Below, piece by piece: positions 1 to 64,000 of a stretch of DNA of 64,000 nt. The DNA is taken from assembly GCA_038153405.1 (NCBI GenBank), contig JAYOYH010000005.1, positions 32,001 to 96,000 of the forward strand, in the 5' to 3' direction. Within the stretch, counting starts at the first letter, position 1, and the number at the start of each line of letters is the position of its first letter. The position numbers were made by a program, and so were the translations under genes. Below the pieces are notes generated by a model. The model was not told where the DNA came from. It worked only from the letters and a program-made list of their open reading frames with translations, and did no database searches. Source of the stretch: Gemmatimonadota bacterium (GTDB lineage Bacteria > Latescibacterota > UBA2968 > UBA8231).

Positions 1-262
1 GATGAAAGGCATGCAGGTCGACGACGGTGCCTTTGGCCAAGTCGAAGCCATCATTCGCTCCATGACCTTGGAGGAACGCCGACGGCCCCAAGTGCTCAAT
101 GGCAGCCGCCGCAAGCGCATTGCGCGCGGCAGCGGCACGACCATTCAAGACGTCAACCGGCTGGTCAAGCAGTTTCAGCAGATGCAGAAAATGATGAAGC
201 AGATGAGCCGGAGCAAAATGGGTAAGATGGGTAAGAAATTTAGAATGCCCTTTGCGGGCTGA
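1..262 (+). CDS. ffh: Signal recognition particle protein Ffh, C-terminal M domain (5' partial)
   Basis: [31 protein letters not shown]...[15 protein letters not shown] is the SRP54 M-domain; conserved synteny upstream of rpsP. Confidence 0.97.
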
Positions 263-285
263 ACACTAAAAAGGAGAAAACTCCG

Positions 286-702
286 TTGGTTAAACTTCGC
301 CTCACGAGAATGGGAAAGAAAAAGCAGCCCTTCTACCGCATCGTCGCCATGCACAGCACGACGGGACGCCAGGGCCAGGCGCTGGGACTGGTCGGCACCT
401 ACGATCCGCTCCACTCTATCGTCAAGATAAACGAGGAGAACGCGCTGCTCTGGCTCAACCGCGGTGCCGAAATGACCGAGACAGTCGAGGCGCTCTTGCG
501 CAGCCAGGGCATTTTGGCCCGCTGGCGCGGCTTTGAGGGCTCCGTTAATGAAGGTGCGCTGAGCACCGATAAGCCAAAGCGCCGGCGCAAACTGGCCAGC
601 GCCACAGCAGCACCTGCCGCCGAAGAGACGGTAGCTGAAGCTCCGGCAGTTGCTGCAGCGCCCGCTGCCGAAGAAGCAGCTGAGGAAGCCAGCGGGGAAT
701 AA
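286..702 (+). CDS. rpsP: 30S ribosomal protein S16 with Ala/Glu-rich C-terminal tail
   Basis: VKLRLTRMGKKKQPFYRIVA..GTYDP; AAGGAG RBS before a TTG start. Confidence 0.97.
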   Translation: MVKLRLTRMGKKKQPFYRIVAMHSTTGRQGQALGLVGTYDPLHSIVKINEENALLWLNRGAEMTETVEALLRSQGILARWRGFEGSVNEGALSTDKPKRRRKLASATAAPAAEETVAEAPAVAAAPAAEEAAEEASGE

Positions 703-720
703 GCGCTGAGTGCGCGCGCC

Positions 721-1233
721 TTGGATCAACGCATCGCCGTCGCCTATATAAGCCGCAGCAAGGGCGTGCGCGGTCACGTAATGGCCGAGCCGCTCACAGA
801 CGACCTGCAGCGGTACGATGCACTCGGCACCGTCCTCGTACAAAAGGAAGGACGGCCGGACCGGCTCTTCCAGTTGGAGCAATGGCACGCCGAAAAGCCC
901 GGCGTATTGCTCAAATTTGCTGGCATCGACACACCCGAAGCGGCGCGTGAACTGCTCGTCAAGGGCTATGTCACGGTAGAGCGCGACCAGGTGCCTACGC
1001 TGCCGCACGGATCGTATTACATCTTCGATCTGGTCGGATGCGCAGTCGAAGACGAGAAGGGCCAGGCTATCGGCACGGTTGACGAAGTGCTGGAGATGCC
1101 GTCGACCGACGTGTATGTCGTGCGAGGACCGCACGGCGAGGTGCTCATACCCGCCGTCAAGGACTACATAAAGGACGTTCATATCGACCAGCGACGCATC
1201 GTCGTCGCCGGTATTGAAGAGCTGTTGTCGTAA
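721..1233 (+). CDS. rimM: Ribosome maturation factor RimM
   Basis: GVRG, YYIFDLVGC, DVYVV, EVLIPAV motifs; rpsP-rimM-trmD-rplS synteny. Confidence 0.95.
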   Translation: MDQRIAVAYISRSKGVRGHVMAEPLTDDLQRYDALGTVLVQKEGRPDRLFQLEQWHAEKPGVLLKFAGIDTPEAARELLVKGYVTVERDQVPTLPHGSYYIFDLVGCAVEDEKGQAIGTVDEVLEMPSTDVYVVRGPHGEVLIPAVKDYIKDVHIDQRRIVVAGIEELLS

Positions 1234-1234
1234 C

Positions 1235-1966
1235 GTGAAAATCGATGTCGTAACGCTCTTCCCCGATTTTTTCACGACGCCGCTGCAGACCAGCATATTG
1301 GCGCGGGCTGTGCGCGACGGACTGCTTTCAGTGGTAGCGCATAACCCGCGCGATTTTGCCACCGACAAGCACAAGAGCGTTGATGACGAGCCCTACGGCG
1401 GTGGCGGCGGCATGGTCATGAAGCCAGAGCCCCTGTTCGCCTTGTGGCAGGCGTGCCACTTTGAGCGCGCCCACTGCATCTACCTGACGGCCGACGGCCA
1501 GACGCTCGACCACGACCTGAGCGTCGAACTTTCGCTGTGCGAACATTTGGTGCTGCTCTGCGGTCATTACAAGGGGATCGACGAGCGCGTTCGCACGCAC
1601 CTGATAGACCGCGAAGTTTCCATTGGAGACTTCGTGCTGACCGGCGGCGAACCAGCAGCACTCGTGATGATGGACGCGGTGGTTCGCCTTGTGCCAGGCG
1701 TATTGGGCAATTTCAGTTCCGCCCTGGAAGACTCCTTTCAGGACGCCGTGCTCGACTGCCCCTGGTATACGCGACCAGCAGAGTTTAACGGCGAAGGCGT
1801 TCCGCCCATCTTGCAAAGCGGCGACCACGAAAACGTGCGCCGATGGAGGCGTCAACAGGCACTGCGCAGAACATTTGAGCGCCGTCCGGACTTGTTAAAG
1901 CGAGCGCACCTCGACGAAGAGGAAATGCGACTGATAAACCAATGGAAACGAGAAGGGCTGGAATAA
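1235..1966 (+). CDS. trmD: tRNA (guanine-N1)-methyltransferase TrmD
   Basis: VDDEPYGGGGGMVMKPEP, CGHYKGIDERV, SIGDFVLTGGE; likely GTG start at 1235. Confidence 0.97.
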   Translation: MKIDVVTLFPDFFTTPLQTSILARAVRDGLLSVVAHNPRDFATDKHKSVDDEPYGGGGGMVMKPEPLFALWQACHFERAHCIYLTADGQTLDHDLSVELSLCEHLVLLCGHYKGIDERVRTHLIDREVSIGDFVLTGGEPAALVMMDAVVRLVPGVLGNFSSALEDSFQDAVLDCPWYTRPAEFNGEGVPPILQSGDHENVRRWRRQQALRRTFERRPDLLKRAHLDEEEMRLINQWKREGLE

Positions 1967-1990
1967 GCCCCTTAAATTAGAAGGCATACA

Positions 1991-2338
1991 ATGGACGCAA
2001 GCATTATGCGCGAGCTGACATCCGATCAGCTCAAGACCGATTTACCCGCCTTTTCTGCCGGCGATACGCTGCGCGTGCACGTGCGCGTAATCGAGGGCGA
2101 CAAGGAGCGCATTCAGGTTTTCGAAGGCACTGTGATCCAGCGCAAGGGCAGTGGCATACAGGAGACCGTTACGGTTCGCAAGATCACCCAAGGCGTTGCA
2201 ATCGAGCGCATCTTCCCCGTGCACTCGCCGCGCGTCGCGCAGATCGAGTGCACGCGCAAGGGTCGCGTTCGCCGCGCCCGCCTATTTTACCTGCGCAGCC
2301 GCAAGGGGCGCTCCGCTCGCATCCGCGAGAAGCGCTAA
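1991..2338 (+). CDS. rplS: 50S ribosomal protein L19
   Basis: [44 protein letters not shown]. Confidence 0.98.
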
Positions 2339-2353
2339 ACGGGGTATCGGGCC

Positions 2354-2557
2354 ATGGCCGAACCGACCGCTCCTCCTTTTACGCGCAAAAATTGGCTTCT
2401 CCTGGCCGCAGGGTTGGCGAGTATAGCGCTGGGATATATCTTCTTGCGCATACCGCCAGCCGATGGCTTCTTTTCGCTTACACTGGCCCCTCTCTTGCTC
2501 GTGGCGGGCTATTGTGCGTTATTACCGATGGCCATTTTGTATAAAAACAGTGAATAA
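2354..2557 (+). CDS. Small two-TM membrane protein (DUF3098-like)
   Basis: PFTRKNWLLL..GYIFL...SLTLAPLLLVAGY...AIL pattern, 67 aa. Confidence 0.7.
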   Translation: MAEPTAPPFTRKNWLLLAAGLASIALGYIFLRIPPADGFFSLTLAPLLLVAGYCALLPMAILYKNSE

Positions 2558-2608
2558 AATAAGGCGGGGACTCCTAAATTCTCTTGTCTGTGCAGGAAAA
2601 CTTACGTT

Positions 2609-3256
2609 ATGCGAATTCTAATAGCCGAAGATGACGCCACATCGCGTCTGCTCCTCGAAGTTACGCTCAAACAGTGGGATCACGAGGTAATCACGGCGAA
2701 AAACGGCAGCGAGGCATGGGATATCCTTCAGGGAGAAAACCCTCCCAACTTGGCTATATTCGATTGGATGATGCCCGTTTTGGACGGCGTGGAAGTCGCT
2801 CGCCGAGCGCGCACGCTCGACGCCCTCTCCCACCTCTATATCATCATGCTCACGACGCGCGACACCAAGGACGATATAGCAGAAGCCCTTGGCGCCGGCG
2901 CCGATGACTATGTCAACAAGCCCTTCAACCGCAAAGAGCTCCAGGCGCGCATCAACGTCGGCCTGCGCGTGCTCGACCTGCAGATGACTTTGACCCGTCG
3001 CGTAAAGGAACTGGAAGATTCCATCCAGCGCGAAAAACAGCTGCAAGGCCTGTTGCCCATCTGTTCGTACTGCAAGAAAATTCGCGACGACAACAACTAC
3101 TGGTCTCAGGTTGAGCGCTATATTGAGCATCACGCAAACGTAGCGTTCAGCCACAGCATCTGCCCGGACTGCTACGACACGGTGGTTAAACCAGAAATAC
3201 AAGCCCTACAAGACTCGGTCGCCGAACAGAAAAACTCGAACAAACAGCCCGAATAA
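2609..3256 (+). CDS. Response regulator (REC) with C-terminal Cys-rich putative zinc-binding domain
   Basis: ILIAEDD, DWMMP, GADDYVNKPF; C-terminal LPICSYCKKIRDD...HSICPDC. Confidence 0.9.
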   Translation: MRILIAEDDATSRLLLEVTLKQWDHEVITAKNGSEAWDILQGENPPNLAIFDWMMPVLDGVEVARRARTLDALSHLYIIMLTTRDTKDDIAEALGAGADDYVNKPFNRKELQARINVGLRVLDLQMTLTRRVKELEDSIQREKQLQGLLPICSYCKKIRDDNNYWSQVERYIEHHANVAFSHSICPDCYDTVVKPEIQALQDSVAEQKNSNKQPE

Positions 3257-3277
3257 ACCCCGTATCTACCACAGTAT

Positions 3278-4114
3278 ATGCGTACTGTCAGCGCAGGACC
3301 CATCGTGTCCGAAACGCGCATCCCCGATCACGCTCCCGACCTATACGGCCAGCGCTTGCTATCCGATTACGCGGCCGACCTGCACTCCATCGACGACGCG
3401 GCGATCGACGCGTTTCACGCTCTGGGCTACCTGGCCGTGCAGCGCGTTTTTTCCGATGCTGAAGTCGCTTCGGCGCGCGCGGCCATCGACGATCTTATCG
3501 CCGGCGCGGTGCCCGCTTTCCGCGGCGTACAGCGCGAGTCCGGTCGCGGCTCCGAGGCGGCTCGTCCCGTGCGCAAACTAATGCACTTCGTCGATCACGA
3601 GGCGCGCCTAGCCGCCCTTGCCCACCACACCGGGCTGAGTGCGCTCATGCAGCGCCTGATCGGCGACGTGCCTGAACTGTTTCAGGATATGGCCTTGCTA
3701 AAAGGTCCTGGAGGCAGGGAAAAACCCTGGCATCAGGACAGCGCCTATTTCGACCTGGCTCTCGGCACCGCCGTTATTGGCATCTGGATCGCCCTCGACG
3801 AAGCCGACCTCGACAACGGCTGCATGCACATTCTACCCGGCACGCATCGCATGGGCCCAGCCGAGCACTTCAAAGTGCGCGACTGGCAAATTTGCGATAG
3901 CGCAGTGCAGACGCAGCTCGATGTCGCCGTGCCCCTGCCACCCGGGGGCTGTCTCATCTGGCACGGCATGCTCCACCACGGCAGTCCGACCAACCACTCC
4001 AGCAAAATGCGCCGCGCCCTGCAGTTTCACTACAGGCCCGCATCGAGCACGCGCGTCAGCACCGAAGAGCGCATGCAGCACTTCGGCGGTGCCGTGCGCG
4101 GCGCTACCTGCTAA
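3278..4114 (+). CDS. Phytanoyl-CoA dioxygenase (PhyH) family Fe(II)/2OG dioxygenase
   Basis: KPWHQD, IWIALDEADLDNGCM..LPGTH, HHGS.N.S..RRAL; start may be GTG 3305. Confidence 0.9.
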   Translation: MRTVSAGPIVSETRIPDHAPDLYGQRLLSDYAADLHSIDDAAIDAFHALGYLAVQRVFSDAEVASARAAIDDLIAGAVPAFRGVQRESGRGSEAARPVRKLMHFVDHEARLAALAHHTGLSALMQRLIGDVPELFQDMALLKGPGGREKPWHQDSAYFDLALGTAVIGIWIALDEADLDNGCMHILPGTHRMGPAEHFKVRDWQICDSAVQTQLDVAVPLPPGGCLIWHGMLHHGSPTNHSSKMRRALQFHYRPASSTRVSTEERMQHFGGAVRGATC

Positions 4115-5013
4115 GCGATTCCACAGCGCTCCAACAACAGCACATCCTCCCCCAGAAACTCACCGGACACCTGTTGGGCCGCCAGGTCAGCTGCGCGCGC
4201 AGCCGCTGCGTCTACAGACTGGCCGCGGGCTAAACGTTCACTCATATAGGTCGCAAAGAACACGTCGCCCGCTCCCGTGGGATCGCGTGCTTCGACCACG
4301 GCAACGGCGCCGAAGGGATGGATCCGTCGGCCATCCTGCTGGACATAGCCGCCGCGCGAACCGTCCGTCACCACGACCTCGCGCAGCGCATAGCGTCGCA
4401 TCAGACCATCTAGGTCGCACGATGCCCATTGCAGCAGCAGGTGCAACTCATCCTGCGCGACTTTGATCCACGAAGCAGCGCGCAGCAGCGCGTCCATCGA
4501 TGCATCTACCCTAGGATGCACGACGCCATCAACCACGCTCCGCACCATGCCCTGCACGTCGGCGCATATCGCCTTGTCTCCCTCCTTTTCCAACCACATC
4601 AGCGCAGCGCACCCTATGTCGAGCGGGTGCAGCGGTCCCAAGAGCACGCACTCAGCTCCTTGCGCAGCAGACACCAGCGCCTTGCGGCCGATCGGTGCAG
4701 CCGCCCTTGGCATCTGTTGCTGACGCTGATCGCCCAGTACGCAATTGACAAAATGCGTCGTCTCCGCACTCTCTCCCAAATACAGATCGGCACCTGCTCG
4801 GCTCAGTGCGGCCACTACGTCGGCATCGCCCGTTGCGAGATTGGTGCACACGGCGACATCATGGCCTAAGTACAGCAGCGTCAGACCGCCGTAGACCGCT
4901 ACACCACCGCGCTTATAGCCCCTCTCATCGCCCTGCACAACGCAGTCGATCGTCGCCGACCCCACCACCAACCAGCGCCGGCTATGCGCGCGTTTTTGTT
5001 TCATCGCAGCCAT
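4111..5013 (-). CDS. PfkB/ribokinase family carbohydrate kinase
   Basis: GG in N-terminal region, VVTDGSRGG, DPTGAGDVF signature; start uncertain (5004-5055). Confidence 0.88.
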   Translation of the reverse strand: MAAMKQKRAHSRRWLVVGSATIDCVVQGDERGYKRGGVAVYGGLTLLYLGHDVAVCTNLATGDADVVAALSRAGADLYLGESAETTHFVNCVLGDQRQQQMPRAAAPIGRKALVSAAQGAECVLLGPLHPLDIGCAALMWLEKEGDKAICADVQGMVRSVVDGVVHPRVDASMDALLRAASWIKVAQDELHLLLQWASCDLDGLMRRYALREVVVTDGSRGGYVQQDGRRIHPFGAVAVVEARDPTGAGDVFFATYMSERLARGQSVDAAAARAADLAAQQVSGEFLGEDVLLLERCGIA

Positions 5014-5163
5014 TCCATTTGCAGCGCAGAGGCCGACGATTGGACGCGAACGCACCTCGGCTTATTTTCACGGCAGAATGCACCCGACGGCGACTTTCAG
5101 CAGAGAATTCCATGTCTCGCCCACGCAGCCCTCAGCATCGCCTGCGCGCGTGCGCTGGCCTTT

Positions 5164-5985
5164 TTAAGCACCCCAAAATAGGCGTTCGGCTACGCGGCCG
5201 AGCACCTGATCCTTCTCGTCCTCGTTCAGTCCCAACTCGTCGGTAAACACGGCGAGGTGCTGGGCGTACGACGCCTTCTTTAGCCAGTGCTCGCAGGGGA
5301 AATCCGAACCCCACATACAGCGCTGTGGACCGAATGCGTCGATCGCGTAGCGCAGCATATCGTGCGTGTCGGCAAAGGGATAGGACTGCCGCGAAGACGT
5401 GACGCCAAAGGTCAGCTTGGCGTATAGATGCTCACAGTGGGCAAGCGCTCGGACCTGGCGCAGCACATCGCCATCTACCCCCTCATCTACCTGGGGATAG
5501 GCGCAGTGATCGAGCACGACAGGTACGTTGGGGAAGCGCGCCAGCAACTCGCCTAATTCGCACAGATGGTCCCTTTGAACGTGCGCACAGACCACGGCCT
5601 GCAGTGCACCAGCAGCGGCCCACAGCCGCTCGGACGCGGCGTGGCGAAAGCTCTCTCCCGCCGCTTCGATCCGCACGCCCTTGACGTTGTACTGGCCGAC
5701 CAATCGCTCCAGTTGGGCCACACTCTCCCCCGCGGTCGGATCCAATGTGCACACGCCCTTGGTCCAATCGGCATGCGCTCGCGCCGTGTCGGCCAGCAGG
5801 CGATTGTCCCAGCGATAGGCCGATCCGGTTTGCACCAACACGACGCGATCGATGCCGTTAGACGCCACTTCGCGGCGCAGGTGCTCGATATCTCCCACGC
5901 CTTTGGCAGGGCGAAATGGGGCCTCTTTCATCGGATAAGCGTCTTCGTCACCTGCGTATATATGGGCATGCGTATCTATGCGCAT
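5164..5985 (-). CDS. Amidohydrolase_2 family (L-fuconolactonase-like) protein
   Basis: IDTHAH, VLDH, MWGSDFP motifs; AAGGAG RBS before ATG 5985. Confidence 0.9.
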   Translation of the reverse strand: MRIDTHAHIYAGDEDAYPMKEAPFRPAKGVGDIEHLRREVASNGIDRVVLVQTGSAYRWDNRLLADTARAHADWTKGVCTLDPTAGESVAQLERLVGQYNVKGVRIEAAGESFRHAASERLWAAAGALQAVVCAHVQRDHLCELGELLARFPNVPVVLDHCAYPQVDEGVDGDVLRQVRALAHCEHLYAKLTFGVTSSRQSYPFADTHDMLRYAIDAFGPQRCMWGSDFPCEHWLKKASYAQHLAVFTDELGLNEDEKDQVLGRVAERLFWGA

Positions 5986-6089
5986 AGGTCCTCCTTTTAC
6001 AGGGCAATATACGCCGCGCAGCCGCTTGACACACCCCCATCTCCGTGCCATGATTACGCGCATACACAGCAAGGCAAAGAGGAACGTCC

Positions 6090-7871
6090 ATGTCATCATC
6101 TATCCGCGAAATTGGCATCCCCGTGCGCTCGGTCAACTGGGTGCATCTACACCCCGGTATCACCGGCACCGGCCAGCCCTGTATCTACGCCGTTATGGGC
6201 CAACAGGCCGCCGGCCTTTTCGTCTTGCAAATCGATATAGACAGCGGCCAGTGCCGCCAATTCACCTGCGATCTAGCCGATGCCAACTATCCGACGGCTA
6301 CCTATATGAGCCGCTCCAACCGCCTCTACATCGGCTCGTCCTACGCCGGCCATCTGCTGTGCTTTGATCCGCAGCAGGACGCCCTAATCGACCTAGGCGC
6401 CATTCATCCCGAGGCGGCGACCTTTCCCTGCCGTATCGACGAGGGAGAAGACGGTCGCCTGTGGATCGGCAGCTACCCAACCGCCGATCTAACGGCCTAC
6501 GATCCAACGACCCACACATTCCAACGCTGCGGCCGCATGGACGACGTGGATATGTATAACTATCCGCTCGTAGCCGGCGATGGACGCATCGCCAATCTAG
6601 TGCGCATGACGCAGCCGCACGTGGTACTCTATGACCCCCAAACGGACCAGAGGCAAGTCGTCGGGCCCGTGTCGGTAAAGGGCGAAAGCGAATTGGATCT
6701 CGTGCGCGGCGACGACGGCCAACTCTACATCGCCTCGTCGCTAGGCCATTTTCGCATAGAAGGCAGCGAGGCCGTCCCCGTCGACGCACTGCCTCCGCCG
6801 CGCCCGGCGCCCACACTGCCCGACGGCCGCCGGGCGGTCTTTGCCGACGCCGGCCAACAGCGCTACAAGACACTCGTGCTCAGCGCTCCCGACGGCGGCG
6901 AGCGCGCCTTTGAGCTAGACTACGAGGCCAGCGGCAGCCGCCTGTTCTACGTTCATCTGGGCCCCGACGGATGCATTTACGGCTCGAGCATCCTGCCCCT
7001 ACATCTGTTTCGGCACAACCCCCACAGCGGCGAATTGGCCGATCTCGGCGTCTGCTCGTCGGCAACGGGCGAGGCCTACTCGATGGCCAACCTCGATGGC
7101 AAGATGTATATCGCGTCCTATCCGCAGGCCAAGCTGTCCGTCTACGACCCTGCGCAAACCTACCGCTTTGGCGAGGACGCAGCGGCCAACCCGCGCGACC
7201 TGGGCCGCATGGACGAGCTTTCGTATCGCCCGCGCAGCACGCTCACCGGGCCGCTGGGCCGGGTGTGGACTGCATCGATACCCGACTACGGCCGCTGGGG
7301 TGGGCCGCTGTCCTACTACGATCCGCAGAGCGATGCGATGGCGTCGTACCAGCGCATCTGCGGCGACGCCTCGTGCTATACGCTGGCCTGGCTGCAGCGC
7401 CAAGAGCGCATCGCCGTCGGCACGACGATTGATGCCGGCTCGGGCACCCAGCCGCGCGTCGAGCGGGCCGAGCTGTTTTTGTGGGACTACCGCGCAGAAG
7501 AGAAAACTTGGGAGCACACGCTCGATTGCAAAGCGATAAACGCCCTGCTAGTCGGCCCCGATGGGCGGCTCTACGGCACATTGGTAGGCGGCTCCAATCC
7601 CGCTCTCTTCGCATTTGACCCGCAGGCACTGGCATTTACCCACTTCCTCGACCTGCCCGGCGGGGCACCCCTCGATCTCGGTCTGCAAACCGGACCCGAT
7701 GCAAGCATATACGGATTTACCCGCTCCTGCATCTATCGCCTCGACCCGACTTCGCTACAGATAGAACCCATCGTAGAGCGAAACAACGCCTTTTCCGTCG
7801 CCGGTCCCATCGTCGGCGACAGCATCTTTTTTGCCGACCTGCACCGCCTGTGCGCAGCGAGAATCTTTTAG
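6090..7871 (+). CDS. Uncharacterised multi-blade beta-propeller protein
   Basis: Repeated GPDG(R/C)(L/I)YG and YDP motifs; no signal peptide. Confidence 0.75.
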   Translation: MSSSIREIGIPVRSVNWVHLHPGITGTGQPCIYAVMGQQAAGLFVLQIDIDSGQCRQFTCDLADANYPTATYMSRSNRLYIGSSYAGHLLCFDPQQDALIDLGAIHPEAATFPCRIDEGEDGRLWIGSYPTADLTAYDPTTHTFQRCGRMDDVDMYNYPLVAGDGRIANLVRMTQPHVVLYDPQTDQRQVVGPVSVKGESELDLVRGDDGQLYIASSLGHFRIEGSEAVPVDALPPPRPAPTLPDGRRAVFADAGQQRYKTLVLSAPDGGERAFELDYEASGSRLFYVHLGPDGCIYGSSILPLHLFRHNPHSGELADLGVCSSATGEAYSMANLDGKMYIASYPQAKLSVYDPAQTYRFGEDAAANPRDLGRMDELSYRPRSTLTGPLGRVWTASIPDYGRWGGPLSYYDPQSDAMASYQRICGDASCYTLAWLQRQERIAVGTTIDAGSGTQPRVERAELFLWDYRAEEKTWEHTLDCKAINALLVGPDGRLYGTLVGGSNPALFAFDPQALAFTHFLDLPGGAPLDLGLQTGPDASIYGFTRSCIYRLDPTSLQIEPIVERNNAFSVAGPIVGDSIFFADLHRLCAARIF

Positions 7872-7879
7872 GAGACCAT

Positions 7880-8632
7880 ATGTCCGAGTGGAAAAATTAC
7901 GAGGAGCTACGCCCCGACCAGTTAGAAGCGCTCTTTGCCAAATCGCCTGTCGCCTACTGGCCGCTGGGCCTTCTCGAGCACCATGGCTGGCACCTGCCCG
8001 TCGGTTTTGACGGCATCAAGGCACGCCGCACCTGCGAGCGCATCGCCGCGCGCACCGGCGGCGTACTGCTGCCGACTATGTGGTGGGGCGGCGGCGGCGG
8101 CCACGACGTCTTCAAATGGAGCCACTACCAGCCACCAGAGGCCATCTCCGCTATACTCGACACCACGGCGCGCCAATTACTCGACTTTGGCGTGCGCGCG
8201 CTGGTGCTGCTGGCCGGCCACTATCCCTGGCAGTCGTTCTTAGATGCCACCGCACCTGCGCTGCGCGCCGATTACCCCGATGCGCTCGTGTTAGCCGGTA
8301 CCGAAGTCAGCATCTGCGGCGATGCGCTCCAGCTCAAAGGCGACCACGCCGCCAAGGAAGAGACGTCGTTGGGGCTGGCGCTCTTCCCCGAGTTGGTCGA
8401 TCTCGGTGCCCTGCAAGAGGGCCACCACGCCGATGTCTGGCCACCGGCCGGGCCACCGCCAGCCGACAAGCGCCACCCGCGCGTAAACTTTGACCCTGCC
8501 CACCCGCTCTTTGCGCAAATGGGCGATGACGCGCGCGAGGCAACTGCTGCCCACGGCGAGCAGGGGCTGGCCCAGATCGTCGACCACTTAGCCAAGGCCA
8601 TCGACGACTTTCTTCAAGAGGAACGGCCATGA
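7880..8632 (+). CDS. Creatininase family amidohydrolase
   Basis: EHHGWHLPVGFD, GH, DHAAKEETS; GGAG RBS before ATG 7880. Confidence 0.88.
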   Translation: MSEWKNYEELRPDQLEALFAKSPVAYWPLGLLEHHGWHLPVGFDGIKARRTCERIAARTGGVLLPTMWWGGGGGHDVFKWSHYQPPEAISAILDTTARQLLDFGVRALVLLAGHYPWQSFLDATAPALRADYPDALVLAGTEVSICGDALQLKGDHAAKEETSLGLALFPELVDLGALQEGHHADVWPPAGPPPADKRHPRVNFDPAHPLFAQMGDDAREATAAHGEQGLAQIVDHLAKAIDDFLQEERP

Positions 8633-10404
8633 TCGATCCACGCCCCGAACATCCGCGTCCGCAGTTCCAGCGCCAGCAGTGGATCAACCTCAACGGCGAG
8701 TGGAATTTTCGCATCGACCACGGCGATTCGGGACGCCATGCCCTGTGGCACGAACATCCGTCCGCGCTTACGGGTAAGATCAACGTCCCGTTCTGTCCGG
8801 AGAGCCGCCTTTCGGGTATCGGCCACACCGACTTTATGCCCGCCGTATGGTACCATCGCGCCATCGAAGTGCCCGCCGAGTGGTCCGATCAGCGCGTGCG
8901 CCTGCACTTTGGCGCCGTAGACTACGAGTGCCGCGCCTGGCTCAACGGCGTCGAAGTGGGCGTTCACTACGGCACGTCTTCGTCATTTCACTTCGATATC
9001 ACCGACGCGCTGTGCCCGGATGGTCCCAACGATCTTGTTGTGCAGGCTCGCGACGACGTGCGCTCGGGACTGCAGCCGGCCGGCAAGCAGAGTGCGCAGC
9101 TCCATTCGCACGGCTGTCACTACACGCGCACGACGGGCATCTGGCAAACGGTGTGGTTAGAAGCCGTTCCCGCGGCGCACATCGAGTCGGTGCGCATCGT
9201 CCCCGACCTAGATGGGCAGCGCTTCGTGCTCACGCCCACGCTCAACTGCACCGCGCGCGGCCAGCGTTTTTGCGCGGTGCTGCTCGATGGCGACAGCCCT
9301 CTACACAGCGCCTCCATGCCGGCGCTCAGCGGCGCATCACTGGTACTCGATGTGCCGCAGGTGCGTCCGTGGAGCCCCGCCAATCCCCACCTATACACTC
9401 TTCGCTTTGAGCTCGTCGACGGCGATACCGTACTCGATTCAGTGCAGTCCTATGCCGGCCTGCGCAAGTTTCACATCGAAGGCAATGCCTTTTACCTAAA
9501 CAACCAGCCCATTTTCCTGCGCTTTGTGCTCGATCAAGGCTTCTATCCAGACGGGCTGTGGACCGCGCCCTCGGACGGCGAACTCAAGGCCGATATCGAA
9601 CGCGCTATGGCCGTCGGCTTTAACGGCGCACGCCTGCATCAGAAGGTCTTTGAAGAGCGCTTCCACTACTGGGCAGACCGCCTCGGCTACCTGACCTGGG
9701 GCGAGTTTTCCGACTGGGGCCTCGACGTTGGCCAGCCACAGGCGCTGGCCAACCAGCAGCGCGAATGGCGCGAAATCGTCCTGCGCGACCTCAACCACCC
9801 ATCGATCGTCGCCTGGACCCCTTTCAACGAGACCATTGGCCCCGCCCGCAGCCATCGCGAAGCCCACCGCCGCGCCCTCGAAAGCACCTACGACTTAACG
9901 CGTGCGCTCGATCCGAGCCGCCCCGTGCACGACGCCAGCGGCTACGTGCATGTCAAGACCGATATATTCACCGTGCACGATTACGAGCAGGATCCGGATA
10001 CATTCCGCCAAACCTATCGCTCAGTGCATCCGGACAGACCGGCAGAAGCGCGCGTCTGCTTCCCCGAGCTCTCCATAGCCTACCAAGGTCAGCCCTATAT
10101 GGTCGACGAGTACGGCGGCACCTGGTGGGTCGAATCCAGCGCGCGTGACGGAGCCAATAGCGATGCCGGCTGGGGCTATGGCAACCGACCGCAGAGCATC
10201 GAAGAGGTTTACGATCGCATTGAAAAACTAACCCGTGCGCTGACCTCTCACCCTCACATAGCCGGGTTTACCTATACGCAATTGACGGATATCGAGCAGG
10301 AGCAAAACGGGATCTACACATATGAGCGAACGCTGAAGTTTGACGCCGAGCGCCTGCGCGGCGCCTTTGGCGCTCCGTCAGCCATCGAAGGGGGAACGAA
10401 ATGA
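8629..10404 (+). CDS. Glycoside hydrolase family 2 (beta-galactosidase/glucuronidase-like)
   Basis: LHFGAVDY, TGIWQTVWLE, NHPSIVAWTPFNE (acid/base), DEYGG (nucleophile), YTQLTDIEQEQNG. Confidence 0.93.
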   Translation: MIDPRPEHPRPQFQRQQWINLNGEWNFRIDHGDSGRHALWHEHPSALTGKINVPFCPESRLSGIGHTDFMPAVWYHRAIEVPAEWSDQRVRLHFGAVDYECRAWLNGVEVGVHYGTSSSFHFDITDALCPDGPNDLVVQARDDVRSGLQPAGKQSAQLHSHGCHYTRTTGIWQTVWLEAVPAAHIESVRIVPDLDGQRFVLTPTLNCTARGQRFCAVLLDGDSPLHSASMPALSGASLVLDVPQVRPWSPANPHLYTLRFELVDGDTVLDSVQSYAGLRKFHIEGNAFYLNNQPIFLRFVLDQGFYPDGLWTAPSDGELKADIERAMAVGFNGARLHQKVFEERFHYWADRLGYLTWGEFSDWGLDVGQPQALANQQREWREIVLRDLNHPSIVAWTPFNETIGPARSHREAHRRALESTYDLTRALDPSRPVHDASGYVHVKTDIFTVHDYEQDPDTFRQTYRSVHPDRPAEARVCFPELSIAYQGQPYMVDEYGGTWWVESSARDGANSDAGWGYGNRPQSIEEVYDRIEKLTRALTSHPHIAGFTYTQLTDIEQEQNGIYTYERTLKFDAERLRGAFGAPSAIEGGTK

Positions 10405-11303
10405 GCGATTTCCAATCGATCTGCGTGGTTGGAGCCGGCTTTCTCGGCACGCAAATTGGCCTTCAGTGCGCCGCACACGGATACCAGACGCGGCTCGTCG
10501 AGCCATCTCCCCAAGCGCGCATCCAGTCGCAGCAGGTGGTGGCAACAGAGCTGAAGCGGCGCATTGACAGCGGCCAGCACGATACCGCTGAAGGCGACGC
10601 CGTGCTGGCGCGCATGACCTATTCCGAGGAACTGGAGCAGGGCGTGGCCGGCGCCGGCCTAATCATCGAAGCCATTCCCGAACGCCTCGAACTCAAGCGC
10701 CAGCTCTTTGCCCAACTCGACGCACTAACGCCCCCCGAAACCATCTTGGCCACCAACAGCTCGTCAATTAAGATATCGGCCATCGAAAGCGCTACCCAGC
10801 GCCTCGACAAAGTGCTAAACATGCACTTTTACGGCCTTATTTGGCAGCGCCCTATGGTCGAGTTAATGCGCGGCAGTGCCACCTCCGAAGAGACAATCGA
10901 GGCGGTCTATCGCTGTGCTCAGCGCATCGGCGTAACGCCCCTGGTCGTCGACAGAGAAAGCACCGGCTTTATCTTTAACCGCGTCTGGCGCGCCATCAAA
11001 CGCGAAACCTTGCACCTTGTAAACGAAGGCGTGACCTCGCACGAAAACGTCGACCGCGCCTGGATGATCTTCACGGGCATGAAGATGGGCCCTTTTGCCC
11101 TGATGGATCGCGTGGGGCTGGACGTCATATGCGACATCGAAAACGTCTACTACCGCGAATCGGGACTGGAGCGAGACGCCCCGCCACCCATCCTGACCGA
11201 CCGCGTTGCGCGCGGCGAGTTGGGCTGCAAGACGGGCAAGGGATTTTACACCTATCCCAATCCAGCTTTTGAGGATCCCCAGTGGCTCAGGGGAGACGCG
11301 TAA
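10401..11303 (+). CDS. 3-hydroxyacyl-CoA dehydrogenase family protein
   Basis: VVGAGFLG, IEAIPERLELK, ILATNSS, MHF, GFIFNR, GCKTGKGFY. Confidence 0.92.
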   Translation: MSDFQSICVVGAGFLGTQIGLQCAAHGYQTRLVEPSPQARIQSQQVVATELKRRIDSGQHDTAEGDAVLARMTYSEELEQGVAGAGLIIEAIPERLELKRQLFAQLDALTPPETILATNSSSIKISAIESATQRLDKVLNMHFYGLIWQRPMVELMRGSATSEETIEAVYRCAQRIGVTPLVVDRESTGFIFNRVWRAIKRETLHLVNEGVTSHENVDRAWMIFTGMKMGPFALMDRVGLDVICDIENVYYRESGLERDAPPPILTDRVARGELGCKTGKGFYTYPNPAFEDPQWLRGDA

Positions 11304-11420
11304 ACGGTACAGGCCCTCACCGCCCTATCTATCGCTCCTGAAAAGCCTACGGGGCGATATGGCGTCAGAAGCACTTCGAACAAAGAGCAAAAAATAATTT
11401 AACCGTGGAAAAATATGCCC

Positions 11421-11449
11421 TTGATTTTTTTTCGCATATTACTCACATT
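11421..11449 (+). promoter_or_regulatory. Possible sigma70-type promoter for the riboswitch-fliG transcript
   Basis: TTGATT-17 nt-CACATT in an AT-rich stretch just upstream of the aptamer; weak -10 match. Confidence 0.3.
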
Positions 11450-11459
11450 TCCACTCAGT

Positions 11460-11560
11460 CTTCGTTTCGAAAAGGCAAACTACGCGAAATCGTAGGACGC
11501 GAAGGAACGGGTCCTCATCTGGCCTCTGAGCCACCTAAGGACAGCCGCACTGTCGAAGGC
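11460..11560 (+). ncRNA. Cyclic-dinucleotide riboswitch aptamer, c-di-GMP-I/GEMM-I fold (variant)
   Basis: GGCAAAC, P2 CTACG(C)-GAAA-(T)CGTAG, GACGC-GAAG, P3 CGG-GTCCT/AGGAC-AG-CCG, 3' CTGTCGAA pairing with 5' TTCG; upstream of a motility gene. Confidence 0.85.
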
Positions 11561-11606
11561 CCTAGTTCAGTGCGGTCTATTTAGATCACTCCTTCGCGCG
11601 AGCAGC

Positions 11607-11645
11607 AAAGGCCGCACTGGTATATTTTACTCGTGCGGTTTTTTT
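11607..11645 (+). terminator. Intrinsic terminator in the riboswitch expression platform
   Basis: GGCCGCAC/GTGCGGTT stem with a T7 run (11639-11645), immediately before the fliG start. Confidence 0.8.
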
Positions 11646-11652
11646 GTTGCCG

Positions 11653-12678
11653 ATGGCCTCCGATACAGCAGAAGTTAGCGAAGAACCCGAGATTCCCCTG
11701 CGCCAGCGCGTAGCCATTGTCATGGTTGCACTCGGCTCTGACGTGGCCGGGGAGGTAATGAAACACCTCTCCGATTACGAAGTCGAGGAAATAACCCAGT
11801 CTATAGCGGCTCTCAAGAGCGTTTCCGTCGAGGTGATGGACCGCGTTCTCGAGGATTTTGAACAGCACCTGCTGGCCGGCGAGTGGATCAGCCAAGGCGG
11901 TATCGACTTTGCGCGCAGCGCCCTCGAGCGCGCGATTGGCCCGCGCAAGGCCCAGGAAATAATCGACCGCATCAGCAGCCGCGTGTCCTCTGGGTTCTAC
12001 ATGCTGCGCAACGTCTCGGCCGAACAAATTGCCCCTTTTATAAGCCACGAACACCCGCAGACCATCGCCCTCATTCTGTCGCAGTTGGACTCTGCTCAAG
12101 CTTCGGGCATCCTCTCTCAGCTTCCCGAGCGCCTGCAGGCCGGCGTGGCCTACCGCATAGCCACGATGGAAAACATTACGCCCGCCGTCCTTAAGCAGAT
12201 CGAAGAAAGCTTGGAGACATCGCTGCGCGACGTGCTGGGCGGCAATCAGGACGTCGGCGGTCCCCGCGTCATAGCCGATATACTCAACCTGACTGGTTCC
12301 TCTGTCGAAAAAAACGTCCTCGATCAGATGGACGCCATGGACCCCGAAGTGGCAGAATCGGTGCGCAACTTGATGTTCGTCTTCGCCGACATCGTAAAGT
12401 TGACCGATCGAGAAATCCAGACGCTAATGCGCGAAGTAGATCAAAAGGACCTAGTTGTCGCGCTCAAGACGGCCAGCGAAGAGCTCAAGACCAAGATCCT
12501 CGGCAATATGTCCGAGCGCGTGCGAACCTATATCACCGAGGAGATGGATTTCCTCGGACCCATGCGCGTATCCGAAGTAGAAGAAGTCCAGCTGCGCATC
12601 GTGCAGCAGGTCCGCCAGTTGGAGGAGCAGGGACAAATTACCGTTGTCCGCGGCGACTCCGACGATCAATTCGTTTAA
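11653..12678 (+). CDS. fliG: Flagellar motor switch protein FliG (no other flagellar gene in the window)
   Basis: GGIDFAR, EHPQTIALILS, MFVF (MFxF), NMSER, VEEVQLRIV motifs across full length. Confidence 0.92.
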   Translation: MASDTAEVSEEPEIPLRQRVAIVMVALGSDVAGEVMKHLSDYEVEEITQSIAALKSVSVEVMDRVLEDFEQHLLAGEWISQGGIDFARSALERAIGPRKAQEIIDRISSRVSSGFYMLRNVSAEQIAPFISHEHPQTIALILSQLDSAQASGILSQLPERLQAGVAYRIATMENITPAVLKQIEESLETSLRDVLGGNQDVGGPRVIADILNLTGSSVEKNVLDQMDAMDPEVAESVRNLMFVFADIVKLTDREIQTLMREVDQKDLVVALKTASEELKTKILGNMSERVRTYITEEMDFLGPMRVSEVEEVQLRIVQQVRQLEEQGQITVVRGDSDDQFV

Positions 12679-12773
12679 CCCCAGCAAAGGACGTCCTATG
12701 TATAGTCATGGCGCAAACCAATGCAAATCCACACTTCAACTTTTCTACCTTGCCTACGGAGGTCGTTAGCTAG

Positions 12774-14048
12774 ATGATCGAACCCCGCTCGCCCAAGCTG
12801 CTCTTCGTCCATAGCGGTTCCCCGAAGAAGCGCCTGACCTTTGTCGCCGCCAACCAACTCGGTGCCCAGGTCCACTTATTGAACCCAGAAACCAACTGGG
12901 CCTCTTCTCTCGTCCAACAAACGCACTCCACAGCCGGACTCAGCATTCCCGAAGTCGTCGCGCTCGCCGAAGACGTCCACCGTCGCGAACAGTTCGACGG
13001 CGTCGTGACCTTCTGGGAAGAAGACGTGCCGACCTGTGCGCTGATTAGCGCCCGTCTCGGCCTCCCCGGCAATGCACCGCAGGCCGCTCTGGCCGCGCGC
13101 AGCAAGTACCGCATGCGGAAAGCCTTTCAGTTGGCCGGTTTGCCGGTGCCCAAATTCCGCCGTTTTTTCGATCGCACCTCGCTGCTCGAAGCCTGCGCCG
13201 CCGTCGGCACTCCAGCCGTACTCAAACCGGAATGGGGTTCCGATAGCGAATGGGTGCTGCGCGTCGAAACGCCACAGCAAGCCCTCGAGACCTTTGAATC
13301 CATTCGCAATGAAGTGCGCATTCAAGACTGCATTTACCGCTACCGGAGCGGAACCTACGTGCTCGAAAGTCTGCTGGTCGGACCGGAAGTCAGCGTCGAA
13401 GGCGTCGTGCAAAACGGACGGGTAACCATCTATGCCATCATCGATAAGGCCAAGATGGACGATGACAGCTTTGTCGAGCGCGGCGAAACCACCCCATCGC
13501 TCTTTCCCGAAGACGTGCAGGAGCGGATTCGCACCATGGTCTGCAACGGCGTTGCCGCGCTTGAATTGGACAATTGTGGCATCCACGCGGAGATAAAAAT
13601 CACCGCCGACGGACCGCGCATTATCGAAATTGGTGCGCGCATGGGCGGCGACTGCATTCACGCGCTCGTGCTGCGCGTCTACGGCATTGATCTGGCGGTG
13701 GAAAATATACGCGCCGCACTCGGACAGCCGGTCAGTCCGGCTACGCCCGCACTCGGCTACGGCATCTCGCGCACGCTCGTTCCGGAAAAACCGGGGCTCG
13801 TGCGCCTCGAGCACAGAGGCAAACCGCGCGCCAGTCGCAATCTGATCGAAGTGGTGCTCACCAAGGGGCCCGGCGACTGCGTGGCCGTGCCGCCGCACGG
13901 CTACGACAATCTAGCTTGGATCAGCGTATGGGGGCGCAGTTACCGCGAGGCTAGTCGCCGCATAGACGCGCAAGCTGCTCGTCTGCAAAGCGCGTTTACC
14001 ATTGAGGACCAGAAGCAGACGCTCTACCACACCGAGGCCGCCGGATGA
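12774..14048 (+). CDS. ATP-grasp ligase 1 (L-amino-acid ligase-like)
   Basis: ARSKYRMR, VLKP..GS.S, GPEVSVEG, HAEIK, IEIGARMGGD. Confidence 0.88.
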   Translation: MIEPRSPKLLFVHSGSPKKRLTFVAANQLGAQVHLLNPETNWASSLVQQTHSTAGLSIPEVVALAEDVHRREQFDGVVTFWEEDVPTCALISARLGLPGNAPQAALAARSKYRMRKAFQLAGLPVPKFRRFFDRTSLLEACAAVGTPAVLKPEWGSDSEWVLRVETPQQALETFESIRNEVRIQDCIYRYRSGTYVLESLLVGPEVSVEGVVQNGRVTIYAIIDKAKMDDDSFVERGETTPSLFPEDVQERIRTMVCNGVAALELDNCGIHAEIKITADGPRIIEIGARMGGDCIHALVLRVYGIDLAVENIRAALGQPVSPATPALGYGISRTLVPEKPGLVRLEHRGKPRASRNLIEVVLTKGPGDCVAVPPHGYDNLAWISVWGRSYREASRRIDAQAARLQSAFTIEDQKQTLYHTEAAG

Positions 14049-15364
14049 AGCACCTACTCTTCGTGCACACGGCGGGTGATGCGCAGCCCTATGTAGAGCG
14101 CCTGCGCGCATTGGGCTTTCGCGCCAGTCTCATAAAGCGGTGCCCAAGTGCGGGTGATAGAGCCTGTTTCGATGCGACATTTGACATCGACTACCAAGAA
14201 GATATGGGGGCAGCGCTGGCCTGTGCAGTGGACCTGCACCAGCGCGACCCCATTGACGGCGTGCTCAGCTTTTCGGAAAGCGGCGTGCTCGGAGCCAGCT
14301 TTATCGCCGAACACCTCGGCCTGCCAGCCAATGCTCCGAAAGCCGCGCTGCGCGCGCGCAACAAATACCTCATGCGCAAAGCGCTGCGCGACGCCGGGCT
14401 GCCAACGCCTGAGTTCCATCTGGTCGACAGCGCGCAGCAGGCTCTCTCCATACTGCAAGAGCGCGACCGCCCGATGGTGCTCAAGCCCATCAGCGGCTCA
14501 TCCAGCTACGGCGTCGTACGCCTGATGCCGGAGGACGCGTTGGAAACCATCGCCGCCCACTTTGACTCGGTGCGCACCTATATTGGCACCTACCGCGAGG
14601 AAAATCCCCAGTATCCGTTCGAGTTTTGGCTGCCCGAAGCTGGGCGCGGCATTGACCAGGCCGACGTATTCGACCCGCGAGTGCACCTGCTGCTGGAGGG
14701 TTTTATTCCCGGGCAGCAGGTGAGCGTAGACGGCATTGTCAGCGAGGGGGAAGTGAGCTGCTTTGGCGTTATCGAAATCGAGCGCATCAAAGACGAGGAC
14801 TACTTTCTCGAATACGAAGAATGGATGCCGACGCACCTCGGCACGGCGCGCGAAGAGGCCATCCAAGATGCCACCGCCAGCGCCGTGCGAGCACTGGGTC
14901 TGCGCAACAGTTGTTTTCACTGCGAACTAAAAATCGACGGCGACGACATCTGCGTGCTCGAAATTGCGGCGCGGCGCGGCGCCGACAATATTGCCGATTT
15001 CCTGCACTCGCTGCACGGCATTGATATCTACGCAGAAGGGGCGCACATTGCCAGTGGACAGCATAGGCACTACCCGCGTCGGCATCCGCACGGAGCGATG
15101 AAAATGCGCTACTTTCTACCGGATAAGTCGGGCGTCATTGCCCGCATCGATGGGATCGAGGACGTCCAAAGTGACCCGCGCCTGAGCGAGTTGTGCCTCG
15201 ATTTCTCTGTCGGTGAACGCGTATTAACTCCTCCTGACGGCTTTGAGTTCTTAGGCTATATGAGCGTGTGCGCCACCGACCTTTCCGGTGCAGACGCCGC
15301 GTTAGAGTCGCTGTACCCGCGCGTCGTATTTCATATCGACACCGATTCAATCCTATCATCCTAA
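14045..15364 (+). CDS. ATP-grasp ligase 2 (L-amino-acid ligase-like)
   Basis: ARNKYLMR, VLKPISGSSSYGV, HCELK, LEIAARRGAD; ATGA overlap with upstream gene. Confidence 0.88.
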   Translation: MKHLLFVHTAGDAQPYVERLRALGFRASLIKRCPSAGDRACFDATFDIDYQEDMGAALACAVDLHQRDPIDGVLSFSESGVLGASFIAEHLGLPANAPKAALRARNKYLMRKALRDAGLPTPEFHLVDSAQQALSILQERDRPMVLKPISGSSSYGVVRLMPEDALETIAAHFDSVRTYIGTYREENPQYPFEFWLPEAGRGIDQADVFDPRVHLLLEGFIPGQQVSVDGIVSEGEVSCFGVIEIERIKDEDYFLEYEEWMPTHLGTAREEAIQDATASAVRALGLRNSCFHCELKIDGDDICVLEIAARRGADNIADFLHSLHGIDIYAEGAHIASGQHRHYPRRHPHGAMKMRYFLPDKSGVIARIDGIEDVQSDPRLSELCLDFSVGERVLTPPDGFEFLGYMSVCATDLSGADAALESLYPRVVFHIDTDSILSS

Positions 15365-15365
15365 A

Positions 15366-16628
15366 ATGGCCCATTTAAACGATCCATTGCTGGTGGTACA
15401 CCCAAGTCTGGACTATGCCAGAAGAGTGTGTAGCCACTTTCCCAACACCGTATTCATCGCGTTGCCCGCCCGTGCCAAAGAGCTGCGCATGGCGGGTTTC
15501 CGCGCGCTGGCCGCCGATCTGAACAACGGGCGTGCGGCACTGCGCAGCGCCGCCGACTACGCTCTGGCACAGCGCTTTCGCTACGCGGGTATCGCCTGCT
15601 TTGTCTGCGAATACCTGCCGCTAACCGCATTCGTCGCAGCCGGATTGGGCCTGCCACACGTCGAGGTGCAGACGGCCACACTCCTGCGCGACAAAGCGCG
15701 AAGCGGCGCGCGTTGGGCCCGTGCCGGCATACCCGTGCCCAACGCCCAACTCATCGACGACCTGAGCGAGTTAGAGGCCTTTGCATCGACCTGTCCGCCG
15801 CCTTGGATAGTAAAGCCTATAGACGCGACGGGCAGCGAATGGGTCTTGCGCATAGACGACCCGAGTCAGCTAGCCGAGGCCCACACGCGCCTTCAGCACG
15901 GCCTGCAGGGGTTACACCCTAGCGATCCGGCACCAGCCTATATAGCCCAGCGATTTATTCAGGGCCGCGAATTTGGCGTCGACTTTTTTATCGAAGGACA
16001 GCGCTTGCGCATTTTGCGCCTGTGCGAAAAGTTTCTCGTCGAAACGCCCGCACAGGCAGGCGTCGTTGGCGGCTATTACTTTCCACACCTACCACAGCGC
16101 CTGCGCCGTCAGTTGCAGGATACCCTGCGCCAGGCCGCGCGCGCGGTGGGGATGGCGCGCGGCATCGGCATGGCTGATCTCATCCTCTCTAACGATGTAT
16201 TTTACCTGCTGGAGATGGCGCCCCGTCCGGGCGGGGACTGCCTGCCCGACCTGTGCCGCGCCACCCTCAACTACGACCCCATACGCGCCGCCTGTGAAGC
16301 GGCTATCGGCGAGACTCCGCGCGCCGTTCACTGGCCTCATCCACTGCGCCCGCTGTGTGCGCTCCACCTGATGAGCGATCGCGAGGGGACCATACAGCAG
16401 ATCGACTTTTCTGCCCTGCGCGCCCACAGCAGCTTCTACAAATTCATCGAGGCCTACTGCGAACCAGGCGACGCCCTGCGCCAATGGGCTGGCAGCTACG
16501 AAGACCGCATTGTCGCTTCCTGCCTAGCCGATTGCCCCGATCCGAGCAGCCTGGCATCGCTGTGGAAAGAGCTGTCAGATGCCGTCCATATCACTTTTGC
16601 TAACAAACTGGAAACGGACCCATTATGA
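15366..16628 (+). CDS. ATP-grasp ligase 3
   Basis: RDK, IVKPIDATGSEWV, GREFGVD, LEMAPRPGGD. Confidence 0.85.
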   Translation: MAHLNDPLLVVHPSLDYARRVCSHFPNTVFIALPARAKELRMAGFRALAADLNNGRAALRSAADYALAQRFRYAGIACFVCEYLPLTAFVAAGLGLPHVEVQTATLLRDKARSGARWARAGIPVPNAQLIDDLSELEAFASTCPPPWIVKPIDATGSEWVLRIDDPSQLAEAHTRLQHGLQGLHPSDPAPAYIAQRFIQGREFGVDFFIEGQRLRILRLCEKFLVETPAQAGVVGGYYFPHLPQRLRRQLQDTLRQAARAVGMARGIGMADLILSNDVFYLLEMAPRPGGDCLPDLCRATLNYDPIRAACEAAIGETPRAVHWPHPLRPLCALHLMSDREGTIQQIDFSALRAHSSFYKFIEAYCEPGDALRQWAGSYEDRIVASCLADCPDPSSLASLWKELSDAVHITFANKLETDPL

Positions 16629-17989
16629 CTTCTTCTTCGCCCCCTCTCCGCGCCGGCCAGCTGCGCGCACTGGTCGACGAATGCCTCGAGCAGCGCGCGC
16701 AGTTTCTCGCCGCTAGCGAGGCATTCGGCACGCCGCAGTACTTAGTCGACCAGATGCGCATCGACGCGCAGGCCGCGCGCTTTCTACGCGCGTTTAGCCA
16801 CCCGCAGCAGCCCACGCGCACGCACTATGCGCTCAAATCCAACCCGTCTCTACCTGTCGTTCAGACGATTTGTCGAGCCGGACTGTGCGCCGACGCATCA
16901 TCCGGTCTCGAACTCGAGCTAGCGCTGCGCTGTGATTTCCCCCACATCGTTCTATCAGGTCCGGCCAAGAGCGACGGTGAACTCGGGCTAGCGCTCGACC
17001 ACGCGGATAGAGTCACGGTGCACTTGGACAGCTTTGCCGAGTTGAAGCGACTAGAGGCACTGGCCGCTCGGCGCCAAACCCCTATTCGCACCGGCATCCG
17101 AATCAATACGGAAGCGCACGGCAACTGGACAAAGTTCGGCATTCCCGCCGCCTCCCTAGGCGAGTTCACGGCGGCCGCCCGACAAATGGACTGGGTGCAG
17201 CTGCAGGGCATACAGTTTCATCTCAGCTGGAATCGCCAGGCCCGCGGCTACATCGAAACGCTGCGCGCGCTGGGTCCGCTGCTAGTTGCCCATCCGCCGA
17301 CAGACGGGTGGAAATTTGTCGATATAGGCGGCGGATTTTATCCCGAAGATGACGAGGCGGCCTATCCATGGCTAACCGATGACCAGCGCCTGCGCGCGCT
17401 CAGCGGTCAAGCAAACGCCGATGCACCGGCTGCCGATTGGGACTTGAGCTACTTGCTACACGCCGTGCAACCGATAGAGGACATGGCCAGCGAAGTATTT
17501 GCCGCCTTTGCCCAATTCGTCAGCTCGTCCATCGGTCCACTCGAGCTATGGCTGGAACCCGGTCGCTATATAGCGAACAAGGGCGTGCATATCCTGCTGC
17601 GGGTAGCCGATGTTAAAAGCGACGATATCGCCATCGCCGATGGGGGCACCAATTTGCTGGGCTGGGAGCGCTTGGAAAGCGAGCACTGCCCGCTGATTAA
17701 CCTTACCCACCCATCGACCCAGCAGCGGCGCTGCCGAGTCTACGGTTCGCTCTGCACGCCACACGATTTGTGGGGATATGCCTATTACGGGACGCACCTG
17801 GAGGTAGGCGATATCCTGCTATTACCGGCCCAGGGTTCCTATGTGCAAACGCTGGCACAGCGCTTTATAAAACCTGTCTGCCAAACCGTCTACTGGAGCA
17901 CTGATGGTCAATTGGAGCAGGTCGAAGCGGCCGAGAGATTAGAGGATCGCTATCCGGCTCTGCGCGACAGCGCACTGCACCCGGCCTAG
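16625..17989 (+). CDS. PLP-dependent fold-type III decarboxylase (LysA/ODC-like)
   Basis: YALKSN (PLP Lys), KFG, DIGGGF, EPGRY, GSLCTPHD, GSY. Confidence 0.9.
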   Translation: MTSSSPPLRAGQLRALVDECLEQRAQFLAASEAFGTPQYLVDQMRIDAQAARFLRAFSHPQQPTRTHYALKSNPSLPVVQTICRAGLCADASSGLELELALRCDFPHIVLSGPAKSDGELGLALDHADRVTVHLDSFAELKRLEALAARRQTPIRTGIRINTEAHGNWTKFGIPAASLGEFTAAARQMDWVQLQGIQFHLSWNRQARGYIETLRALGPLLVAHPPTDGWKFVDIGGGFYPEDDEAAYPWLTDDQRLRALSGQANADAPAADWDLSYLLHAVQPIEDMASEVFAAFAQFVSSSIGPLELWLEPGRYIANKGVHILLRVADVKSDDIAIADGGTNLLGWERLESEHCPLINLTHPSTQQRRCRVYGSLCTPHDLWGYAYYGTHLEVGDILLLPAQGSYVQTLAQRFIKPVCQTVYWSTDGQLEQVEAAERLEDRYPALRDSALHPA

Positions 17990-18007
17990 CCGACCTACGC
18001 CCGCGCC

Positions 18008-19468
18008 GTGCAGATCGAACCACTGGACCAATTTATCGTAGCGCTCTACGCGCTGGCCATGCTCGGGGTCGGCTTTTATCTGCGCGGTAGGATATCGACC
18101 TTTGACCAGTTTAGCATGGCCGACCGCCAGCTGTCGGCACCGCTGCTCTTGTGCACGCTGGTATCTACCTACTATGGCCTCGGCGTCCTGCTGGCTGGCT
18201 CGGAAATCAGCTATGAAAGCGGCGTGGTCAACTTCTTTTTCGATACGGGACCGGCCTATATCGCCCTGATCGTAGCGGCGCTACTTTTGGCCCCGCGCCT
18301 GCAGGGCCGCTCCTTTCGCTCCATACCGGATATCGTGGGAGCGCGCTTTGGCCTCGGCGCCCAAATATGCGCCGCGCTCTCCTGCTTTATTTATGCGCTG
18401 CCCGCCTTTTCCATCATGGGCTTGGGCGGTCTGCTGCACCTGCTCTTCGGCTTGCCTTTTTACTGGGGTTTAGTGCTGGGCAGCGCCTTTGCTCTCACTT
18501 ATACGGCACTGGGCGGCCTGCTAGCCGTCGCGCTGACCGATGCTGCCCAGTTCGCCCTCATGGCGACGACGCTGGCCCTAGTCGCCTTTCTCGGGCTACC
18601 CGACCTAGGCGGAGTGGCAGCGCTCGAACAGGCGCTGCCAACGCACTTTGAACCATCTGGCGGACGTCCCATCGCCCTGCTCTTCGTCTACGGTCTCACC
18701 TCGCTGAGCATTCTCGTCGAGCCGGCCTTTTACCAGCGCATCTTCGCCGCGCGCGACCAGCGCACAATCGTCATGGCCATGCTCGTCGGCGTGGTATTTT
18801 GGATGTCGTACGACTGGATCGTCACCGTGCTGGGCATCGCCGCACGCGCGGCCGTGCTGGGTGGCTATATGCCCGAACCGCCGACGCCCGATCAGGCTGT
18901 TATACACTTTGCCATACGCGTATTGCCCAGCGGCCTCATAGGCATATTTGCCGCCGGCGTCGTCGCTGCCGCCATGTCGACCGTCGACAGCTATCTCCTC
19001 GTTTCTGCCAGCACGTTGGTCTACGACATCTGGCATCCGCTCGGCGGCAGGCACATGGACGATGCGCAACTCGTGCGGCGCACCCGCTGGACGATGTTAT
19101 TGACCACCGCTGCAACGATCCTGCTCTGCCTCTACTTCAGCAATGTCGAACGCCTGTGGATCTTTATCACCGCCGTGCTGATATGCACCAGTATGATTCC
19201 CGTGCTGAGCGCCCTGTTCTGGCCGAGCGTGCAGCGCCGCGCTGGATGCCTGGCAACCTATGTCGGCTTTTCTTCGGTGCTTGCATTCTACACCTGGATC
19301 GATCTATGCGGCCAATGGGTCGAAGAAGAAGCGACCTACATTTGGACGGGCGCAATTTTCGACCATTCGTGGACAATTAACCAAGACTACGGCATACTCT
19401 ATATCCTGCCGCTGGTCATTGTCGTCTTTGCCGTCTCCCACCTATTTCCCGAGCGCAGCGCATCGTGA
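18008..19468 (+). CDS. Sodium:solute symporter (SSS) family transporter
   Basis: Many TM segments, YTALGGLLAVALTD, YQRIFAA, AAAMSTVDS. Confidence 0.92.
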   Translation: MQIEPLDQFIVALYALAMLGVGFYLRGRISTFDQFSMADRQLSAPLLLCTLVSTYYGLGVLLAGSEISYESGVVNFFFDTGPAYIALIVAALLLAPRLQGRSFRSIPDIVGARFGLGAQICAALSCFIYALPAFSIMGLGGLLHLLFGLPFYWGLVLGSAFALTYTALGGLLAVALTDAAQFALMATTLALVAFLGLPDLGGVAALEQALPTHFEPSGGRPIALLFVYGLTSLSILVEPAFYQRIFAARDQRTIVMAMLVGVVFWMSYDWIVTVLGIAARAAVLGGYMPEPPTPDQAVIHFAIRVLPSGLIGIFAAGVVAAAMSTVDSYLLVSASTLVYDIWHPLGGRHMDDAQLVRRTRWTMLLTTAATILLCLYFSNVERLWIFITAVLICTSMIPVLSALFWPSVQRRAGCLATYVGFSSVLAFYTWIDLCGQWVEEEATYIWTGAIFDHSWTINQDYGILYILPLVIVVFAVSHLFPERSAS

Positions 19469-19600
19469 CGATATACGCTCTCGCTACCTGGGTCGCGCAG
19501 TCGGTGCTGGCTATTGGCAGTCTACTAGCCCTCTACCTGCTCGTGCGCTCACGTCGCTAGCCCACTCGCCCACCGGCACGAATGCCCCTATATTTCAGCC

Positions 19601-20155
19601 ATGTTTAGGCTGACAACGGCACCCGCGCTCTGCCTGCGCCTGCTCGATGGCCACGAGGCGCGGGCACTCTTTGCCCTCACGGAGAAAAACCGCTCCTACC
19701 TGCGGCGCTGGCTGCCCTGGCTCGACGCCAATACCAGCGCCGACGATACCCGGCGTTTTGTCGAGGGCACGCGCGAGCGCTACGCTAACCGCGAAGCGTT
19801 AGAAGCAGGTCTTTTTCACGCAGACATGCTCGTCGGCATGGTGGGATTTAACACGATCGATTGGTCGGCGCGCCGCGCAGAAATAGGCTATTGGCTCGAT
19901 GCCAACAGCCAGGGCCAAGGCCTGATTACGCGGGCCTGCAGCGCGCTGATTGAGCACGGCTTTGTCGCATATGATTTAAATCGCGTGGAGATACGATGTG
20001 CCACCGGCAACGCGCGCAGTCGCGCCGTGCCCGAGCGCTTGGGCTTTGTCTGCGAAGGCGTCATGCGCCAAGTCGAATGGCTGTACGACCACTTCGAGGA
20101 CCACGCCCTCTACGCGCTGCTGCGCCCCGACTGGCAAGTTCGGCAACCGACTTAG
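19601..20155 (+). CDS. GNAT N-acetyltransferase, RimJ/RimL family
   Basis: WLPW, AEIGYWL..QGQG, NRVEIRC..N.RSRAVPERLGF.EG. Confidence 0.9.
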   Translation: MFRLTTAPALCLRLLDGHEARALFALTEKNRSYLRRWLPWLDANTSADDTRRFVEGTRERYANREALEAGLFHADMLVGMVGFNTIDWSARRAEIGYWLDANSQGQGLITRACSALIEHGFVAYDLNRVEIRCATGNARSRAVPERLGFVCEGVMRQVEWLYDHFEDHALYALLRPDWQVRQPT

Positions 20156-20171
20156 CGGCGCCCCGATTGCG

Positions 20172-21122
20172 CTAGGCGGTCTCGATAAAGCGCAGCGCCC
20201 GCTCTTCCATCCAACACCTGCCGCCCGCCTGGGGAAAGCCGACGTGGCCGCCGCACTCAGGCATTTCCAGCAGCACTTGTTTTAGCGGTCGCACCGCGTC
20301 GCGCGGATAACACTTCTCCCCCAAAAACGTATCGTTGCGGGCATTGGCGATGAGCGCAGGCAAGCGAATAGCGCTCAAATAGCTCAAACAACTCGTAGCG
20401 CGCCAGTACTCTTCGGGCGATGCATAACCGTGAATTGGCGCCGTGTAGCGACCGTCAAATGCGTAGAGGTCGCGTAGCTGTTCAACACCCTCTGCATCGA
20501 TAAGCCCTGGTCGCACCGCGGCCTTATCGCGCACTTTGGCGTGTAGGCGGCGCATAAAGCGCTGCAGGTAGAGCCTGTTGCGCCAGCGATGAATGGCGCG
20601 TGCGCCGTCGACTAAGTCGCAGGGAACGGAAAAGGTCGCCGCCGCGCAGAGTTCGCTCGGCGCACCTGCACCGCACTCGCCCAAATACTTAAGAATCAGG
20701 TTGCCGCCGAGGCTGAAGCCAACTAGCGCGATGCGCTCGTAGCGCCCCGACGCACGCACATGCGCTATCACCGCTGCTATATCCTGCGTCAACCCGGCGT
20801 GATAGAAGCCGGCGGTGCGATTGGGTTCCCCGCTGCACGCGCGCATATTCCACGCCACCGCATCCCATCCAGCCGCATTGAACGCGCGCACCATCGCCAG
20901 CATATAGGGCCGGCGCGAGTGACCCTCCATTCCGTGCGCAACGACTACCAGTCGCCCACGGTCTACCGGCGACCAGTCGATATCGACAAAATCACCATCG
21001 TCTAACTCGACGCGCTCGCGCCTGTAGATGACCCCGTCAATGCGGCGCAGGTGCGGCGCAACAGTCTGCAGGTCTGCGCCGAGCAAATACCAGGGCGGTC
21101 GATAGGATGAGTTCATTATCAT
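20172..21122 (-). CDS. Alpha/beta hydrolase, YheT family
   Basis: HGMEG, GFSLGGN, D and GGHVGF catalytic motifs. Confidence 0.9.
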   Translation of the reverse strand: MIMNSSYRPPWYLLGADLQTVAPHLRRIDGVIYRRERVELDDGDFVDIDWSPVDRGRLVVVAHGMEGHSRRPYMLAMVRAFNAAGWDAVAWNMRACSGEPNRTAGFYHAGLTQDIAAVIAHVRASGRYERIALVGFSLGGNLILKYLGECGAGAPSELCAAATFSVPCDLVDGARAIHRWRNRLYLQRFMRRLHAKVRDKAAVRPGLIDAEGVEQLRDLYAFDGRYTAPIHGYASPEEYWRATSCLSYLSAIRLPALIANARNDTFLGEKCYPRDAVRPLKQVLLEMPECGGHVGFPQAGGRCWMEERALRFIETA

Positions 21123-21321
21123 CTGAACGCTAAAACCGTTTGCGATACGAGCATGATCCCCACGCCGGCAGGCAGTATACAGGGGGGACCACCTCTACCT
21201 AGTAAAAGGCGCCCTGCGCGCCGATCATATCCAGCCGTTTGATAGAATGGCCACGGGCTTGCCACCGCGCGCCATATAGATATATTCGCCCGAAAGTTCA
21301 AAGTAAAAAAATAACGAAAAT

Positions 21322-22221
21322 ATGATGCTCCGACTGCGCCGTATCTCAGCCTATTTATTGGCTACCCTAGTCGCCCTATTGCTCGTCTGTATGGCGATGG
21401 CCAGACCCGTCGATCCGCACCCATACTTCGCCGATGAACGCTTTCAAGTCATTGCTCATCGCGGCGGACGCGGCTTGATGCCGGAGAACACGCTGGAAGC
21501 CTTTCACCACGCCGACTCGCTCGGCGTCGACGTGCTGGAGATGGACATTCACGCCAGCGCCGACGGCCATCTCGTCGTCATACACGACGATTCCGTCGGC
21601 CGCACGACCAATGGGAGCGGCAAAGTAGACTCGCTGACGCTAGATCAACTGCAGGCGCTGGACGCAGCCTACAATTGGCAAAGCCCCGATGGCAGTTTTC
21701 CACATAGGGGAGGCCACGTGCGCATTCCACACCTCGAGGACGTCTTACGGCACTTTAGCCACAAACGCATGCTCATTGAAATAAAGCCCAATTCAGCCCA
21801 GGTTGCCCAGAAGCTATGCGCCACGCTAGCGCGCTTTTCCATGGATGAAAAGACCATCGTAGCCTCTTTCCATAGCGATGCACTCGACGCGTTTAGCCGC
21901 GCCTGTCCGCAGACCCCCGTATCGGCTACGAGTAGTCAAGTTGGCCTCTATGCCCTACTGCACCTGCTGCACCTAGACGGAGCCTATGTCAATCCACCCA
22001 TCGCCTTCCAGGTTCCCGAACGCATCGGCGCCCTGCGCCTAGTCGACGAGCGCTTTGTCGCCAGCGTGCACGAACGCGCGGCCCAGGTTCACGTGTGGAC
22101 CGTAAACAAACCCGACGCTATGCAACGCCTAATCGACCTCGGCGTAGACGGCATTATAACCGACTACCCAGACCGCCTCCTATCTCTCTTGAACCGAGCG
22201 CCCGAACACAGCACACCATGA
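21322..22221 (+). CDS. Glycerophosphodiester phosphodiesterase
   Basis: IAHRGG..PENT, LEMDIH, HD, VHVWTVN, GVDGIITDYPD; N-terminal TM. Confidence 0.93.
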   Translation: MMLRLRRISAYLLATLVALLLVCMAMARPVDPHPYFADERFQVIAHRGGRGLMPENTLEAFHHADSLGVDVLEMDIHASADGHLVVIHDDSVGRTTNGSGKVDSLTLDQLQALDAAYNWQSPDGSFPHRGGHVRIPHLEDVLRHFSHKRMLIEIKPNSAQVAQKLCATLARFSMDEKTIVASFHSDALDAFSRACPQTPVSATSSQVGLYALLHLLHLDGAYVNPPIAFQVPERIGALRLVDERFVASVHERAAQVHVWTVNKPDAMQRLIDLGVDGIITDYPDRLLSLLNRAPEHSTP

Positions 22222-22922
22222 GCGAACCTATCGCATTAGAAGCCGAGCACCTGACCAAGACCTACGCCAGCGGCGAGCGCATCCTGACCGTGCTCGACGA
22301 CGTTAGCTTTGCCATACAGCACGGCACCACCAGTGCAATTGTAGGTCCTTCGGGCAGCGGTAAGACCACTCTACTCGGTCTGTGTGCCGGCCTCGACCGC
22401 GCTTCATCTGGCAGCGTGCGGCTCGACGGCGTCGCGTTGGAAGACCTCGACGAGGATCAGCGCGCGCGTCTGCGCAACGAACGCGTCGGCTTTGTCTTTC
22501 AAAATTTCCAGCTCGTGCCCACCCTCAGCGCACTTGAAAATGCCATGGTGCCGCTGGAACTACGCGGTCGCAAGGACGCCCGCGAACGGGCGGCACACTG
22601 GCTCGAACGCGTCGGCTTAGGCGACCGCTTAGATCACTATCCGACACAGCTATCGGGCGGCGAGCAGCAGCGCGTCGCCCTGGCGCGCGCATTTATCAAC
22701 TCGCCGCGCGTGCTCTTTGCCGACGAGCCCACCGGCAACCTCGACGGCGATACCAGCGACCAGGTGCAGGAGTTGCTGTTTGCGCTCAACCGCGAAGAGG
22801 ACACGACGCTGGTATTGGTAACCCACGATCTCGAACTAGCCCAGCGCACCCAGCGCATTATCCGCCTCCGCAGCGGTGCTATCTTTTCCGATTCAAACCG
22901 CGAAGACGGGGCCGACGCATAG
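22218..22922 (+). CDS. ABC transporter ATP-binding protein (YbbA/LolD-like)
   Basis: GPSGSGKT, LSGGEQQR, FADEPTGNLD, VTHD; ATG at 22218 overlapping upstream stop. Confidence 0.93.
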   Translation: MSEPIALEAEHLTKTYASGERILTVLDDVSFAIQHGTTSAIVGPSGSGKTTLLGLCAGLDRASSGSVRLDGVALEDLDEDQRARLRNERVGFVFQNFQLVPTLSALENAMVPLELRGRKDARERAAHWLERVGLGDRLDHYPTQLSGGEQQRVALARAFINSPRVLFADEPTGNLDGDTSDQVQELLFALNREEDTTLVLVTHDLELAQRTQRIIRLRSGAIFSDSNREDGADA

Positions 22923-25444
22923 TGAACTGGGTTATGCGCATGGCCTGGCGCGACAGCCGCCGTCACCGACGCCGCCTCGCGCTCTACACAGCCGCCATAG
23001 CCGTCGGCATAGCCGCGCTGGTTTCGCTGCGCAGTCTGGCCAGTAGCCTACAGGGCGAGGTCGACCTACAGGCCAGCGCCCTGCTGGGCGCCGATATGGA
23101 AATTGAGAGCAACCAGCCCTTTTCCGACGCACTGCAGGCCAGCATCGACTCGCTCGGCGGCCAACGCGCCAACCAGGTGCAGTTTACTTCGATGATTTTC
23201 CTGCCGCGCGGCGACCACGCCCGCCTGGCCCAAATCCGCGCGTTGGAGGGGATGTTCCCGTTTTACGGACAGCTGCAAACCGATCCGCCCGAAGCGGCCG
23301 AGCGGTTTCGCCAACCGGGCGCACGCGCATTGGTCGATGACAATATCATGCTGCAATTCGACGCGCAGATTGGCGATTCCATCAAAGTCGGCAACGCTCT
23401 CTTTCGCATTGAGGGTCGTCTGCTCAAAATTCCCGGCGAAACCTCGCTGCGCAGCGACATTCAGCCGCGCGTCTACCTGCCGATGGACCACCTTGATCGC
23501 ACCCACCTCATTCAGCGCGGCAGCCGCGTCGAGTATGCTACCTTTCTCCAATTTCCCGATGGAAGCGATCCAGAGGCGCTTAAAAAACAGCTGCGCGATG
23601 CCTATGACCAAGGGCGCGACGACATCGACATCGACACCGTCGAAGATCGCAAGCGCCAGATCGGCCGCTCGCTGGGCAATCTCTATCGCTTTCTCAACTT
23701 AGGCGCTTTTATCGCTCTGATACTCGGCGCCGTCGGCGTGGCCAGCGCCGTGCACGCCTATGCCTCGCAAAAACTCGATACGGTTGCCATTTTGCGCAGT
23801 CTTGGTGCATCGGCCAACCAGACCTTCGCCATTTACCTGCTGCAGACCGGTGCCATGGGCTTGTTGGGTTCGCTCGGCGGAGCGCTGCTGGGCGCGGCGG
23901 CCTTGCAGTTACTGCCCGTGCTCTTGCGCGATGTGCTGCCGCTCGAGGTGCACCCAACCCCTGCCCTATTGCCCGTGCTGCAGGGCACGCTCGTCGGCCT
24001 AGGGCTGGCACTGCTATTTGGCGCGCGCCCGCTTCTTGCCGTGCGCCAAACGCCGCCGCTGCGCGCGCTGCGCGCTGCCTATGAAGAGAGCGCCGATGGC
24101 GATGGCCGTCTGTTTCGCATCGCCGCCAATATCCTGCTCGTCGGTGGGGCATTGCTCTTTGCCCTGCATCTGACCGGACGCACCGATTACGCCCTCGGCT
24201 TTACCGCAGGCACTGCCCTAGCTTTTGTACTGCTGGCGGCCGTTGCTCGCCTACTAACCTGGGGAGCTCGGCGCTTTTTCCCAACGAGTTGGAGCTACGA
24301 GTGGCGCCAGGGTATGGCCAACCTCTTTCGTCCACACAATCAAACGCTCATGCTGCTGCTGGGACTGGGACTGGGCACCTTTCTCATGTCGACGCTCTAT
24401 CTGGCGCAGAGCGCGTTGGTAGCGCAAATCGAAGGCGTCGGCGGCGGCGACCGCCCCAACGCCGTGCTCTTCGACGTGCAAACGGATCAAGTCGATGGAT
24501 TGAAGTCAATTTTTGACGAGCTGGAACTCCCCGTTATTCAGCACGTGCCGATCGTTACCATGCGCATGTACAGCGTTAAAGGCGTTCCGGTCGATGAACT
24601 GCGCCAAGAGAGCCGGCGCGGCTCATGGGCTCTCACGCGCGAGTACCGATGCACCTACCGCGACACGCTCAACACCAGCGAAACGCTGGTCGATGGCCAG
24701 TGGCGCGGCAGCGTTGTGGGCGATACGACCTTTATCTCGCTTGAGCGCGGCATCGCCGACAATCTCGGTGTTACAATCGGCGACTCACTCGTATTCGACG
24801 TGCAGGGCGTCCTAATGCCCGTCGTCGTTGGCAGTCTGCGCGAAGTCGATTGGCAGCGCGTCATGCCCAACTTTCTCGCACTCTTTCCCACCGGCGCGCT
24901 CGAAATGGCCCCGCAGTTTCACGTGCTGGTCACGCGTTTTGCAACGCCTCAACAGCTAGCTCAACTGCAGCGCAGGAGTATCGCGCGCTTTCCCAATGTT
25001 TCCATCATCGATCTCGACTTAATTCTATCCACGGTCGATACCATTCTCGGTAAAGTATCCTTTGTCGTGCAGTTCCTCGCCCTCTTCAGCATTGCTACGG
25101 GTCTGCTCGTGCTGGTCGGAATCGTCGCCGGCAGCCGCTACCAGCGCGTCCGCGAAAGCGTCTTGCTGCGCACGCTGGGTGCTAGCCGCAAGCAGGTTGG
25201 ACGCATTATGGCCATGGAGTACGTGTTCTTGGGGGGATTTGCTGCGCTGACCGGGCTGACGCTGTCCATCGGTTCGTCGTGGGCCCTGACCTTCTTTGTC
25301 TTTGAAGTGCCCTTCCAACCCTCGATTGCACCGCTCTTTATCGCCCTGCCAGCCATCTGCCTGCTGACGGTTGCCGTCGGTCAACTATCCGGCCGCGGCA
25401 TCAGCGATAGTCCGCCGCTGGAAGTGCTGCGCACCATCGGCTAA
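22922..25444 (+). CDS. ABC transporter permease, YbbP/FtsX-like (duplicated)
   Basis: MAWRDSRR start, two FtsX-like halves (LRSLGAS, LRTLGAS), FPFYG, DVQG, VDW. Confidence 0.9.
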   Translation: MNWVMRMAWRDSRRHRRRLALYTAAIAVGIAALVSLRSLASSLQGEVDLQASALLGADMEIESNQPFSDALQASIDSLGGQRANQVQFTSMIFLPRGDHARLAQIRALEGMFPFYGQLQTDPPEAAERFRQPGARALVDDNIMLQFDAQIGDSIKVGNALFRIEGRLLKIPGETSLRSDIQPRVYLPMDHLDRTHLIQRGSRVEYATFLQFPDGSDPEALKKQLRDAYDQGRDDIDIDTVEDRKRQIGRSLGNLYRFLNLGAFIALILGAVGVASAVHAYASQKLDTVAILRSLGASANQTFAIYLLQTGAMGLLGSLGGALLGAAALQLLPVLLRDVLPLEVHPTPALLPVLQGTLVGLGLALLFGARPLLAVRQTPPLRALRAAYEESADGDGRLFRIAANILLVGGALLFALHLTGRTDYALGFTAGTALAFVLLAAVARLLTWGARRFFPTSWSYEWRQGMANLFRPHNQTLMLLLGLGLGTFLMSTLYLAQSALVAQIEGVGGGDRPNAVLFDVQTDQVDGLKSIFDELELPVIQHVPIVTMRMYSVKGVPVDELRQESRRGSWALTREYRCTYRDTLNTSETLVDGQWRGSVVGDTTFISLERGIADNLGVTIGDSLVFDVQGVLMPVVVGSLREVDWQRVMPNFLALFPTGALEMAPQFHVLVTRFATPQQLAQLQRRSIARFPNVSIIDLDLILSTVDTILGKVSFVVQFLALFSIATGLLVLVGIVAGSRYQRVRESVLLRTLGASRKQVGRIMAMEYVFLGGFAALTGLTLSIGSSWALTFFVFEVPFQPSIAPLFIALPAICLLTVAVGQLSGRGISDSPPLEVLRTIG

Positions 25445-25450
25445 CGCCGC

Positions 25451-26188
25451 TTACTGCGGTGCCGTCTCCGCCGGCTTAGCATCTTCGGCATGACCCAAGC
25501 GCGCAGCCGCCAGCGGCCCGACGATGTTCCACACCGTTTCGGCGACCACTTCATGGCCTGCCGCCGTTGGATGGTTGCCGCGAAACAGGCGTTCCTCATC
25601 GGGCACTAGCACCACGCCTTCGAGCAGAAAAGGCACCAGCGCCGCGTTGTTTTTCTCCGCCAGTTGTGGAAAGAGCGCACGAAACTGCGCCGTGTAGTCC
25701 GTGCCCATATTGGGCGGCATCTGCATGCCAACGACGACCAGCGCCGCGTCCGGATACTTGGTTTTGACCTTGTCTATAATGCCCTGCAAATTCGCGTGCG
25801 TCGTCGCCAACTCAATGCCGCGCAGCGCGTCGTTTGAGCCCAATTCGAGAACAAACACATCGACCGGTCGCTGCAGCACCCAGTCGATGCGGCGCAGTCC
25901 ACCGGCGGAAGTCTCGCCGCTCAATCCCGCATTCACCGCCTCATAGGGCCAGCCGAGCGAGTCAAAGCGCGTCTGAATTAGCGCCGGGAAAGCCTGGTCG
26001 CGATCGACGCCGTAGCCGGCTGTCAGACTATCCCCATAAAACATAATCACCCGGCGCGCGCTGTCGGCGCGCGCGTCCTCTTCTGCGTAGACCTGCATTG
26101 CAACACCAATTAACAGCGCAATCGACGACATCAGATGCACAACTCTTCTCCCGTTTTGTTCATACGACGACGGCCAACCGGCCGTCAC
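25451..26188 (-). CDS. SGNH/GDSL arylesterase (TesA-like)
   Basis: FYGDSL, NAGLSGETSAGG, ELGSND, PPNMG, HP; start uncertain. Confidence 0.88.
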   Translation of the reverse strand: MTAGWPSSYEQNGRRVVHLMSSIALLIGVAMQVYAEEDARADSARRVIMFYGDSLTAGYGVDRDQAFPALIQTRFDSLGWPYEAVNAGLSGETSAGGLRRIDWVLQRPVDVFVLELGSNDALRGIELATTHANLQGIIDKVKTKYPDAALVVVGMQMPPNMGTDYTAQFRALFPQLAEKNNAALVPFLLEGVVLVPDEERLFRGNHPTAAGHEVVAETVWNIVGPLAAARLGHAEDAKPAETAPQ

Positions 26189-26189
26189 T

Positions 26190-27059
26190 TCACCCTTTCA
26201 GGGCACCTACCGTGATGCCCTTAGTCAAATATTGCTGCAGAAAGGCGTAGACCATCATCGTCGGTGCCATAATCAATACCAAGCCGGCAAAAGCCATGCC
26301 CCAATCGCTGCGATACTGACTGACAATGGTGATATTGGCCAACCCAAGCGGTAGCGTGCGCAGGTGCTGGGCGCCTTCACCCGAGAGAAACATAAACGCC
26401 ATAAAAAACTCGTTCCACGTGCTCAGAAACGAGAAGATGCCAACCGTTATCAAACCCGGACGAGCCAGTGGCAACATAATCTGCCAAAAGGCGCCAAACT
26501 CTCCAGCGCCGTCGATAAGCGCCGATTCGTGCAGACTAGAAGGCAGCGATTTGAAAAAACCGGTGAGTATAAATATGGCAAAGGGCATGCCGAAAGCTAC
26601 GTATACGACGAGCATACCCCAGCGCGAGTTAAGTAAACCGTAGTCTTTCATCTGAAAGAATAGCGGCACGATGGCAAGCTGCAGGGGCACCATCAATCCA
26701 GCTAGGAAGTAGAAGAAAAGCGGACGCACGCCGGGAAAAGTAAAACGCGCCAGCGCATAGGCGGCCATCGCCGCGAGCAGCAGAGAACACAGCACGGTAG
26801 CTACAGTCAGCAGCACGCTATTAAAGAAGTAATCCCCGAAAAATCCCTTGGTCCAGGCGTTGCTGAAATTGATCCACTGCAGATTGTCCAACGCCGGCAG
26901 GCTAAACGGATCGAGAAAAATCTCGCGATCCGTCTTTAACGAAGTATAGAGCAGCCACAGCATTGGATAGAGAACGATCACCAAGTACGTGCACAATGCC
27001 AGATATACAAAGGGTTTGAGCACCGATTCTAAGCGGCCTTCGCGCAGCGTTTCGCTCAT
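26190..27059 (-). CDS. Carbohydrate ABC transporter permease (MalG-like)
   Basis: AAYALAR, ESALIDGA (EAA loop), WNEF, C-terminal GALKG. Confidence 0.93.
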   Translation of the reverse strand: MSETLREGRLESVLKPFVYLALCTYLVIVLYPMLWLLYTSLKTDREIFLDPFSLPALDNLQWINFSNAWTKGFFGDYFFNSVLLTVATVLCSLLLAAMAAYALARFTFPGVRPLFFYFLAGLMVPLQLAIVPLFFQMKDYGLLNSRWGMLVVYVAFGMPFAIFILTGFFKSLPSSLHESALIDGAGEFGAFWQIMLPLARPGLITVGIFSFLSTWNEFFMAFMFLSGEGAQHLRTLPLGLANITIVSQYRSDWGMAFAGLVLIMAPTMMVYAFLQQYLTKGITVGALKG

Positions 27060-27066
27060 AGCGCCC

Positions 27067-29364
27067 TCAGAACTCCACCGTTTCTCGCTTCATCGCACGC
27101 AGCGTCGCCGTCGTGCCAAAGAAGACCATTAGAAAGAGCAGCACGGCAATCGCCGTAGCCTCGCCAACCTTGAATTCGCCAAACATCGCCTGCACCATGC
27201 GCGTGCCGATAACGTGGTTGTCCGTCGTCGGCGCCTGATTGGTCAGCAACCATATCACCTCAAATGCTTTCATGCCGCCAATGATCATAAAGACGATAGA
27301 GATCGACAACACTTCCCAAATCAGCGGCAGTGTAATCGACCAAAACTGGCGCCATGCCGATGCGCCATCGATATCGGCGGCCTCGTAGAGGCTCTGCGGA
27401 ATGCTCTCCATAGCAGCTAAAAATAGAATCATATTAAAGCCGGCTGCGCCCCAGATGGCCATCGGCACCAGCGCCCAGTAGAGGTTGTCCTGCGCTAGCC
27501 AGGCATAGCCTTCAAAGCCGCCAAGCCCCAAAGCGACCAGCACCGTATTAATCGGTCCGCCCTGCGGGTTGTAGAGGTGCATCCACAGCAGCGTCGCCGC
27601 CACGCCGCCGAGAATATTGGGAAAAAAGAACGCGATGCGAAACAGCTGCGCCCCCCGCACCTGGCGGCTGATGCACACGGCGAGAAACAGAGCCAGCGGC
27701 AGCACGCAGGCCGGTATCACAAACATGATAAACAGGTTGTTGCTCAGCGCGATCCAAAACTCGTCGCTTTCCAAGAGCAGGCGCTCAAAGTGCAGCAGGC
27801 CGACAAAAGTCATCTCCGTCAGGCCATCCCATCGCACGGTGCTCCAGGCAAAGGACTTTATGCTCGGCACAATGACGAAGAGAGTGTAAAATGCAGCGGC
27901 CGGACCGACGAAGAACAGCACCCACAGCCAAGATAAGCGCACGCGGCCGCTGGGATGGGTCACCATTCCGCCGCGGCGCTGCCGCCACTGGCGCGCGGTA
28001 GTATACAGCCAATAGCTCATCGCCAGTGCCAACAGGCCCAGCAGGAGCATCGGCTTCCACACGTGGCGCACAGTAATGCGGTCCGGATCGGCGGCCCGGT
28101 TGCGCACAACGGCGGCGGACGACTCCAACTCGGCAGCACCCTCCTGCGGCGTCATCTGCCCATTGATAATCTTGAAGCGCACGTCGTTGAGAAACTGGTC
28201 CATCTCGGGGAAGCCCTCGCCTGGCGCCGACCCGTAGGTGGTCGTTGCGCGCTGCGCCAGCGACACCAAGTCGCTCAGGTCCTCGCTCAAACGCCCTTGC
28301 ATGGATCCGTCAACGGCGACCAGCACATCGCGCATTTCGGCAAAGGTGCCGGCCATTTCGCGCGATGTCATAAAGCGCATAAAGTCGACGCCCACCTCGG
28401 GATGGGCACTGTTCTTCAAGATGAAAAAATAACCCGACGACGTGTAGATGGCGTCGGCGCTGGCATCGGCCGCTCTGTTTTCCACCGTGGGCAAGTTAAA
28501 GGCGCCGAGGCGAAAGCCGTCAGGGACCTTGCCCATCATTTCACTTTTTAGCCAGGAACCGCAAAACACCATAGCGGCGCGGCCTAAGAAAAACTCCAGC
28601 TGGGCCTCGGTGTGGCTCATGCCCAAGGCACCGGGCTGGAAATAGTCGCGCGCCGTGTGCTGCACCAACCCCAGCGCCTCGACAAACTCGGCGTTGTCAA
28701 AGCTGCCCGGCACCAAATCTTTCTGCTCGTAGTAGCGCTGGCGACCGGCCAGATGGTAGTAGGCGTCGTCTAGTACACCGGCGATATAGCCGGGATAGCG
28801 CCCTTGAAAAGCCAGCGGCCAAATACCGGCATCTTTGATCTGCTGACACAGGGCGTGGAACTCGGCCCAGGTGCGCGGAATATCCCAGCCGTGCTCCTCG
28901 AACAAATTCTTATTATACCAAACGGCGTAAAGCGAGTAGAGCAGCGGGATACCGTAGACCTTGCCATCCTGTGTATAGCGATCGAGGCTCCCCGGCAAAA
29001 ACGATTCGCGCCAGCTGCGATCGCCCTCCCAGTTGGGCCCATCCAGATAGGCGTCCAGCGGCAACACTTCGCCGTTGCGAATGAGCGCCCACCAGTTGAG
29101 GCCAGCATTGCTCACTTCGGGGAACGTGCCCTCGAGAATGCGCACCCGCACTTTGTCGACGATGCGCGGATCGCCGTACAGGTCAACGGCCACATCGGGG
29201 CGCACTGCTTCGTACTGGCGCGCCGTAAGAAAGAAAAAATCGAGACCGGCTCCTCCTTCAAAAAGCGGAACCTCTATGCGCGTGGGGCGAGTTTCCCGTG
29301 TATCTGCAGCGGTGGAATGTACTCCCAATAAGGCCACCCAAAAGCACAGGACTACAAACTTCAC
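27067..29364 (-). CDS. Fused extracellular solute-binding protein + carbohydrate ABC permease (MalF-like)
   Basis: Signal-like N-terminus, SBP family-1 motifs (YGIP, YNKNLF, PRTWAEF), then TM domain with YEAADIDGA; GTG start after AAGGA RBS. Confidence 0.88.
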   Translation of the reverse strand: MKFVVLCFWVALLGVHSTAADTRETRPTRIEVPLFEGGAGLDFFFLTARQYEAVRPDVAVDLYGDPRIVDKVRVRILEGTFPEVSNAGLNWWALIRNGEVLPLDAYLDGPNWEGDRSWRESFLPGSLDRYTQDGKVYGIPLLYSLYAVWYNKNLFEEHGWDIPRTWAEFHALCQQIKDAGIWPLAFQGRYPGYIAGVLDDAYYHLAGRQRYYEQKDLVPGSFDNAEFVEALGLVQHTARDYFQPGALGMSHTEAQLEFFLGRAAMVFCGSWLKSEMMGKVPDGFRLGAFNLPTVENRAADASADAIYTSSGYFFILKNSAHPEVGVDFMRFMTSREMAGTFAEMRDVLVAVDGSMQGRLSEDLSDLVSLAQRATTTYGSAPGEGFPEMDQFLNDVRFKIINGQMTPQEGAAELESSAAVVRNRAADPDRITVRHVWKPMLLLGLLALAMSYWLYTTARQWRQRRGGMVTHPSGRVRLSWLWVLFFVGPAAAFYTLFVIVPSIKSFAWSTVRWDGLTEMTFVGLLHFERLLLESDEFWIALSNNLFIMFVIPACVLPLALFLAVCISRQVRGAQLFRIAFFFPNILGGVAATLLWMHLYNPQGGPINTVLVALGLGGFEGYAWLAQDNLYWALVPMAIWGAAGFNMILFLAAMESIPQSLYEAADIDGASAWRQFWSITLPLIWEVLSISIVFMIIGGMKAFEVIWLLTNQAPTTDNHVIGTRMVQAMFGEFKVGEATAIAVLLFLMVFFGTTATLRAMKRETVEF

Positions 29365-29424
29365 ACATATTCCTTTCGCCAACGAATAACGATCGACAAC
29401 CAAAACATACCGCGATGAGCACTC

Positions 29425-29483
29425 CACCGCCAATAGAATGGGGAGAAAACCCAATGTATTTTCTCCCCATTCTATTGGCGGTG
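29425..29483. repeat. Perfect 25-bp inverted repeat with 9-nt loop
   Basis: CACCGCCAATAGAATGGGGAGAAAA (29425-29449) and its exact reverse complement (29459-29483). Confidence 0.95.
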
Positions 29484-29542
29484 AATAAAGCGCGACCTAC
29501 ACCGATAGAAACCAGTAGACTAGACCGATGCGGCAACCTGTA

Positions 29543-31051
29543 TTACAAGTCGACAGGCCGATCGACCGCGCAGGCAGCCGTTAGGTAGGGATCTTCACCG
29601 CGCGGCCAGCACATAGCGTAGCGGCGCGTGCGACCGCGCTTGTAGCCGGCGTTGTAATAGGTGCTGGTCGCCAGCCACTCCAACAATCGGCGCAGCATAT
29701 CCCCCTGGCACTGGGCGTGTGAGTCGCGATCCCACAGATTGTCTTGCTCGTTGGGATCGGTTTCCAAATCGTAGAGTTCGCCTTGTTCCTGACCGATATA
29801 ATAGACCATCTTGTAGCGCTCTTCGCGCATCATAATCTCGTAATTGTCCTCGCAGAATACGCGCGCGCGCGGGGCAAAGGCATCGCCCTTGCCGGCCAAG
29901 TAGGGAGTTAGCGAGCGCCCCTCCATATAGCTGGGCACGTCCACGCCCGCCGCCTCGAGCAGCGTCGGGCCCAGATCCATCAGCGAGACGAGGTCGCGCG
30001 TCTGCTGTCCACTCAAATCGGGCCGACGGCTGTCGCGCACAATAAGCGGAATATTGGTCACCTGCTCATACATCAGCCACTTATAAGCCAGGGCGTGATC
30101 GCCGAGTAATTCTCCGTGGTCCGAGCAAAAAACCAGCAGGCTGTTGTCCAAATAGCCTTTTTGCGCGAGGGCGTCGAGCACCTTGCCGACCTGTTCGTCG
30201 ACGGTCGTCACCTTGGCGTAGTAGTGCCGGCGCATGCGCTCAATGGCTGCGGTAGATGCAGCGTAGAGGTCGATACCCGACTCGTGGAAGGCCAACGCAT
30301 CGCGCAGGCGCTTTCTATGCGCTTGGTGCTGCGGCGGCTTGCTCATCAACTCGCCTTCATCGCCTATCGGCAGGGGCATCTGGCGCCCGGCGTAGAGATC
30401 GAGGTGGCGCTGCAGCGGGTCCCACGGCTCGTGCGGACCGGTAAAACCCACCTGCAGGAAGAGCGGCCCGTCACCGCGGTGTGCGCCGATCCAACTGGCG
30501 GCCATATCGCCGATATAGACATCGCTGTGCAAGCGCTCTTCCAGCTCCCAAACCGCCCCCTGCAGCTTCTGCCGCCAAGCGGGATCCTTCAGATGGCGGT
30601 CGTAGGGCCGCTCGGCGCCGTTAAGCGTCAAAAAGCGCCCCCAATCGTCGTCATCGCGACCGCTGGCCAGAGAGCCATTGTTGGGATTTTCAACGACGAC
30701 GCGCTCGTGAAAGCCGCCCGCCGCCCGCACCGGGCCGAAGTGCATCTTGCCTATATTGACGCACCAATACCCCGCTTCGGCTAAATCTTCAACCCAGTTG
30801 CGGTGGTGCGCCCACTCGTCAAAGGCGTAGACGCCGGTGTTGTGCGGATACATGCCAGTAAATATGGCCGCACGCGACGCCATGCAGGTGGCACCGGGAC
30901 AGTACGCATTGCGAAAAGACAGCCCCTCTGCCGCGAGGCGATCCATATGCGGCGTCGTCATGTGCTGATATCCCCAGGCGCCAATGGTATCGACGCGCTG
31001 CTGATCGGTCATGATCAAAACGATGTGGGGGCGTTCGTTGCGCATGTCCAT
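29543..31051 (-). CDS. Sulfatase (formylglycine-dependent family)
   Basis: IMTDQQR, CMASRAAIFTG, GKMH, PHEP, SDHG, ELYDLETDPNE. Confidence 0.93.
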   Translation of the reverse strand: MDMRNERPHIVLIMTDQQRVDTIGAWGYQHMTTPHMDRLAAEGLSFRNAYCPGATCMASRAAIFTGMYPHNTGVYAFDEWAHHRNWVEDLAEAGYWCVNIGKMHFGPVRAAGGFHERVVVENPNNGSLASGRDDDDWGRFLTLNGAERPYDRHLKDPAWRQKLQGAVWELEERLHSDVYIGDMAASWIGAHRGDGPLFLQVGFTGPHEPWDPLQRHLDLYAGRQMPLPIGDEGELMSKPPQHQAHRKRLRDALAFHESGIDLYAASTAAIERMRRHYYAKVTTVDEQVGKVLDALAQKGYLDNSLLVFCSDHGELLGDHALAYKWLMYEQVTNIPLIVRDSRRPDLSGQQTRDLVSLMDLGPTLLEAAGVDVPSYMEGRSLTPYLAGKGDAFAPRARVFCEDNYEIMMREERYKMVYYIGQEQGELYDLETDPNEQDNLWDRDSHAQCQGDMLRRLLEWLATSTYYNAGYKRGRTRRYAMCWPRGEDPYLTAACAVDRPVDL

Positions 31052-31073
31052 GTCCTCTCTTTTTACCGCAATC

Positions 31074-31808
31074 TCAGCCGAGCAGATCGGCGCTGTCGAC
31101 GCTAGGACACCAGAACTTTTCGATAAATTCGACCACCAGTCGCGTGCCCTCTTCGTGACTGACGTAGGGCGGCATCGCCGGATTGTACATGGTGTCCGTC
31201 AGGTCGCGCACCAGTGCCACATCGACGCCCCAGCGCACCATTTGCTTGATGGCAAAGCTCCGGTGCAAAACGCACATATTGGTATGCACGCCCATGATGA
31301 GCAGGTGTTTGATGCCCCGATGCCGTAGAACACTATACACTTCGACGCCGCGATCGCTGACGATATCGCGCCCCTCGTCGATTTCAATGGCCGGGTGCTG
31401 GCGCGTCCAGGCCCTTTGGGGCACGTCGTCCGGCGTGTCGGAGCCGTCGTCCGACGCGTCGATCGGCAGCGCTGGATCGGGGCGATCGGCATCCGCGGGC
31501 GGCTCTAGCAGCGGCGCCTCTCCCACGCGCCGACGGGCAGTAGAATCCGCGTAAAAATCCATCGTATCGGACGGAGCGTGCACGATCTGCACGCCTTTGG
31601 CACGCGCAGCGGCCACGACCTGCTGCATGCGCGGCAGCAGCTCATCTAGACGCTCCACCGCCCCGCGGCACCAGTGTCCGTCCCACACATCGCACAGCAG
31701 CAGCGCCGTCTCCTCGGCCGGCCAGTCGCGCACGTCCTCGCGCATCGCCCAGATGGCGCGCTGGTTGGCATCCCGTTCTAACGCACGCCGGCGCAGGGTA
31801 AGCTCCAT
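31074..31808 (-). CDS. Isochorismatase/cysteine hydrolase family protein
   Basis: ALLLCDVW, GVHTNMCV, RDLTD. Confidence 0.85.
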   Translation of the reverse strand: MELTLRRRALERDANQRAIWAMREDVRDWPAEETALLLCDVWDGHWCRGAVERLDELLPRMQQVVAAARAKGVQIVHAPSDTMDFYADSTARRRVGEAPLLEPPADADRPDPALPIDASDDGSDTPDDVPQRAWTRQHPAIEIDEGRDIVSDRGVEVYSVLRHRGIKHLLIMGVHTNMCVLHRSFAIKQMVRWGVDVALVRDLTDTMYNPAMPPYVSHEEGTRLVVEFIEKFWCPSVDSADLLG

Positions 31809-31820
31809 TTTCCCCTCCCC

Positions 31821-32612
31821 CTAGTGCATGGCCGCGCGCACAATATCGCGCGCGCGCAGCAAGTCGTCGCGCGAGCGGTAGTACTCGAGCACGAAGTAGG
31901 GCACCGGCGCGTGCTGCTGCAGCGCCGCAATATAGGCCCCGTAGTCGAGCCTGCCCGAGCCTATCGGCCCGTAATCAGCCACTTCGCCGCTGTCGTTAAA
32001 AAGCGAATCCTTGCCGTGCGCAATGACGATATCGTCTGCCATTGCGCGCACTGCGCGCAGCAGCGGCGTGCGATCGGGCACGAAATTGGCCGCATCGATG
32101 CAGACCTTCAGGGCGGAAGAGCGAACGCGATCCTTCACGTGCAGAAATGTCTCGGCGCTGCCAATGCTGCCGGCACGGGTAATCTCAACGGCGATATATA
32201 CACCCAATGCTTCCGCCTGCGCGCACGCCTTTTTTAGCCCGCTGCACAAACCATCGAAGACGGCCCGGTCATCCACATCCGCCCCGCTGGGATAGCCGGA
32301 GGGATGCCAAACCAGAATCGGCCTTTCGTTGTCGCCAAAGCGTCCGGCCAGCGCAGCGGTCTTTTCAACGCAGCGCACCAACCGCCCTACGTCGTTATCC
32401 AATTCGCCCTGCGCACCAACCAAATCAACGTGCAGGGTCATCGCCGCAAGGGCGATATGCCCCTCCTGCAAAATGGCGTCGATCGCTTCGGGGGTAGGGT
32501 CGTCTTTTTCGCCATCGGGCCCGTGGCCCCAGAACATCTGCATGGCGGTAAAACCCAGTTCATTTAGCTCGGTCCGGGGGACAGTTTCGCCCGGCATTAG
32601 CGCAAGTTTCAT
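31821..32612 (-). CDS. Sugar phosphate isomerase/epimerase (xylose isomerase-like TIM barrel)
   Basis: AVE, DAAN, HGKD, G.G.LDY, VLE metal-binding pattern. Confidence 0.82.
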   Translation of the reverse strand: MKLALMPGETVPRTELNELGFTAMQMFWGHGPDGEKDDPTPEAIDAILQEGHIALAAMTLHVDLVGAQGELDNDVGRLVRCVEKTAALAGRFGDNERPILVWHPSGYPSGADVDDRAVFDGLCSGLKKACAQAEALGVYIAVEITRAGSIGSAETFLHVKDRVRSSALKVCIDAANFVPDRTPLLRAVRAMADDIVIAHGKDSLFNDSGEVADYGPIGSGRLDYGAYIAALQQHAPVPYFVLEYYRSRDDLLRARDIVRAAMH

Positions 32613-32626
32613 GTATATTCCCTCTG

Positions 32627-33781
32627 TTAAAACGTCCCGTCGACGTTCATTACTTGGCCACCGCCCTCTTTTGTTTTGGACTGGGCCACGCGCTGTTGCA
32701 ATTCCTCGTAAAAACGCTCTTCGTCAACGGGAATATCCACCCAATCATCCGTCCACGTCGACAGCATCATTGCGTTGGCCAACTCGACGCCGCGAATGCC
32801 CTCATCGCCGGAGGCCAGCAGCGGCGTGCCTTCTCGTATGGCCTGCACCCAATTTTTGGTAATGCCCTTATGCTCTTCACCGCCTCTGCGGAAGGGCACT
32901 TCGCACTGCCAGACCTCTGGACTACCAAAGCCGTTGGGCCACTCCTTTAGAAACTGGCTGCTCGGTACCCGCGTGCGCCAGAAGGTTATATTGCCTCCTT
33001 CTAAAACGACCTTGCCATTGTCGGCAGAAATTTCGAGGCGATTGGTGCCGGGTGCTTCGCCCGTCGATGTAATAAACACGCCCGTAGCTCCATGCTCGTA
33101 TTCCACATAGGCCGTCACGTCGTCTTCGACCTCAATATCGTGGTACTTGCCGAAGTGACAAAAGGCACGCACCCGCTTCGGCATACCGCAAATCCACTGC
33201 CACAGGTCCAAGTTATGTGGACATTGATTGGCGAGCACTCCGCCGCCCTCACCGGCCCAAGTGGCGCGCCACCCACCCGAGTCGTAGTAACTCTGGGCGC
33301 GAAACCAACTGTTGATGATGTAGATCGTGCGCTTGATCTGACCCAGTTCACCCGACTCGACGAGCTCTTTTAGCTTCTGGTGATCGCCGCGCGTGCGCTG
33401 GTTAAACATCACGCCAAAGACGCGATCGCTCCTAGCCGCTACCTCATTCATCTCGCGCACTTGCTTGGTATAGACGCCGGCGGGCTTCTCACTCATGGCG
33501 TGGTAGCCGCTCTCGAGGGCTTGAATGACCAGCGGCGGATGAAAGTAGTGCGGGGTGGCCACGACCACCGCGTCGACGCACTTGGATGCAAAGAGCGCAT
33601 CGGCTGAGTCAAAGGCTTGCACCCCTTCGCCGTATTTTGCCTGCACATGCTGCAGGCGAGACGAATCCACATCGCAAACAGCCGCCAGCTTCGCTCCGGG
33701 AATCTCACCGCGCGACAAGTAGCCAGCGTGGTTACTTCCCATACCCCCCAAACCAATAATGCCTACGCGCACTGTATCCAT
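32627..33781 (-). CDS. Gfo/Idh/MocA family oxidoreductase
   Basis: GIIGLGGMG, ATPHYFH, EKP, GGGVLANQCPHNLD. Confidence 0.93.
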   Translation of the reverse strand: MDTVRVGIIGLGGMGSNHAGYLSRGEIPGAKLAAVCDVDSSRLQHVQAKYGEGVQAFDSADALFASKCVDAVVVATPHYFHPPLVIQALESGYHAMSEKPAGVYTKQVREMNEVAARSDRVFGVMFNQRTRGDHQKLKELVESGELGQIKRTIYIINSWFRAQSYYDSGGWRATWAGEGGGVLANQCPHNLDLWQWICGMPKRVRAFCHFGKYHDIEVEDDVTAYVEYEHGATGVFITSTGEAPGTNRLEISADNGKVVLEGGNITFWRTRVPSSQFLKEWPNGFGSPEVWQCEVPFRRGGEEHKGITKNWVQAIREGTPLLASGDEGIRGVELANAMMLSTWTDDWVDIPVDEERFYEELQQRVAQSKTKEGGGQVMNVDGTF

Positions 33782-33883
33782 GTACGTCCTTTCTATTTGG
33801 CGTTTTCACTTTTACGCGCGCTCACGCACGGCCTGCGCACCGCAGCAATTGGGCACATCGCATTTCCCATAGGGTACAACTTC

Positions 33884-35626
33884 TCACGAAGTCGGCTGCA
33901 AGTTGAGCAATACTAACAGCCACGTCCGGCTCCAATAGGCGCTGTTTATGTAGGGGTTTTCCTGCGTTGGCCAGTTCGTCCAATAGGTCTCGTTGTGCGG
34001 AATGCGGTGCGGCCACTGCACGAGGGGAATCGACGGCAACTCGCGCAGCCATATATCAATGGCCTGGCGATACAGCTCAGCCATTTCGGGTGCATTGGTG
34101 GGCGTCTGCCCCATTTGATCGACGAGGCGACTATACTCGTCATCTTCCCAGCGCCACGGCATATCGGTCGGCTGATCCGTCGGTTGGACAAAGCGTTGGT
34201 GATACTGGCGCAAAACAAAGTAGGGATCGCGCACCGAGCTAAAGTTGCCGAATAAATAGGCGCGCGCCGTGCCCATGCGCAGACGCGTGTTAAAATCGGA
34301 CGTCATGCGGAAAGAGGCGTCGATGCCGGCGCGCTTGAGCTGCGCCACCAGCACGGGTGTAAAATCCTGAAAGTGCGAAAAAATATCGACCACCATGCTC
34401 AGGGTCCGTCCATTCTTTTCCCAGAACTCGCCCGTGCGCACGTAGCCCTTGGCGCGCAGAATGGCCGCGCTGCGCTCGAGGTCGAACACGCCTATCTCGT
34501 ATTTCTCAATCAGGTCTTCGGCCAACTCAAAGTAGGGGCGCATTTGCGGCAGGTCGGGCAGCGGCAGGTGCGACCACGCTCCCGAGTTCTGCCAGCCGAT
34601 TTCGACGAGTTGGTCGCGATCGATGGCAAAGTTGATAGCTCGGCGCATTTCCGGATCTGACCACGGCTCCTCTAGCGCATTAAATCCAAGCGAAATGGGC
34701 CACCAAGTAATGTAGCTATAGGGCGGCTGACGACCGGTCCACGTCGTAATATTGGGATTGGCATCCAATAGCGATACAATATTGGCAGGGCGCAATTCCA
34801 GGCAGGTATCCAGCGCGTTGGTAATTAGGTTCTGCACGCGCTTAGTCTCTTCCATATACGTCAGATAGATAAGCCGCTCTACTTTAGGCAACTCCTGAAA
34901 GCCGATCTTTTTGGCCCACCAATCCTCGCGCAAATCCCAGATGCGCTGGGCCGGCTCCGACAGCGCCATGTAGTAGGGACCCGTCAGCACCGGCCAACCC
35001 TTTTGCGGATCGTAGTTGGAAAACGTCAGCGGGTCCTGGGCCTCCCAGATGTGTTTGGGCACGATGGGTACCCCCTGATCGCCGCTGTGGACAAAGTAGC
35101 TAAACAAAAAGCGCGGATTGGGTGCCTTTAATAGGACGCGCGCCGTCAAATCATCCAGCGCAACGGCATCTTTAACCCACGTTTCCATATCCGTCGAGTG
35201 CACTAGCTGCGGTGCGTATGTGCGCAGCATATTGATGGTGAATACAAAATCGTGCGCCGTCCATGGATGGCCATCGCTCCACTCGACTCCCGGACGAATG
35301 CGCACCGTCAACTCGGTGAAATCGTCGTTAAACGCATGGCTTTCGGCAATCCACGGCAGGAGATCAGAATCGGTTTGGTAGGCGTTAAAAAAGTAGAGCG
35401 GCTCGTAGAGGAAATTATAGCCAATACGCGAGATGCTACCGGGTATAAATGGGTTAAAGCTGTTGTAGTCCTGAATCTGGCCGGCACAGGTGTTCCCTTC
35501 AGCACAGTCCATAATCAGGGTGCGATTGCGCGGCACCTTCTTGAGCGACTGCGCGCCGGAATCTTCGGATGACTGACCGGTGCAGGCGGCCAGGGCCAGT
35601 CCAACGACAATAAATAGGCGATACAT
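33884..35626 (-). CDS. ABC transporter substrate-binding lipoprotein, family 5 (peptide/oligosaccharide)
   Basis: Lipobox LAAC, YEPLY, WSDGHPWTAHDFVFT, TGPY, RRAINFAIDR; GGAG RBS before ATG 35626. Confidence 0.92.
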   Translation of the reverse strand: MYRLFIVVGLALAACTGQSSEDSGAQSLKKVPRNRTLIMDCAEGNTCAGQIQDYNSFNPFIPGSISRIGYNFLYEPLYFFNAYQTDSDLLPWIAESHAFNDDFTELTVRIRPGVEWSDGHPWTAHDFVFTINMLRTYAPQLVHSTDMETWVKDAVALDDLTARVLLKAPNPRFLFSYFVHSGDQGVPIVPKHIWEAQDPLTFSNYDPQKGWPVLTGPYYMALSEPAQRIWDLREDWWAKKIGFQELPKVERLIYLTYMEETKRVQNLITNALDTCLELRPANIVSLLDANPNITTWTGRQPPYSYITWWPISLGFNALEEPWSDPEMRRAINFAIDRDQLVEIGWQNSGAWSHLPLPDLPQMRPYFELAEDLIEKYEIGVFDLERSAAILRAKGYVRTGEFWEKNGRTLSMVVDIFSHFQDFTPVLVAQLKRAGIDASFRMTSDFNTRLRMGTARAYLFGNFSSVRDPYFVLRQYHQRFVQPTDQPTDMPWRWEDDEYSRLVDQMGQTPTNAPEMAELYRQAIDIWLRELPSIPLVQWPHRIPHNETYWTNWPTQENPYINSAYWSRTWLLVLLNLQPTS

Positions 35627-35929
35627 GATATTTCTCCGTGCGTGGGAATCGGCATTCCTGCAGGCGTTGCAAACCAACTCGGCACATCCACCAGCAGGTA
35701 TGCCGAGTCTTGCACGCAATGCGGCTGGCTATCTGTTACCTGCGTGCCGATGGCAACTTCGCCCGTCAGAAGCGGCATATGTCCGCTAGACTGAGCAGAC
35801 ATATGACTAATACATTTGACCCTTATTTGTCAACGCGCAGTCGGCGCAGTCATTGTCTATTGATGCAGTCGGCAAAAGCCCTAAGTTAACCCCTTGGCGT
35901 TCGACATCTCACAGCCATAGCTAGGCCTT

Positions 35930-37846
35930 ATGTCGCTTCAACACTCTTCGCGTGTGGGCACGCTTGTCTCTTTCTTGCTGGTCATGGTCTTTTCGATCTT
36001 TATGACCTTTACCAGCGTGCGCACCTATGTGCTCTATGGCTCATACACCGGCCTAACCGACCACTTCAATACCATCGGCGTCATCTTCTTGATATTCTGG
36101 ACAACGCTGTGCTCGCTGGCCCTGCGCTTCCTGCGTTCCACCCTCGCTCTCTCGCCGGCCAATTTTGCCCTTATCTACGCCGGCCTGATGGTCGCCACCG
36201 TGCTGCCATCGATGGGCTTTGGCGGCTACTTTATTCCCCTTATCGCTGGCGTTTTCTACTACGCCACGCCGGAAAACAACTGGTCCGATATCCTCTGGCC
36301 GCACATACCATCATGGGCTGCACCGCGCGATGCAGAGGCCATTCGCCAACTCTTCGAAGGAACGGCGGAGGGCGCGGCCATTCCCTGGGCCCTGTGGTGG
36401 GAACCCATGCTGTGGTGGGGGCTCTTTATGCTGGCTTTTTTCCTCGTCAGCTTCGCCCTCATCGCGCTGGTGCACAACCAGTGGTCTCAGCGCGAGCGCC
36501 TCGCCTACCCACTTGCGGCCGTCCCCAACCTACTATTGGACAGCGTCGAAAATCCGCGCACTTCCATATTGCGCAGCAAGCTGCTATGGCTGGGCTTCCT
36601 CTTTGCCTGGCATTTTCCCACGATCAATGCGCTTGATCAGATCTTTGACTTTGAGCTCATCGGCCACATGGGCATTCCCAGCGGAAGCATTGAAGTGCGC
36701 CAGTTTGGTCTATCGTACCAGCTCAACACAGACCTGCTCGTGGTTGGCCTGAGCTATCTGGTCAATCTCAACGTGCTGGCTAGCGTCTGGATTTTCCACC
36801 TGCTGATCGGCGCCGAAGCCAGCCTACTCGACTACCTAGGCATCAGCGCGCCGCTGCCGGCCCAACCCCACGCCCCAGCCAATGTACTGCTGGCCCACCA
36901 GCAGATCGGCTCTCTGCTGTGCATGGTTGCTATATCGCTGTGGCTAGGGCGCGATTTTCTGCGCGAACAGTGGCATATCATCGTCGGCAAGCGCAGCGAC
37001 GACCGCAATCTCGTTTCGCCGCGCCTGGCCGTCGCGCTCGGCTTGGTTGGCTTGGTCTATATGACCGGCTTTCTCAACGCCAGCGGCTTGGCCCTAGGCT
37101 GGAGCGTTGTCTTTCTCGGCGTGTCATTGATGGTATTCTTTGGCATTGCCCGCCTGCTGGCGCAGACCGGCATTGGACGCCTGCGCGCGCCCACTTCAAC
37201 ACCGCCCATCATAACGAATATCGCCGGCTCAGAGGCCATCGGCGCCCAGGGCATTAGCGCGCTGGGGCTCAGCATGGTCTGGACGGCCGACCTCCAGCTC
37301 TTTCTGATGGGGACCCTGGCGCACGCCTTTAAGGTCTGCGAGCCAGCGCGCCTGCGCATCAGCGGACGCAAGCTACTGTTCTTTCTCGGCGCAGCCATGG
37401 CTGTAGGATTAGTTACGACGATCTGCTCGTATATCTATTTAGGCTATCGACACGGCCTCGTGCACGGCTACGTATGGTACTTCGTCATGTCGCCGCAGTA
37501 CCACTGGTCTTGGGTTGCCAATACCATCAATAACCCCAATCCATCCGAGCCGCTGGCCGCGCTATTCATGTTGCTGGGCGCGGCGTGGGCGGGCCTGCTT
37601 TCGCTGGCTTCCTACCGCTGGGTGAGCTGGCCCCTGCACCCGATCGGCCTAGCCGTGGCATTGACCAATACCGTTAGCATCGACTGGTTTGGTATGTTTA
37701 TCACCTGGCTGATCAAGCTGCTTATCTTGCGCTACGGTGGCATCGTCCTCTACCGGCGCATGCTGCCCCTCTTTATCGGACTGATCTTGGGCACCAGCGT
37801 CGGCGTCGGCGGCGCCTCCCTGCTCTACGCATTCTACTACTACTAG
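35930..37846 (+). CDS. Polytopic membrane protein, DUF6785/DUF6784-like (putative transporter)
   Basis: YYATPENNW, QW...ERLAYPL, WPLHPIG, LRYGG..LYRR..PLFIGLILG. Confidence 0.75.
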   Translation: MSLQHSSRVGTLVSFLLVMVFSIFMTFTSVRTYVLYGSYTGLTDHFNTIGVIFLIFWTTLCSLALRFLRSTLALSPANFALIYAGLMVATVLPSMGFGGYFIPLIAGVFYYATPENNWSDILWPHIPSWAAPRDAEAIRQLFEGTAEGAAIPWALWWEPMLWWGLFMLAFFLVSFALIALVHNQWSQRERLAYPLAAVPNLLLDSVENPRTSILRSKLLWLGFLFAWHFPTINALDQIFDFELIGHMGIPSGSIEVRQFGLSYQLNTDLLVVGLSYLVNLNVLASVWIFHLLIGAEASLLDYLGISAPLPAQPHAPANVLLAHQQIGSLLCMVAISLWLGRDFLREQWHIIVGKRSDDRNLVSPRLAVALGLVGLVYMTGFLNASGLALGWSVVFLGVSLMVFFGIARLLAQTGIGRLRAPTSTPPIITNIAGSEAIGAQGISALGLSMVWTADLQLFLMGTLAHAFKVCEPARLRISGRKLLFFLGAAMAVGLVTTICSYIYLGYRHGLVHGYVWYFVMSPQYHWSWVANTINNPNPSEPLAALFMLLGAAWAGLLSLASYRWVSWPLHPIGLAVALTNTVSIDWFGMFITWLIKLLILRYGGIVLYRRMLPLFIGLILGTSVGVGGASLLYAFYYY

Positions 37847-38877
37847 CCGCTAGGCGTCGGCGTTTCTGGCTCGATCAGGCCCTCGACCCTGAGTTCCGCC
37901 CAAAAATCGCTGGGGATCGGGTGTTCGATAAGCCGCACGTTATCGCGGATCTCCTCGGCCGAGCGCGCCCCGGGTATGGTCGTGGCAACCGCCTCGTGCC
38001 CGAAGGGAAACTGCAGCGCCGCCGCCCTCAGCGGAACCTGATGGCGCGCACAAACAGCTTCGATCTGCCGCACGCGCGCGCGCACCGCTTCGCTAGCCGG
38101 TGCATAATTATACATCGCCCCGTCGACATCGCCGGTGGCGAGAATACCCGAGTTATAGGGACCGCCAATAACGATGCGAATATCTTTTTGCAGGCACAGC
38201 GGCAGCAGTTCGCGCAGCGACTCCTGCTCGAGTAGCGTGTAGCGCCCGGCCAGCAAAAAGCAGTCAAAATCACCGGCGCGCGCAAAATCGGCCAGCATTT
38301 GCCACTGGTTCATGCCCAGGCCAATCGCCCCGATCACGCCCGCTGCGCGCAGTTCACACAGCGCCGGATAGGCGCCCTCCATCACTTCGTCAAAATGGCC
38401 GCGATCGCCGGGCTGCCAGCCGGGATCATTGCTGCGCGATTCGTCGGGATCGTGAATCAGCACGATGTCCAGCCGGTCTGTTTGCAGGCGCTGTAGACTG
38501 CCTTCAATAGAGCGCAGCGCGGCGTCGCGCGAGTAGTCGAACACGCTGGCCAGCGGCGGAATATCAACAAAGGGGGTATGGTCTTCCTGCCCTGCGGGCC
38601 GCGGCACCAGCATATACCCCACCTTGGAAGAGAGAATCATTTCTTCGCGCGGCACGCGCTGCAAGCCCTGCCCCAAGCGCGTCTCGCTCATACCGTAGCC
38701 ATAGAGCGGTGCCGTATCGCAGTAGCGAATGCCTTCGGCATAGGCTGCCGCTACAATTTCTTCCGCTGCGGTCTCGTCCAGACGGGCGTACATATTGCCA
38801 AATGCGGTGCCGCCCAGTCCAAGGCGCGTCACTTCCAGTCCCTGCACACCCACGCGCTGGCGATCGCTTGCCCTCAT
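37843..38877 (-). CDS. Aldo/keto reductase (D-threo-aldose dehydrogenase-like)
   Basis: DTAPLYG, SSKVG, FDYSRD, IHDPD, LLAGRYTLL, AALQFP. Confidence 0.92.
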   Translation of the reverse strand: MRASDRQRVGVQGLEVTRLGLGGTAFGNMYARLDETAAEEIVAAAYAEGIRYCDTAPLYGYGMSETRLGQGLQRVPREEMILSSKVGYMLVPRPAGQEDHTPFVDIPPLASVFDYSRDAALRSIEGSLQRLQTDRLDIVLIHDPDESRSNDPGWQPGDRGHFDEVMEGAYPALCELRAAGVIGAIGLGMNQWQMLADFARAGDFDCFLLAGRYTLLEQESLRELLPLCLQKDIRIVIGGPYNSGILATGDVDGAMYNYAPASEAVRARVRQIEAVCARHQVPLRAAALQFPFGHEAVATTIPGARSAEEIRDNVRLIEHPIPSDFWAELRVEGLIEPETPTPSG

Positions 38878-38888
38878 CGCTCACTCCT

Positions 38889-40829
38889 TCAAAAGATGGG
38901 GATTCGGTTACCCGTCTCACCCGTTATAAAATCAAATACGACCCAGAAACCCGATACAAAAACGTGACCGAGTATCAGGCCGAGAAAAAATGGCCGCAGC
39001 TGGCGGTAGAGAGACACGCCTCCGTACTTGAGAATCGTAGCCTTTAACACCCAGCCAATAAAAATGCTGAACCAGGTATACACAATGGTCAACGTCGCGC
39101 CAATCGGAAAGCCCAAATAGTGCACTGGCCACCATAGAATGTGATGCCGCGCCCACATCAACATGCCCATCGCGCAGGCGCCAATCAGCGAAAATAGATA
39201 GCGCGGTGCAATGCTATGCCAATCGCGCAGCGGGTGGGTGGGGTTGGCTATTTTGTGCGCGGTGTCGCCGTGGATAATCTCGCCAAAGCGGTTGTAAAAC
39301 CACCAATCCAAATTTATTCCACCGTAGGTGTAGCCCATCCACACCACCATGCATACCGACCCGGCCAGTCCGACGACAATAGAAATGGCTATGGCCCAAA
39401 ACAGTGGCCGGCCGCGCACATTGCCGGCATCGGCCAATTTGAGACTGTTGATCGTCGATGCCATAATCATCGTGCGCAAATCGCCCGCCCAGCTAAAAGT
39501 CATACCCAAACTGACCAGCCCACTGGGCGTTACCGCTTCCGTTCCCACCGCATGGATGACAAAGGGCTGTGCCGTCATCTGCGCGCGCGCAAAGCCCAAT
39601 CCTCCCTCAGCGACAATGCGCGCCAGACCGTAAAAAACGCAAAAGGCGATAAATAGGAAGAATAGGGCAATCCACAGCGGCACGCCCGAAAGCGTCAGCC
39701 AACCGGCCGCGTAGGCGCTGGCACAGCCAAGCACTAACAGCGCGGATCGGTAAGATAAAATCTCCTGGCTGTCGTCTATCCCATTGCCGTGCCAGGCCTG
39801 TTGGCACACCTGACGCAGGTGCGTGCGACTGTTCCACAGGCCGTAGAGCACCAATACCAACATGGCGCCCATGCCCTGATAGGAAACGGCCATAGAGCCT
39901 TCCATAAAGAGATCGCTGCGCCCGGGAATACTGTATCCCAGCACATTTTCCATGGCGATCTGTCCCTTGCTCAGCAGGTGAAAAAGCCAGATGCCAAGTC
40001 CGACGTCGAGACTGAGAAAGTAGGCCAACCCAATGGCGATAAAGTTGACGTTGGTCTGCAAGACCAGCGCGTGGTTAAACAGGGGCAAGCTGTTGCGCAG
40101 CTGAATGGGCGGCACAAAGGGGAAATAGTGGTTGAGCGCATTGGTGCTAAAGATGATAAAGGGGATGGAAAAGCCCAGCCACATGAGCGGGCTTTTCAGA
40201 AAGGCGTTGAAAATAGATCCATCTCGCCCCTCTTCCGTCATATCCAACGGCAGCTGCAGCAGCGGAAAGGTCAAGCGGTCGTAGTCTACCCACTGCCGGC
40301 GCATGATCGACATGATAGTAATCATCATTAGGTAGATAGAAAGAATAAACGAAGACCAAGCCAGCAGCGGCCGCACCCAGTGCTCCCAGGGAAGGCGCTG
40401 TCCCTTGGGCAATCCCTCAAAAAAGTATTTAATCGCCATCGCATCGTGCGGCACCAGCCATTCCCGCACAAAGGGATGCAGCAGCTCGGCCCAGTTATTT
40501 TCCGGCGTGGCATAGTAGTAGATACCGGGCAGCATGGCGATGAGGTTACCGGTAAAACCCCAGGTGGGAATGGCCGATGCAACGATCATCATGCAGTAGA
40601 TGACGATCAGTTCGGAGCGATCGAAGCCCCAAGAGCGCCGGCATAGCTTGACCAGCGGGTTGACGAGCGCGATAAATACAAAGAAGATAAAAATAGCGCC
40701 GGCGGTTATATAGTCCGACGACATACCAGCCGTGGCCATGGCCAGGCGTGCGTAGGCAAAGAAGACGTTAATTACGAGCGAAAACAGCGCACCAACGAGC
40801 AGGGCACGCAGCGTTATTTTTGCGGTCAT
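38889..40829 (-). CDS. Polytopic membrane protein, DUF6785/DUF6784-like (paralog of 35930-37846)
   Basis: YYATPENNW, RQW..DRLTFPL, WWPVHYLG, KYGG..LYR.LRPFFLGLILG. Confidence 0.75.
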   Translation of the reverse strand: MTAKITLRALLVGALFSLVINVFFAYARLAMATAGMSSDYITAGAIFIFFVFIALVNPLVKLCRRSWGFDRSELIVIYCMMIVASAIPTWGFTGNLIAMLPGIYYYATPENNWAELLHPFVREWLVPHDAMAIKYFFEGLPKGQRLPWEHWVRPLLAWSSFILSIYLMMITIMSIMRRQWVDYDRLTFPLLQLPLDMTEEGRDGSIFNAFLKSPLMWLGFSIPFIIFSTNALNHYFPFVPPIQLRNSLPLFNHALVLQTNVNFIAIGLAYFLSLDVGLGIWLFHLLSKGQIAMENVLGYSIPGRSDLFMEGSMAVSYQGMGAMLVLVLYGLWNSRTHLRQVCQQAWHGNGIDDSQEILSYRSALLVLGCASAYAAGWLTLSGVPLWIALFFLFIAFCVFYGLARIVAEGGLGFARAQMTAQPFVIHAVGTEAVTPSGLVSLGMTFSWAGDLRTMIMASTINSLKLADAGNVRGRPLFWAIAISIVVGLAGSVCMVVWMGYTYGGINLDWWFYNRFGEIIHGDTAHKIANPTHPLRDWHSIAPRYLFSLIGACAMGMLMWARHHILWWPVHYLGFPIGATLTIVYTWFSIFIGWVLKATILKYGGVSLYRQLRPFFLGLILGHVFVSGFWVVFDFITGETGNRIPIF

Positions 40830-41002
40830 GTCCGTGCAGTATACATTTTTTTACGAGTGCGAGCAAGCACGGGACTGCGCTTGTGTGCGCACCGTTTTAC
40901 GTCAGACACAGAAGCGCAGTCCCGTCGCCCCTCTGTGTGCAATAGGCTTGAGGCAAGAGCCGACTTGCGCTATCTTGCCTGCATCCCAGAGAGGAGAATC
41001 CC

Positions 41003-41863
41003 ATGCACCTTATCGCCGTCCTACTCGCCCTAGCCCTGCCGGCCAGTGCCCACTTTCCCGAGGAGCACGTATTTCCGGTATTTCAATTTCCCGACGGCCG
41101 CGTTCCAGCTATGGACGGCGACTTTTCCGACTGGGCCATCGTGCCCGACAGCTATTTCATCGACTATACCGCCTACGAGGAAAAACACCGCGATGGCACG
41201 CCACCCGATACGCTGGATCTGCATATCGTCCGCGCCGCCGTCGGCTGGAACGACGGGCTCAACCGCCTCTACTTCATCGCCGAAGTCTACGACGATGTCT
41301 GGCGTTTCTCGCATTTCAATACGGATTCGTTAGATACTCCGCACAGCCGCATGGCTGGTGCCTATGTGCACGGTGCGGACATATGGGAAATCGTCGTCGA
41401 CGCCGACCATGCCGGCGACCGCGTAATCAATTTTTCGGAAGAGCCAGAAGCAGAGTTTCGCTATCGCAGCGCCTATACCCAGAACTACCACCTATATATG
41501 CCGCCGCTCAACGGACACTACTGGCACTGGCTGTGGGGCAAGGCCCTGTGGACGAAGCGAGAGGAATTTTCTTCGGTGGGCTGGAGCGGTCAGGTGCAAC
41601 AACTGGGCGCCGGTCGCCTAGTCTACGAGTTCTATATCACGCCCTTTGACGATCTCCATCCGGACGGCCCCGAGCACAGCGTAGTGCACGACCTAACGGA
41701 GAACGCTATCATCGGTCTGAGTTGGGCCTTTATCGACGCCGACGATAAGGACGATACCTACGACGCCTTTTGGACGCTGTCCAAGCAGCAGAAGATGTAC
41801 TGCAGCGGCGAGTACATATCCGATTTTAAGCTGATGTCCATAGAGGCGAACCTACTTGACTAG
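41003..41863 (+). CDS. Secreted CBM9/DOMON-like beta-sandwich protein
   Basis: Signal peptide ..PASA/HFP, MDGDFSDW, VGWNDGLNRLY, DADH; paralog of 58225-59133. Confidence 0.7.
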   Translation: MHLIAVLLALALPASAHFPEEHVFPVFQFPDGRVPAMDGDFSDWAIVPDSYFIDYTAYEEKHRDGTPPDTLDLHIVRAAVGWNDGLNRLYFIAEVYDDVWRFSHFNTDSLDTPHSRMAGAYVHGADIWEIVVDADHAGDRVINFSEEPEAEFRYRSAYTQNYHLYMPPLNGHYWHWLWGKALWTKREEFSSVGWSGQVQQLGAGRLVYEFYITPFDDLHPDGPEHSVVHDLTENAIIGLSWAFIDADDKDDTYDAFWTLSKQQKMYCSGEYISDFKLMSIEANLLD

Positions 41864-41894
41864 CGCGCTACCTCTGATAGGACCCAACCGAGCG

Positions 41895-43730
41895 CTAGCG
41901 GTTCATTGCTGGCCCATCTCGCCCCTGCGACAGCGCACGCATTTGCACCCCATCGTATAGCTGGCGCAGCCGTGTGCGTTCGGCAGGCAGTTGGTCAATT
42001 GAGCGCTTGAGCACCTGTGCAGCCTGCGCCAGATCGCCTAATTGCCCGTAGAGCGCCATCATCTCGACGTAGACCGCCAACAGCTTGGGATTGAGCGCAA
42101 GCGCCTGTTCATAGGCGGCAAATGCACCTTCCACATCGCGCTGCATTACTCGAACGTGAGCCAGGTTAACCCACGGTTCGACCTGGTTAGGCGCCGCGCG
42201 TGCCAGTCGAGCAAAGATCGCTCCGGCGCCGCGCACATCGCCCAGCGACCCTTTGACACTGCCCAGATTCAGCCAGGCCTGCCAGTGCAGCGAATCTTTT
42301 TGGACCGCCTCGGCAAAAGCGGCCATGGCCCTGTGGCGGTCGCCAGCTTTGGCATAGGCATTGCCCAGATTGTAGTGAATAGCCGCATCTCCATCCATAT
42401 TCATGGAACCGATATTCCAATTGGCGGGCACGGCAAAGACCGCACAAACGGCCAGGCCCAAGCCCGCTTTGCGCCAGTGACCGGCGCGCAAAAAATCGCC
42501 TATGCACCACGCGCCATAGGCGGCAAATACGGCGAGTACGGGCAGCGCTGGCACTCTGTAGCGCGCCGCCACGAAAAATAGAGCCACCGCAAGCCAATAG
42601 CTCAACGCATATACTGCCGGCCACGTCGGCCCAACGAGCCGCAAACTCATCAGCAACCCCCATAGGGCCACCGGAGCGACGAGACCAAAGGGAAAGGCCA
42701 CGCCGGCCTTCCACAAGGTTGCAGAGAGGACCGTTGAATACGTTCGCCAAAAGTAGATGGGCTGGTTGCGCCCTTGCTCTTCGCCGTGCCAGAACAGGGC
42801 GAGCTTACCCACCATCAGTTGCATCCAATCCACCGGGTCGGCAGCAATGTAGTCCCATGCCCGACGCATAAAGTAAGCCGACTTTTCCGACGGGCGCACT
42901 ATGCCGGATTGCGCAGGCAAAGCGACAAGTTCGTCCCATTCCCAGCCCGGACGAATGGATACCGTGCGCTCGTATTCTGCATTGTTGCCAATGTAAAAAT
43001 TGATGCCCATGTTGTAGGAAATTGGCACAGTGTCGCCGCCAACGGCATAGTTTCGAGCGGCAACCGGCGCAATCGGCAACGCTATCCCCACTAGGAAAAC
43101 CGCTGCATACATACCGCCCTGTCGATGGGCAAACCTTCGCAGCAGCCCAACGGGCACCGCCGCGGCAAAGAGCAATACGGTTGGAACGGCTACGGCCGCC
43201 GTCCCCAACGCTACACCGCAGACGGCAAAACGCAAAGCCGTGGGATGGCGCCAGGCGTGCAACAGCGCGACGAGCGAGGCCATATTGAGAAAAGTCGCCA
43301 ACGAAGCGGGCAGCATTTCTCCATCAAAGAAAATTAGCGGACCCGAGAGAGCGGCTAACACGCCGGCGATCAGCCCAACCGTCCCATTGAATACATGGCG
43401 TCCAATCCACCACGCCATACCGCATACCAGCGCACCCAGCAATGCTTGGAAAAGTCGTACGACGTGGAAGAATGAGATCGGGAAGAGCGTTTTTAGCGCT
43501 CCGAGAACATAGGGATAGAGGGGCGGCTGCCAGAACGGTCCCTGCCCCGAGTAGAGCCAGTTGCCAGCAGCTAAGCGCTCGGCCTGATGCGTATAGGTTT
43601 CCGAATCGACAGCGGGATAGACAAAAAGAGGGCTCTGATCGATCTCAAAGACATAGGCAACGCGCAGTAGAAGGCTCAATGCCAACACCAGCCACAGCGG
43701 CCTATAATCTCTCGCACTTGTATCTGTCAC
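41895..43730 (-). CDS. GT-C (family 39/PMT-like) glycosyltransferase with C-terminal TPR repeats
   Basis: VDSETY, PPLYPY, NFYIGNN, ARYRVP, then TPRs (HYNLGNAY, WLNLG); start uncertain. Confidence 0.82.
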   Translation of the reverse strand: MTDTSARDYRPLWLVLALSLLLRVAYVFEIDQSPLFVYPAVDSETYTHQAERLAAGNWLYSGQGPFWQPPLYPYVLGALKTLFPISFFHVVRLFQALLGALVCGMAWWIGRHVFNGTVGLIAGVLAALSGPLIFFDGEMLPASLATFLNMASLVALLHAWRHPTALRFAVCGVALGTAAVAVPTVLLFAAAVPVGLLRRFAHRQGGMYAAVFLVGIALPIAPVAARNYAVGGDTVPISYNMGINFYIGNNAEYERTVSIRPGWEWDELVALPAQSGIVRPSEKSAYFMRRAWDYIAADPVDWMQLMVGKLALFWHGEEQGRNQPIYFWRTYSTVLSATLWKAGVAFPFGLVAPVALWGLLMSLRLVGPTWPAVYALSYWLAVALFFVAARYRVPALPVLAVFAAYGAWCIGDFLRAGHWRKAGLGLAVCAVFAVPANWNIGSMNMDGDAAIHYNLGNAYAKAGDRHRAMAAFAEAVQKDSLHWQAWLNLGSVKGSLGDVRGAGAIFARLARAAPNQVEPWVNLAHVRVMQRDVEGAFAAYEQALALNPKLLAVYVEMMALYGQLGDLAQAAQVLKRSIDQLPAERTRLRQLYDGVQMRALSQGRDGPAMNR

Positions 43731-43823
43731 AGCAGCCCACTCATATGACGTACTCGACCAATCGCTAGCACACACTCCAAATCAATACCTAAACAACCCG
43801 GATAACCGCTGCGCACGGTCGTA

Positions 43824-44690
43824 TCAAGTGCCGAGAACCAGCGGTTCCATATCCGCTGCTGCAACCACCTCGTCCCACTCGGCGATGTTCGACGGCCCGC
43901 TCGACACCGTCGATATTCGGCCATCGCCTAAGATCCAGCGAAATGCACTCTGCGGCAGCGTCGACTGCTCTCTTTTCATTTCATCTATAATGCTCCACAC
44001 GCGCGGTCTGTCCGTCTCTTCGAACCACTGCTCGACAGCGGTTTTCTGCTCGTCGTTATCGACGTAAATCCCGCCGGCTAGCGGCGTGGCGATTACTATG
44101 CCCATATCGCTGGCCGCCGCCGCCGGCACGACCTGCTCGGCAGCCAGTTTCTTGCACGGGTGATAGTCGTGATAGCAAAGTACTGTATCGAACTCACCGG
44201 TCTGCGCCAGTTCGGCCAGCAGCGGGATCGCTCGGGCCGTAATGCCGACAAAGTCGCATAGTCCTCTCCGCTGGGCCTCGCGCAAGCCCTCGAGCGTGCC
44301 ACCCGGCTCCATAATCCGTTCCCATCCCGCTAGATTGACCTCGTGTATCTGTGCCACCGCGACCTTGTCGACGCCGAGCAGACCCACACTGCGCTCCAGG
44401 CTGGCCAATACAGAATCGCGCTTATAGTCAAAGCCCTCCGGCTTAAAACCCACCTTCGTCGCTATCATAAATGGCTGCTTGACCACCGCCAAGGCTTCAC
44501 CCAACAACAGTTCACTCTCGCCGTATAGGGGCGCCGTATCGATGTAATTACATCCCGCTTCCCAAGCCCTCGACACGATCGCTACGGCGTTTTCCCGCGT
44601 GCGCTCCGGGTCGCGGCCACCAATATACGCGCCCCCCAAACTCACCGCACTCACATCCAAATTGGTCCGCCCAAATCGCCTATATTTCAT
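43824..44690 (-). CDS. Aldo/keto reductase
   Basis: MKYRRFGRT, IDTAPLYG.SE, ATKVG, QIH. Confidence 0.9.
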   Translation of the reverse strand: MKYRRFGRTNLDVSAVSLGGAYIGGRDPERTRENAVAIVSRAWEAGCNYIDTAPLYGESELLLGEALAVVKQPFMIATKVGFKPEGFDYKRDSVLASLERSVGLLGVDKVAVAQIHEVNLAGWERIMEPGGTLEGLREAQRRGLCDFVGITARAIPLLAELAQTGEFDTVLCYHDYHPCKKLAAEQVVPAAAASDMGIVIATPLAGGIYVDNDEQKTAVEQWFEETDRPRVWSIIDEMKREQSTLPQSAFRWILGDGRISTVSSGPSNIAEWDEVVAAADMEPLVLGT

Positions 44691-44710
44691 CGCATTTCTC
44701 TCCGATCGTC

Positions 44711-46161
44711 CTAAAACAGTGTGTTGCGCAAGATCAATACGGACGTTGCCTCTTGCTGCCAGCGTTTCTCCACTTCTTTGGGCACATTGCTTCCCCACCG
44801 CACAAAAGCACCCAATACGATATCCGCGTCTCCGTCCAAGTCGACGTCCCCAGCATCCATCGTCAACCAGCGGGCGTCTTGGGCCTCGGCGAAGGTGTGG
44901 GCAACAAAATTCAAATCGCCCTCATTTTGCAAATAGACAAACGACTCTTGCGGCGCCGATGCATAGTCCGGAAAAAACGAAATGGCGGCAATATCTAAGT
45001 CGCCGTCCTGATCGAAATCGACGGGCAATGCTTTATAGGCTCCATATTGCGGATAGAAGAAGACCTCAGCAAAGCGATTGGCCCCGTCGTTGCGATAGAG
45101 TCGCACTCCGTGATAGCGCTTGGCAAACGGCGTGTAATCGGCGCTGTCGCCGTTGGCCGTTAAGATGTCCATAGCCCCGTCGCCGTCAAAGTCGACATGA
45201 CGATGTCGTCCCTACCGTCCCCATTCAGATCGCCATACGTGGCAAACGTCGGACGCGAAAGGTCCGTTAAGACATCGCGCGGAGGAATATTCAGCAGGCC
45301 CTGCTCGTCTTTGCCGAAGGCGACGAGTTTGCCCCGTGGGTTGTCGGAGGGAAAGACCGAACCGATCGAGGCAATCCACACCTCTCCGGCTCGGTCTTCG
45401 ATGGCCACCGGCGAGGGCGTGGACGGAATTTTTTGCAGTTCTCGTCCTTGGCCGTCGAGTATGACCAGCGAATTATCGGCCGAATCACCCGCATAGACCC
45501 ATCCCCGCAGCGTATCGATTTCGACGAGCGTAGTGAAAGGAAACGGCGTCCTGTAGCGCGGCTTAAAAACCTTAAAGTGCGGCAATTCCGCGCGAATGAA
45601 CGGTTCGTTGGCACGGGGCAAGGGCACTTCAGGGGCGGCCTGCAAATAGTAGTCCACGATCTTTTTCCACGCATCCGGCGGCACGAGTGGATACGCCGGG
45701 TAGATCCCCGCCCGGTTGACGACCGCGAGCGCCTTGGGGTCTTTCTGCCGACCAATGGGATTGGCCGGTAACGACGTGGTGCCCGCAGGAATACCGAGGC
45801 GCTCTGTGAGAAAAGGCAGCACGAAGTTGCGCAGCGTCGCGCGGTCGAGCAAATCGGGCTCGGCAAATATATGGCACGTCTGACAGTAGAGTATCGCCTC
45901 GGCGCGGCCTGGTATCGCCTCGTCCGCCGGCGTGACCGATTGGATGATCTGGTGCTGTATAAGCACCGCATGGAGCGACGTGGCCTCTGATGGGCCGGAC
46001 TTGGCCCTGTCCACCGTCTCAATTTTATCGCCGCCGGCCTCCCTCGCCGTTCCGCCGCCGGGCAGCCAGAGCGGATCCCCTCCCGCCACTCCGATCAGGC
46101 CGGCGGCAAAAAGAGGGAGCCAACTCCACCGCACAGCTTGCCTAGCAGCGATCATACGCAT
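44711..46161 (-). pseudogene. Secreted monoheme cytochrome c + FG-GAP/VCBS repeat protein, split by a frameshift near 45191-45196
   Basis: CQTCH heme motif and DLNGDG in ORF 45160-46161; DFDGDG, DFDQDGDLD, DVDLDGDAD in the frame of ORF 44711-45172. Confidence 0.8.
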
Positions 46162-46343
46162 TACCCCTCACAGGTGCACGGTGCTGAATGGGCGCAAATG
46201 ACCAACGACTCTATCCCCCACACACAAACGCAGAAATAAAATGGACAGCAAAAACGCAGATATCGCGATCAGGGGATCTACGTCTGAACGGCCTAGCCAA
46301 TGGCGCTGAGATAGGTCCTTAGGTGGTTTGTAGGGAAAGCGTA

Positions 46344-48935
46344 TCAGTACGCTACCGATACGGTGCGCAACACCTCGGCGTTGTCGATATCGGCACCGGC
46401 TGTTTCCGTCGCGACGCGCAGGCGTGCATAATACACGCCCGGCACGACGAGTCGACCTGCGTCATCGCGTCCATCCCAGCGCAAGGACCGAGGCCCCGTG
46501 CTCACCGCCCGCTGCTCAACCAATCGACGCACCGCACGACCGCTCAGGTCGTAGACCATCACCTCGGCCGGGCTGTTATCGTCGACGCGCACAACGGTAA
46601 ATTCAAACGCCGTATCGTCATTTACCCCGTCGCCGTTGGGCGAGAACACGCGCGGTACGACCCGCACGTCGTAGAGCAATTCATTGCGACCAACTGCGCC
46701 GACCAGCGTCGTCGTATTACCCGCGCCCAGCGCAACGGCATTGCCCGCATCTACGCGCTGCCAAGCAGCTGTAGCGCCGGTCCTATTTTGCAGCGAAGCG
46801 CTCAGTACGGCTCCCGTTGAAAACAGCGCCGTGCGAAAGTCGAGACGCAAGAGTTCCGCGTCGCCATTCGGCCCGATGAGGGGAAAGCTCAACTGCAGGC
46901 TGTCCGCATTCGTGGCCGCAACCGACGCATCCTCTACGCGCAGGCTCTCCATATCGCCCTCGGCCATAAAGTCGGCCTCCGAACCGGCAAAAAGACCAGC
47001 AAATTCCAATTTCATATCCGATGGTGCGACCAACAATAGTTCGTCAAAACCGCTGTCGTTGCGCACAAAATCCGGCCGGATGTAGAGAGAGAAGGGACGC
47101 TCTATGCCCAGCGAATCAACTTGAAAGGGAACGACTTCTCCTACCAACCCCTGTGCTACCGGGTCGACGAAGTTGAGTCGAATAGAGCGCAGTGCAGCTG
47201 CGGCCTTGGGATCGTCTGAAACCAAGGTTGCCCTCACTTTGAGGTATTCGCGCGGCGATGGCGATGTGATCACGCTGCCCGAAGAAAGCGTATACGGCTC
47301 GCTCCAGTCACTCCAATCGTTACCCGGCACTTCTTCGGGAATAATATCTCCCTTAAAGAGCGATAGCAGCTTGCCGTACTGCGCTTCGGTCACTTCGGTG
47401 CCGTCTTTTTTGAAGTAGTGCAGGATTTCGCCCAGTTCGTTGCCCGTGCGCGTCTGAATCTGCACGCTCGTACTCGGCGGCGTGTCGGCGTCCCACTCTA
47501 TGGATAGCAGATTTCGACTCCCTCCGAGGCGAATCAAATCCGATTCCAGCGACAAGCGCGGCAGAAACCCTTCGCCATAGAGTTGGACTTCGGCCAAGAT
47601 AGCGCTGGCGCCAAAGGAGGCAACGGTCCACTGCATGCGAAAAAAGCGCGCCTGTATCGGATCGAAGCGGTTCCCTTCAAATTGGCGCTGGTACACGCCG
47701 CCCTGGTCCCTATTCAGCACGCGATTCCATTCCAAACTGCCGTCTGGGGCCAAGCTGCCGTCCGACACTTCAATGCGGTAATCGCCAAAAGTGCGGCCGC
47801 CGTACGCCAGTAGATGCGTATCGACCCAATAGAACGTCCCCAGGTCAAAAAACAGCTCGCGATTGTTGATATCGGTGGTAGCACCGGTCCAACCGCCCAC
47901 GCCCCAAACGACGATAGAGGAACTCTCCCGTCGACCGTCAATAAAGGGCCCCAGTGCCACACCCGGTTCCGTCGTAGAAATATAGCCGCCGCGCGAAACA
48001 GTGCCGCTCAGGATCTCGTCCCCTTCGCCCCATACCTCAATTTCGGCCAAGCGCGGCCGTTCGCGACGAAAGTGGCGAATGGCCGCCCGCTTTTCCGGAC
48101 TCAGCTTCTCGTAAACATCTTGGTCCACCAGCAACTGGCCACCGTCGAGCAAGTATTTATAGTATTCAATCGCACCGCGCTCGGCGACCGGCAGCTCGCC
48201 ATATTCGGCTTCTGTGACCTGCCGGCCGCGCCCGCCGTCCGTTCCGTTCACCACGATCTGAATAAACCTCAACCCCTGACTGCGGGTCTCCTTATCGGCA
48301 TTCTGCAGATCAATTTCAAAGACGCGCTGGCTCTTGTTCTCTTGCAATAGACGCATTACCGTGGAATAGTTTGGCGTCGTCGACAAGGGAGCCAGTTTCG
48401 GCTTGAGCCCATCGGATATCAGGACATCAAAGAGCAGGAAGGGATCGCCCAGTTCCTCATCGACGAATTTCAGGACAATTTTTTTTGCAAAAACAAAGCG
48501 GCCCAAGTCGAGGTTATACCACCACTGTGCCGGCAAATCGATGCCTTCAGGCACCGGCGCCGGCTCCCAATAGGTGGTGGGATCCCCATCGATCGCCTTA
48601 TACGCATCGGCGGGATTCGAGCCAACTTTTACCGCGTCGGCCAGACCGATGTCTTCCGGGTCTTTCTTGATGTGATCGGGGGTATTGAGTCGGAGAAAAT
48701 CAACGATGTCGATCACTGCGTTGGTATTCCGCTGCATGCTCTTTGGCCGCACCGTGCCATCGGAGACGTTGAGCGTGCCCTGCGGAAACGCCCAGTTTTC
48801 CCAATGGGTCTGCGCGTTAATAATAACCTGGTTGGGACCAACCCTATGTCCCTGTGCCTTCAGCTCACCGACGGACATCGTCAACGCACTAACGGCCATC
48901 AGCACACCGCACAACCACCGGAGTTTACCGATCAT
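46344..48935 (-). CDS. Secreted protein, two discoidin-like domains + C-terminal FlgD-Ig/CHU_C-like domain (long paralog 3)
   Basis: Signal peptide, IDGDPTTYW, LDLGR, AEIEVWG, FSPNGDGVND, VYDLSGR, WDGRD, PGVY; start 48935 (GGAGA RBS) or 48950. Confidence 0.82.
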   Translation of the reverse strand: MIGKLRWLCGVLMAVSALTMSVGELKAQGHRVGPNQVIINAQTHWENWAFPQGTLNVSDGTVRPKSMQRNTNAVIDIVDFLRLNTPDHIKKDPEDIGLADAVKVGSNPADAYKAIDGDPTTYWEPAPVPEGIDLPAQWWYNLDLGRFVFAKKIVLKFVDEELGDPFLLFDVLISDGLKPKLAPLSTTPNYSTVMRLLQENKSQRVFEIDLQNADKETRSQGLRFIQIVVNGTDGGRGRQVTEAEYGELPVAERGAIEYYKYLLDGGQLLVDQDVYEKLSPEKRAAIRHFRRERPRLAEIEVWGEGDEILSGTVSRGGYISTTEPGVALGPFIDGRRESSSIVVWGVGGWTGATTDINNRELFFDLGTFYWVDTHLLAYGGRTFGDYRIEVSDGSLAPDGSLEWNRVLNRDQGGVYQRQFEGNRFDPIQARFFRMQWTVASFGASAILAEVQLYGEGFLPRLSLESDLIRLGGSRNLLSIEWDADTPPSTSVQIQTRTGNELGEILHYFKKDGTEVTEAQYGKLLSLFKGDIIPEEVPGNDWSDWSEPYTLSSGSVITSPSPREYLKVRATLVSDDPKAAAALRSIRLNFVDPVAQGLVGEVVPFQVDSLGIERPFSLYIRPDFVRNDSGFDELLLVAPSDMKLEFAGLFAGSEADFMAEGDMESLRVEDASVAATNADSLQLSFPLIGPNGDAELLRLDFRTALFSTGAVLSASLQNRTGATAAWQRVDAGNAVALGAGNTTTLVGAVGRNELLYDVRVVPRVFSPNGDGVNDDTAFEFTVVRVDDNSPAEVMVYDLSGRAVRRLVEQRAVSTGPRSLRWDGRDDAGRLVVPGVYYARLRVATETAGADIDNAEVLRTVSVAY

Positions 48936-48965
48936 CTGCGTTTCTCCCATTCGAGTCCAAACCGT

Positions 48966-51569
48966 CTAGTACGCTACCGATACCGCGCGCAATACCTCGG
49001 CGTTTTCAATGCCGGCACCCGATATTTCGGTGGCAACGCGTAGACGCGCGTAGTAGATGCCCGGCGCCACCCGTTGACCTGCATCGTCGCGGCCGTCCCA
49101 ACGCAGAGAGCGCGGGCCGGTGCTCACCGCCCGCTGCTCGGCGAGGTGACGAACCGGCCGACCGCTCAGATCGTAGACCGTTACTTCCGCCGGACTGTTA
49201 TCGCTCACTCGAATAACGGTAAACTCAAAGGCCGCCTCGTCGTTCACTCCGTCGCCGTTGGGCGAGAACACGCGCGGCACCACTTCGGCGTATCGAATGA
49301 GCTCTTTGCGGCCGACAGCGCCGACGAGCGTAGTCGTGTTGCCATCTCCCAGAGCAACGGCGTTACCCGCATCTACGCGCTGCCAAGCGTTTGTTGCTCC
49401 ACGCTGCTGCAGCAGGGGTTTTAAAACGGCCCCGGTAGAAAAAAGCGCCGTGCGGAAATCGAGGCGCAATAGGTCGATGTTATCGTTGGGGCCAATGGGT
49501 GCAAACGATACGCGCAGGCTGTCGCCGCCATTGGCGGCCACTTCGACGCCTTCGGGAACCAGTGCTGTAAGATCGTTCCCCGACATAAAATCGGCCTCTG
49601 CACCAGCAAAAATACCCGTGAAATTTAGGCTCATATCAGAAGGGGCGACCAACAGCAATTCGTCAAAGCCGCTGTCGTTGCGCGTGAAATCGGGCCGGAT
49701 ATATAGCGAGAACGGGCGTTCTATGCCCAGCGAATCGACTTGAAACGGCACCAGTTCACCCACCAAACCCTGCGCCACCGGATCGACAAAATTGAGCCGA
49801 ATAGAACGCAGCGTGGCCGCAGTGTTTGGTTCGTCGGACACCAGCGTTGCCCGCACTTTGAGGTATTCGCGCGGCGACGGCGATGTAATTGGACTACCCG
49901 ATGGGAGCGCATACGGCTCACTCCAATCGCTCCAATCGTTGCCTGGCACTTCTTCGGGGACAATATCTCCTCTGAACAGCGACAGCAGCTTTCCATACTG
50001 CGCCTCCGTCACTTCGGTGCCGTCTTTTTTAAAGTAGTGCAACACCTCGCCCAATTCGTTGCCCGTGCGCGTTTGAATTTGCACGCTGGTGCCCGGCGGC
50101 GTATCGGCATCCCACTCGATAGACAGCAGATTGCGACTGCCGCCCAAGCGAATCAGATCCGACTCCAACTCGACGCGTGGCTGCACCCCCTCACCGTAGA
50201 GCTGGATCTCCGCTAGTTCAACGCGATTGCTGCCGCGCTCTTTTATCTGCCAAAACATGCGAAAGAAGCGCGCTTTAATCGGATCAAAATCGTTTCCTTC
50301 AAAGTTTTCACGCACGCGCCCGGCTTGCGAACGATCGAATGACGTTCTCCACTGCAAGGTACCGTCCGGAGCGAGCGAACCGTCTGAAAACTGCAGCTGA
50401 TAATCGCCAAAGCGGCGAAAAAGACCGCCATAGGCCATGCGGTGCGTGTCGATCCAATAAAACGAGCCCAGGTCGAAAAAGAGCTCGCGGTCAAAAATCT
50501 GCGTAGCGCCGGGTTGAGCATCCCACACCATCTGGGAAATAGTACCGCGATCGCCGTCGACAAACGAACTGAGCGCCACGTTGGGCTCGGTTGCAAAAAT
50601 AAAGCCACCGCGCGAAACGGTCCCGCTGAGAATCTCGTCGCCCAACCCCCAAACTTCGAGCTCGGCCAAGCGCGGCCGCTCTTGGCGGAAATAGCGCACG
50701 GCGCCTTGGCGCTCGGGATCTAGCTGCTCGAAGACATCCTGCCGAACCGGCACTTGGCCGCCATTAATTAACTTTTTATTGTATTCGATATCGCCTCGAT
50801 CGGCCGCCAGCAAGCCTTCGTATTCTTCCTTGGTCACCTCCCGACCTCGGCCTGCGTCCGTGCCATTGACGACTACTTGTACAAATCGGATCCCCTCGCT
50901 CTCGGCTTCGGCACTCAGCCCATCCAGATCAATTTCAAATATGCGCTGGTCCTTGTTCTCTTGCAGCGTCCTGAGCACCGTCTGGTAGCGCGGCACTTTC
51001 GACCCCGGAACGCGCGGTGGCGCCAGCCCATCGGAAACCAATACGTCAAAGAGCAGGAAGGGATCGCCCAGCGCTTCGTCGACAAACTTTAACACGAGTT
51101 TCTTGGCAAAGACAAAGCGGCCCAAATCAATGACAAACCACCACTGCGTTGCCAAATCGCTCCCTTCTTCAGCGCGATCGGGTTGCCAATAGGTCGTCAT
51201 ATCACCGTCCATAATATGGACCACATCGGCGCTATTTGAACCCGCTTTAACCGCGTCAATAAGCTCAATATCCTCGGGGGCTTTCTTGATTTCAGATGGA
51301 GTATTGAGCCGCAGAAAATCGACGATATCGGAGACGGCATTGGCATTGCGCCGCATCGTCGACGGCTGCACCTGTCCGCCAGCAATCCGCAGCGTGCCCT
51401 GGGCAAATATCCAGTTTTGCCAGTGGCTCTGGCTCTCGACAATGACTTGACTAGCGCTCAACCGGTACCCCTGTGCCCGTGCCGGGTCAGCGGAACCCAT
51501 CGCCCACACGGCTATGCACAATGCAAATATCAAACAACTGCGGTTTGCATAAAGAGCGCTCAAAACCAT
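48966..51569 (-). CDS. Secreted discoidin-like + FlgD-Ig/CHU_C-like protein (long paralog 2)
   Basis: Collinear with 46344-48935 over the whole length; FSPNGDGVND..WDGRD..PGIY. Confidence 0.82.
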   Translation of the reverse strand: MVLSALYANRSCLIFALCIAVWAMGSADPARAQGYRLSASQVIVESQSHWQNWIFAQGTLRIAGGQVQPSTMRRNANAVSDIVDFLRLNTPSEIKKAPEDIELIDAVKAGSNSADVVHIMDGDMTTYWQPDRAEEGSDLATQWWFVIDLGRFVFAKKLVLKFVDEALGDPFLLFDVLVSDGLAPPRVPGSKVPRYQTVLRTLQENKDQRIFEIDLDGLSAEAESEGIRFVQVVVNGTDAGRGREVTKEEYEGLLAADRGDIEYNKKLINGGQVPVRQDVFEQLDPERQGAVRYFRQERPRLAELEVWGLGDEILSGTVSRGGFIFATEPNVALSSFVDGDRGTISQMVWDAQPGATQIFDRELFFDLGSFYWIDTHRMAYGGLFRRFGDYQLQFSDGSLAPDGTLQWRTSFDRSQAGRVRENFEGNDFDPIKARFFRMFWQIKERGSNRVELAEIQLYGEGVQPRVELESDLIRLGGSRNLLSIEWDADTPPGTSVQIQTRTGNELGEVLHYFKKDGTEVTEAQYGKLLSLFRGDIVPEEVPGNDWSDWSEPYALPSGSPITSPSPREYLKVRATLVSDEPNTAATLRSIRLNFVDPVAQGLVGELVPFQVDSLGIERPFSLYIRPDFTRNDSGFDELLLVAPSDMSLNFTGIFAGAEADFMSGNDLTALVPEGVEVAANGGDSLRVSFAPIGPNDNIDLLRLDFRTALFSTGAVLKPLLQQRGATNAWQRVDAGNAVALGDGNTTTLVGAVGRKELIRYAEVVPRVFSPNGDGVNDEAAFEFTVIRVSDNSPAEVTVYDLSGRPVRHLAEQRAVSTGPRSLRWDGRDDAGQRVAPGIYYARLRVATEISGAGIENAEVLRAVSVAY

Positions 51570-51604
51570 AAGGGTTAGCTCCAGTCTTCCATTAGCCCGT
51601 CCAA

Positions 51605-54205
51605 TCAGTAGACGACGACAATGGACCGCAAAGCCTCGGCGTTGTCGATTCCAGCACCAGCGGTTTTCGTAGCAACGCGCAGGCGCGCATAGTACACGCC
51701 CGGGACCACCATATCGCCCGCATCGCTGCGCCCATCCCAGCGCAGCACGCGCGCGCCCGTGCTCACCAAACGCTGCTCGACCAAGCGCCGCACCTGTCGA
51801 CCACTCAGGTCGTAGACGATTACCTCAGCCGGACTGCTATCGCCCACGCGAACAACAGTAAATTCAAATGCCGTCTCGTCGTTAACCCCGTCGCCGTTCG
51901 GAGAAAACACCTTGGGAGTCACCGACACATCGCGAATGAGCTGCTTGCTCCCTACAGCGCCCACTAGCGTGGTCGTATTGCCCTGACCCAGTGCGATGGC
52001 ATTGCCGGCATCCACCCGCTGCCACGCGCTGTTGGCACTGCTGCGCTGCTGCAGCGCGGGCCGCAACACCGCCCCCGTCGAGAAGAGGGTCGTGCGGAAG
52101 TCCAAGCGCAGCACATCGACATTGTCGCCTGGGCCAATAGAGGGGAAAGCCACTTGCAGACTGTCTCCTCCACTGTTCACCAGTTCGACATCAGCCACCG
52201 CCAATCCATCTACACCGAGCTCCTCGCCGATAAAATCCGCTTCTTTGCCGACGTAAAACCCAACGAAGTCGAGTGTCATGTCCGGCGGTGCAACCAGCAA
52301 TAATTCGTCAAACCCGCTATCACTGCGCGCGAAGTCGGGTCGGATATACAGCGAAAAGGGCTGCTCTACGCCCAGCGAATCCACCTGAAACGGAACGACC
52401 TCACCCACCAAACCCTGTGCCACCGGATCGACAAAATCGAGCCGAATCGAGCGCAATGCCGCGGCAGCGGCCGGGTCATCGGAGACCAACGTCGCCCGCA
52501 CCTTGAGATATTCGCGCGGCGATGGCGAAATGATCGGGCTACCCGACGCGAGCGGGTACGGCTCGCTCCAATCGCTCCAGTCGTTTCCAGGCACTTCCTC
52601 GGGAACGATCTCTCCTTTGAACAGCGATAACAGCTTGCCATACTGCGCCTCGGTAACCTCCGAGCCGTCTTTCTTGAAATAGTGCAGCACTTCGCCCAGC
52701 TCATTGCCGGTGCGGGTCTGAATCAGCACGCTCGTGCCCGGCGGCGTGTCGGCATCCCAGCGGATTGACAGCAGATTGCGACTGCCTCCGAGCCGGATCA
52801 AGTCCGACTCCAGTTCTACCCGCGGTTGCACACCCTGGCCGTAGAGCTGCATTTCGGCTACGGGGGCCTGCCCCGACCCCCTAAGGTTGCGCGCCTTGGC
52901 CTGCAGGCGAAAAAAGCGCGCCTTGACCGGCTCAAAAAGATTCCCCTCAATAATTTTCTTAGGCGTTGCATCTTGCTGGCGGAACAGCGCAGTAAACCAG
53001 TTCAGCTTGCCGTCTGGACCGAGCGACCCATCCGAGAAGTCCAGCTGGTAGTCGTAAAAGCTGCGCGCATGGACGTTGCCCGGATTGTAGACGAGGCGGT
53101 GCGTATCCACCCAAAAAAACGATCCTAAATCGAAAAACAGGTCTAAGTTCAAATCCAGCGGGTCGCTGATCTCGGCAATGTCGATGGCCAGTGTGCCAAA
53201 GCTTTGGATATTGCCGTCGATGACAGAAGCTGTATTGATTTGCTGGGTCGAGGTGATAAAACCGCCGCGCTCGACAGTGCCGCTGACAATCTCATCGCCC
53301 GTGGCCCAAACCTCTAGCTCCGCCAAGCGGGGGCGCTCGCGCATGAAATAGCGGACGGCTCCCTGGCGCTCTGCCTCCAACTGTTCGTAGACGCTCTGCT
53401 TGACCACCACCTCGCGCCCGTCGGTCAGCTTCTTGCTGTACTGGATCGCGCCCCGATCACCCGCTTCGAGCGCATCGTACGCTGCGCGATCAACTTCGCG
53501 ACCTCGCTGCAAATCGCTGCCGTTCACCACGACCTGCACAAAGCGCACTCCTTCGCTCTGCGCTTCGGGCACCTCGCTGAAGTCGATCTCAAATACGCGC
53601 TGGCTCTTGTTGGGCTGCAGGTGGCGCAGGACCGTCTTGAACTCAGGCGATTTCGAACCGGGTACGCGCACCGGATTCAGCCCGTTGGAAACGAGCACGT
53701 CGAACAGCAAAAAGGGGTCGCCCAACTCCTCATCGACGAATTTTAGCACCAGCTTTTCGACAAAGACAAAGCGACCCAGGTCGACAGTGAACCACCACTG
53801 CGACTGGAGGTCGACATCGGGCTGCAGCGGATCGGGTTCCCAGTAGGTCGACATATCGCCGTCGAGGATATGCAGTACGTCCTCGCGGTTGGACCCAGCC
53901 TGAATTGCATCGATCAATTGGATATCTTCGGCCGCTTTACTGCCCAGCGTCGGCGGCGGATGAAGGCGCAGCGATTCTAATATATTGAAGGATGCGTTGA
54001 TGTCCTTGTTGAGAACGCGGGGCATCACTTCGCCGGCAGAGGAGATGCGTAGCGTGCCGGCGGGGAAAATCCAGTTATTCCAATGGCGGCCTTCTACGAC
54101 GACCTGATTAGCCGCAATGCGATGGCCCTGTCCCTCCACTGCACTAATCGGTAGCAGCGCAATGCAACATACCCACTGAATAACGTTGCTCATCAATCGT
54201 CTCAT
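51605..54205 (-). CDS. Secreted discoidin-like + FlgD-Ig/CHU_C-like protein (long paralog 1)
   Basis: Same architecture; shared blocks FVDEELGDPFLLFDVL and ESDLIRLGGSRNLLSI. Confidence 0.82.
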   Translation of the reverse strand: MRRLMSNVIQWVCCIALLPISAVEGQGHRIAANQVVVEGRHWNNWIFPAGTLRISSAGEVMPRVLNKDINASFNILESLRLHPPPTLGSKAAEDIQLIDAIQAGSNREDVLHILDGDMSTYWEPDPLQPDVDLQSQWWFTVDLGRFVFVEKLVLKFVDEELGDPFLLFDVLVSNGLNPVRVPGSKSPEFKTVLRHLQPNKSQRVFEIDFSEVPEAQSEGVRFVQVVVNGSDLQRGREVDRAAYDALEAGDRGAIQYSKKLTDGREVVVKQSVYEQLEAERQGAVRYFMRERPRLAELEVWATGDEIVSGTVERGGFITSTQQINTASVIDGNIQSFGTLAIDIAEISDPLDLNLDLFFDLGSFFWVDTHRLVYNPGNVHARSFYDYQLDFSDGSLGPDGKLNWFTALFRQQDATPKKIIEGNLFEPVKARFFRLQAKARNLRGSGQAPVAEMQLYGQGVQPRVELESDLIRLGGSRNLLSIRWDADTPPGTSVLIQTRTGNELGEVLHYFKKDGSEVTEAQYGKLLSLFKGEIVPEEVPGNDWSDWSEPYPLASGSPIISPSPREYLKVRATLVSDDPAAAAALRSIRLDFVDPVAQGLVGEVVPFQVDSLGVEQPFSLYIRPDFARSDSGFDELLLVAPPDMTLDFVGFYVGKEADFIGEELGVDGLAVADVELVNSGGDSLQVAFPSIGPGDNVDVLRLDFRTTLFSTGAVLRPALQQRSSANSAWQRVDAGNAIALGQGNTTTLVGAVGSKQLIRDVSVTPKVFSPNGDGVNDETAFEFTVVRVGDSSPAEVIVYDLSGRQVRRLVEQRLVSTGARVLRWDGRSDAGDMVVPGVYYARLRVATKTAGAGIDNAEALRSIVVVY

Positions 54206-54211
54206 AGCGTA

Positions 54212-56131
54212 TCAATAGGCCAGCGAAACGATGCGCTCGACGGCATCCGTACCCTGATCGGCAGCTATTTCCAAGCGCAGGATATACATGCCCGGCGGCA
54301 GCACCTTGCCCTCTTCGTCGCGGCCGTCCCATTGGGTAGAAAAACGACCGCTGGCAACGCTAGCCACCGGCACCGAACTAAGGCGCTGTCCCGATAGCGA
54401 GTAAATCTCGACCGTCGCCGGCACCGCACCTGCTAGGTTGAGCAAATCGTACTCAATGGTGACTCGATCGTTGACGCCATCGTTATTGGGCGTCAGCACC
54501 GGCGAAGATAAGTGCATTGTCTGAATAGTATTCGAGTCAAGTCCGGCCAAGTCCACCCGCAGCACGTCGCCGTCAAACAGGTCGTCGGCATTGCCCGGCG
54601 TCAGCGTCTGATATACCTCATCGGCCATCTCACTGTTGAACACCCGACCAGAAAACACGGTACCAAACTTAAAAACTTCGGCGCGAAAATCGACTTCGAT
54701 CAGCTCTTCTGTCTGCTGGATGCTGATCGGCGGAACGCGGACCGTAAACCCAGTATCATCTATGTTGACGAGTTCATATTCCTCTTCAATGCCGCCAATG
54801 CGCACCGCATCTACGCCAATGGCACGGGCCGGCGTGTCGATCGATATGCTATCGAAGCCCAAGTCGCCACTATCGAGATTCGGCTTGATCTTGTATGTGA
54901 ATGACGTAACCTCTCCCGCTGGCGCTCTATTCGGCTCGATTTCAGCCAGCGCTTCGCTGGCAATGGGTGGTATCGCCACAGAAAATTGCAGATAGTCGAG
55001 CTGGCCGCTGGCCTCTAGTCCGGAAAGAAAGTCGACCTTGAACTGCACAAATTGATGCGTTTTGTTGCCCACTAGATTGCCGCTCTCCGATTCAAAGTCG
55101 TAGGGCGTCGACCAAAAATTCCAATTCTCTGTATCGTGAGTAATCCCCGCTTTCTCACCCGATTCAAGCTTCTTGTAGTCAGCCAGCTTGAGGGGCCGAC
55201 CATTGGTGGCAAAGCGGGTGCGCTCATCGCCTCTGAACGTGAAGCGCCAATAGTTGTTGGGATCGTCGTCGTCACCAGCGCGCATCGCAATGTCGATCTT
55301 CGCCTCTTGGTCCTGGCGGCCCAGCCAAGTTAGCTGACCCAAGCTGGCTGGCTTGCCGAGGTCGATCACGTTAGAAACATAGTGGGCGAATGGGGCATAG
55401 CCGATACCAAAAATCTGGAATTCCGCGACTTCCCAGATCCCACGAGTATTTTCAAAGCCCTGAAACAGGATTTGCTTGATGGGGACCGGCGGCATTTCTA
55501 ACGTGATATCGGATACCGTGTTTTCGGTGATCTCGTGCGCTACGTCAAAGTTGACGAAGTGGCCGCGGGTGCCAAAATCGCGGTCGCGCGTGCCGTCCTT
55601 AAGCGGATCCCCGTCGCTAATGCCGATGACAAATTTTTGTATGAAGCGGTCGTGTTCGTGCTTTTCGCGTGGAAAAAAGCGAATTCGCTGGATCAGAAAG
55701 CGCCCACCAAAATCAAAAATCAAGTGCTTCTGCGGCGGCGCGTGGGCAGCAAAGTGCCCATCGCCCAGGTAGGCCGTGCCGGGATCCTCGTCAAAAAAGA
55801 CCAGATCCTCTTCGAGTCGGCGTTCCCAACCCGTCCAACCTAGTGCTAGGATCTGTCCCCCGTTGCTTTCGAGTGCAGGCGTGAGATTCACGCTGGGATC
55901 AAGCTCGCGCGGTTTGATATAGTCCGGGCTGACTTCTAGCAGTTCCAAGCTGCCGTGACGGGCTTCTTCTGCCTCGTCCCAGCTGAGCTGAACAAACTCA
56001 AAGTCTCCGCCGAACTCGGGTCGCGGCAGATTCTCACCGCCGATGCGGAAAATCGTGAGCGCATCTGCATTCGCCCCCCACCCCAACGCCAACGCAAACA
56101 GTGCGCTACCCAAAAGTCCGAAGCGATTCAT
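54212..56131 (-). CDS. Secreted single-discoidin-like + FlgD-Ig/CHU_C-like protein (short paralog 2)
   Basis: Signal peptide, IFDFGG..RIRFFPR, WEVAEFQIFG, LTPNNDGVND, WDGRD, PGMY; GGAG RBS before 56131. Confidence 0.82.
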   Translation of the reverse strand: MNRFGLLGSALFALALGWGANADALTIFRIGGENLPRPEFGGDFEFVQLSWDEAEEARHGSLELLEVSPDYIKPRELDPSVNLTPALESNGGQILALGWTGWERRLEEDLVFFDEDPGTAYLGDGHFAAHAPPQKHLIFDFGGRFLIQRIRFFPREKHEHDRFIQKFVIGISDGDPLKDGTRDRDFGTRGHFVNFDVAHEITENTVSDITLEMPPVPIKQILFQGFENTRGIWEVAEFQIFGIGYAPFAHYVSNVIDLGKPASLGQLTWLGRQDQEAKIDIAMRAGDDDDPNNYWRFTFRGDERTRFATNGRPLKLADYKKLESGEKAGITHDTENWNFWSTPYDFESESGNLVGNKTHQFVQFKVDFLSGLEASGQLDYLQFSVAIPPIASEALAEIEPNRAPAGEVTSFTYKIKPNLDSGDLGFDSISIDTPARAIGVDAVRIGGIEEEYELVNIDDTGFTVRVPPISIQQTEELIEVDFRAEVFKFGTVFSGRVFNSEMADEVYQTLTPGNADDLFDGDVLRVDLAGLDSNTIQTMHLSSPVLTPNNDGVNDRVTIEYDLLNLAGAVPATVEIYSLSGQRLSSVPVASVASGRFSTQWDGRDEEGKVLPPGMYILRLEIAADQGTDAVERIVSLAY

Positions 56132-56169
56132 AACATTCTCCATCCGGGAATACCCGTTTACACAATCGG

Positions 56170-58083
56170 TCAATACGCCACCGAAACGATGCGTTCTCTA
56201 ACGGCCGTGCCACCGTCTGTTTGCACTGCGAGGCGGACGATATACATCCCGGGCGGCAACACCGTCCCGCTGGCATCGCGTCCGTTCCAAGCCATGGAAA
56301 ACCGACCGCTCTCAGCAGTCCCCGAGGAAATGGCAGCCAAGCGTCGACCCGATAGATCGTATATTTCGATCATCGCCGGCACAGTCCCCATCAAATTGAG
56401 CAGGTCGTATTCTATCTCGACTTCGTCGTTGATGCCATCGCCGTTAGGTGTTAGCACCGGTGAAGACAGGCTCATGGCCTGAATAGTCGGCTGCGATAGA
56501 CCCTGCAAATCAACCCGCAGCGCATTGGCATCGACCAGAGGGTCCGCATCGCCCGGCGTCACCGTCTGATGCACTTCCTGTGGGCGCTCGCTGTCAAAGA
56601 CTCGTCCCGAAAATACAGTGCCAAATTTAAACACCTCTGCCTGAAATTCGACTTCGATCAACTCCCCCGTTTGATCGGTGTCTATCCGGGGAATGCGGAC
56701 GGTAAATCCGCCGTCGTCTAGAGCGGCCACTTCAAAGCGAGCCTCTATGCCTCCGACGCGCACCGCGTCGATGCTAACGGGCCGAGCCGGCGTATCGATG
56801 GAAATGCTATCAAAGCCGAGATCATCGGCCTTGAGGCGGGGCTTGATTTTGTAAATAAAGGGAGCGACCGTCCCCGCAGGCACCTGATTGGGCGTTATCT
56901 CAGCCATGACCTCATTGGCCACCGGCGGAATGGAAACCTTGAATTGCAGATAGTCGAGTTGACCGCCAGTGGCTAAGCTCGACGTAAAATCAGCTTTAAA
57001 CTGCACGAACCGACGCGGTTTGCTGCTTATGAGATCGCCGCCCAACGCACCGAACTCATAGGGAGTCGACCAAAAGTCCCAATTCTCCGTATCGTGGGTA
57101 ATCCCCGCCTTTTCGCCCGAATCTAGCTTGTTGTAGCTCTTGAGCACCAGCGGCACCCCGTTGACATCAAAGCGCGCGCGCTCGTCACCCCTGAAAGTAA
57201 AACGCCAGTAGTTGTTGGGATCTTCGTCGTCGCCAGCGCGCATGGCAATATCGACCCCAGAAGCGGCCGCTTGGCGGCCAGACCACACCACCTCACCGAG
57301 ACTGGCCGGAGCGCCGAGGTCGATTATGTTGGATATATAGCTGGACTGCGGAGCAAAACCAATACCGTAGAGCGCTAACTCGGCGACCTCCCATATCCCA
57401 CGCGCGTTTTCCGGCGCTTCAAACAGCAGCATGCGCACAGGCACCTGCGGCAGCTTCAGATTGAGCTGTGACTCTGTATTCTCAAATAGCTGGTGGGCGA
57501 TATCAAAATCGAAGTACTGATCTCTATGTCCAGATACAAATTCACGCGTGCCGTCTTTGAGTGGGTCTCCATCGTTTAACCCAATGGTCAGCGTCTCTAT
57601 AAAGCGATCGTTGAGAAAGCGATCGCGCGGCGACAGTTCAATGCGATCCAGGAGAAAAACGCCGCCCAGATCGAAGATCATCGATTTCTGGCGTATGACT
57701 CCGTAGTCGCCACCCCAATCGCCGTCGCCGAGAAAGGCCGTGGCGGGATCGCCGTCAAACATCTTGAGATCGCGGCCAAAGGCCGGCCCCCACCCCGTCC
57801 AAGTCAACGAGAGAATGCGACCGCCCAGTGCCTCGAGTTGCGGCGTGAGGTTAACCGTCGGATCGAGCTGCTGCGGCCCGATAAAATCCGGAGCAATTTG
57901 CAGGAGGTAGGCACTGCCGTGGCGAGCGGGATCGACCTCCGACCAAGACATCTGCACAAAATCGTAGGGCGCGTCCAACTCGGGCTGCGGAACGCCCTCT
58001 CCGCCGATTCGATAAATCGTAACAGCACTGGCCGGCTGTATGACGGCGAGACAGAAAATGGCAAACCATCCCCATATTCTCAT
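56170..58083 (-). CDS. Secreted single-discoidin-like + FlgD-Ig/CHU_C-like protein (short paralog 1)
   Basis: Collinear with 54212-56131; LTPNGDGIND, IYDLSGR, WNGRD, PGMY. Confidence 0.82.
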   Translation of the reverse strand: MRIWGWFAIFCLAVIQPASAVTIYRIGGEGVPQPELDAPYDFVQMSWSEVDPARHGSAYLLQIAPDFIGPQQLDPTVNLTPQLEALGGRILSLTWTGWGPAFGRDLKMFDGDPATAFLGDGDWGGDYGVIRQKSMIFDLGGVFLLDRIELSPRDRFLNDRFIETLTIGLNDGDPLKDGTREFVSGHRDQYFDFDIAHQLFENTESQLNLKLPQVPVRMLLFEAPENARGIWEVAELALYGIGFAPQSSYISNIIDLGAPASLGEVVWSGRQAAASGVDIAMRAGDDEDPNNYWRFTFRGDERARFDVNGVPLVLKSYNKLDSGEKAGITHDTENWDFWSTPYEFGALGGDLISSKPRRFVQFKADFTSSLATGGQLDYLQFKVSIPPVANEVMAEITPNQVPAGTVAPFIYKIKPRLKADDLGFDSISIDTPARPVSIDAVRVGGIEARFEVAALDDGGFTVRIPRIDTDQTGELIEVEFQAEVFKFGTVFSGRVFDSERPQEVHQTVTPGDADPLVDANALRVDLQGLSQPTIQAMSLSSPVLTPNGDGINDEVEIEYDLLNLMGTVPAMIEIYDLSGRRLAAISSGTAESGRFSMAWNGRDASGTVLPPGMYIVRLAVQTDGGTAVRERIVSVAY

Positions 58084-58146
58084 GATTCAATTACCTCGCT
58101 CAGCAGCGTGAGGGTAACAGCCCAAAAATCGCTACAACATTATATA

Positions 58147-58185
58147 ATAAAAAAGAGGGGAGATCAACCGCGATCTCCCCTCTTT
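58147..58185 (-). terminator. Intrinsic terminator downstream of the SWGxIK-tailed gene
   Basis: 14-bp perfect stem AAAGAGGGGAGATC/GATCTCCCCTCTTT, 6-nt loop, T-run on the minus strand. Confidence 0.85.
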
Positions 58186-58224
58186 CAATATGGTCTAAGA
58201 CCAACTTACAAGCGCTACATCAGG

Positions 58225-59133
58225 CTAGCGAGCAACCGAAGCCTTGATTTGACCCCAGCTGTCATTCTCGACGGCAGTCGGCAGGTTAGCCGTGTCGACC
58301 GGGAGAAGGATAAAATCGCTGAAGGAGCTGGCATTGCCGAAGATATCCGACTGGCCACCCAAAACCCACTTCCAGGTCTTGGGATCATCTTCGGTGCCGT
58401 TGTCGTTATCGACGACCTGCAGACCGGCACCGACGATCTCGCCTTCGACAAAGTCGTGGCGGACGCTCTGATCCGGACCGGCAAAGTTGAAATCGTCCCA
58501 AGCGACCGTGTACCACTCGGCCTGAATCGTGGCCTCAGAGCCGTGCACACCGTCCAGCGTGAACGAATCGGTGCAGCAAGAATGAGGCTCTTCGTCGTGC
58601 CAGTCAGCGGTGGTCATCCAGAACCAGTACCAGCCGAAGGGCTCAAGAGCCGGCCAACGGTAGTGACCCGTCTGGGCCTGACGACCGCGCGTGCGCAGCG
58701 CTTCTTCTTCGGTCTGGCCTTCCTGGCTCCAGAACCAGTCGCCGCTGTGATCGGCGTCAAGACCGACCTCAATGCTATCGTCCTGACCGCAGCAGCCAAC
58801 ACCGCCCGCATCGCGGTCCCACACGTTGTCGTAGCGATCGTACACGTAGTAAATGCGATCCAGCTCGTCGTTCCAACCCATTGCAAAGCGGAACCACAGG
58901 TCAGAAGTATCTACGGGCTTACCGCTACCATCATCAACGGCGAAAAGGTCGCCATTGATCTCGAGCCACAGTTCGGACGGCAAGACATCCCATTCGGAAA
59001 TATCACCATCCAAATTGGGAAGGTGCGACGTCGGCCAGTTCCAAGCGCCGAAGATGAGACCCTCGGGAACGTGTGCCGAAGCGGGCGCTGCAGACAACGC
59101 TGCGACGGCCGCCAGTGCAATCAGCTTCTTCAT
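58225..59133 (-). CDS. Secreted CBM9/DOMON-like protein with C-terminal TAVExxSWGxIK motif
   Basis: AGGAGG RBS, signal peptide MKKLIALAA..PASA/H, LDGDISEW, MGWNDELDRIY, DADH, tail TAVENDSWGQIKASVAR. Confidence 0.82.
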   Translation of the reverse strand: MKKLIALAAVAALSAAPASAHVPEGLIFGAWNWPTSHLPNLDGDISEWDVLPSELWLEINGDLFAVDDGSGKPVDTSDLWFRFAMGWNDELDRIYYVYDRYDNVWDRDAGGVGCCGQDDSIEVGLDADHSGDWFWSQEGQTEEEALRTRGRQAQTGHYRWPALEPFGWYWFWMTTADWHDEEPHSCCTDSFTLDGVHGSEATIQAEWYTVAWDDFNFAGPDQSVRHDFVEGEIVGAGLQVVDNDNGTEDDPKTWKWVLGGQSDIFGNASSFSDFILLPVDTANLPTAVENDSWGQIKASVAR

Positions 59134-59311
59134 TGGTAACCTCCTGGTCAGAAGCGGTGGTAAAACGAGCAACACAAGTGCAAGAACTATCATACGCATA
59201 TACTAAGCGAAACTCGTGGGCAATCTAAATTGTCTTCTAATACATGTCAAGCTAATTTTTTCCGCATCCGCCGGGTTTATTATCTCTTTTCCATGGGGGC
59301 AGATAGCAGTA

Positions 59312-61051
59312 TCAGGAATCTCCTTTTACGGGCGTACCCGTCGCCCAAGGCATCGCACTACGACTCAGCTCCTTGCGCAGGGCGACTTGCTGCAGTTGGC
59401 GCGCCTTGTCGAGATATTTTTCCATTTCCTTGGGTTTTCCCTGACGCCCATAGGCTTTGCCCAACGCCAGATAGGCCCGCTCATATCCGTCGTCGAGTTC
59501 GACGGCCAGCTTGAAGGCCGCAACGGCTTTATCAAACCGGCCCATCTGAAAATACTCTACGCCCAGATTGTAATGCGCCGGCGCAAAGTCAGCATCGCGC
59601 GCCAGCGCCTGTTTGTGATAGCGGATGGCTTGCTGACGCTGCCCCGCCACCGAATAGGCAATCCCCAAATGGGTGTAGGCGGTAGCATAGCTGCTGTCGA
59701 TGGCAAGCGCCCTTTTGTGCGAGGCAATGGCCTGCTCCACTTTTCCCTCGCGACTGTAGGCCACACCGAGGTCGTCGTGCACCTTGGCCACCTCCGGTGT
59801 CAGGCGCGCCAGGTACTCTTTGGCATCCAACGTCGACATCGAGTACGTCGCATCTGTCCAAGCAAAAAACAGAATGGGCACGCCGAAGTACACCAGTTGC
59901 TTGCCCGTCTCGAACACGTAGGAAAACCCCGGCCACCGGTTGCCCAACGAACGCAGGCGATCCACAATCCCCAAGCGCACGTCGGCTTCGTCTGCGGCCA
60001 CTTCGTCGGCGACGAAGTTCTGGCGAATTTCCCTCTTGTGCACCTTCCACATGAATCCATCGTAGTAGTAGTGCATAAAGGCCGTGGTTGCGATCAATAC
60101 CTTGACCAAGTCGTATATCAGGTAGTTCTCAGTCGCTCGCGCCATCGCCTCTACACCACCATAGGCTAAAATCAACGCCAAATAGATCAGGATGATGCGA
60201 AAGCGACCATCGGCAAAAAGAAAGCGAAAGAACGATGAGCCCAATCTTTCTGAGCGCTTTAGGACGCCGTGGTTATAGATCCAGACAATAGCAAAGTACT
60301 GTATGTCGTGCGCGAGTGCGGTCATCGCGTATCCCAAAATGACGTCATCCATCACGATATAGGCATAGTAAACAGTGAGAAATGTAGTCGCCGTAATGGC
60401 CAGCTTAGGCCAGACGATGGGGGCTCCCTGCCTGCTCGAACGCACTAGATGGACTACGTAGGCCACGGATATGGCCACGGCCAGAACGAGTAGCCCCTGC
60501 CGCAGCAGGGAAACGTATTCGGGTTGAAACCAGGTGTACAACCCGAAGCCGTAGCGGTGACAGCGCTCCATAAAATTGACGAGATAGTGCGGGCTGGCGA
60601 CGACGATGTAGGTAAAGCATATCGCCGTGAGCAACCAGTCGAATCGGCCGCTCAAACGGGAAGGCTTGTGGCGTTTAACCTCGTATATGCGCATAAAACC
60701 GTAGTGCTGCATAAAGAAGTGCCACATGTCCCACAGGGCGAGAAATATAAAGAAGCCCAGATGGCCGTTGAAGACGCTCCATCCCACACAGGCGACGATG
60801 ACCAGCGGAGATATGATAAAGCGAGCCTTGTAACGATCGAAGAGTTCGCGCTCGCCATAGGCTCGCATCAGACCGGGCAAGTGATGCCCAACGGCGAAAA
60901 AAGCCAGGACAAAGAGGGCGATGTCAAAGGAGCTAAAGTAGTTGGACGCCGCCTGCAAGAGGACCAGCGAAAGCAGAGGCGTACCGATGAAGAACAGCGA
61001 ATCGCTGACCCGGTTGATGATCCAGCCCTGGGAGGCGCTACTGTTGCCCAT
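59312..61051 (-). CDS. Polytopic membrane protein with His motifs and C-terminal TPRs
   Basis: GHH, WHFFMQHYGF, AHDIQYF, HYYYDGFMW in TM region; TPRs (LGVAY, HYNLG). Confidence 0.78.
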   Translation of the reverse strand: MGNSSASQGWIINRVSDSLFFIGTPLLSLVLLQAASNYFSSFDIALFVLAFFAVGHHLPGLMRAYGERELFDRYKARFIISPLVIVACVGWSVFNGHLGFFIFLALWDMWHFFMQHYGFMRIYEVKRHKPSRLSGRFDWLLTAICFTYIVVASPHYLVNFMERCHRYGFGLYTWFQPEYVSLLRQGLLVLAVAISVAYVVHLVRSSRQGAPIVWPKLAITATTFLTVYYAYIVMDDVILGYAMTALAHDIQYFAIVWIYNHGVLKRSERLGSSFFRFLFADGRFRIILIYLALILAYGGVEAMARATENYLIYDLVKVLIATTAFMHYYYDGFMWKVHKREIRQNFVADEVAADEADVRLGIVDRLRSLGNRWPGFSYVFETGKQLVYFGVPILFFAWTDATYSMSTLDAKEYLARLTPEVAKVHDDLGVAYSREGKVEQAIASHKRALAIDSSYATAYTHLGIAYSVAGQRQQAIRYHKQALARDADFAPAHYNLGVEYFQMGRFDKAVAAFKLAVELDDGYERAYLALGKAYGRQGKPKEMEKYLDKARQLQQVALRKELSRSAMPWATGTPVKGDS

Positions 61052-61120
61052 CGTCAAATACCTGCAAAAGCCTTTGGGAATAGGGGTAGAACCGGCACCG
61101 CACCGGCTCATCGGATAAAG

Positions 61121-64000
61121 CTAAAACCCAGCAAAAATCGATATAAAGGCCACGCCTGCCGTGCGAGATTCACGGTCTTGCTCGACGACCTCGAGCGAGC
61201 GCCGATCGTAGCGAACGCCGACTTGCGTCGTCATGTTATAGCCTAAATAAGGCCGCGTATTTGTCAACTGCAACGCGACAACCGTGCCGCGAAAGTCGCC
61301 CGTTAACATCCCTGCAGCCATCTCTTCCTCATCGCCTAGAAGATTGGAAAAGTTTCGCTGTTCGAGACCCACTTCTATGCGCGTGGACTGCAGCAGCGGA
61401 AAGCTGACCTGGAGAAAGAGCAACGCGTCCCAGCTGCGCTGCTTTACAGCGCTACGGCTAAAGGGCACTTCGCGCAAAAACTCGCTTTTGATTTTGGGTG
61501 ACAGGGAGAGACGACCCCAGTTGAGCAGATAGTCGGCCTTGTTGATCACCCCCAAAAAACTCGAGGTCTCTCGCCCGTTGCGACCGTCCGGACCGAGCGG
61601 ATCGAAAAAAACAATGGCCTCGCCCGCTTCGTCGCGAACGATCTCCCCGGCTTCGTCGCGCAGTAGTTCAACGTCGACATTGCGCTGTTGCCACCAATCC
61701 CATTTGAAGCGGTGGCGCATACCCCAGTTGCGCGGGCTGGAGTACTGCCAGTCGGCGGCCAGCGAGTTAATCCAAGTATCTTCCGCCGCCAACAGGTCAA
61801 CCACCGGCTCATTGCGGCCACCAGTCTCGACCGGATTGCCAAAGCGCGGGCGGGGCAGAACCCACTGCGATAGATGGTCGTGTATCGTATCTTCCGCCTG
61901 CCGCAGCATATTGAAGACGCGCACCTTACCCACTCTCGGCAGGCTCTTCTCGAAGGTAAAAATGCCGTACGCCGTCGTATTATGTCGATCTGAGCCGCGC
62001 ATTTCCTCGTCGAGCCGCCCTAGCGTGAGCTTTATCTCCGGCGAAACTTCGACGCTGCCGTATACATTGTGACCCCAGTGGTCGCGCTTGTAGGGATAGT
62101 CGGGCTCGTCGTCGTTTTCAAAGCGGTCGACCCAGCCGTTGTTGTTGAGGTCTATGCCAAATAGAAATTCGGGGCGATCGACGTGGTAGCGCAGAAACGG
62201 CTCGTCGTAGTCGGGAAAGAAATTTTGCCGATCGCCGTTGCTGTTCTGGTTGAAGTCAGAGAGGAAATCGCCGTTCTCATCAAAACCGGGAAATACGGCT
62301 GGATCCGCCACGCCCTCCGGCGTTACGCTAAATAGCTGCCCGGGAATCGGGATCAGGCTGCCCTGATTGAAGCGCAGTTGATCGGGATGGCGATCGTTAT
62401 CGTCGTTGTCTTCTACGAAGTCGTAGTTGCGATTGGTCGCTTCCGGTGAGTAATCCACCGTGCCGCGGGGATTAACTGGCCGCACAGACGAATTGTATTC
62501 TTCGTCCATGCCAAATGCCTCCAGAAAGAAGTGCCATGGACCGGCCTGCTTCGACAAGTTAGCCATCCAGCCGATCGCCCGTTCGTCGTCGACAATCCCG
62601 CTTATGGCCGTGCGATTCTTGGCATTGACCGAGGGATACTTCCGATACTGGTTGTTGACGTTGAATTCGCCGTAGAAATCAAAGCCATGAAAATCGCGTA
62701 GCTCGGCCGTGGCGCCAAAGATTTGATTGGCGGTAGGCAAGCCATAGTCGAATACTACCTCGCGCTGATTGAGTCGGTTGCGAATATTGCCCGGGGCACG
62801 CGATACGACGATAAACTGCGGTTGACCAACGTTGTTGACCTGACGATCGGAAGCGACCTCAACGCGATAGTCGTTGGCCACCACCAGGCGCACGCGCACG
62901 TTCTTTATCGCCGTCACCGCGTCTTCGGCTTCGGCCAGCGTCAGGCCCAAGCCCTGCTGCAAGCGCAGCCGCAGCGAACTCTCCTGGTCGTCCTCCGTGC
63001 CGGTCAACTGGTACTTCAGCGTTATACTTTCGGCGCCGTCTGCCGTGAGGAAACCGTCTCGCACGCTGCCGCCTTCGCGCGCGGCGCGAAAGCCAATGCT
63101 TGAACCGGTAATAACCGTATCCCTAGGCACCAACTCAACGCCCGTTGGCCCCTCGACTTCTCTCATCAACGTCGTAGCAATCTGCACGTCTTCGCTAAAG
63201 AGCACGGCGCCCCCGGTCCCATCCTCGGGGCTATCGTCGGAGAGCCGAACGACCAGAAGCGTCTGGCGCTGCTCGATCTGACCACCGGTAAGCAATCCCT
63301 TGAATGGATTGTCCTGAAAGCTCTCGCGCGCACCGGTGCCGTTGTGCGCATTGACAAACGTCGCTCCAAGCGTCAGCGAGTTGTTGACAGCCGCTTCTAT
63401 ACGACCGCCCATCAAGTTGGTAAAGTGCGAGGCGGGGCGCGTCGGAATTTCGGCGTCAATGGCAATAATGGGGTTGGATATGCGCGAGAACAGGCCCGTA
63501 ACTTCGACGTTACTATTGGCAGCGCTAATCACTACGCCATTGAAACCGGCCTTGCGAAAGGTCATCGGCGTCAATGTCGTATTGATCTCGTCGCCTATCA
63601 TGATCGAGTAGCTGTAATCGCCGCTCTGGTCTGAGGCGATGACCAGACGGTTAAACCAGCTTCCGTAGATGCCCGGCTTAGTCACTTCGCTCGACTCAAA
63701 AGACAGCGGTTGGCGCTGGCGCCAATCGTAAACCAGTCGACCGCGCGTAATCAAATCGCCAAAGCTATCGTAGAAATAAAATCCCTCCTGATTGCGATCG
63801 ATGTAGCGAAGGTACGACTCCCTAGCATAGTTGGTGTATTCGCGCTGGCGCAGTCCGTATTCCGTGAAGAGTTCCTGCGGCAGGTACCAGCGCTGTACGG
63901 TCGGATCAAGTGCCCCGATCTCGATGGACAGCCCCGATGCCGAATAGGTGCTGCGATCGCCTATTCGACGTCCCAAGCGATTGCCGTAGTCCATTTGTGC
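61121..64000 (-). CDS. Large putative outer-membrane beta-barrel protein (5' partial)
   Basis: At least 957 aa; frame stays open to the window edge (A-Q-M); amphipathic strands and terminal ..AFISIFAGF; Asp/Asn-rich loops. Confidence 0.7.
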   Translation of the reverse strand, partial: AQMDYGNRLGRRIGDRSTYSASGLSIEIGALDPTVQRWYLPQELFTEYGLRQREYTNYARESYLRYIDRNQEGFYFYDSFGDLITRGRLVYDWRQRQPLSFESSEVTKPGIYGSWFNRLVIASDQSGDYSYSIMIGDEINTTLTPMTFRKAGFNGVVISAANSNVEVTGLFSRISNPIIAIDAEIPTRPASHFTNLMGGRIEAAVNNSLTLGATFVNAHNGTGARESFQDNPFKGLLTGGQIEQRQTLLVVRLSDDSPEDGTGGAVLFSEDVQIATTLMREVEGPTGVELVPRDTVITGSSIGFRAAREGGSVRDGFLTADGAESITLKYQLTGTEDDQESSLRLRLQQGLGLTLAEAEDAVTAIKNVRVRLVVANDYRVEVASDRQVNNVGQPQFIVVSRAPGNIRNRLNQREVVFDYGLPTANQIFGATAELRDFHGFDFYGEFNVNNQYRKYPSVNAKNRTAISGIVDDERAIGWMANLSKQAGPWHFFLEAFGMDEEYNSSVRPVNPRGTVDYSPEATNRNYDFVEDNDDNDRHPDQLRFNQGSLIPIPGQLFSVTPEGVADPAVFPGFDENGDFLSDFNQNSNGDRQNFFPDYDEPFLRYHVDRPEFLFGIDLNNNGWVDRFENDDEPDYPYKRDHWGHNVYGSVEVSPEIKLTLGRLDEEMRGSDRHNTTAYGIFTFEKSLPRVGKVRVFNMLRQAEDTIHDHLSQWVLPRPRFGNPVETGGRNEPVVDLLAAEDTWINSLAADWQYSSPRNWGMRHRFKWDWWQQRNVDVELLRDEAGEIVRDEAGEAIVFFDPLGPDGRNGRETSSFLGVINKADYLLNWGRLSLSPKIKSEFLREVPFSRSAVKQRSWDALLFLQVSFPLLQSTRIEVGLEQRNFSNLLGDEEEMAAGMLTGDFRGTVVALQLTNTRPYLGYNMTTQVGVRYDRRSLEVVEQDRESRTAGVAFISIFAGF

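Follow-up and report, generated by a model that had tools for sequence, protein, structure and literature searches.

Does a c-di-GMP-I-type riboswitch whose ligand-contacting bases have changed still answer to c-di-GMP, or might it sense another signal? The question arises at a locus in a 64,000-nucleotide stretch of DNA (the window), which an earlier note, made from the sequence alone, had described as a GEMM-I aptamer with the triplet G20/G47/U92 (GGU) instead of G20/A47/C92. Riboswitch names and general background follow PMC12452182, PMC8835794 and PMC5473149. An Rfam scan of the whole window returned a match to c-di-GMP-I (RF01051) at 11464-11557, with a score of 45.7 bits (E 9.7e-06; cut-off 35 bits), and no other Rfam match. 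In a local scan of the aptamer, the GGC variant model (RF03167) scored 53.7 bits, below its cut-off of 59 bits. The RF01051 and RF03167 alignments concurred on all three pocket bases, as the note had claimed, and neither placed A47/C92 at the locus. The GEMM-I landmarks were also borne out, with a P2 capped by a GNRA (GAAA) loop, a P3 with a bulged AG, C44 and G83 all present. Our own model, R1, was built on the seven copies described below and gave 132 bits for 11458-11560 by construction. The coordinates of the aptamer, its leader and the genes that follow are collected in Table 1.

Table 1. Features of the aptamer locus and the downstream operon, in window coordinates.
Feature	Position	Strand	Evidence or remarks
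Weak sigma-70-like promoter candidate	11421-11449	+	-35 TTGATT, 17 nt, -10 CACATT; by eye
GEMM-I-fold aptamer, G20/G47/U92 variant, 5'-shifted P1 included	11458-11560	+	RF01051, RF03167, R1
Shifted P1, 5' strand	11458-11464	+	Pairs with 11554-11560; 7 bp here, 6-10 bp in 7/7 copies
Long J1/2	11465-11473	+	9 nt here, 9-10 nt in 7/7 copies; holds the short canonical P1 register (G11469 with C11554)
G20, canonical alpha-guanine reader	11474	+	Both Rfam alignments
P2 with GAAA loop and C44 (11498)	11475-11500	+	One private C.U mismatch at 11490
G47, replaces stacking A47	11501	+	Both Rfam alignments; 7/7 copies
P3	11503-11551	+	Invariant GA/CA internal loop, bulged AG (G83 = 11544), loop-receptor region
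U92, replaces ligand-pairing C92	11553	+	Both Rfam alignments; X7 contig; 7/7 copies
Hairpin 1	11544-11582	+	11544-11552 with 11568-11576; excludes P3; short U tail; predicted -20.3 kcal/mol
Predicted antiterminator	11567-11620	+	Freed 3' arm of hairpin 1 with 5' arm of terminator 2; -20.7 kcal/mol, computed at the transcript length where the repeat emerges
Terminator 2	11610-11645	+	Stem with internal loop, U7 tail; -18.8 kcal/mol, z -5.09, 0/200 shuffles
Orphan fliG paralogue	11653-12678	+	TIGR00207, 343 bits; no evident ribosome-binding site
Conserved 23-codon ORF ending YGGR	12698-12769	+	15/15 loci with upstream sequence
Three ATP-grasp ligases, L-amino-acid-ligase type	12774-14048, 14045-15364, 15366-16628	+	Pfam ATP-grasp in 3/3
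Group IV PLP-dependent decarboxylase	16625-17989	+	PF02784; distant to LysA, FslC, BtrK
Sodium:solute symporter	18008-19468	+	PF00474

A contig from a separate seawater study (X7, depth 3.3) spans 11286-11571. Its one difference from the window is at 11446, and assembly error can thus be dismissed as the source of G47 and U92. Contigs X3 and X4 also agreed; with the same length and the same depth as each other, these two may represent the source data. Contig X8 does not reach the aptamer. Sequencing runs holding the stretch were labelled as estuary, seawater, marine or ballast water.

Seven GGU copies were identified in six genomes, spanning three genera and two families and representing about three deep lineages and one paralogue. 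In the window's own genome (G000), contig C21 carries a second RF01051 match; its triplet is again G/G/U, and its P2 and P3 loop differ from those in the window. The five further copies lie in G019 and G020 (the same genus, g1), G001 (another genus), and G103 and G104 (another family). Model searches gave matches in 12 of 76 genomes at the family level and 21 of 132 at the class level; as only 26-49 candidates were scored per genome, copies may have been missed. When 34 matches from 43 sources were aligned to the model built on the seven, 18 read G/A/C, 7 G/G/U, 2 A/A/C and 1 A/A/U, and 6 others were decayed, truncated or poorly aligned. A match in G014, outside this table, was canonical by eye. 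An exact G47 pattern gave 73 matches in 168 genomes of the phylum. Seven of these had a P2 stem and GAAA loop by eye; they were the same seven aptamers, and all carried U92. These seven copies share G47 and U92, and relatives thus do not all carry A47/C92.

Wider pattern searches were less productive. A scan of all genomes gave 33 loci, and the three with an RF01051 match, in records labelled Gemmatimonadota or Candidatus Latescibacterota, were the aptamers already known from G019, G020 and G001. The other 30 were chance-like, without an RF01051 match, and were rejected. Because C93 was fixed in this pattern, any members with U93 from other phyla would have escaped it. Another pattern search gave 17 matches, 5 of them real, and missed the two U93 copies. 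The single locus from a metagenome scan was rejected for want of a P2 stem, none of 37 viral loci was aptamer-shaped by eye, and a candidate at G020:C38 was rejected as lying inside a kinase gene. Short contigs of related aptamers with other flanks (X7 record 6, X14 and X20) aligned to window positions 11469-11552, indicating that more members exist in marine and estuary metagenomes. X20, an RNA-library contig of a relative, matched 11483-11552 and then carried C at 92 and a far-P1-type strand, and position 47 was absent among the differences listed for it. Outside the seven, G47 and U92 may thus not be strictly coupled.

The seven copies share more than the triplet. P1 had been placed at TTCG/CGAA in the earlier note; this helix can form, but the P1 kept in all copies is a longer one, lying further out (11458-11464 with 11554-11560). 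This far P1 (6-10 bp) together with a J1/2 of 9-10 nt was formable in all seven GGU copies and in none of the 18 G/A/C copies (best 0-6 bp). Three of its pairs had changed on both sides, yet the helix alone showed no excess over shuffles (33-108/500). The short canonical register survives with 3-5 bp and no double change, so both registers may be used. By folding, the closing pair of the far P1 had a probability of 0.03 here, against 0.33-0.96 for the other six copies, and the energy minimum of the aptamer alone did not return the GEMM shape. J1/2 exceeds that of canonical copies by about 5 nt and has an invariant GAAAA at its end. In the upper part of P2, three of six pairs had changed on both sides. 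Mismatches reported for P2 and P3 were both present, but only that in P2, at U11490, is private to this copy. Those at the base of P3 (11505-6 against 11548-9) form a GA/CA loop that is invariant and unpaired in all seven copies.

A decayed c-di-GMP-I riboswitch, the second option raised in the earlier note, or a sequence error would be another account of the altered pocket. The private mismatch at 11490 fits decay, as do decayed relatives that precede the ligase operon described below in two genomes: G062, where the remnant scores 44.2 bits and has C47/C92 but still the far P1, and G063 (18 bits). Between genera or families, however, a 74-position core of the aptamer was 86-95% identical, far above neutral, while the adjacent ligase gene was 34-45% identical at four-fold sites and 56-66% in protein. 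The whole structure was 88% paired, with 6 pairs changed on both sides, and its score was reached by 0 of 500 shuffles, a figure inflated by relatedness. A second copy with a different P2 in the same genome, five more in five other genomes, compensatory changes and a matching expression platform likewise contradict decay, and the independent X7 contig argues against error. We regard both as very improbable. Judged by these divergences, the variant is evidently under purifying selection across two families, and it is highly likely that the GGU class is a real, maintained regulatory RNA.

Modelling indicated a leader with relay terminators, likely arranged as a transcriptional ON switch. Transcription from the promoter candidate would begin at ~11456-11458, the 5' edge of P1, and in G103 and G104 TTGACA-17 nt-TAAACT/TAGTAT lies at the equivalent place, with a start at the far helix (by eye). 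A promoter scan and a simple terminator scan called neither this candidate nor terminator 2. The 5' arm of terminator 2 repeats the aptamer 3' strand; across the copies, terminator arms pair with or repeat this strand, with U92 included in the second copy of G000 (C21), G103 and G104. Without ligand, 11544-11552 is predicted to pair with 11568-11576, destroying the aptamer and letting terminator 2 form; the predicted preference for the aptamer-destroying hairpin is 7-17 kcal/mol. With ligand, P3 and P1 would hold the 11544-11552 strand, and 11567-11577, now free, would trap the 5' arm of terminator 2 while the 3' arm was still to be transcribed, giving read-through. At equilibrium, terminator 2 is favoured over the antiterminator here (-28.3 vs -21.0 kcal/mol), and across the five copies that possess a second terminator, its completed form is the more stable by 1-7 kcal/mol. 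Read-through would therefore need kinetics. The C21 copy has a single terminator, and G001 a competing hairpin without a nearby U tail.

Three terminator-like hairpins in series were observed 40-140 nt 3' of the aptamer in G104 (L083) and G103 (L084). Each 5' arm repeats the aptamer 3' strand, a possible domino antitermination design. The GEMM-I aptamer Bc1 of Bacillus thuringiensis is also followed by two terminators, the second of which is described as masking the response (PMC11218506). GGU leaders differ in that each later terminator 5' arm repeats the aptamer 3' strand, such that one freed strand can disable the next.

These features could also belong to a ligand-free or protein-dependent attenuator, in which the retained aptamer fold would set read-through at a constant level or at one under protein control. 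The long P1 would stabilise the aptamer without ligand, the aptamer is lost or decayed at 9 of 15 operon loci with upstream sequence, the Vc1 mutants A39T and C104G are reported to lose binding and keep expression (PMC4744006), and the Bc1 response is reported to need a protein (PMC11218506). Yet the pocket and junction bases that do not pair stay unchanged between families even though synonymous sites are saturated, and the preference of the ligand-free leader for the aptamer-destroying hairpin is as expected of a ligand-driven switch. An attenuator of this kind seems to us improbable.

Six of the seven copies lead one operon, comprising a short peptide ORF, three ATP-grasp ligases and a PLP decarboxylase. 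Only in genus g1 does the fliG gene separate the switch from the operon. In G103 and G104 the operon follows the switch directly, and in G001 the link was made through the overlap of two contig ends, with only the first ligase on the stretch seen. The symporter is part of the operon in G000, G019 and G104, and a different gene follows in G103. The short ORF (in the window and at 14 orthologous loci, L115-L122 and L124-L129) encodes 22-25 aa ending in (Y/F)GG(L/R/H), has its own ribosome-binding site, and lies just 5' of the first ATP-grasp gene. Its GG codons double as the Shine-Dalgarno of the next gene, which suggests a possible coupling leader, or a precursor or carrier peptide for the ligases. 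Pfam assigned an LAL_C2 domain to the first two ligases, and the closest solved structures to the first were L-amino acid ligases and BacD. Contigs from two RNA runs included fliG and the first ligase, where DNA origin is possible, and none spanned this aptamer exactly.

The first ligase was found in 16 of the 168 genomes. Six carried an intact aptamer, two the remnants in G062 and G063, seven none that was detected, and one lacked upstream sequence, leaving 10 of 16 operon genomes without an intact aptamer. Two operon leaders without an aptamer (L119 and L122, in G058 and G059) share an element, GACGCG...CGCGTC, with an inner GGAGG/CCTCC stem. The seventh copy, on C21, leads a SAM methyltransferase gene. 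No aptamer was found upstream of the orthologues of this gene in 3 other genomes of the 168, all with the operon, so the second copy looks like a recruitment. Neither was an aptamer found upstream of other fliG paralogues. Canonical copies in the lineage precede genes for varied surface, secreted and regulatory or signalling proteins (by eye). G000 holds four full-length fliG paralogues (on C5, C69, C29 and C43; L068-L071), with 100, 84, 69 and 42% identity to the window fliG. None had flanking fliF or fliH by eye, and five partial FliG-like matches occur besides.

What could the altered pocket bind? In Vc2, A47G costs about five orders of magnitude (~10^5-fold) in affinity. Together, G47 and U92 should therefore leave little c-di-GMP affinity unless other changes compensate. 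C92 is described as Watson-Crick pairing the beta guanine and G20 as reading the alpha guanine (PMC5888326), with A47 stacked between the two guanines (PMC3764141). U92 thus predicts adenine at the beta site. Vc2 G20A/C92U is reported to bind c-di-AMP (PMC7288161; PMC9049102), and A39U in Vc1, the equivalent of a change at A47, to abolish c-di-GMP binding in vitro (PMC4744006). The reading we put first, with a probability of about 0.35, is that this conserved ON-switch variant of the ligase operon takes an adenine-bearing dinucleotide, rather than c-di-GMP, as its signal. In this model the beta-site adenine would pair with U92, and G47, the extended J1/2 and the invariant loop in P3 would reshape the remainder of the pocket. 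The only adenine-bearing signal with a synthase found in these genomes was c-di-AMP, with DAC domains in all six GGU genomes. Against this reading, G20 is a guanine reader and a poor fit for c-di-AMP, and G47 should hurt any dinucleotide unless compensated. A G-A hybrid (3'3'-cGAMP flipped, or pGpA) would fit G20 better than c-di-AMP, but no synthase for one was found.

The search for such synthases covered six genomes, 84-98% complete, and no cGAMP synthase (Hypr GGDEF or CD-NTase) was found in them. The signature of Hypr enzymes is described as a Ser nine residues after a conserved Asn (PMC6456294). It was seen in none of 23 GGDEF matches from the six genomes (4 from G000 and 19 of 24 from the others; five weak partials were dropped), and the catalytically intact domains among the 23 translated all had Asp at this position. 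No SMODS cyclase was found in the five GGU genomes tested (all but G019). In relatives with A20 (cGAMP-type) aptamers (L008, L013 and L017, in G061, G016 and G058), no Hypr GGDEF was seen in the 7 of 16 matches that were read. Since the enzyme was likewise not seen among these matches from A20-bearing relatives, the synthase test is weak both ways.

Weak sensing of c-di-GMP itself is possible, if on the unlikely side. U92 would wobble with the beta guanine, G47 would stack, and the long P1 would pre-organise the fold, the operon opening only at high c-di-GMP. G20 is kept in all seven copies. An intact GGEEF cyclase with the canonical Asp is encoded in all six GGU genomes, and the hosts presumably make c-di-GMP. 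Flagellin domains number 8-9 in each of five tested genomes (nine flagellin-N matches in G000), and fliG follows the switch in genus g1. In vivo, Vc2 with C92U is reported to respond still, in part, to c-di-GMP (10.1101/617340), and structures of C92U are available (PMC10671752). Two pocket bases have changed at once, however, and A47 is described as universally conserved in class I (PMC9049102). Many mutations could weaken binding, but G47, U92 and the P3 loop do not vary between families, and the target operon is metabolic.

The aptamer might instead fill the beta site by itself, with G47 or a J1/2 adenine pairing U92, so that G20 would read a single guanine nucleotide (GTP, ppGpp or pGpG) or another operon-linked metabolite. 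G47 and U92 can pair where A47 and C92 cannot, J1/2 is extended and ends in the invariant adenines, the P3 base is rebuilt, and the gene context is unlike that of canonical copies. The complementarity of 47 and 92 throughout the variants was discarded as evidence: with a purine at 47 and a pyrimidine at 92, complementarity in non-canonical pairs is automatic and cannot discriminate between readings. The folding probability of the G47-U92 pair was 0.00 in every one of the seven copies, although secondary-structure models cover junction pairs poorly. We consider a pocket half filled in this way unlikely. In decreasing order of probability, we thus rank an adenine-bearing dinucleotide, weak c-di-GMP sensing, a half-filled pocket, a ligand-free attenuator and decay.

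Comparison with known families placed the class among its relatives. The UAU variant of c-di-GMP-I, whose name we take to stand for U20, A47 and U92, shares only U92 with GGU, which has G20 and G47. The engineered Vc2 mutants C92U and G20A/C92U (PDB 3MUR, 3MUT, 3MUV, 3UD3, 3UD4) also share U92, but keep A47 and are not natural; 3UD3 and 3UD4 presumably hold pGpA/GpA. With c-di-GMP-I itself (RF01051, Vibrio cholerae Vc2), GGU aptamers have in common the P2/P3 fold, GAAA loop, C44, bulged G83 and G20, and, with canonical copies of the same lineage, a terminator overlapping the P3 3' strand. They differ in G47, U92, the far P1, the long J1/2, the invariant P3 internal loop, the relay terminators and the metabolic operon. 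RF03167 shares G20 and G47 and was the best Rfam model for all four copies so scanned (52.6-54.9 bits). GGU differs from it in having U92, not C92, and a shifted P1, and all seven copies, at 52.6-58.7 bits, lay below its cut-off of 59. The GGU class is a member of the GEMM-I clan that departs from c-di-GMP-I at two of three pocket positions and lies outside the GGC and UAU definitions. No match to the ydaO c-di-AMP riboswitch (RF00379) was found in the window, and one of five GGU genomes had a match elsewhere. A natural A20/A47/U92 aptamer was seen in G062 (L009, G062:C81:19635-19735). Its triplet is that of the engineered c-di-AMP-binding G20A/C92U mutant, the base of its P3 is the same as in the GGU class, and it precedes a gene for a >2600-aa protein without a Pfam match.

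The 3'3'-cGAMP riboswitch (GEMM-Ib) uses the same scaffold, but is changed at position 20, whereas GGU is changed at 47 and 92, with G20 in all seven copies. In GGU, a G-A ligand would have to bind the other way round, and no Hypr cyclase was found. GEMM-Ib is a precedent nonetheless, as a rare variant with an altered pocket, a changed ligand and a changed gene set, of the kind from which ligands have been revealed before (PMC7266159). In literature searches with limited coverage of subscription journals, we found no paper describing a G/G/U variant, although the supplement of Weinberg 2017 may already list the triplet. The variant is without an Rfam model of its own and points to one uncharacterised operon. 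The broadest proposal is a new riboswitch class in the GEMM-I scaffold, with a pocket, formed by G47, U92, the long J1/2 and the rebuilt P3 base, for a nucleotide signal or metabolite new to the fold, gating an undescribed short-peptide/ATP-grasp pathway through a two- or three-terminator relay. We hold it tentatively and think it rather unlikely. A new ligand would mean a new signalling link and a biosensor part. If c-di-GMP is the ligand, A47 and C92 would both be replaceable, which would also bear on the unexplained GGC variant. Degenerate GGDEF proteins without the catalytic motif are conserved in the lineage (G000 C1:213800 and C20:74231; orthologues L138-L149), and are possible nucleotide receptors.

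Follow-up and report, generated by a model that had tools for sequence, protein, structure and literature searches.

We found an operon in which three ATP-grasp ligases and a PLP decarboxylase, together with a transporter, may build an amino-acid conjugate of putrescine without an NRPS or a carrier protein, a reading that we judge to be about evenly balanced between right and wrong. Its observed basis is the gene set, the gene order, orthology, co-occurrence and the presence of RNA and peptide elements in the window (the whole stretch of 64,000 nucleotides analysed). The preliminary description had proposed an NRPS-independent, amide-forming operon with a decarboxylase other than LysA, and this proposal is supported by the gene set and by the motif HxSW, present in 96 of 96 decarboxylase homologues. 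The three tightly coupled ATP-grasp genes of about 420-440 aa with ExGxR or ExAxR motifs that it described were confirmed in length (424, 439 and 420 aa), in overlaps and gaps (-4, +1, -4 and +18 nt for the successive junctions from ligase 1 to the SSS gene) and in motif (EIGAR, EIAAR and EMAPR); ALKSN, FHLSW, DIGGG, EPGR and SLCTP were also found. The ligases are 23-34% identical to one another. Among Pfam domains, ATP-grasp_4 occurs in all three ligases, ATPgrasp_N and LAL_C2 in ligases 1 and 2, Orn_Arg_deC_N in the decarboxylase, SSF in the symporter and Acetyltransf_3 in the GNAT.

Table 1. Features of the operon and its leader, in positions of the window.
Feature	Position	Strand	Description
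Riboswitch aptamer	11465-11558	+	predicted c-di-GMP-I-clan variant; covariance models RF01051, RF03167
fliG paralogue	11644-12678	+	orphan; TIGR00207 above cut-off; between riboswitch and peptide gene
Upstream peptide gene	12698-12769	+	23 codons; MYSHGANQCKSTLQLFYLAYGGR
Ligase 1	12774-14048	+	424 aa; L-amino-acid-ligase-type ATP-grasp; HxE kept, as in BacD
Ligase 2	14045-15364	+	439 aa; L-amino-acid-ligase-type ATP-grasp; HCE
Ligase 3	15366-16628	+	420 aa; divergent ATP-grasp; MAD replaces HxE
Decarboxylase	16625-17989	+	454 aa; type III (alanine-racemase-fold) PLP decarboxylase, distinct family
SSS	18008-19468	+	486 aa; sodium:solute symporter
Small ORF	19465-19560	+	31 codons, single membrane helix; overlaps SSS stop; between SSS and GNAT
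GNAT	19601-20155	+	184 aa; RimL/SpeG-like; doubtful operon member

Features that go beyond the preliminary description are the link to putrescine, the shared core of ligase 3 and decarboxylase, the upstream peptide, the riboswitch and the 31-codon ORF.

The best solved relatives of ligase 1 are BL00235 and BacD (E 1e-19 to 6e-18). Ligases 1 and 2 have the full L-amino-acid-ligase architecture (all three Pfam domains and the catalytic E-x3-R), and share fold, domain set and HxE with BacD and BL00235 (PDB 3vmm, 3wo1, 3vot). The scores are far below the family cut-offs, 72 and 39 of 850 bits for BacD and at most 42 of 840 bits for DdaF. All three ligases also differ from BacD in having an Asp at the pocket position of Trp332, which would suit a cationic substrate. 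The His and Glu of the BacD HxE motif presumably bind the alpha-amine. Unlike BacD, ligase 3, in which Pfam detects ATP-grasp_3 and _4 only, lacks the His: in the alignment to BL00235, M-x-D stands where BacD has HxE, and the same is seen in its distant orthologues. The loss of this histidine hints that ligase 3 may activate the side chain of Asp or Glu. In the ESM Atlas, ligase 3 matched generic ATP-grasp clusters only.

The decarboxylase was modelled by AlphaFold with a pLDDT of 92.6, and the Foldseek matches were LysA, DokD, FslC and BtrK (TM 0.70-0.77, identity 16-22%), with none closer. The PLP lysine (K71), glycine loop (G235-G237), EPGR (E311-R314) and catalytic Cys (C377) are invariant in 36 sequences, and by these residues and the modelled two-domain fold the protein is classed as a type III PLP decarboxylase. 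Its family is marked by HxSW, GSLCTPxD and an insertion after DIGGG. This protein reads HLSW and CTPHD and, in the alignment, is about 30 residues longer after DIGGG than M. jannaschii LysA; both oddities reported earlier, HLSW in place of HxGS and the insertion after DIGGGF, are thus real. Against TIGR01048 (LysA) it scores 130 of 298 bits, below the cut-off. No other LysA-like decarboxylase was found in this 93%-complete genome, which would favor a housekeeping role, with the decarboxylase as the LysA of this genome or the operon as a substitute for spermidine synthesis. We find this barely credible. Five of five operon-bearing relatives examined carry a second LysA-like gene, with HxGS and CESGD in the four that were read, and the gene upstream of lysA in relatives maps here to the last 350 bases of contig C88, so that lysA of this genome probably lies in the assembly gap at the end of that contig. 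Furthermore, the family lacks the LysA motifs and is patchy (16 of 168 genomes), and one genome (G100) has the operon plus a fused SpeD-SpeE gene. The decarboxylase as sole LysA was therefore rejected, and the earlier view that it is unlikely to be the housekeeping enzyme stands.

The order ligase 1, ligase 2, ligase 3, decarboxylase was found unbroken in 20 of 20 related loci that extend far enough upstream, which shows that the arrangement is not due to chance; co-occurrence in other genomes had been named as a test, and the four-gene core is what those loci keep. Within the phylum, probably Latescibacterota, the core was found in 16 of 168 genomes, all of them related MAGs, 76-98% complete, from six genera. 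The host is an estuary bacterium. In one lineage ligase 2 is fused in frame with ligase 3 (932 aa; L044 and L123, the same contig). A contig scan of genomes with a single protein as query gave only two true relatives. Streptomyces plasmid clusters (2OG oxygenase, methyltransferase, decarboxylase 27%, MFS, ATP-grasp 32% to ligase 1, GNAT) were rejected as members and, since they lack HxSW and CTPxD, are treated as analogues.

A wider form of the operon has the same gene order, with SpeDC, which makes putrescine, and a GNAT in the place of ligases 1 and 2. A ligase and GNAT_6 were found in 40 of 40 such loci and SpeDC in 34 of 40, as against 0 of 20 three-ligase loci for both SpeDC and GNAT_6. 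The decarboxylase of the wider form is orthologous to ours (36-45% identical) and its ligase is orthologous to ligase 3 (27-34%); in a quick tree, ligase 3 and the distant ligases separate from ligases 1 and 2 with SH-aLRT 100. By this orthology, the pair that persists in both forms is ligase 3 plus decarboxylase. The peptide gene, the riboswitch and a dedicated SSS were not found in SpeDC-GNAT-form loci and are features of the three-ligase form. The SpeD-like gene of the wider form is identical in 52 of 79 columns, counted by eye in Fig. S5 of PMC10407285 (available in part), to SpeD2 of D. phosphitoxidans, a domain proven there to be an L-ornithine decarboxylase, and the diagnostic Q/T/F/Y pattern is present in 35 of 35 copies. 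The shared core therefore adjoins a putrescine source. As the three-ligase loci have no putrescine-making gene, we infer putrescine from orthology and co-occurrence. The literature searched, largely without subscription papers, held no description of either form.

Orthologues of the SSS occur in 4 of 168 genomes, all of them operon bearers, one with the gene unlinked to the operon. The SSS is intact in 4 of 7 operon genomes in which no marker of a putrescine route was detected (genes for arginine decarboxylase, agmatine deiminase or the arginase family, the last a loose marker) versus 0 of 9 with one. The pattern includes a contrast within one genus (G100 vs G101), and its nominal Fisher p of 0.019 overstates its strength because the counts rest on 16 related, incomplete MAGs in six genera. 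One genome (G001) keeps the operon although its SSS gene breaks off in a deletion after about 45 codons and the marker search was negative, and two others (G157 and G161) have the operon with neither an intact SSS nor a detected marker. Taken together, the dedication of the SSS to the operon and its tracking of missing putrescine routes make it a likely importer of the diamine precursor, in agreement with the earlier suggestion of an importer. The 31-codon, single-helix ORF, which follows the SSS in 4 of 4 linked loci and also the unlinked SSS of G016, is likely a small transporter partner.

The same evidence bears on a route through ornithine or lysine, in which the acceptor of the ligases would be the side-chain amine of a diamino acid such as ornithine or lysine and the decarboxylase would turn the conjugate into an acyl-diamine, following the logic of FslC and SbnH; free putrescine would be unneeded, and the SSS would import the amino acid or recapture the product. 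FslC and SbnH are among the solved relatives of the decarboxylase, and SpeDC is missing from the three-ligase loci. We nevertheless hold this route to be unlikely, since the orthologous ligase 3 and decarboxylase adjoin SpeDC in 34 of 40 distant loci, an intact SSS goes with missing putrescine routes, and NIS synthetase, hydroxylase and TonB receptor genes were not recurrent in the neighborhood clustering. A Pfam scan of 14 representatives likewise gave no NIS siderophore genes (IucA/IucC synthetase, hydroxylase, TonB receptor) among the recurring neighbors, and nothing points to a metallophore, suggested earlier as one possible product.

The GNAT had been counted as a pathway member, a view that we do not share. 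It was found in 14 of 168 genomes, and 9 of these lack the operon; operon-less relatives have it at the same flanked locus, and in five operon-less genomes the gene immediately downstream is acetylpolyamine-amidohydrolase-like. A single metagenome contig (L035) has the GNAT directly 3' of the decarboxylase. We conclude that the GNAT is probably a resident neighbor and a doubtful member. In 7 of 16 genomes, which represent three genera, the gene immediately 3' of the decarboxylase encodes an acetylpolyamine-amidohydrolase-like protein (E 2e-80 to 2e-68 for the best solved matches), a point in favor of the putrescine reading. No copy was found in this genome, however, and inherited synteny may account for the linkage, because the family is common (51 of 168 genomes) and the GNAT-amidohydrolase pair at the locus is older.

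The leader of the operon contains an aptamer that scores 45.7 bits against RF01051, above the gathering score of 35, and 53.7 bits (E 2e-11) against RF03167, under the gathering score of 59. RF03167 has G, G and C at three named positions, which we take to be contacts to the ligand; the aptamer here carries G at 11474, G at 11501 and U at 11553, and the U replaces C in 8 of 9 aligned copies. Across nine copies, 92% of the cells in stems are paired and three pairs are changed on both sides, compared with 30-46% pairing when the alignment was slid and 28 of 500 shuffles as high as 92%. A ligand-contact role of the named positions is partly backed by G20A/C92U (PMC7288161, available in part). By its sequence, the aptamer is a G/G/U variant of the c-di-GMP-I clan with a possibly new ligand specificity. 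It has the fold and most conserved letters in common with RF01051 and the RF03167 GGC variant, and differs from the latter in the 3' U and the score below gathering.

The fliG paralogue stands at this place in three genomes of this genus only (G000, G001, G002) and is absent there in other genera, and in five loci (L115, L116, L038, L043, L025) no fliG separates the aptamer from the peptide gene and ligase 1, which follow it directly; we regard fliG as a passenger. The riboswitch clan controls motility and biofilm genes (PMC7266159, available in part). This association, fliG in the same leader in this genus and the lack of a conserved exporter in three-ligase loci would fit an amine-bearing substituent for a surface polymer, lipid or protein in place of a free small molecule. 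We consider such a substituent quite unlikely, as the genes that recur next to the core include no glycosyltransferase, acyltransferase or membrane transferase. A sigma-70 scan gave 4 promoter-like sites against 3.5 expected, and none of the terminators in the promoter/terminator scan was convincing. From two estuary metatranscriptomes, both of a single study, contigs align to parts of fliG, ligase 1, the decarboxylase and the SSS, and the flanking bins have zero depth; the contigs carry no strand or level and have no separate silent control, and are therefore not counted as evidence of expression.

A Shine-Dalgarno-led ORF of 22-25 codons ending in [YF]GG[RHL]-stop was found in 19 of 19 loci with upstream DNA, compared with 10 of 954 long ORFs of this genome preceded by such an ORF, and its changes are third-position-biased in 3 of 4 groups. 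The Shine-Dalgarno sequence of ligase 1 is formed by the Gly-Gly codons of this ORF, whose product is likely a leader or coupling peptide. No homologous peptide sharing a motif was found upstream of SpeDC in the distant form. Two candidate mechanisms were rejected: a hairpin sequestering the Shine-Dalgarno sequence behind the conserved peptide end (0 of 17 sequences above shuffled controls; for the best, 6 of 60 shuffles were as high) and a SpeFL-type arrest peptide (no relevant match at E up to 10 in PDB/NCBIfam, where such short queries are weak). The peptide might instead be a substrate or scaffold (a RiPP or peptide carrier) that the ligases extend or cap and on which the decarboxylase tailors the added residue. 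Its constancy, its conserved aromatic C-terminus and its restriction to the form having ligases 1 and 2 speak for this; so does the absence of a carrier-like ORF from 96 loci, judged by a crude filter of size, charge and DSL motif on linked ORFs. In addition, a second copy of the riboswitch precedes a methyltransferase whose weak best match, far below the cut-off, is a daptide RiPP methyltransferase (E 4e-12). We think a scaffold role quite unlikely, however, because the Shine-Dalgarno sequence explains the invariant Gly-Gly, neither the N-terminus nor the last residue (R/H/L) is constant, three-ligase loci share no conserved protease, and in the wider form the same core operates with no peptide of this kind.

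In the putrescine route that we prefer, all substrates, the step order, the transporter cargo and the regulatory roles are our proposal. The SSS would import putrescine in this genome, ligase 3 would join Asp or Glu to it by the side-chain carboxyl, and the decarboxylase would strip the free alpha-carboxyl to give a beta-alanyl or 4-aminobutyryl (GABA) amide, to which ligases 1 and 2 would add alpha-amino acids; the riboswitch and translation of the upstream peptide would gate expression. By analogy, its logic would be BtrJ/BtrK chemistry without the carrier, for which we see the chances as equal either way. The nearest characterised proteins are distant (about 22% identity for the decarboxylase, E 1e-19 for the ligases). 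A bolder version, tentative and on the unlikely side, is a carrier-free route to a new class of peptidyl polyamine amides in which two ATP-grasp ligases stand in for a tRNA-type transferase. A G/G/U riboswitch of changed cyclic-dinucleotide specificity and a polyamine- or ornithine-sensing leader peptide would control it, unless the peptide is a scaffold, and the products would be amide analogues of spermidine or homospermidine with a two-amino-acid cap, sometimes methylated.

The operon offers a compact, testable pathway for a metabolite of an uncultured phylum, with four soluble enzymes and cheap substrates, and is tied to a far wider orphan operon of anaerobic bacteria. Because the two forms have a common core, one in vitro result would name both, and the swap of SpeDC and GNAT for two ligases and an importer is a natural experiment on the role of each gene. 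Two separate leads are the riboswitch variant, which may bring a new ligand specificity to the c-di-GMP-I clan, and the upstream peptide, which may be a bacterial leader peptide of a new kind, acting in polyamine metabolism.

Among known systems, FslC (rhizoferrin) and SbnH (staphyloferrin B) resemble ours in placing a type III decarboxylase in an amide-building pathway. Both act on a pre-ligated conjugate and partner NIS synthetases and citrate chemistry, whereas nothing of that kind recurs at the loci described here. In BtrJ/BtrK (butirosin) and CtaD/CtaF (closthioamide), Glu or Asp is ligated by its side chain and then decarboxylated, a precedent for the proposed route; BtrJ and CtaD act on carrier proteins, and free Asp is not taken by CtaF (PMC7183216; PMC11350588; both available in part). 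As in those systems, an ATP-grasp gene adjoins an ornithine/DAP/arginine-family PLP decarboxylase (here in 20 of 20 and 40 of 40 loci), and BtrK is a structural relative of our decarboxylase (TM 0.71-0.73, 21% identity), with a non-LysA role in both. In contrast to their phosphopantetheinyl carrier, our loci, by the crude filter, show no carrier-like ORF, and they combine three ligases with a diamine link, the likeness being drawn without an orthology comparison. The phevamine A pathway, as far as described in the available part of PMC6187163, has an amidinotransferase, no decarboxylase and amidinospermidine as acceptor, unlike the operon here. It does build on a polyamine with two ATP-grasp ligases, which makes it a further precedent, and the HsvA/HsvB/HsvC system is, by description, like our proposed route in the stepwise addition of amino acids to a polyamine by several ATP-grasp ligases, with no NRPS involved.

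We found that the three-ligase operon is real, conserved and undescribed. All six genes named in the preliminary description, including the sodium:solute symporter (SSS) and GNAT genes after the decarboxylase, were verified on the sequence of the window, G000:C5:32001-96000, with their lengths, junctions (-4, +1, -4 and +18 nt) and motifs, and Pfam and NCBIfam returned the same families; in that search the ligases and the decarboxylase reached no curated family above its cut-off. A decarboxylase profile built from 36 sequences (family call at E <= 1e-60) placed the family in 16 of the 168 genomes of the phylum, which we take to be Latescibacterota; these 16 fall into six genera and two families. 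DNA near-identical to the window is present in metagenomes from estuaries and seawater (20 runs in 9 studies). We pooled 96 loci, near-duplicates among them: to the window we added 15 loci from genomes and, of 521 metagenome loci confirmed among 600 scanned, the best 80. In a close set of 27, with decarboxylases at least 55% identical, ligases 1, 2 and 3 stand in order at all 20 loci with enough upstream DNA, and the position 3' of the decarboxylase varied (SSS, amidohydrolase or unrelated genes). Omnitrophica-named proteins matched the decarboxylase (P0057, 45%) and ligase 1 (P0178, 47%), which suggests that the three-ligase form is present beyond the source phylum too. No published description of the operon was found in the literature searched.

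Coordinates of the operon, its flanks and other features
Feature	Location	Remark
c-di-GMP-I-clan aptamer	window 11465-11558
fliG	window 11644-12678
Peptide gene	window 12698-12769
Ligase 1	window 12774-14048	+ strand
Ligase 2	window 14045-15364	+ strand
Ligase 3	window 15366-16628	+ strand
Decarboxylase	window 16625-17989	+ strand
SSS; small ORF; GNAT	window 18008-19468; 19465-19560; 19601-20155
Second riboswitch copy	G000:C21:19215-19315 (L144)	5' of methyltransferase
SAM-dependent methyltransferase	G000:C21:19405-20187 (L146)	3' of second riboswitch copy
Stand-alone SpeD	G000:C24:61686-62003 (L127)	Pro marking true AdoMetDC
Spermidine-synthase-like protein	G000:C49:3736-4272 (L131)	520 aa, membrane-bound
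Ligase 2-ligase 3 in-frame fusion	L044:7137-9935	932 aa
GNAT_6-ligase in-frame fusion	L050:7665-9935	756 aa
Streptomyces plasmid cluster	L139-L141	2OG-Fe dioxygenase, methyltransferase, type III decarboxylase, MFS, ATP-grasp, GNAT

The other 69 loci, with decarboxylases 36-45% identical, represent a more distant form. Where 3 kb of upstream DNA was available (40 loci), a single ATP-grasp gene and an Acetyltransf_6 GNAT (GNAT_6, presumably a tRNA-type transferase) were always present, and 34 loci also had a SpeD-like gene, frequently downstream of a TetR gene or a sigma-54 activator. The distant-form ligase is 27-34% identical to ligase 3, and a quick tree of 34 rows supported their orthology (SH-aLRT 100). 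This makes ligase 3 and the decarboxylase the constant core, with ligases 1 and 2 occupying the position of SpeDC and the GNAT. By its sequence, the SpeD-like protein is SpeDC: it shares 52 of 79 alignment columns with the D. phosphitoxidans domain, counted by eye on Fig. S5 of PMC10407285, and all 35 copies carry a Q/T/F/Y pattern, the four residues being placed from the alignment in that figure. The D. phosphitoxidans SpeDC domain is described there as demonstrated to decarboxylate L-ornithine. The two in-frame fusions listed in the table each put an upstream amide-forming enzyme and ligase 3 on one chain. A 577-aa GNAT-acetylpolyamine-amidohydrolase-like fusion lies just 5' of the distant form's TetR gene at L075 and L076, and a conserved uncharacterised cluster is found on Streptomyces plasmids NZ_CP098484, NZ_CP108162 and NZ_CP108443, whose hosts are culturable.

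The operon decarboxylase is the sole LysA-like decarboxylase detected in the source genome G000 (93% complete); three further weak matches lack the motifs and, we presume, resemble D-threonine-aldolase-type proteins. The possibility that it is the sole true LysA is rejected, in agreement with the preliminary description: all five operon-bearing relatives compared have a second LysA-like match (with HxGS and CESGD in the four read), and the gene that precedes lysA in related genomes maps onto the last 350 bases of G000 contig C88. The housekeeping lysA was probably lost in an assembly gap at that contig end. The predicted structure (pLDDT 92.6) matches LysA, DokD, FslC and BtrK about equally (TM 0.70-0.77, 16-22% identity), so the fold does not identify the substrate.

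The GNAT, in contrast to its earlier reading as a pathway member, is probably a resident gene: nine of its 14 carrier genomes (168 searched) lack the operon, and operon-less G020 and G123 have an amidohydrolase, a creatininase-like gene, GNATs and an acetylpolyamine amidohydrolase in an order matching the window flanks, G123 also having a hydrolase identical in kind to that closing the window's locus. It lies directly 3' of the decarboxylase in one metagenome contig. A GNAT-acetylpolyamine amidohydrolase pair with window-like flanking genes occurs on operon-less contigs G020:C67, G123:C180 and G011:C536 (L151, L152, L154), with a second GNAT beside it in two of the three; this pair is a possible polyamine acetylation cycle.

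Two regulatory elements upstream are of interest in their own right. All 19 loci for which upstream DNA is available (21 tried, 17 distinct) have, just a few bases 5' of ligase 1, a Shine-Dalgarno-led ORF that is 22-25 codons long and closes with [YF]GG[RHL]-stop; a comparable ORF precedes 10 of 954 long ORFs of G000. In three of four groups the changes concentrate at third codon positions (in genus g13, 79 against 21 at second positions), and no such bias was seen within the window's own genus. Part of the conservation, that of the Gly-Gly codons, arises because they serve as the Shine-Dalgarno of ligase 1. A hairpin hiding that site did not exceed shuffled sequences, database matches to the peptide were not found, and no counterpart was seen 5' of SpeDC in the distant form. 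The peptide may be a substrate of the pathway enzymes; we prefer a leader or coupling role. In g13 and related metagenome loci (L039, L041, L042, L122) another conserved element, a GGAGGA/TCCTCC hairpin with repeated AGGGATG words, precedes the peptide gene; the one copy scanned (L039) had no Rfam match at gathering, and it is a possible unrecognised RNA motif.

The second element, the c-di-GMP-I-clan riboswitch, belongs to the operon. In the window's genus a fliG gene stands between it and the peptide gene; it directly adjoins that gene in two genomes of g28, in a similar metagenome contig and, as a degenerate copy, in G016 and in metagenome contig L043. Searches of the remaining genera of the three-ligase form and of the distant form did not detect it. 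In G002 and G100 it was the only RF01051 match among 150 candidates scored per genome. Its stems had 92% of cells paired, with three changes that affect both sides of a pair; of 500 shuffles, 28 scored as high, so the covariation evidence is modest. The aptamer reads G, G and U where RF03167 has G, G and C, positions that we take to be ligand contacts. Partial backing comes from the G20A/C92U mutant reported in PMC7288161, and variants with altered ligand are known. Of 168 genomes, five have a homologue of the methyltransferase behind the second riboswitch copy; each of the five is one of the 16 operon bearers, and in four the identity is at least 56%. The riboswitch precedes this gene in G000 only, and the methyltransferase is a candidate accessory tailoring enzyme. 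G000 has four full-length fliG paralogues (window, C69, C29, C43), 42-83% identical to the window's copy, and a check around three of them showed no flagellar genes within 2.5 kb.

As to putrescine supply, four of 168 genomes carry an SSS orthologue (at least 63% identical); all four have the operon, and in one of them the SSS is unlinked to it. Every SSS read is followed by a small one-helix ORF. Markers of an arginine-to-putrescine route (PF01862, PF00491, PF04371) were present in nine of the 16 operon genomes, and an intact SSS in four of seven without a marker vs none of nine with one (nominal p 0.019, which ignores kinship and genome incompleteness). Within one genus, G100 carries the route but lacks the SSS, and in G101 it is the other way round; G157 (86% complete) and G161 (76%) have neither. 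In G001 (C32 start/C13 end; L021, L155) the SSS is deleted past ~45 codons and its small partner is gone, the four enzymes being intact. G000 has SpeD and spermidine-synthase-like genes, yet a putrescine route was not detected in it: searches for the arginase family, agmatine deiminase, pyruvoyl arginine decarboxylase and fold-I decarboxylases gave nothing above cut-off. An acetylpolyamine-amidohydrolase-like gene lies 3' of the decarboxylase in seven of the 16 operon genomes; its family occurs in 51 of 168 genomes and was not found in G000.

Ligases 1 and 2 share with BacD and BL00235 the HxE motif, which we assume binds the alpha-amine, whereas M-x-D replaces it in ligase 3 and that ligase's orthologues; all three ligases read Asp where the alignment places the pocket residue Trp332 of BacD. 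Type III decarboxylases require a free alpha-amino acid end, and therefore the conjugate must be joined via a side chain. Side-chain ligation followed by decarboxylation of carrier-bound Glu or Asp is described for BtrJ/BtrK (PMC7183216) and CtaD/CtaF (PMC11350588), and loading of amino acids onto a polyamine by ATP-grasp ligases for phevamine (PMC6187163). A crude motif search detected no carrier-like ORF in the 96 loci. From these precedents, the side-chain need, the ligase motifs and this negative result, we infer that ligase 3 would join beta-Asp or gamma-Glu to putrescine, the decarboxylase would act on this conjugate, and ligases 1 and 2 would add two alpha-amino acids in place of GNAT_6. 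BtrJ/BtrK and CtaD/CtaF work on a carrier, unlike the operon as read here, and the operon's proposed chemistry is a variation on this known ligate-then-decarboxylate scheme.

What the first reader, a model, noticed from the sequence alone, without database searches (positions are those of the whole stretch)
46344..64000. Candidate undescribed cell-surface system: large OM barrel + His-motif membrane/TPR protein + SWGxIK protein + five FlgD/CHU_C-tailed paralogs
Seen: eight co-oriented genes over about 18 kb, all encoding exported or membrane proteins. They carry two kinds of C-terminal tail: an FlgD-Ig/CHU_C-like domain ((F/L)(S/T)PN(G/N)DG(V/I)ND..Y(D/S)LSG..W(D/N)GR..PG.Y) on five genes and a short SWGxIK tail on one. 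Established: CHU_C-type C-terminal domains are type B sorting signals of the Bacteroidota T9SS, often encoded beside a dedicated PorP/SprF-like barrel. Inference: a T9SS-related or analogous export/anchoring module, or a SusCD-like capture complex, in which the barrel displays a set of lectin-like proteins. No catalytic domain is recognisable in the passengers.
Basis: partly seen in the sequence, partly recalled or inferred. Interest (0 to 1): 0.82.

Follow-up and report, generated by a model that had tools for sequence, protein, structure and literature searches.

The report
Giant-pore and tagged-lectin capture cassette
This gene row from an uncultured Latescibacterota-type bacterium is one copy of a much-repeated, apparently undescribed kit that pairs two predicted giant outer-membrane pores of no known family with likely sugar-binding surface proteins carrying export tags, and it likely serves to catch and import large sugars using a proton motor encoded elsewhere in the genome.

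Summary
The large protein folds confidently (pLDDT 85) as a roughly 24-stranded outer-membrane barrel with no Pfam or PDB sequence relative. The genome holds 23 such barrels, 52 tailed lectin-like paralogs, SprA and PorU-PorV; PorP/SprF, GldM and GldN were not found. The barrels are probably not the tail's shuttle: related operons place a small PorV-like barrel directly after the tailed gene, join the giant barrels to ExbB/ExbD, a giant TPR and a TonB-like DUF4159 protein, and some barrel loci lack tailed genes. The SWGxIK protein is CBM9-like. Its short tail shares a T-A-V linker with this genome's type-A tails (likely a sortase site), which the long tails here lack. The His/TPR gene is accessory (17 of 80 related loci). 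Best reading (0.45): a satellite of a motor-driven glycan capture and uptake system whose lectins are displayed by type IX secretion. This scan noted the same family before on other contigs and genomes.

The parts
46344..48950 (-). Tailed lectin-like protein, long subfamily (868 aa): signal-peptide-like start, F5/8-type-C (CBM32-like) domains, conserved core, type-B-like C-terminal domain ending SVAY
48966..51569 (-). Tailed lectin-like protein, long subfamily (867 aa)
51605..54205 (-). Tailed lectin-like protein, long subfamily (866 aa)
54212..56173 (-). Tailed lectin-like protein, short subfamily (653-aa ORF, likely start at 56131)
56170..58083 (-). Tailed lectin-like protein, short subfamily (637 aa)
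58139..58186 (-). Terminator-like hairpin (58186-58151, 16 pairs plus T run) after the SWGxIK gene, overlapping a promoter-like site (58167-58139) before the five paralogs
   Evidence: a T run follows the SWGxIK-family gene in 42 of 51 related loci, median fold energy about -30 against -20 to -23 kcal/mol inside the gene
58225..59199 (-). CBM9-like exported protein (likely start 59133) with short tail PT-AVE-x-x-(S/T)WGxIK
   Evidence: covered almost end to end by RNA-library contigs in 4 of 4 runs
59222..59250 (-). Promoter-like site (10 of 12 consensus) before the SWGxIK gene; weak, pattern match only
   Evidence: 9 of 51 related loci against 0 of 51 control windows
59312..61111 (-). Accessory multi-pass membrane protein with five invariant His (H76, H77, H131, H268, H347) and C-terminal TPRs; membrane domain of no family
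61121..64000 (-). Giant barrel A (981 aa; starts 66 nt beyond the window, L001:1121-4066): predicted ~24-strand outer-membrane barrel with a ~200-aa inserted beta-sandwich and a ~140-aa conserved acidic loop. Beyond the window edge the row continues with barrel B (L001:4066-6957, 40% identical), a sixth tailed protein (L001:6905-9181, 758 aa) and a divergent SurA/PrsA-like foldase (L001:9497-11221)

Best explanation
This locus is likely a satellite cassette of an undescribed, proton-driven system for capturing and importing glycans, in which the two predicted giant barrels would be gated outer-membrane channels and the tailed proteins would be their surface sugar-binding partners. Shown: the gene content, the recurrence, the family links, and that the same barrel family sits in hub operons with ExbB, ExbD, a membrane-anchored ~1080-aa TPR protein, a TonB-like DUF4159 protein, a lipoprotein and a small PorV-like barrel. 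Predicted: the barrel fold. Inferred: (1) the six long-tailed proteins cross the outer membrane through SprA and keep their tail, held by the few PorV-like barrels of the hub operons, as type-B cargo is held by PorP/SprF; (2) the CBM9-like protein is cut at T-A-V by PorU and attached to the surface, like this genome's type-A cargo; (3) the lectins gather glycan at the barrel, whose large outward-facing loops gate it; (4) ExbB/ExbD open the barrel through the DUF4159 and TPR proteins supplied from the hub operons; (5) DUF6785 membrane proteins nearby may take the product across the inner membrane. The substrate is unknown.
For: Barrel model pLDDT 85.1, pTM 0.82, 23 long amphipathic strands plus a likely N-terminal one; the top fold matches are outer-membrane barrels. 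3 of the genome's 4 ExbB genes lie in barrel-type operons with a giant TPR and DUF4159; the fourth is with the one canonical TonB. The hub order tailed gene - barrel - CBM9-like - lipoprotein - PorV-like - TPR - ExbB - ExbD - DUF4159 is whole in 3 of 6 relatives fetched and partial in 1; the window's barrels fall in the same 17-member clade as the C10 hub barrels (SH-aLRT 100, quick tree). DUF4159 proteins have one N-terminal hydrophobic helix, in most with a His, and a Lys/Pro-rich linker, as TonB does (sequences; TonB layout recalled). 7 of 7 satellite loci of G003 have barrels but no long-tailed gene in the ~20 kb fetched; 6 have DUF4159, 6 a CBM9-like gene, 4 DUF6785. The genome has 23 giant barrels against 6 TonB-dependent receptor genes. 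Passenger profiles match CBM32/discoidin structures (best E 9e-6); the SWGxIK family matches CBM9 1i82 (E 8e-6) and keeps the W-x-x-D-S motif. T[AS][VI] lies just before the tail in 21 of 46 type-A-like proteins, 1 of 51 long-tailed passengers and 13 of 17 short-tail proteins (background 100 of 4297); PMC11969387 gives PT/GI as a T9SS cleavage consensus (passages). Latescibacteria are predicted polysaccharide degraders (PMC4454575 passages).
Against: No motor, PorV-like or DUF4159 gene is in this locus, so all coupling is assumed to be in trans. No glycoside hydrolase or other catalytic domain was detected in the row, unlike typical polysaccharide-utilisation loci. Two or three PorV-like genes in barrel operons (12 PorV-like in all) would have to serve 52 passengers. 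In this family a tailed gene lies directly before 15 of 23 barrels and their sequences co-vary (Mantel r 0.39, p 0.008, 14 pairs), which fits the rival as well. DUF6785 is near a barrel in only 4 of 21 cases in this genome and 12 of 80 related loci, and its transport role is untested. DUF4159 as a Pfam family is in 150 of 151 genomes, with or without barrels. CBM32-like folds need not bind sugar. 2 of 6 relatives fetched showed the PorV-like gene without the hub.
Confidence: 0.45

Rival explanations
1. One reading: the giant barrel is itself the cognate shuttle or anchor of the long tail, replacing PorP/SprF, so the locus is a T9SS display add-on for adhesins.
For: A tailed gene is directly upstream of 15 of 23 barrels in this genome (downstream of 4) and of 69 of 149 barrels in related loci, 48 more having another barrel there; this is the cargo-then-shuttle order described in PMC12618676 (Introduction). 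No PorP/SprF match in the genome (the control rang nowhere). The families with a strict passenger match (78 genomes) are all barrel-positive. A tailed gene followed directly by barrels also occurs in G001 (L124) and on C34.
Against: PorV and PorP-like shuttles are 14-stranded (PMC9143113 Discussion), far smaller than this barrel. 7 loci in 5 distant genomes have a small PorV-like gene between tailed gene and barrels, so the direct order can arise by loss of that gene. 9 barrel loci lack tailed genes. Barrels come in tandem pairs and trios, and an anchor would not explain the motor. Whole-cassette duplication explains the co-variation.
Confidence: 0.22
2. The barrels are export or assembly platforms (usher-like) or SlpA-like surface-layer tiles that build the tailed proteins into a surface structure, with the motor powering assembly.
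For: The usher FimD (24-stranded, recalled) is among the tied top fold matches (Z 13.8, rmsd 8.9, 335 aligned over 126-954) and SlpA gives the longest alignment listed (Z 10.8, rmsd 6.7, 424 aligned). Weak SlpA_C hits in 1 of 22 and 6 of 40 family members, all under the cut-off. Foldases accompany the barrels: 8 of 10 paralogs lie within about 6 kb of one.
Against: TM-scores (by query length) to the solved barrels listed are at most 0.25. The inserted domain is on the long-loop (outer) side by strand parity, whereas the usher plug is joined from the periplasmic side (recalled). The passengers already carry a tail that SprA could export. Barrel loci without passengers exist.
Confidence: 0.18
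3. The cassette is a surface sensing or adhesion-and-motility device: ligand binding by the lectins is relayed through barrel, TPR and motor, with no bulk import.
For: ExbB/ExbD-type motors with TPR scaffolds also drive gliding in myxobacteria (recalled); GldM and GldN were not found, so another motor may serve T9SS cargo.
Against: 60 genomes of four families have neither barrel nor passenger match yet 59 have SprA, so the barrel system is not the general T9SS motor. Tens of diverged barrel copies per genome suit substrate variety better than motility (inference).
Confidence: 0.1

Closest known systems
SusC/SusD and surface glycan-binding proteins of Bacteroidota polysaccharide-utilisation loci (Ton system)
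   Same: Many paralogous loci, each a large outer-membrane barrel with non-catalytic sugar-binding partners; ExbB/ExbD and a TonB-like protein supplied from a few hub loci.
   Different: The barrel has no TonB-receptor or plug match and about 24 strands; the partners are T9SS-tailed proteins, not SusD lipoproteins; the transducer ends in DUF4159, not TonB_C, and comes with a ~1080-aa TPR protein; no hydrolase was detected in the row.
T9SS type-B cargo with PorP/SprF shuttles (SprB-SprF; PG1035-PorP-PorE; PMC9143113, PMC12618676)
   Same: C-terminal domain starting F/L-T/S-PNGDG-x-ND, cargo gene directly before a barrel gene, tail apparently kept (no T-A-V linker), SprA, PorU and PorV in the genome.
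   Different: Tails score under the TIGR04131 cut-off (14.9-24.4 against 35) and end in Tyr; the adjacent barrel is three times the size of PorP and unrelated by sequence; no PorP/SprF, GldM or GldN found; a separate PorV-like barrel occurs in hub operons.
Large non-TonB barrels: Deinococcus SlpA (8ae1, 8agd, 7zgx), MtrB (6r2q), LptD, usher FimD/PapC
   Same: Large outer-membrane barrel; top Foldseek and VIA-align matches.
   Different: TM-score by query length at most 0.25, identity 6-12%; only sub-threshold SlpA_C hits; different partners.
CBM9 (Xyn10A CBM9 module, PDB 1i82) and CBM32/F5-8 type C modules
   Same: Profile matches for the SWGxIK family and for the passengers.
   Different: Stand-alone, not attached to a hydrolase; binding untested.

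Membership tests
Outer-membrane beta-barrel protein | Signal peptide and an antiparallel barrel of amphipathic strands with short turns on one side, ending on a C-terminal strand | tested here: met
   AlphaFold2 with 82 sequences, pLDDT 85.1, pTM 0.82; strand alternation; top matches are barrels. Prediction only; coordinates could not be viewed, so the count of 24 is inferred from the strand list.
SusC / TonB-dependent transporter | PF00593 barrel with N-terminal PF07715 plug | tested here: not met
   No such Pfam hit in 22 of 22 genome paralogs or 40 of 40 distant members; true receptors are found elsewhere in the genome.
SusCD system | SusD-family lipoprotein next to the barrel | tested here: not met
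   No SusD hit for the locus proteins in Pfam or NCBIfam.
SusCD / Ton system | Coupling to ExbB-ExbD through a TonB-type transducer | tested here: inconclusive
   Gene linkage in hub operons; transducer is DUF4159-type; no physical test.
T9SS type-B cargo | TIGR04131 / CHU_C C-terminal domain | tested here: inconclusive
   CHU_C at or over cut-off in 4 of 5; TIGR04131 under cut-off in 6 of 6; TIGR04183 passes in 1 of 6.
T9SS type-B cargo | SprA translocon in the genome | tested here: met
   2132-aa SprA_N protein on C29; 148 of 151 genomes of the phylum sample.
T9SS type-B cargo | Adjacent PorP/SprF-family (PF11751) shuttle | tested here: not met
   The adjacent barrel has no PF11751 hit; none in the genome at E 0.001 (93% complete, control silent). 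PorV-like barrels exist in hub operons.
T9SS type-B cargo | Tail binds its shuttle and the protein is surface-exposed | not testable with these tools
Canonical Bacteroidota T9SS | GldK/L/M/N ring and motor | tested here: inconclusive
   GldM and GldN not found (controls silent), GldK only sub-cut-off partial matches, GldL not searched; genome 93% complete.
Canonical Bacteroidota T9SS | PorU sortase with PorV | tested here: met
   Peptidase_C25 gene directly followed by PorV on C91.
CBM9-like domain (SWGxIK protein) | Sequence match to CBM9 with the Trp/acidic motif | tested here: met
   Family profile hits 1i82 at E 8e-6; PF06452 in 3 of 9 members, not in the window protein alone.
SlpA or usher barrels | Family sequence match and close structural match | tested here: inconclusive
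   SlpA_C hits under cut-off; Z 10.8-13.8 with rmsd 6.7-8.9; the wide structural search could not be run.

The most novel reading that the evidence does not exclude
A second, independently evolved class of energised outer-membrane transporter: ~24-stranded barrels without a TonB plug, gated by outward Ca2+-binding loops, driven by ExbB/ExbD through a DUF4159 transducer and a giant TPR scaffold, fed by T9SS-displayed lectins, and expanded to tens of copies per genome in Latescibacterota; together with a ~20-residue T-A-V-E-x-x-x-W-G-x-I-K tail that would be a far shorter sortase-processed T9SS signal than the 40-55-residue short tails of Prevotella.
Probability: 0.35. Interest if true: 0.9.

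Novelty: categorically new. Interest (0 to 1): 0.7.

Why it matters
TonB-dependent receptors are the one well-known class of energised nutrient gate in the outer membrane (own knowledge). A barrel family of another build, tied to its own ExbB/ExbD motor and copied 23 times in a genome with only 6 TonB-dependent receptors, would be a new transporter class. It could explain how these widespread uncultured aquatic bacteria take up algal polymers. The genome also shows a reduced type IX system (SprA, PorU, PorV; no GldM/N found) with three tail classes, one of them ultra-short, which makes the minimal T9SS signal and the need for the Gld motor directly testable in Flavobacterium. The family was not found in print by my searches; the scan itself has met it several times.

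Tried and rejected
Single-sequence fold of barrel A failed (pLDDT 30.5) and used one of two fold jobs, so no passenger was folded; the passenger core (about 300 aa between lectin domain and tail) has no assigned fold. Complex prediction (barrel B plus tail; later PorV-like barrel plus tail) was not available, so no binding was tested. PDB sequence searches with barrel profiles found nothing significant. The ESM Atlas gave only unnamed Latescibacterota/Gemmatimonadota clusters; its nearest named cluster, DUF6029 at 0.89, is a lead only, and PMC9603273 (3 passages) links DUF6029 loosely to polysaccharide export; I did not test that link further. The Atlas search with the passenger added nothing beyond F5/8 type C. 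The His/TPR membrane domain matched no family; the rows shown (best 60 of 477) all match the TPR part. DUF4159 presence/absence is uninformative. Joining C10 to C85 into one hub operon is not shown: no end overlap and the two PorV-like pieces are 81% identical where they overlap; the whole order comes from relatives. Rejected: true flagellar FlgD (match limited to the last ~90 aa, far under cut-offs); His/TPR protein as a core part (17 of 80); one single operon. For the 13-of-17 tail count I dropped 5 of the 22 loose-pattern hits by eye as probable chance matches. The promoter scan before the first gene found no promoter-like site. Literature searches with no paper on this system: 0 papers; listings only.
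Full report
Observation. The eight co-oriented genes are present as described and the tail motifs are in 5 of 5 paralogs. The window is G000:C5:32001-96000. Reading on along the contig shows that barrel A is 981 aa and is preceded by a second barrel (40% identical), a sixth tailed protein and a divergent foldase. Gaps of 141 and 112 nt, a promoter-like site and a strong terminator-like hairpin set the SWGxIK gene apart. The scan found 2 promoter-like sites against 0.9 expected and 1 terminator against 1.4, so only their places are telling. A T run follows this gene in 42 of 51 related loci, with more stable hairpins than control windows. RNA-library contigs from 4 of 4 runs (3 studies) cover that gene nearly end to end and stop near 58212-58253; other genes have short scattered contigs. 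No control stretch was laid, so this is a hint only.

Organism and spread. In them, tailed passengers occur in 76 of 80, the SWGxIK family in 64, the His/TPR gene in 17 and DUF6785 in 12; these loci are close kin and not independent. The own genome (93% complete) has 23 barrels, 52 passengers and 46 further proteins with a type-A-like tail. Within 10 kb of a barrel lie 33 of 52 passengers, 2 of 46 type-A-like proteins and 44 of 689 other long ORFs. Among 151 genomes of the phylum, barrels were found in 91, passengers at E 1e-40 in 78, all in barrel-positive families, and SprA in 148. Four families (60 genomes) gave neither barrel nor passenger but 59 have SprA. The three barrel-positive families without a strict passenger match have divergent passengers in the genomes sampled. 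The barrel profile finds 1277 clusters at 50% identity.

The barrel. No Pfam or NCBIfam family matches barrel A or B; weak SlpA_C hits occur in 1 of 22 and 6 of 40 members; PDB sequence searches are negative. AlphaFold2 with 82 sequences gives pLDDT 85.1 and pTM 0.82. The strand list has 23 long strands from residue 118 to 957 of the mature protein, mostly with alternating hydropathy; a 24th is inferred near the N-terminus. Short turns fall on one side and long loops on the other. If the C-terminus is periplasmic, as is usual (own knowledge), a ~200-aa beta-sandwich insert and a ~140-aa acidic loop both face outward. That loop is the most conserved region (0.54, 23% Asp/Glu), with DxDxN-type motifs that suggest Ca2+ binding (inference). 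Foldseek returns MtrB, SlpA and LptD first with TM-scores by query length of at most 0.25; VIA-align ties FhaC, FimD, CymA and TamA at Z 13-14 with rmsd 8.5-13, and SlpA aligns longest. It is a barrel with no close solved relative among those compared.

The passengers and tails. Passengers have a signal-peptide-like start, one or two F5/8-type-C domains, a conserved core and a ~105-aa tail. The tail is between known T9SS types: CHU_C at cut-off in 4 of 5, TIGR04131 under cut-off in 6 of 6, ending in Tyr. The SWGxIK protein is CBM9-like. Its tail also ends other exported proteins far from barrels, so it is probably a general signal. T[AS][VI] lies 85-125 residues from the end in 21 of 46 type-A-like proteins (2, 0 and 1 of 46 in three upstream windows) and in 1 of 51 passengers; it lies in the last 30 residues of 13 of 17 short-tail proteins against 100 of 4297 background ORFs; in 64 distinct tailed proteins from relatives T, V and E are at fixed places in 60, 62 and 62 (5 of 22 loose hits were dropped by eye before the 13-of-17 count). 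PMC11969387 (passages) gives PT/GI as the preferred cleavage site with a small residue usual after the cut. I infer that type-A and short tails are PorU substrates and that the passengers keep their tail, as PG1035 does (PMC9143113 abstract and Discussion).

Export machinery. SprA and a PorU-PorV pair are present. PorP/SprF, GldM and GldN were not found and GldK gave only partial sub-cut-off hits (three controls were silent). Twelve PorV-like genes exist, two or three in barrel operons.

Who holds the tail? Against it: of 19 loci fetched from five distant genomes, 8 carry a passenger before barrels, and 7 of these have a small PorV-like gene between. Nine barrel loci have no passenger in the stretch fetched; those of G003 pair barrels with DUF4159, CBM9-like and DUF6785 genes. 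The same paper shows that several orphan type-B substrates can share one shuttle (abstract and Introduction; I also read its section on CTD motifs), which would let a few PorV-like barrels serve many passengers. No complex could be predicted, so this stays open.

The motor link. Prompted by earlier notes of this scan, I checked the divergent barrels on C7 and C34: they precede a ~1080-aa TPR protein, ExbB and ExbD, with a DUF4159 gene in or beside the operon. A third such set is on C85. In relatives the order passenger - barrel - CBM9-like - lipoprotein - PorV-like - TPR - ExbB - ExbD - DUF4159 is whole in 3 of 6 genomes fetched, partial in 1 and not seen in 2. The window's barrels share a 17-member clade with the C10 barrels that head this hub (quick tree of 34 rows). 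The DUF4159 proteins have a TonB-like layout (comparison recalled). The genome has 6 TonB-dependent receptor genes and one canonical TonB with its own ExbB.

Mechanism. The simplest account of all this is a Sus-like but non-homologous capture and uptake system, with this locus as a satellite. Two DUF6785 genes, a tail-less CBM9-like gene and two aldo-keto reductases lie 1.5-10 kb downstream, and Latescibacteria are predicted polysaccharide users (PMC4454575 passages). Transport, substrate, surface exposure and every contact are inferred. Confidence 0.45; barrel as tail anchor 0.22; assembly platform or surface layer 0.18; sensing or motility 0.10.

Literature. Searches pairing Latescibacter with type IX secretion or T9SS gave 0 papers; other searches listed nothing on this barrel family or tail (listings only). 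I saw passages only of PMC12635249, PMC7081726 and PMC9603273. No supplements were read; genome surveys of T9SS could list SprA in this phylum there, and the listing of PMC11205867 already places T9SS in the FCB superphylum. Subscription papers are not covered. The scan has described this family on other contigs of this genome and in at least 7 genomes; those notes are unchecked and not independent support.

Verdict. Real, recurrent and apparently undescribed. The barrel family fails membership of TonB-dependent receptors and PorP/SprF while the system likely works like SusCD with T9SS-displayed lectins. Interest 0.7.

Noticed in passing
window 41003-41863 (+): CBM9-like paralog of the SWGxIK protein (30% identical) that lacks the tail, divergent from a DUF6785 gene; a natural tail-less control.
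   Followed up: partly
window 35930-37846 (+) and 38889-40829 (-): Two DUF6785/DUF6784 multi-pass membrane proteins; 21 paralogs in the genome, one fused into a 2122-aa protein on the same contig (C5:115786-122154).
   Followed up: partly
window 44711-46161 (-): FG-GAP repeat protein with a CxxCH motif appears split into 333-aa and 153-aa ORFs that overlap by 13 nt; possible frameshift or assembly error.
   Followed up: no
window 41895-43775 (-): GT-C (PMT_2-like, under cut-off) membrane protein with TPRs next to the locus; could glycosylate exported proteins.
   Followed up: no
window 59312-61111 (-): Unnamed membrane family with five invariant His (GHHLPG, WH-x3-Q-x-G, H-x2-QY, HYYYDG); recalls His-ligated membrane iron enzymes such as Brp/Blh (recalled, untested).
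   Followed up: partly
window 11644-12678 (+): Lone ORF whose ends resemble FliG (by eye), apparently without neighbouring flagellar genes.
   Followed up: no
window 12774-19468 (+): Run of three ~420-440-aa ORFs that look like ATP-grasp enzymes, a 454-aa ORF and a sodium-solute-symporter-like gene (by eye); possible small-peptide biosynthesis cluster.
   Followed up: no
G000 C29:30661-37059, C91:167-5065, C48:5701-11277: SprA, a PorU-PorV pair and a second Peptidase_C25 protein, with no GldM/GldN found: a reduced T9SS outside Bacteroidota; SprA in 148 of 151 genomes of the phylum sample.
   Followed up: partly
L001:11387-20000 (C5:103387-115663): Cluster of TPR proteins, a pentapeptide-repeat-like membrane protein and several FG-GAP/ASPIC-like proteins (by eye) just upstream of the locus; similar sets flank other barrel loci.
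   Followed up: no
G000 C10:1-777 and C85:14275-14706: Two contig-end pieces of the hub PorV-like gene that are 81% identical where they overlap: two copies or an assembly break.
   Followed up: partly
G000 C7:91200-99905 and C60:10903-19434: Barrel loci next to a 660-aa membrane protein, DUF6785 and a ~1550-aa peptidase-M28/FtsX fusion, a recurring inner-membrane trio.
   Followed up: no
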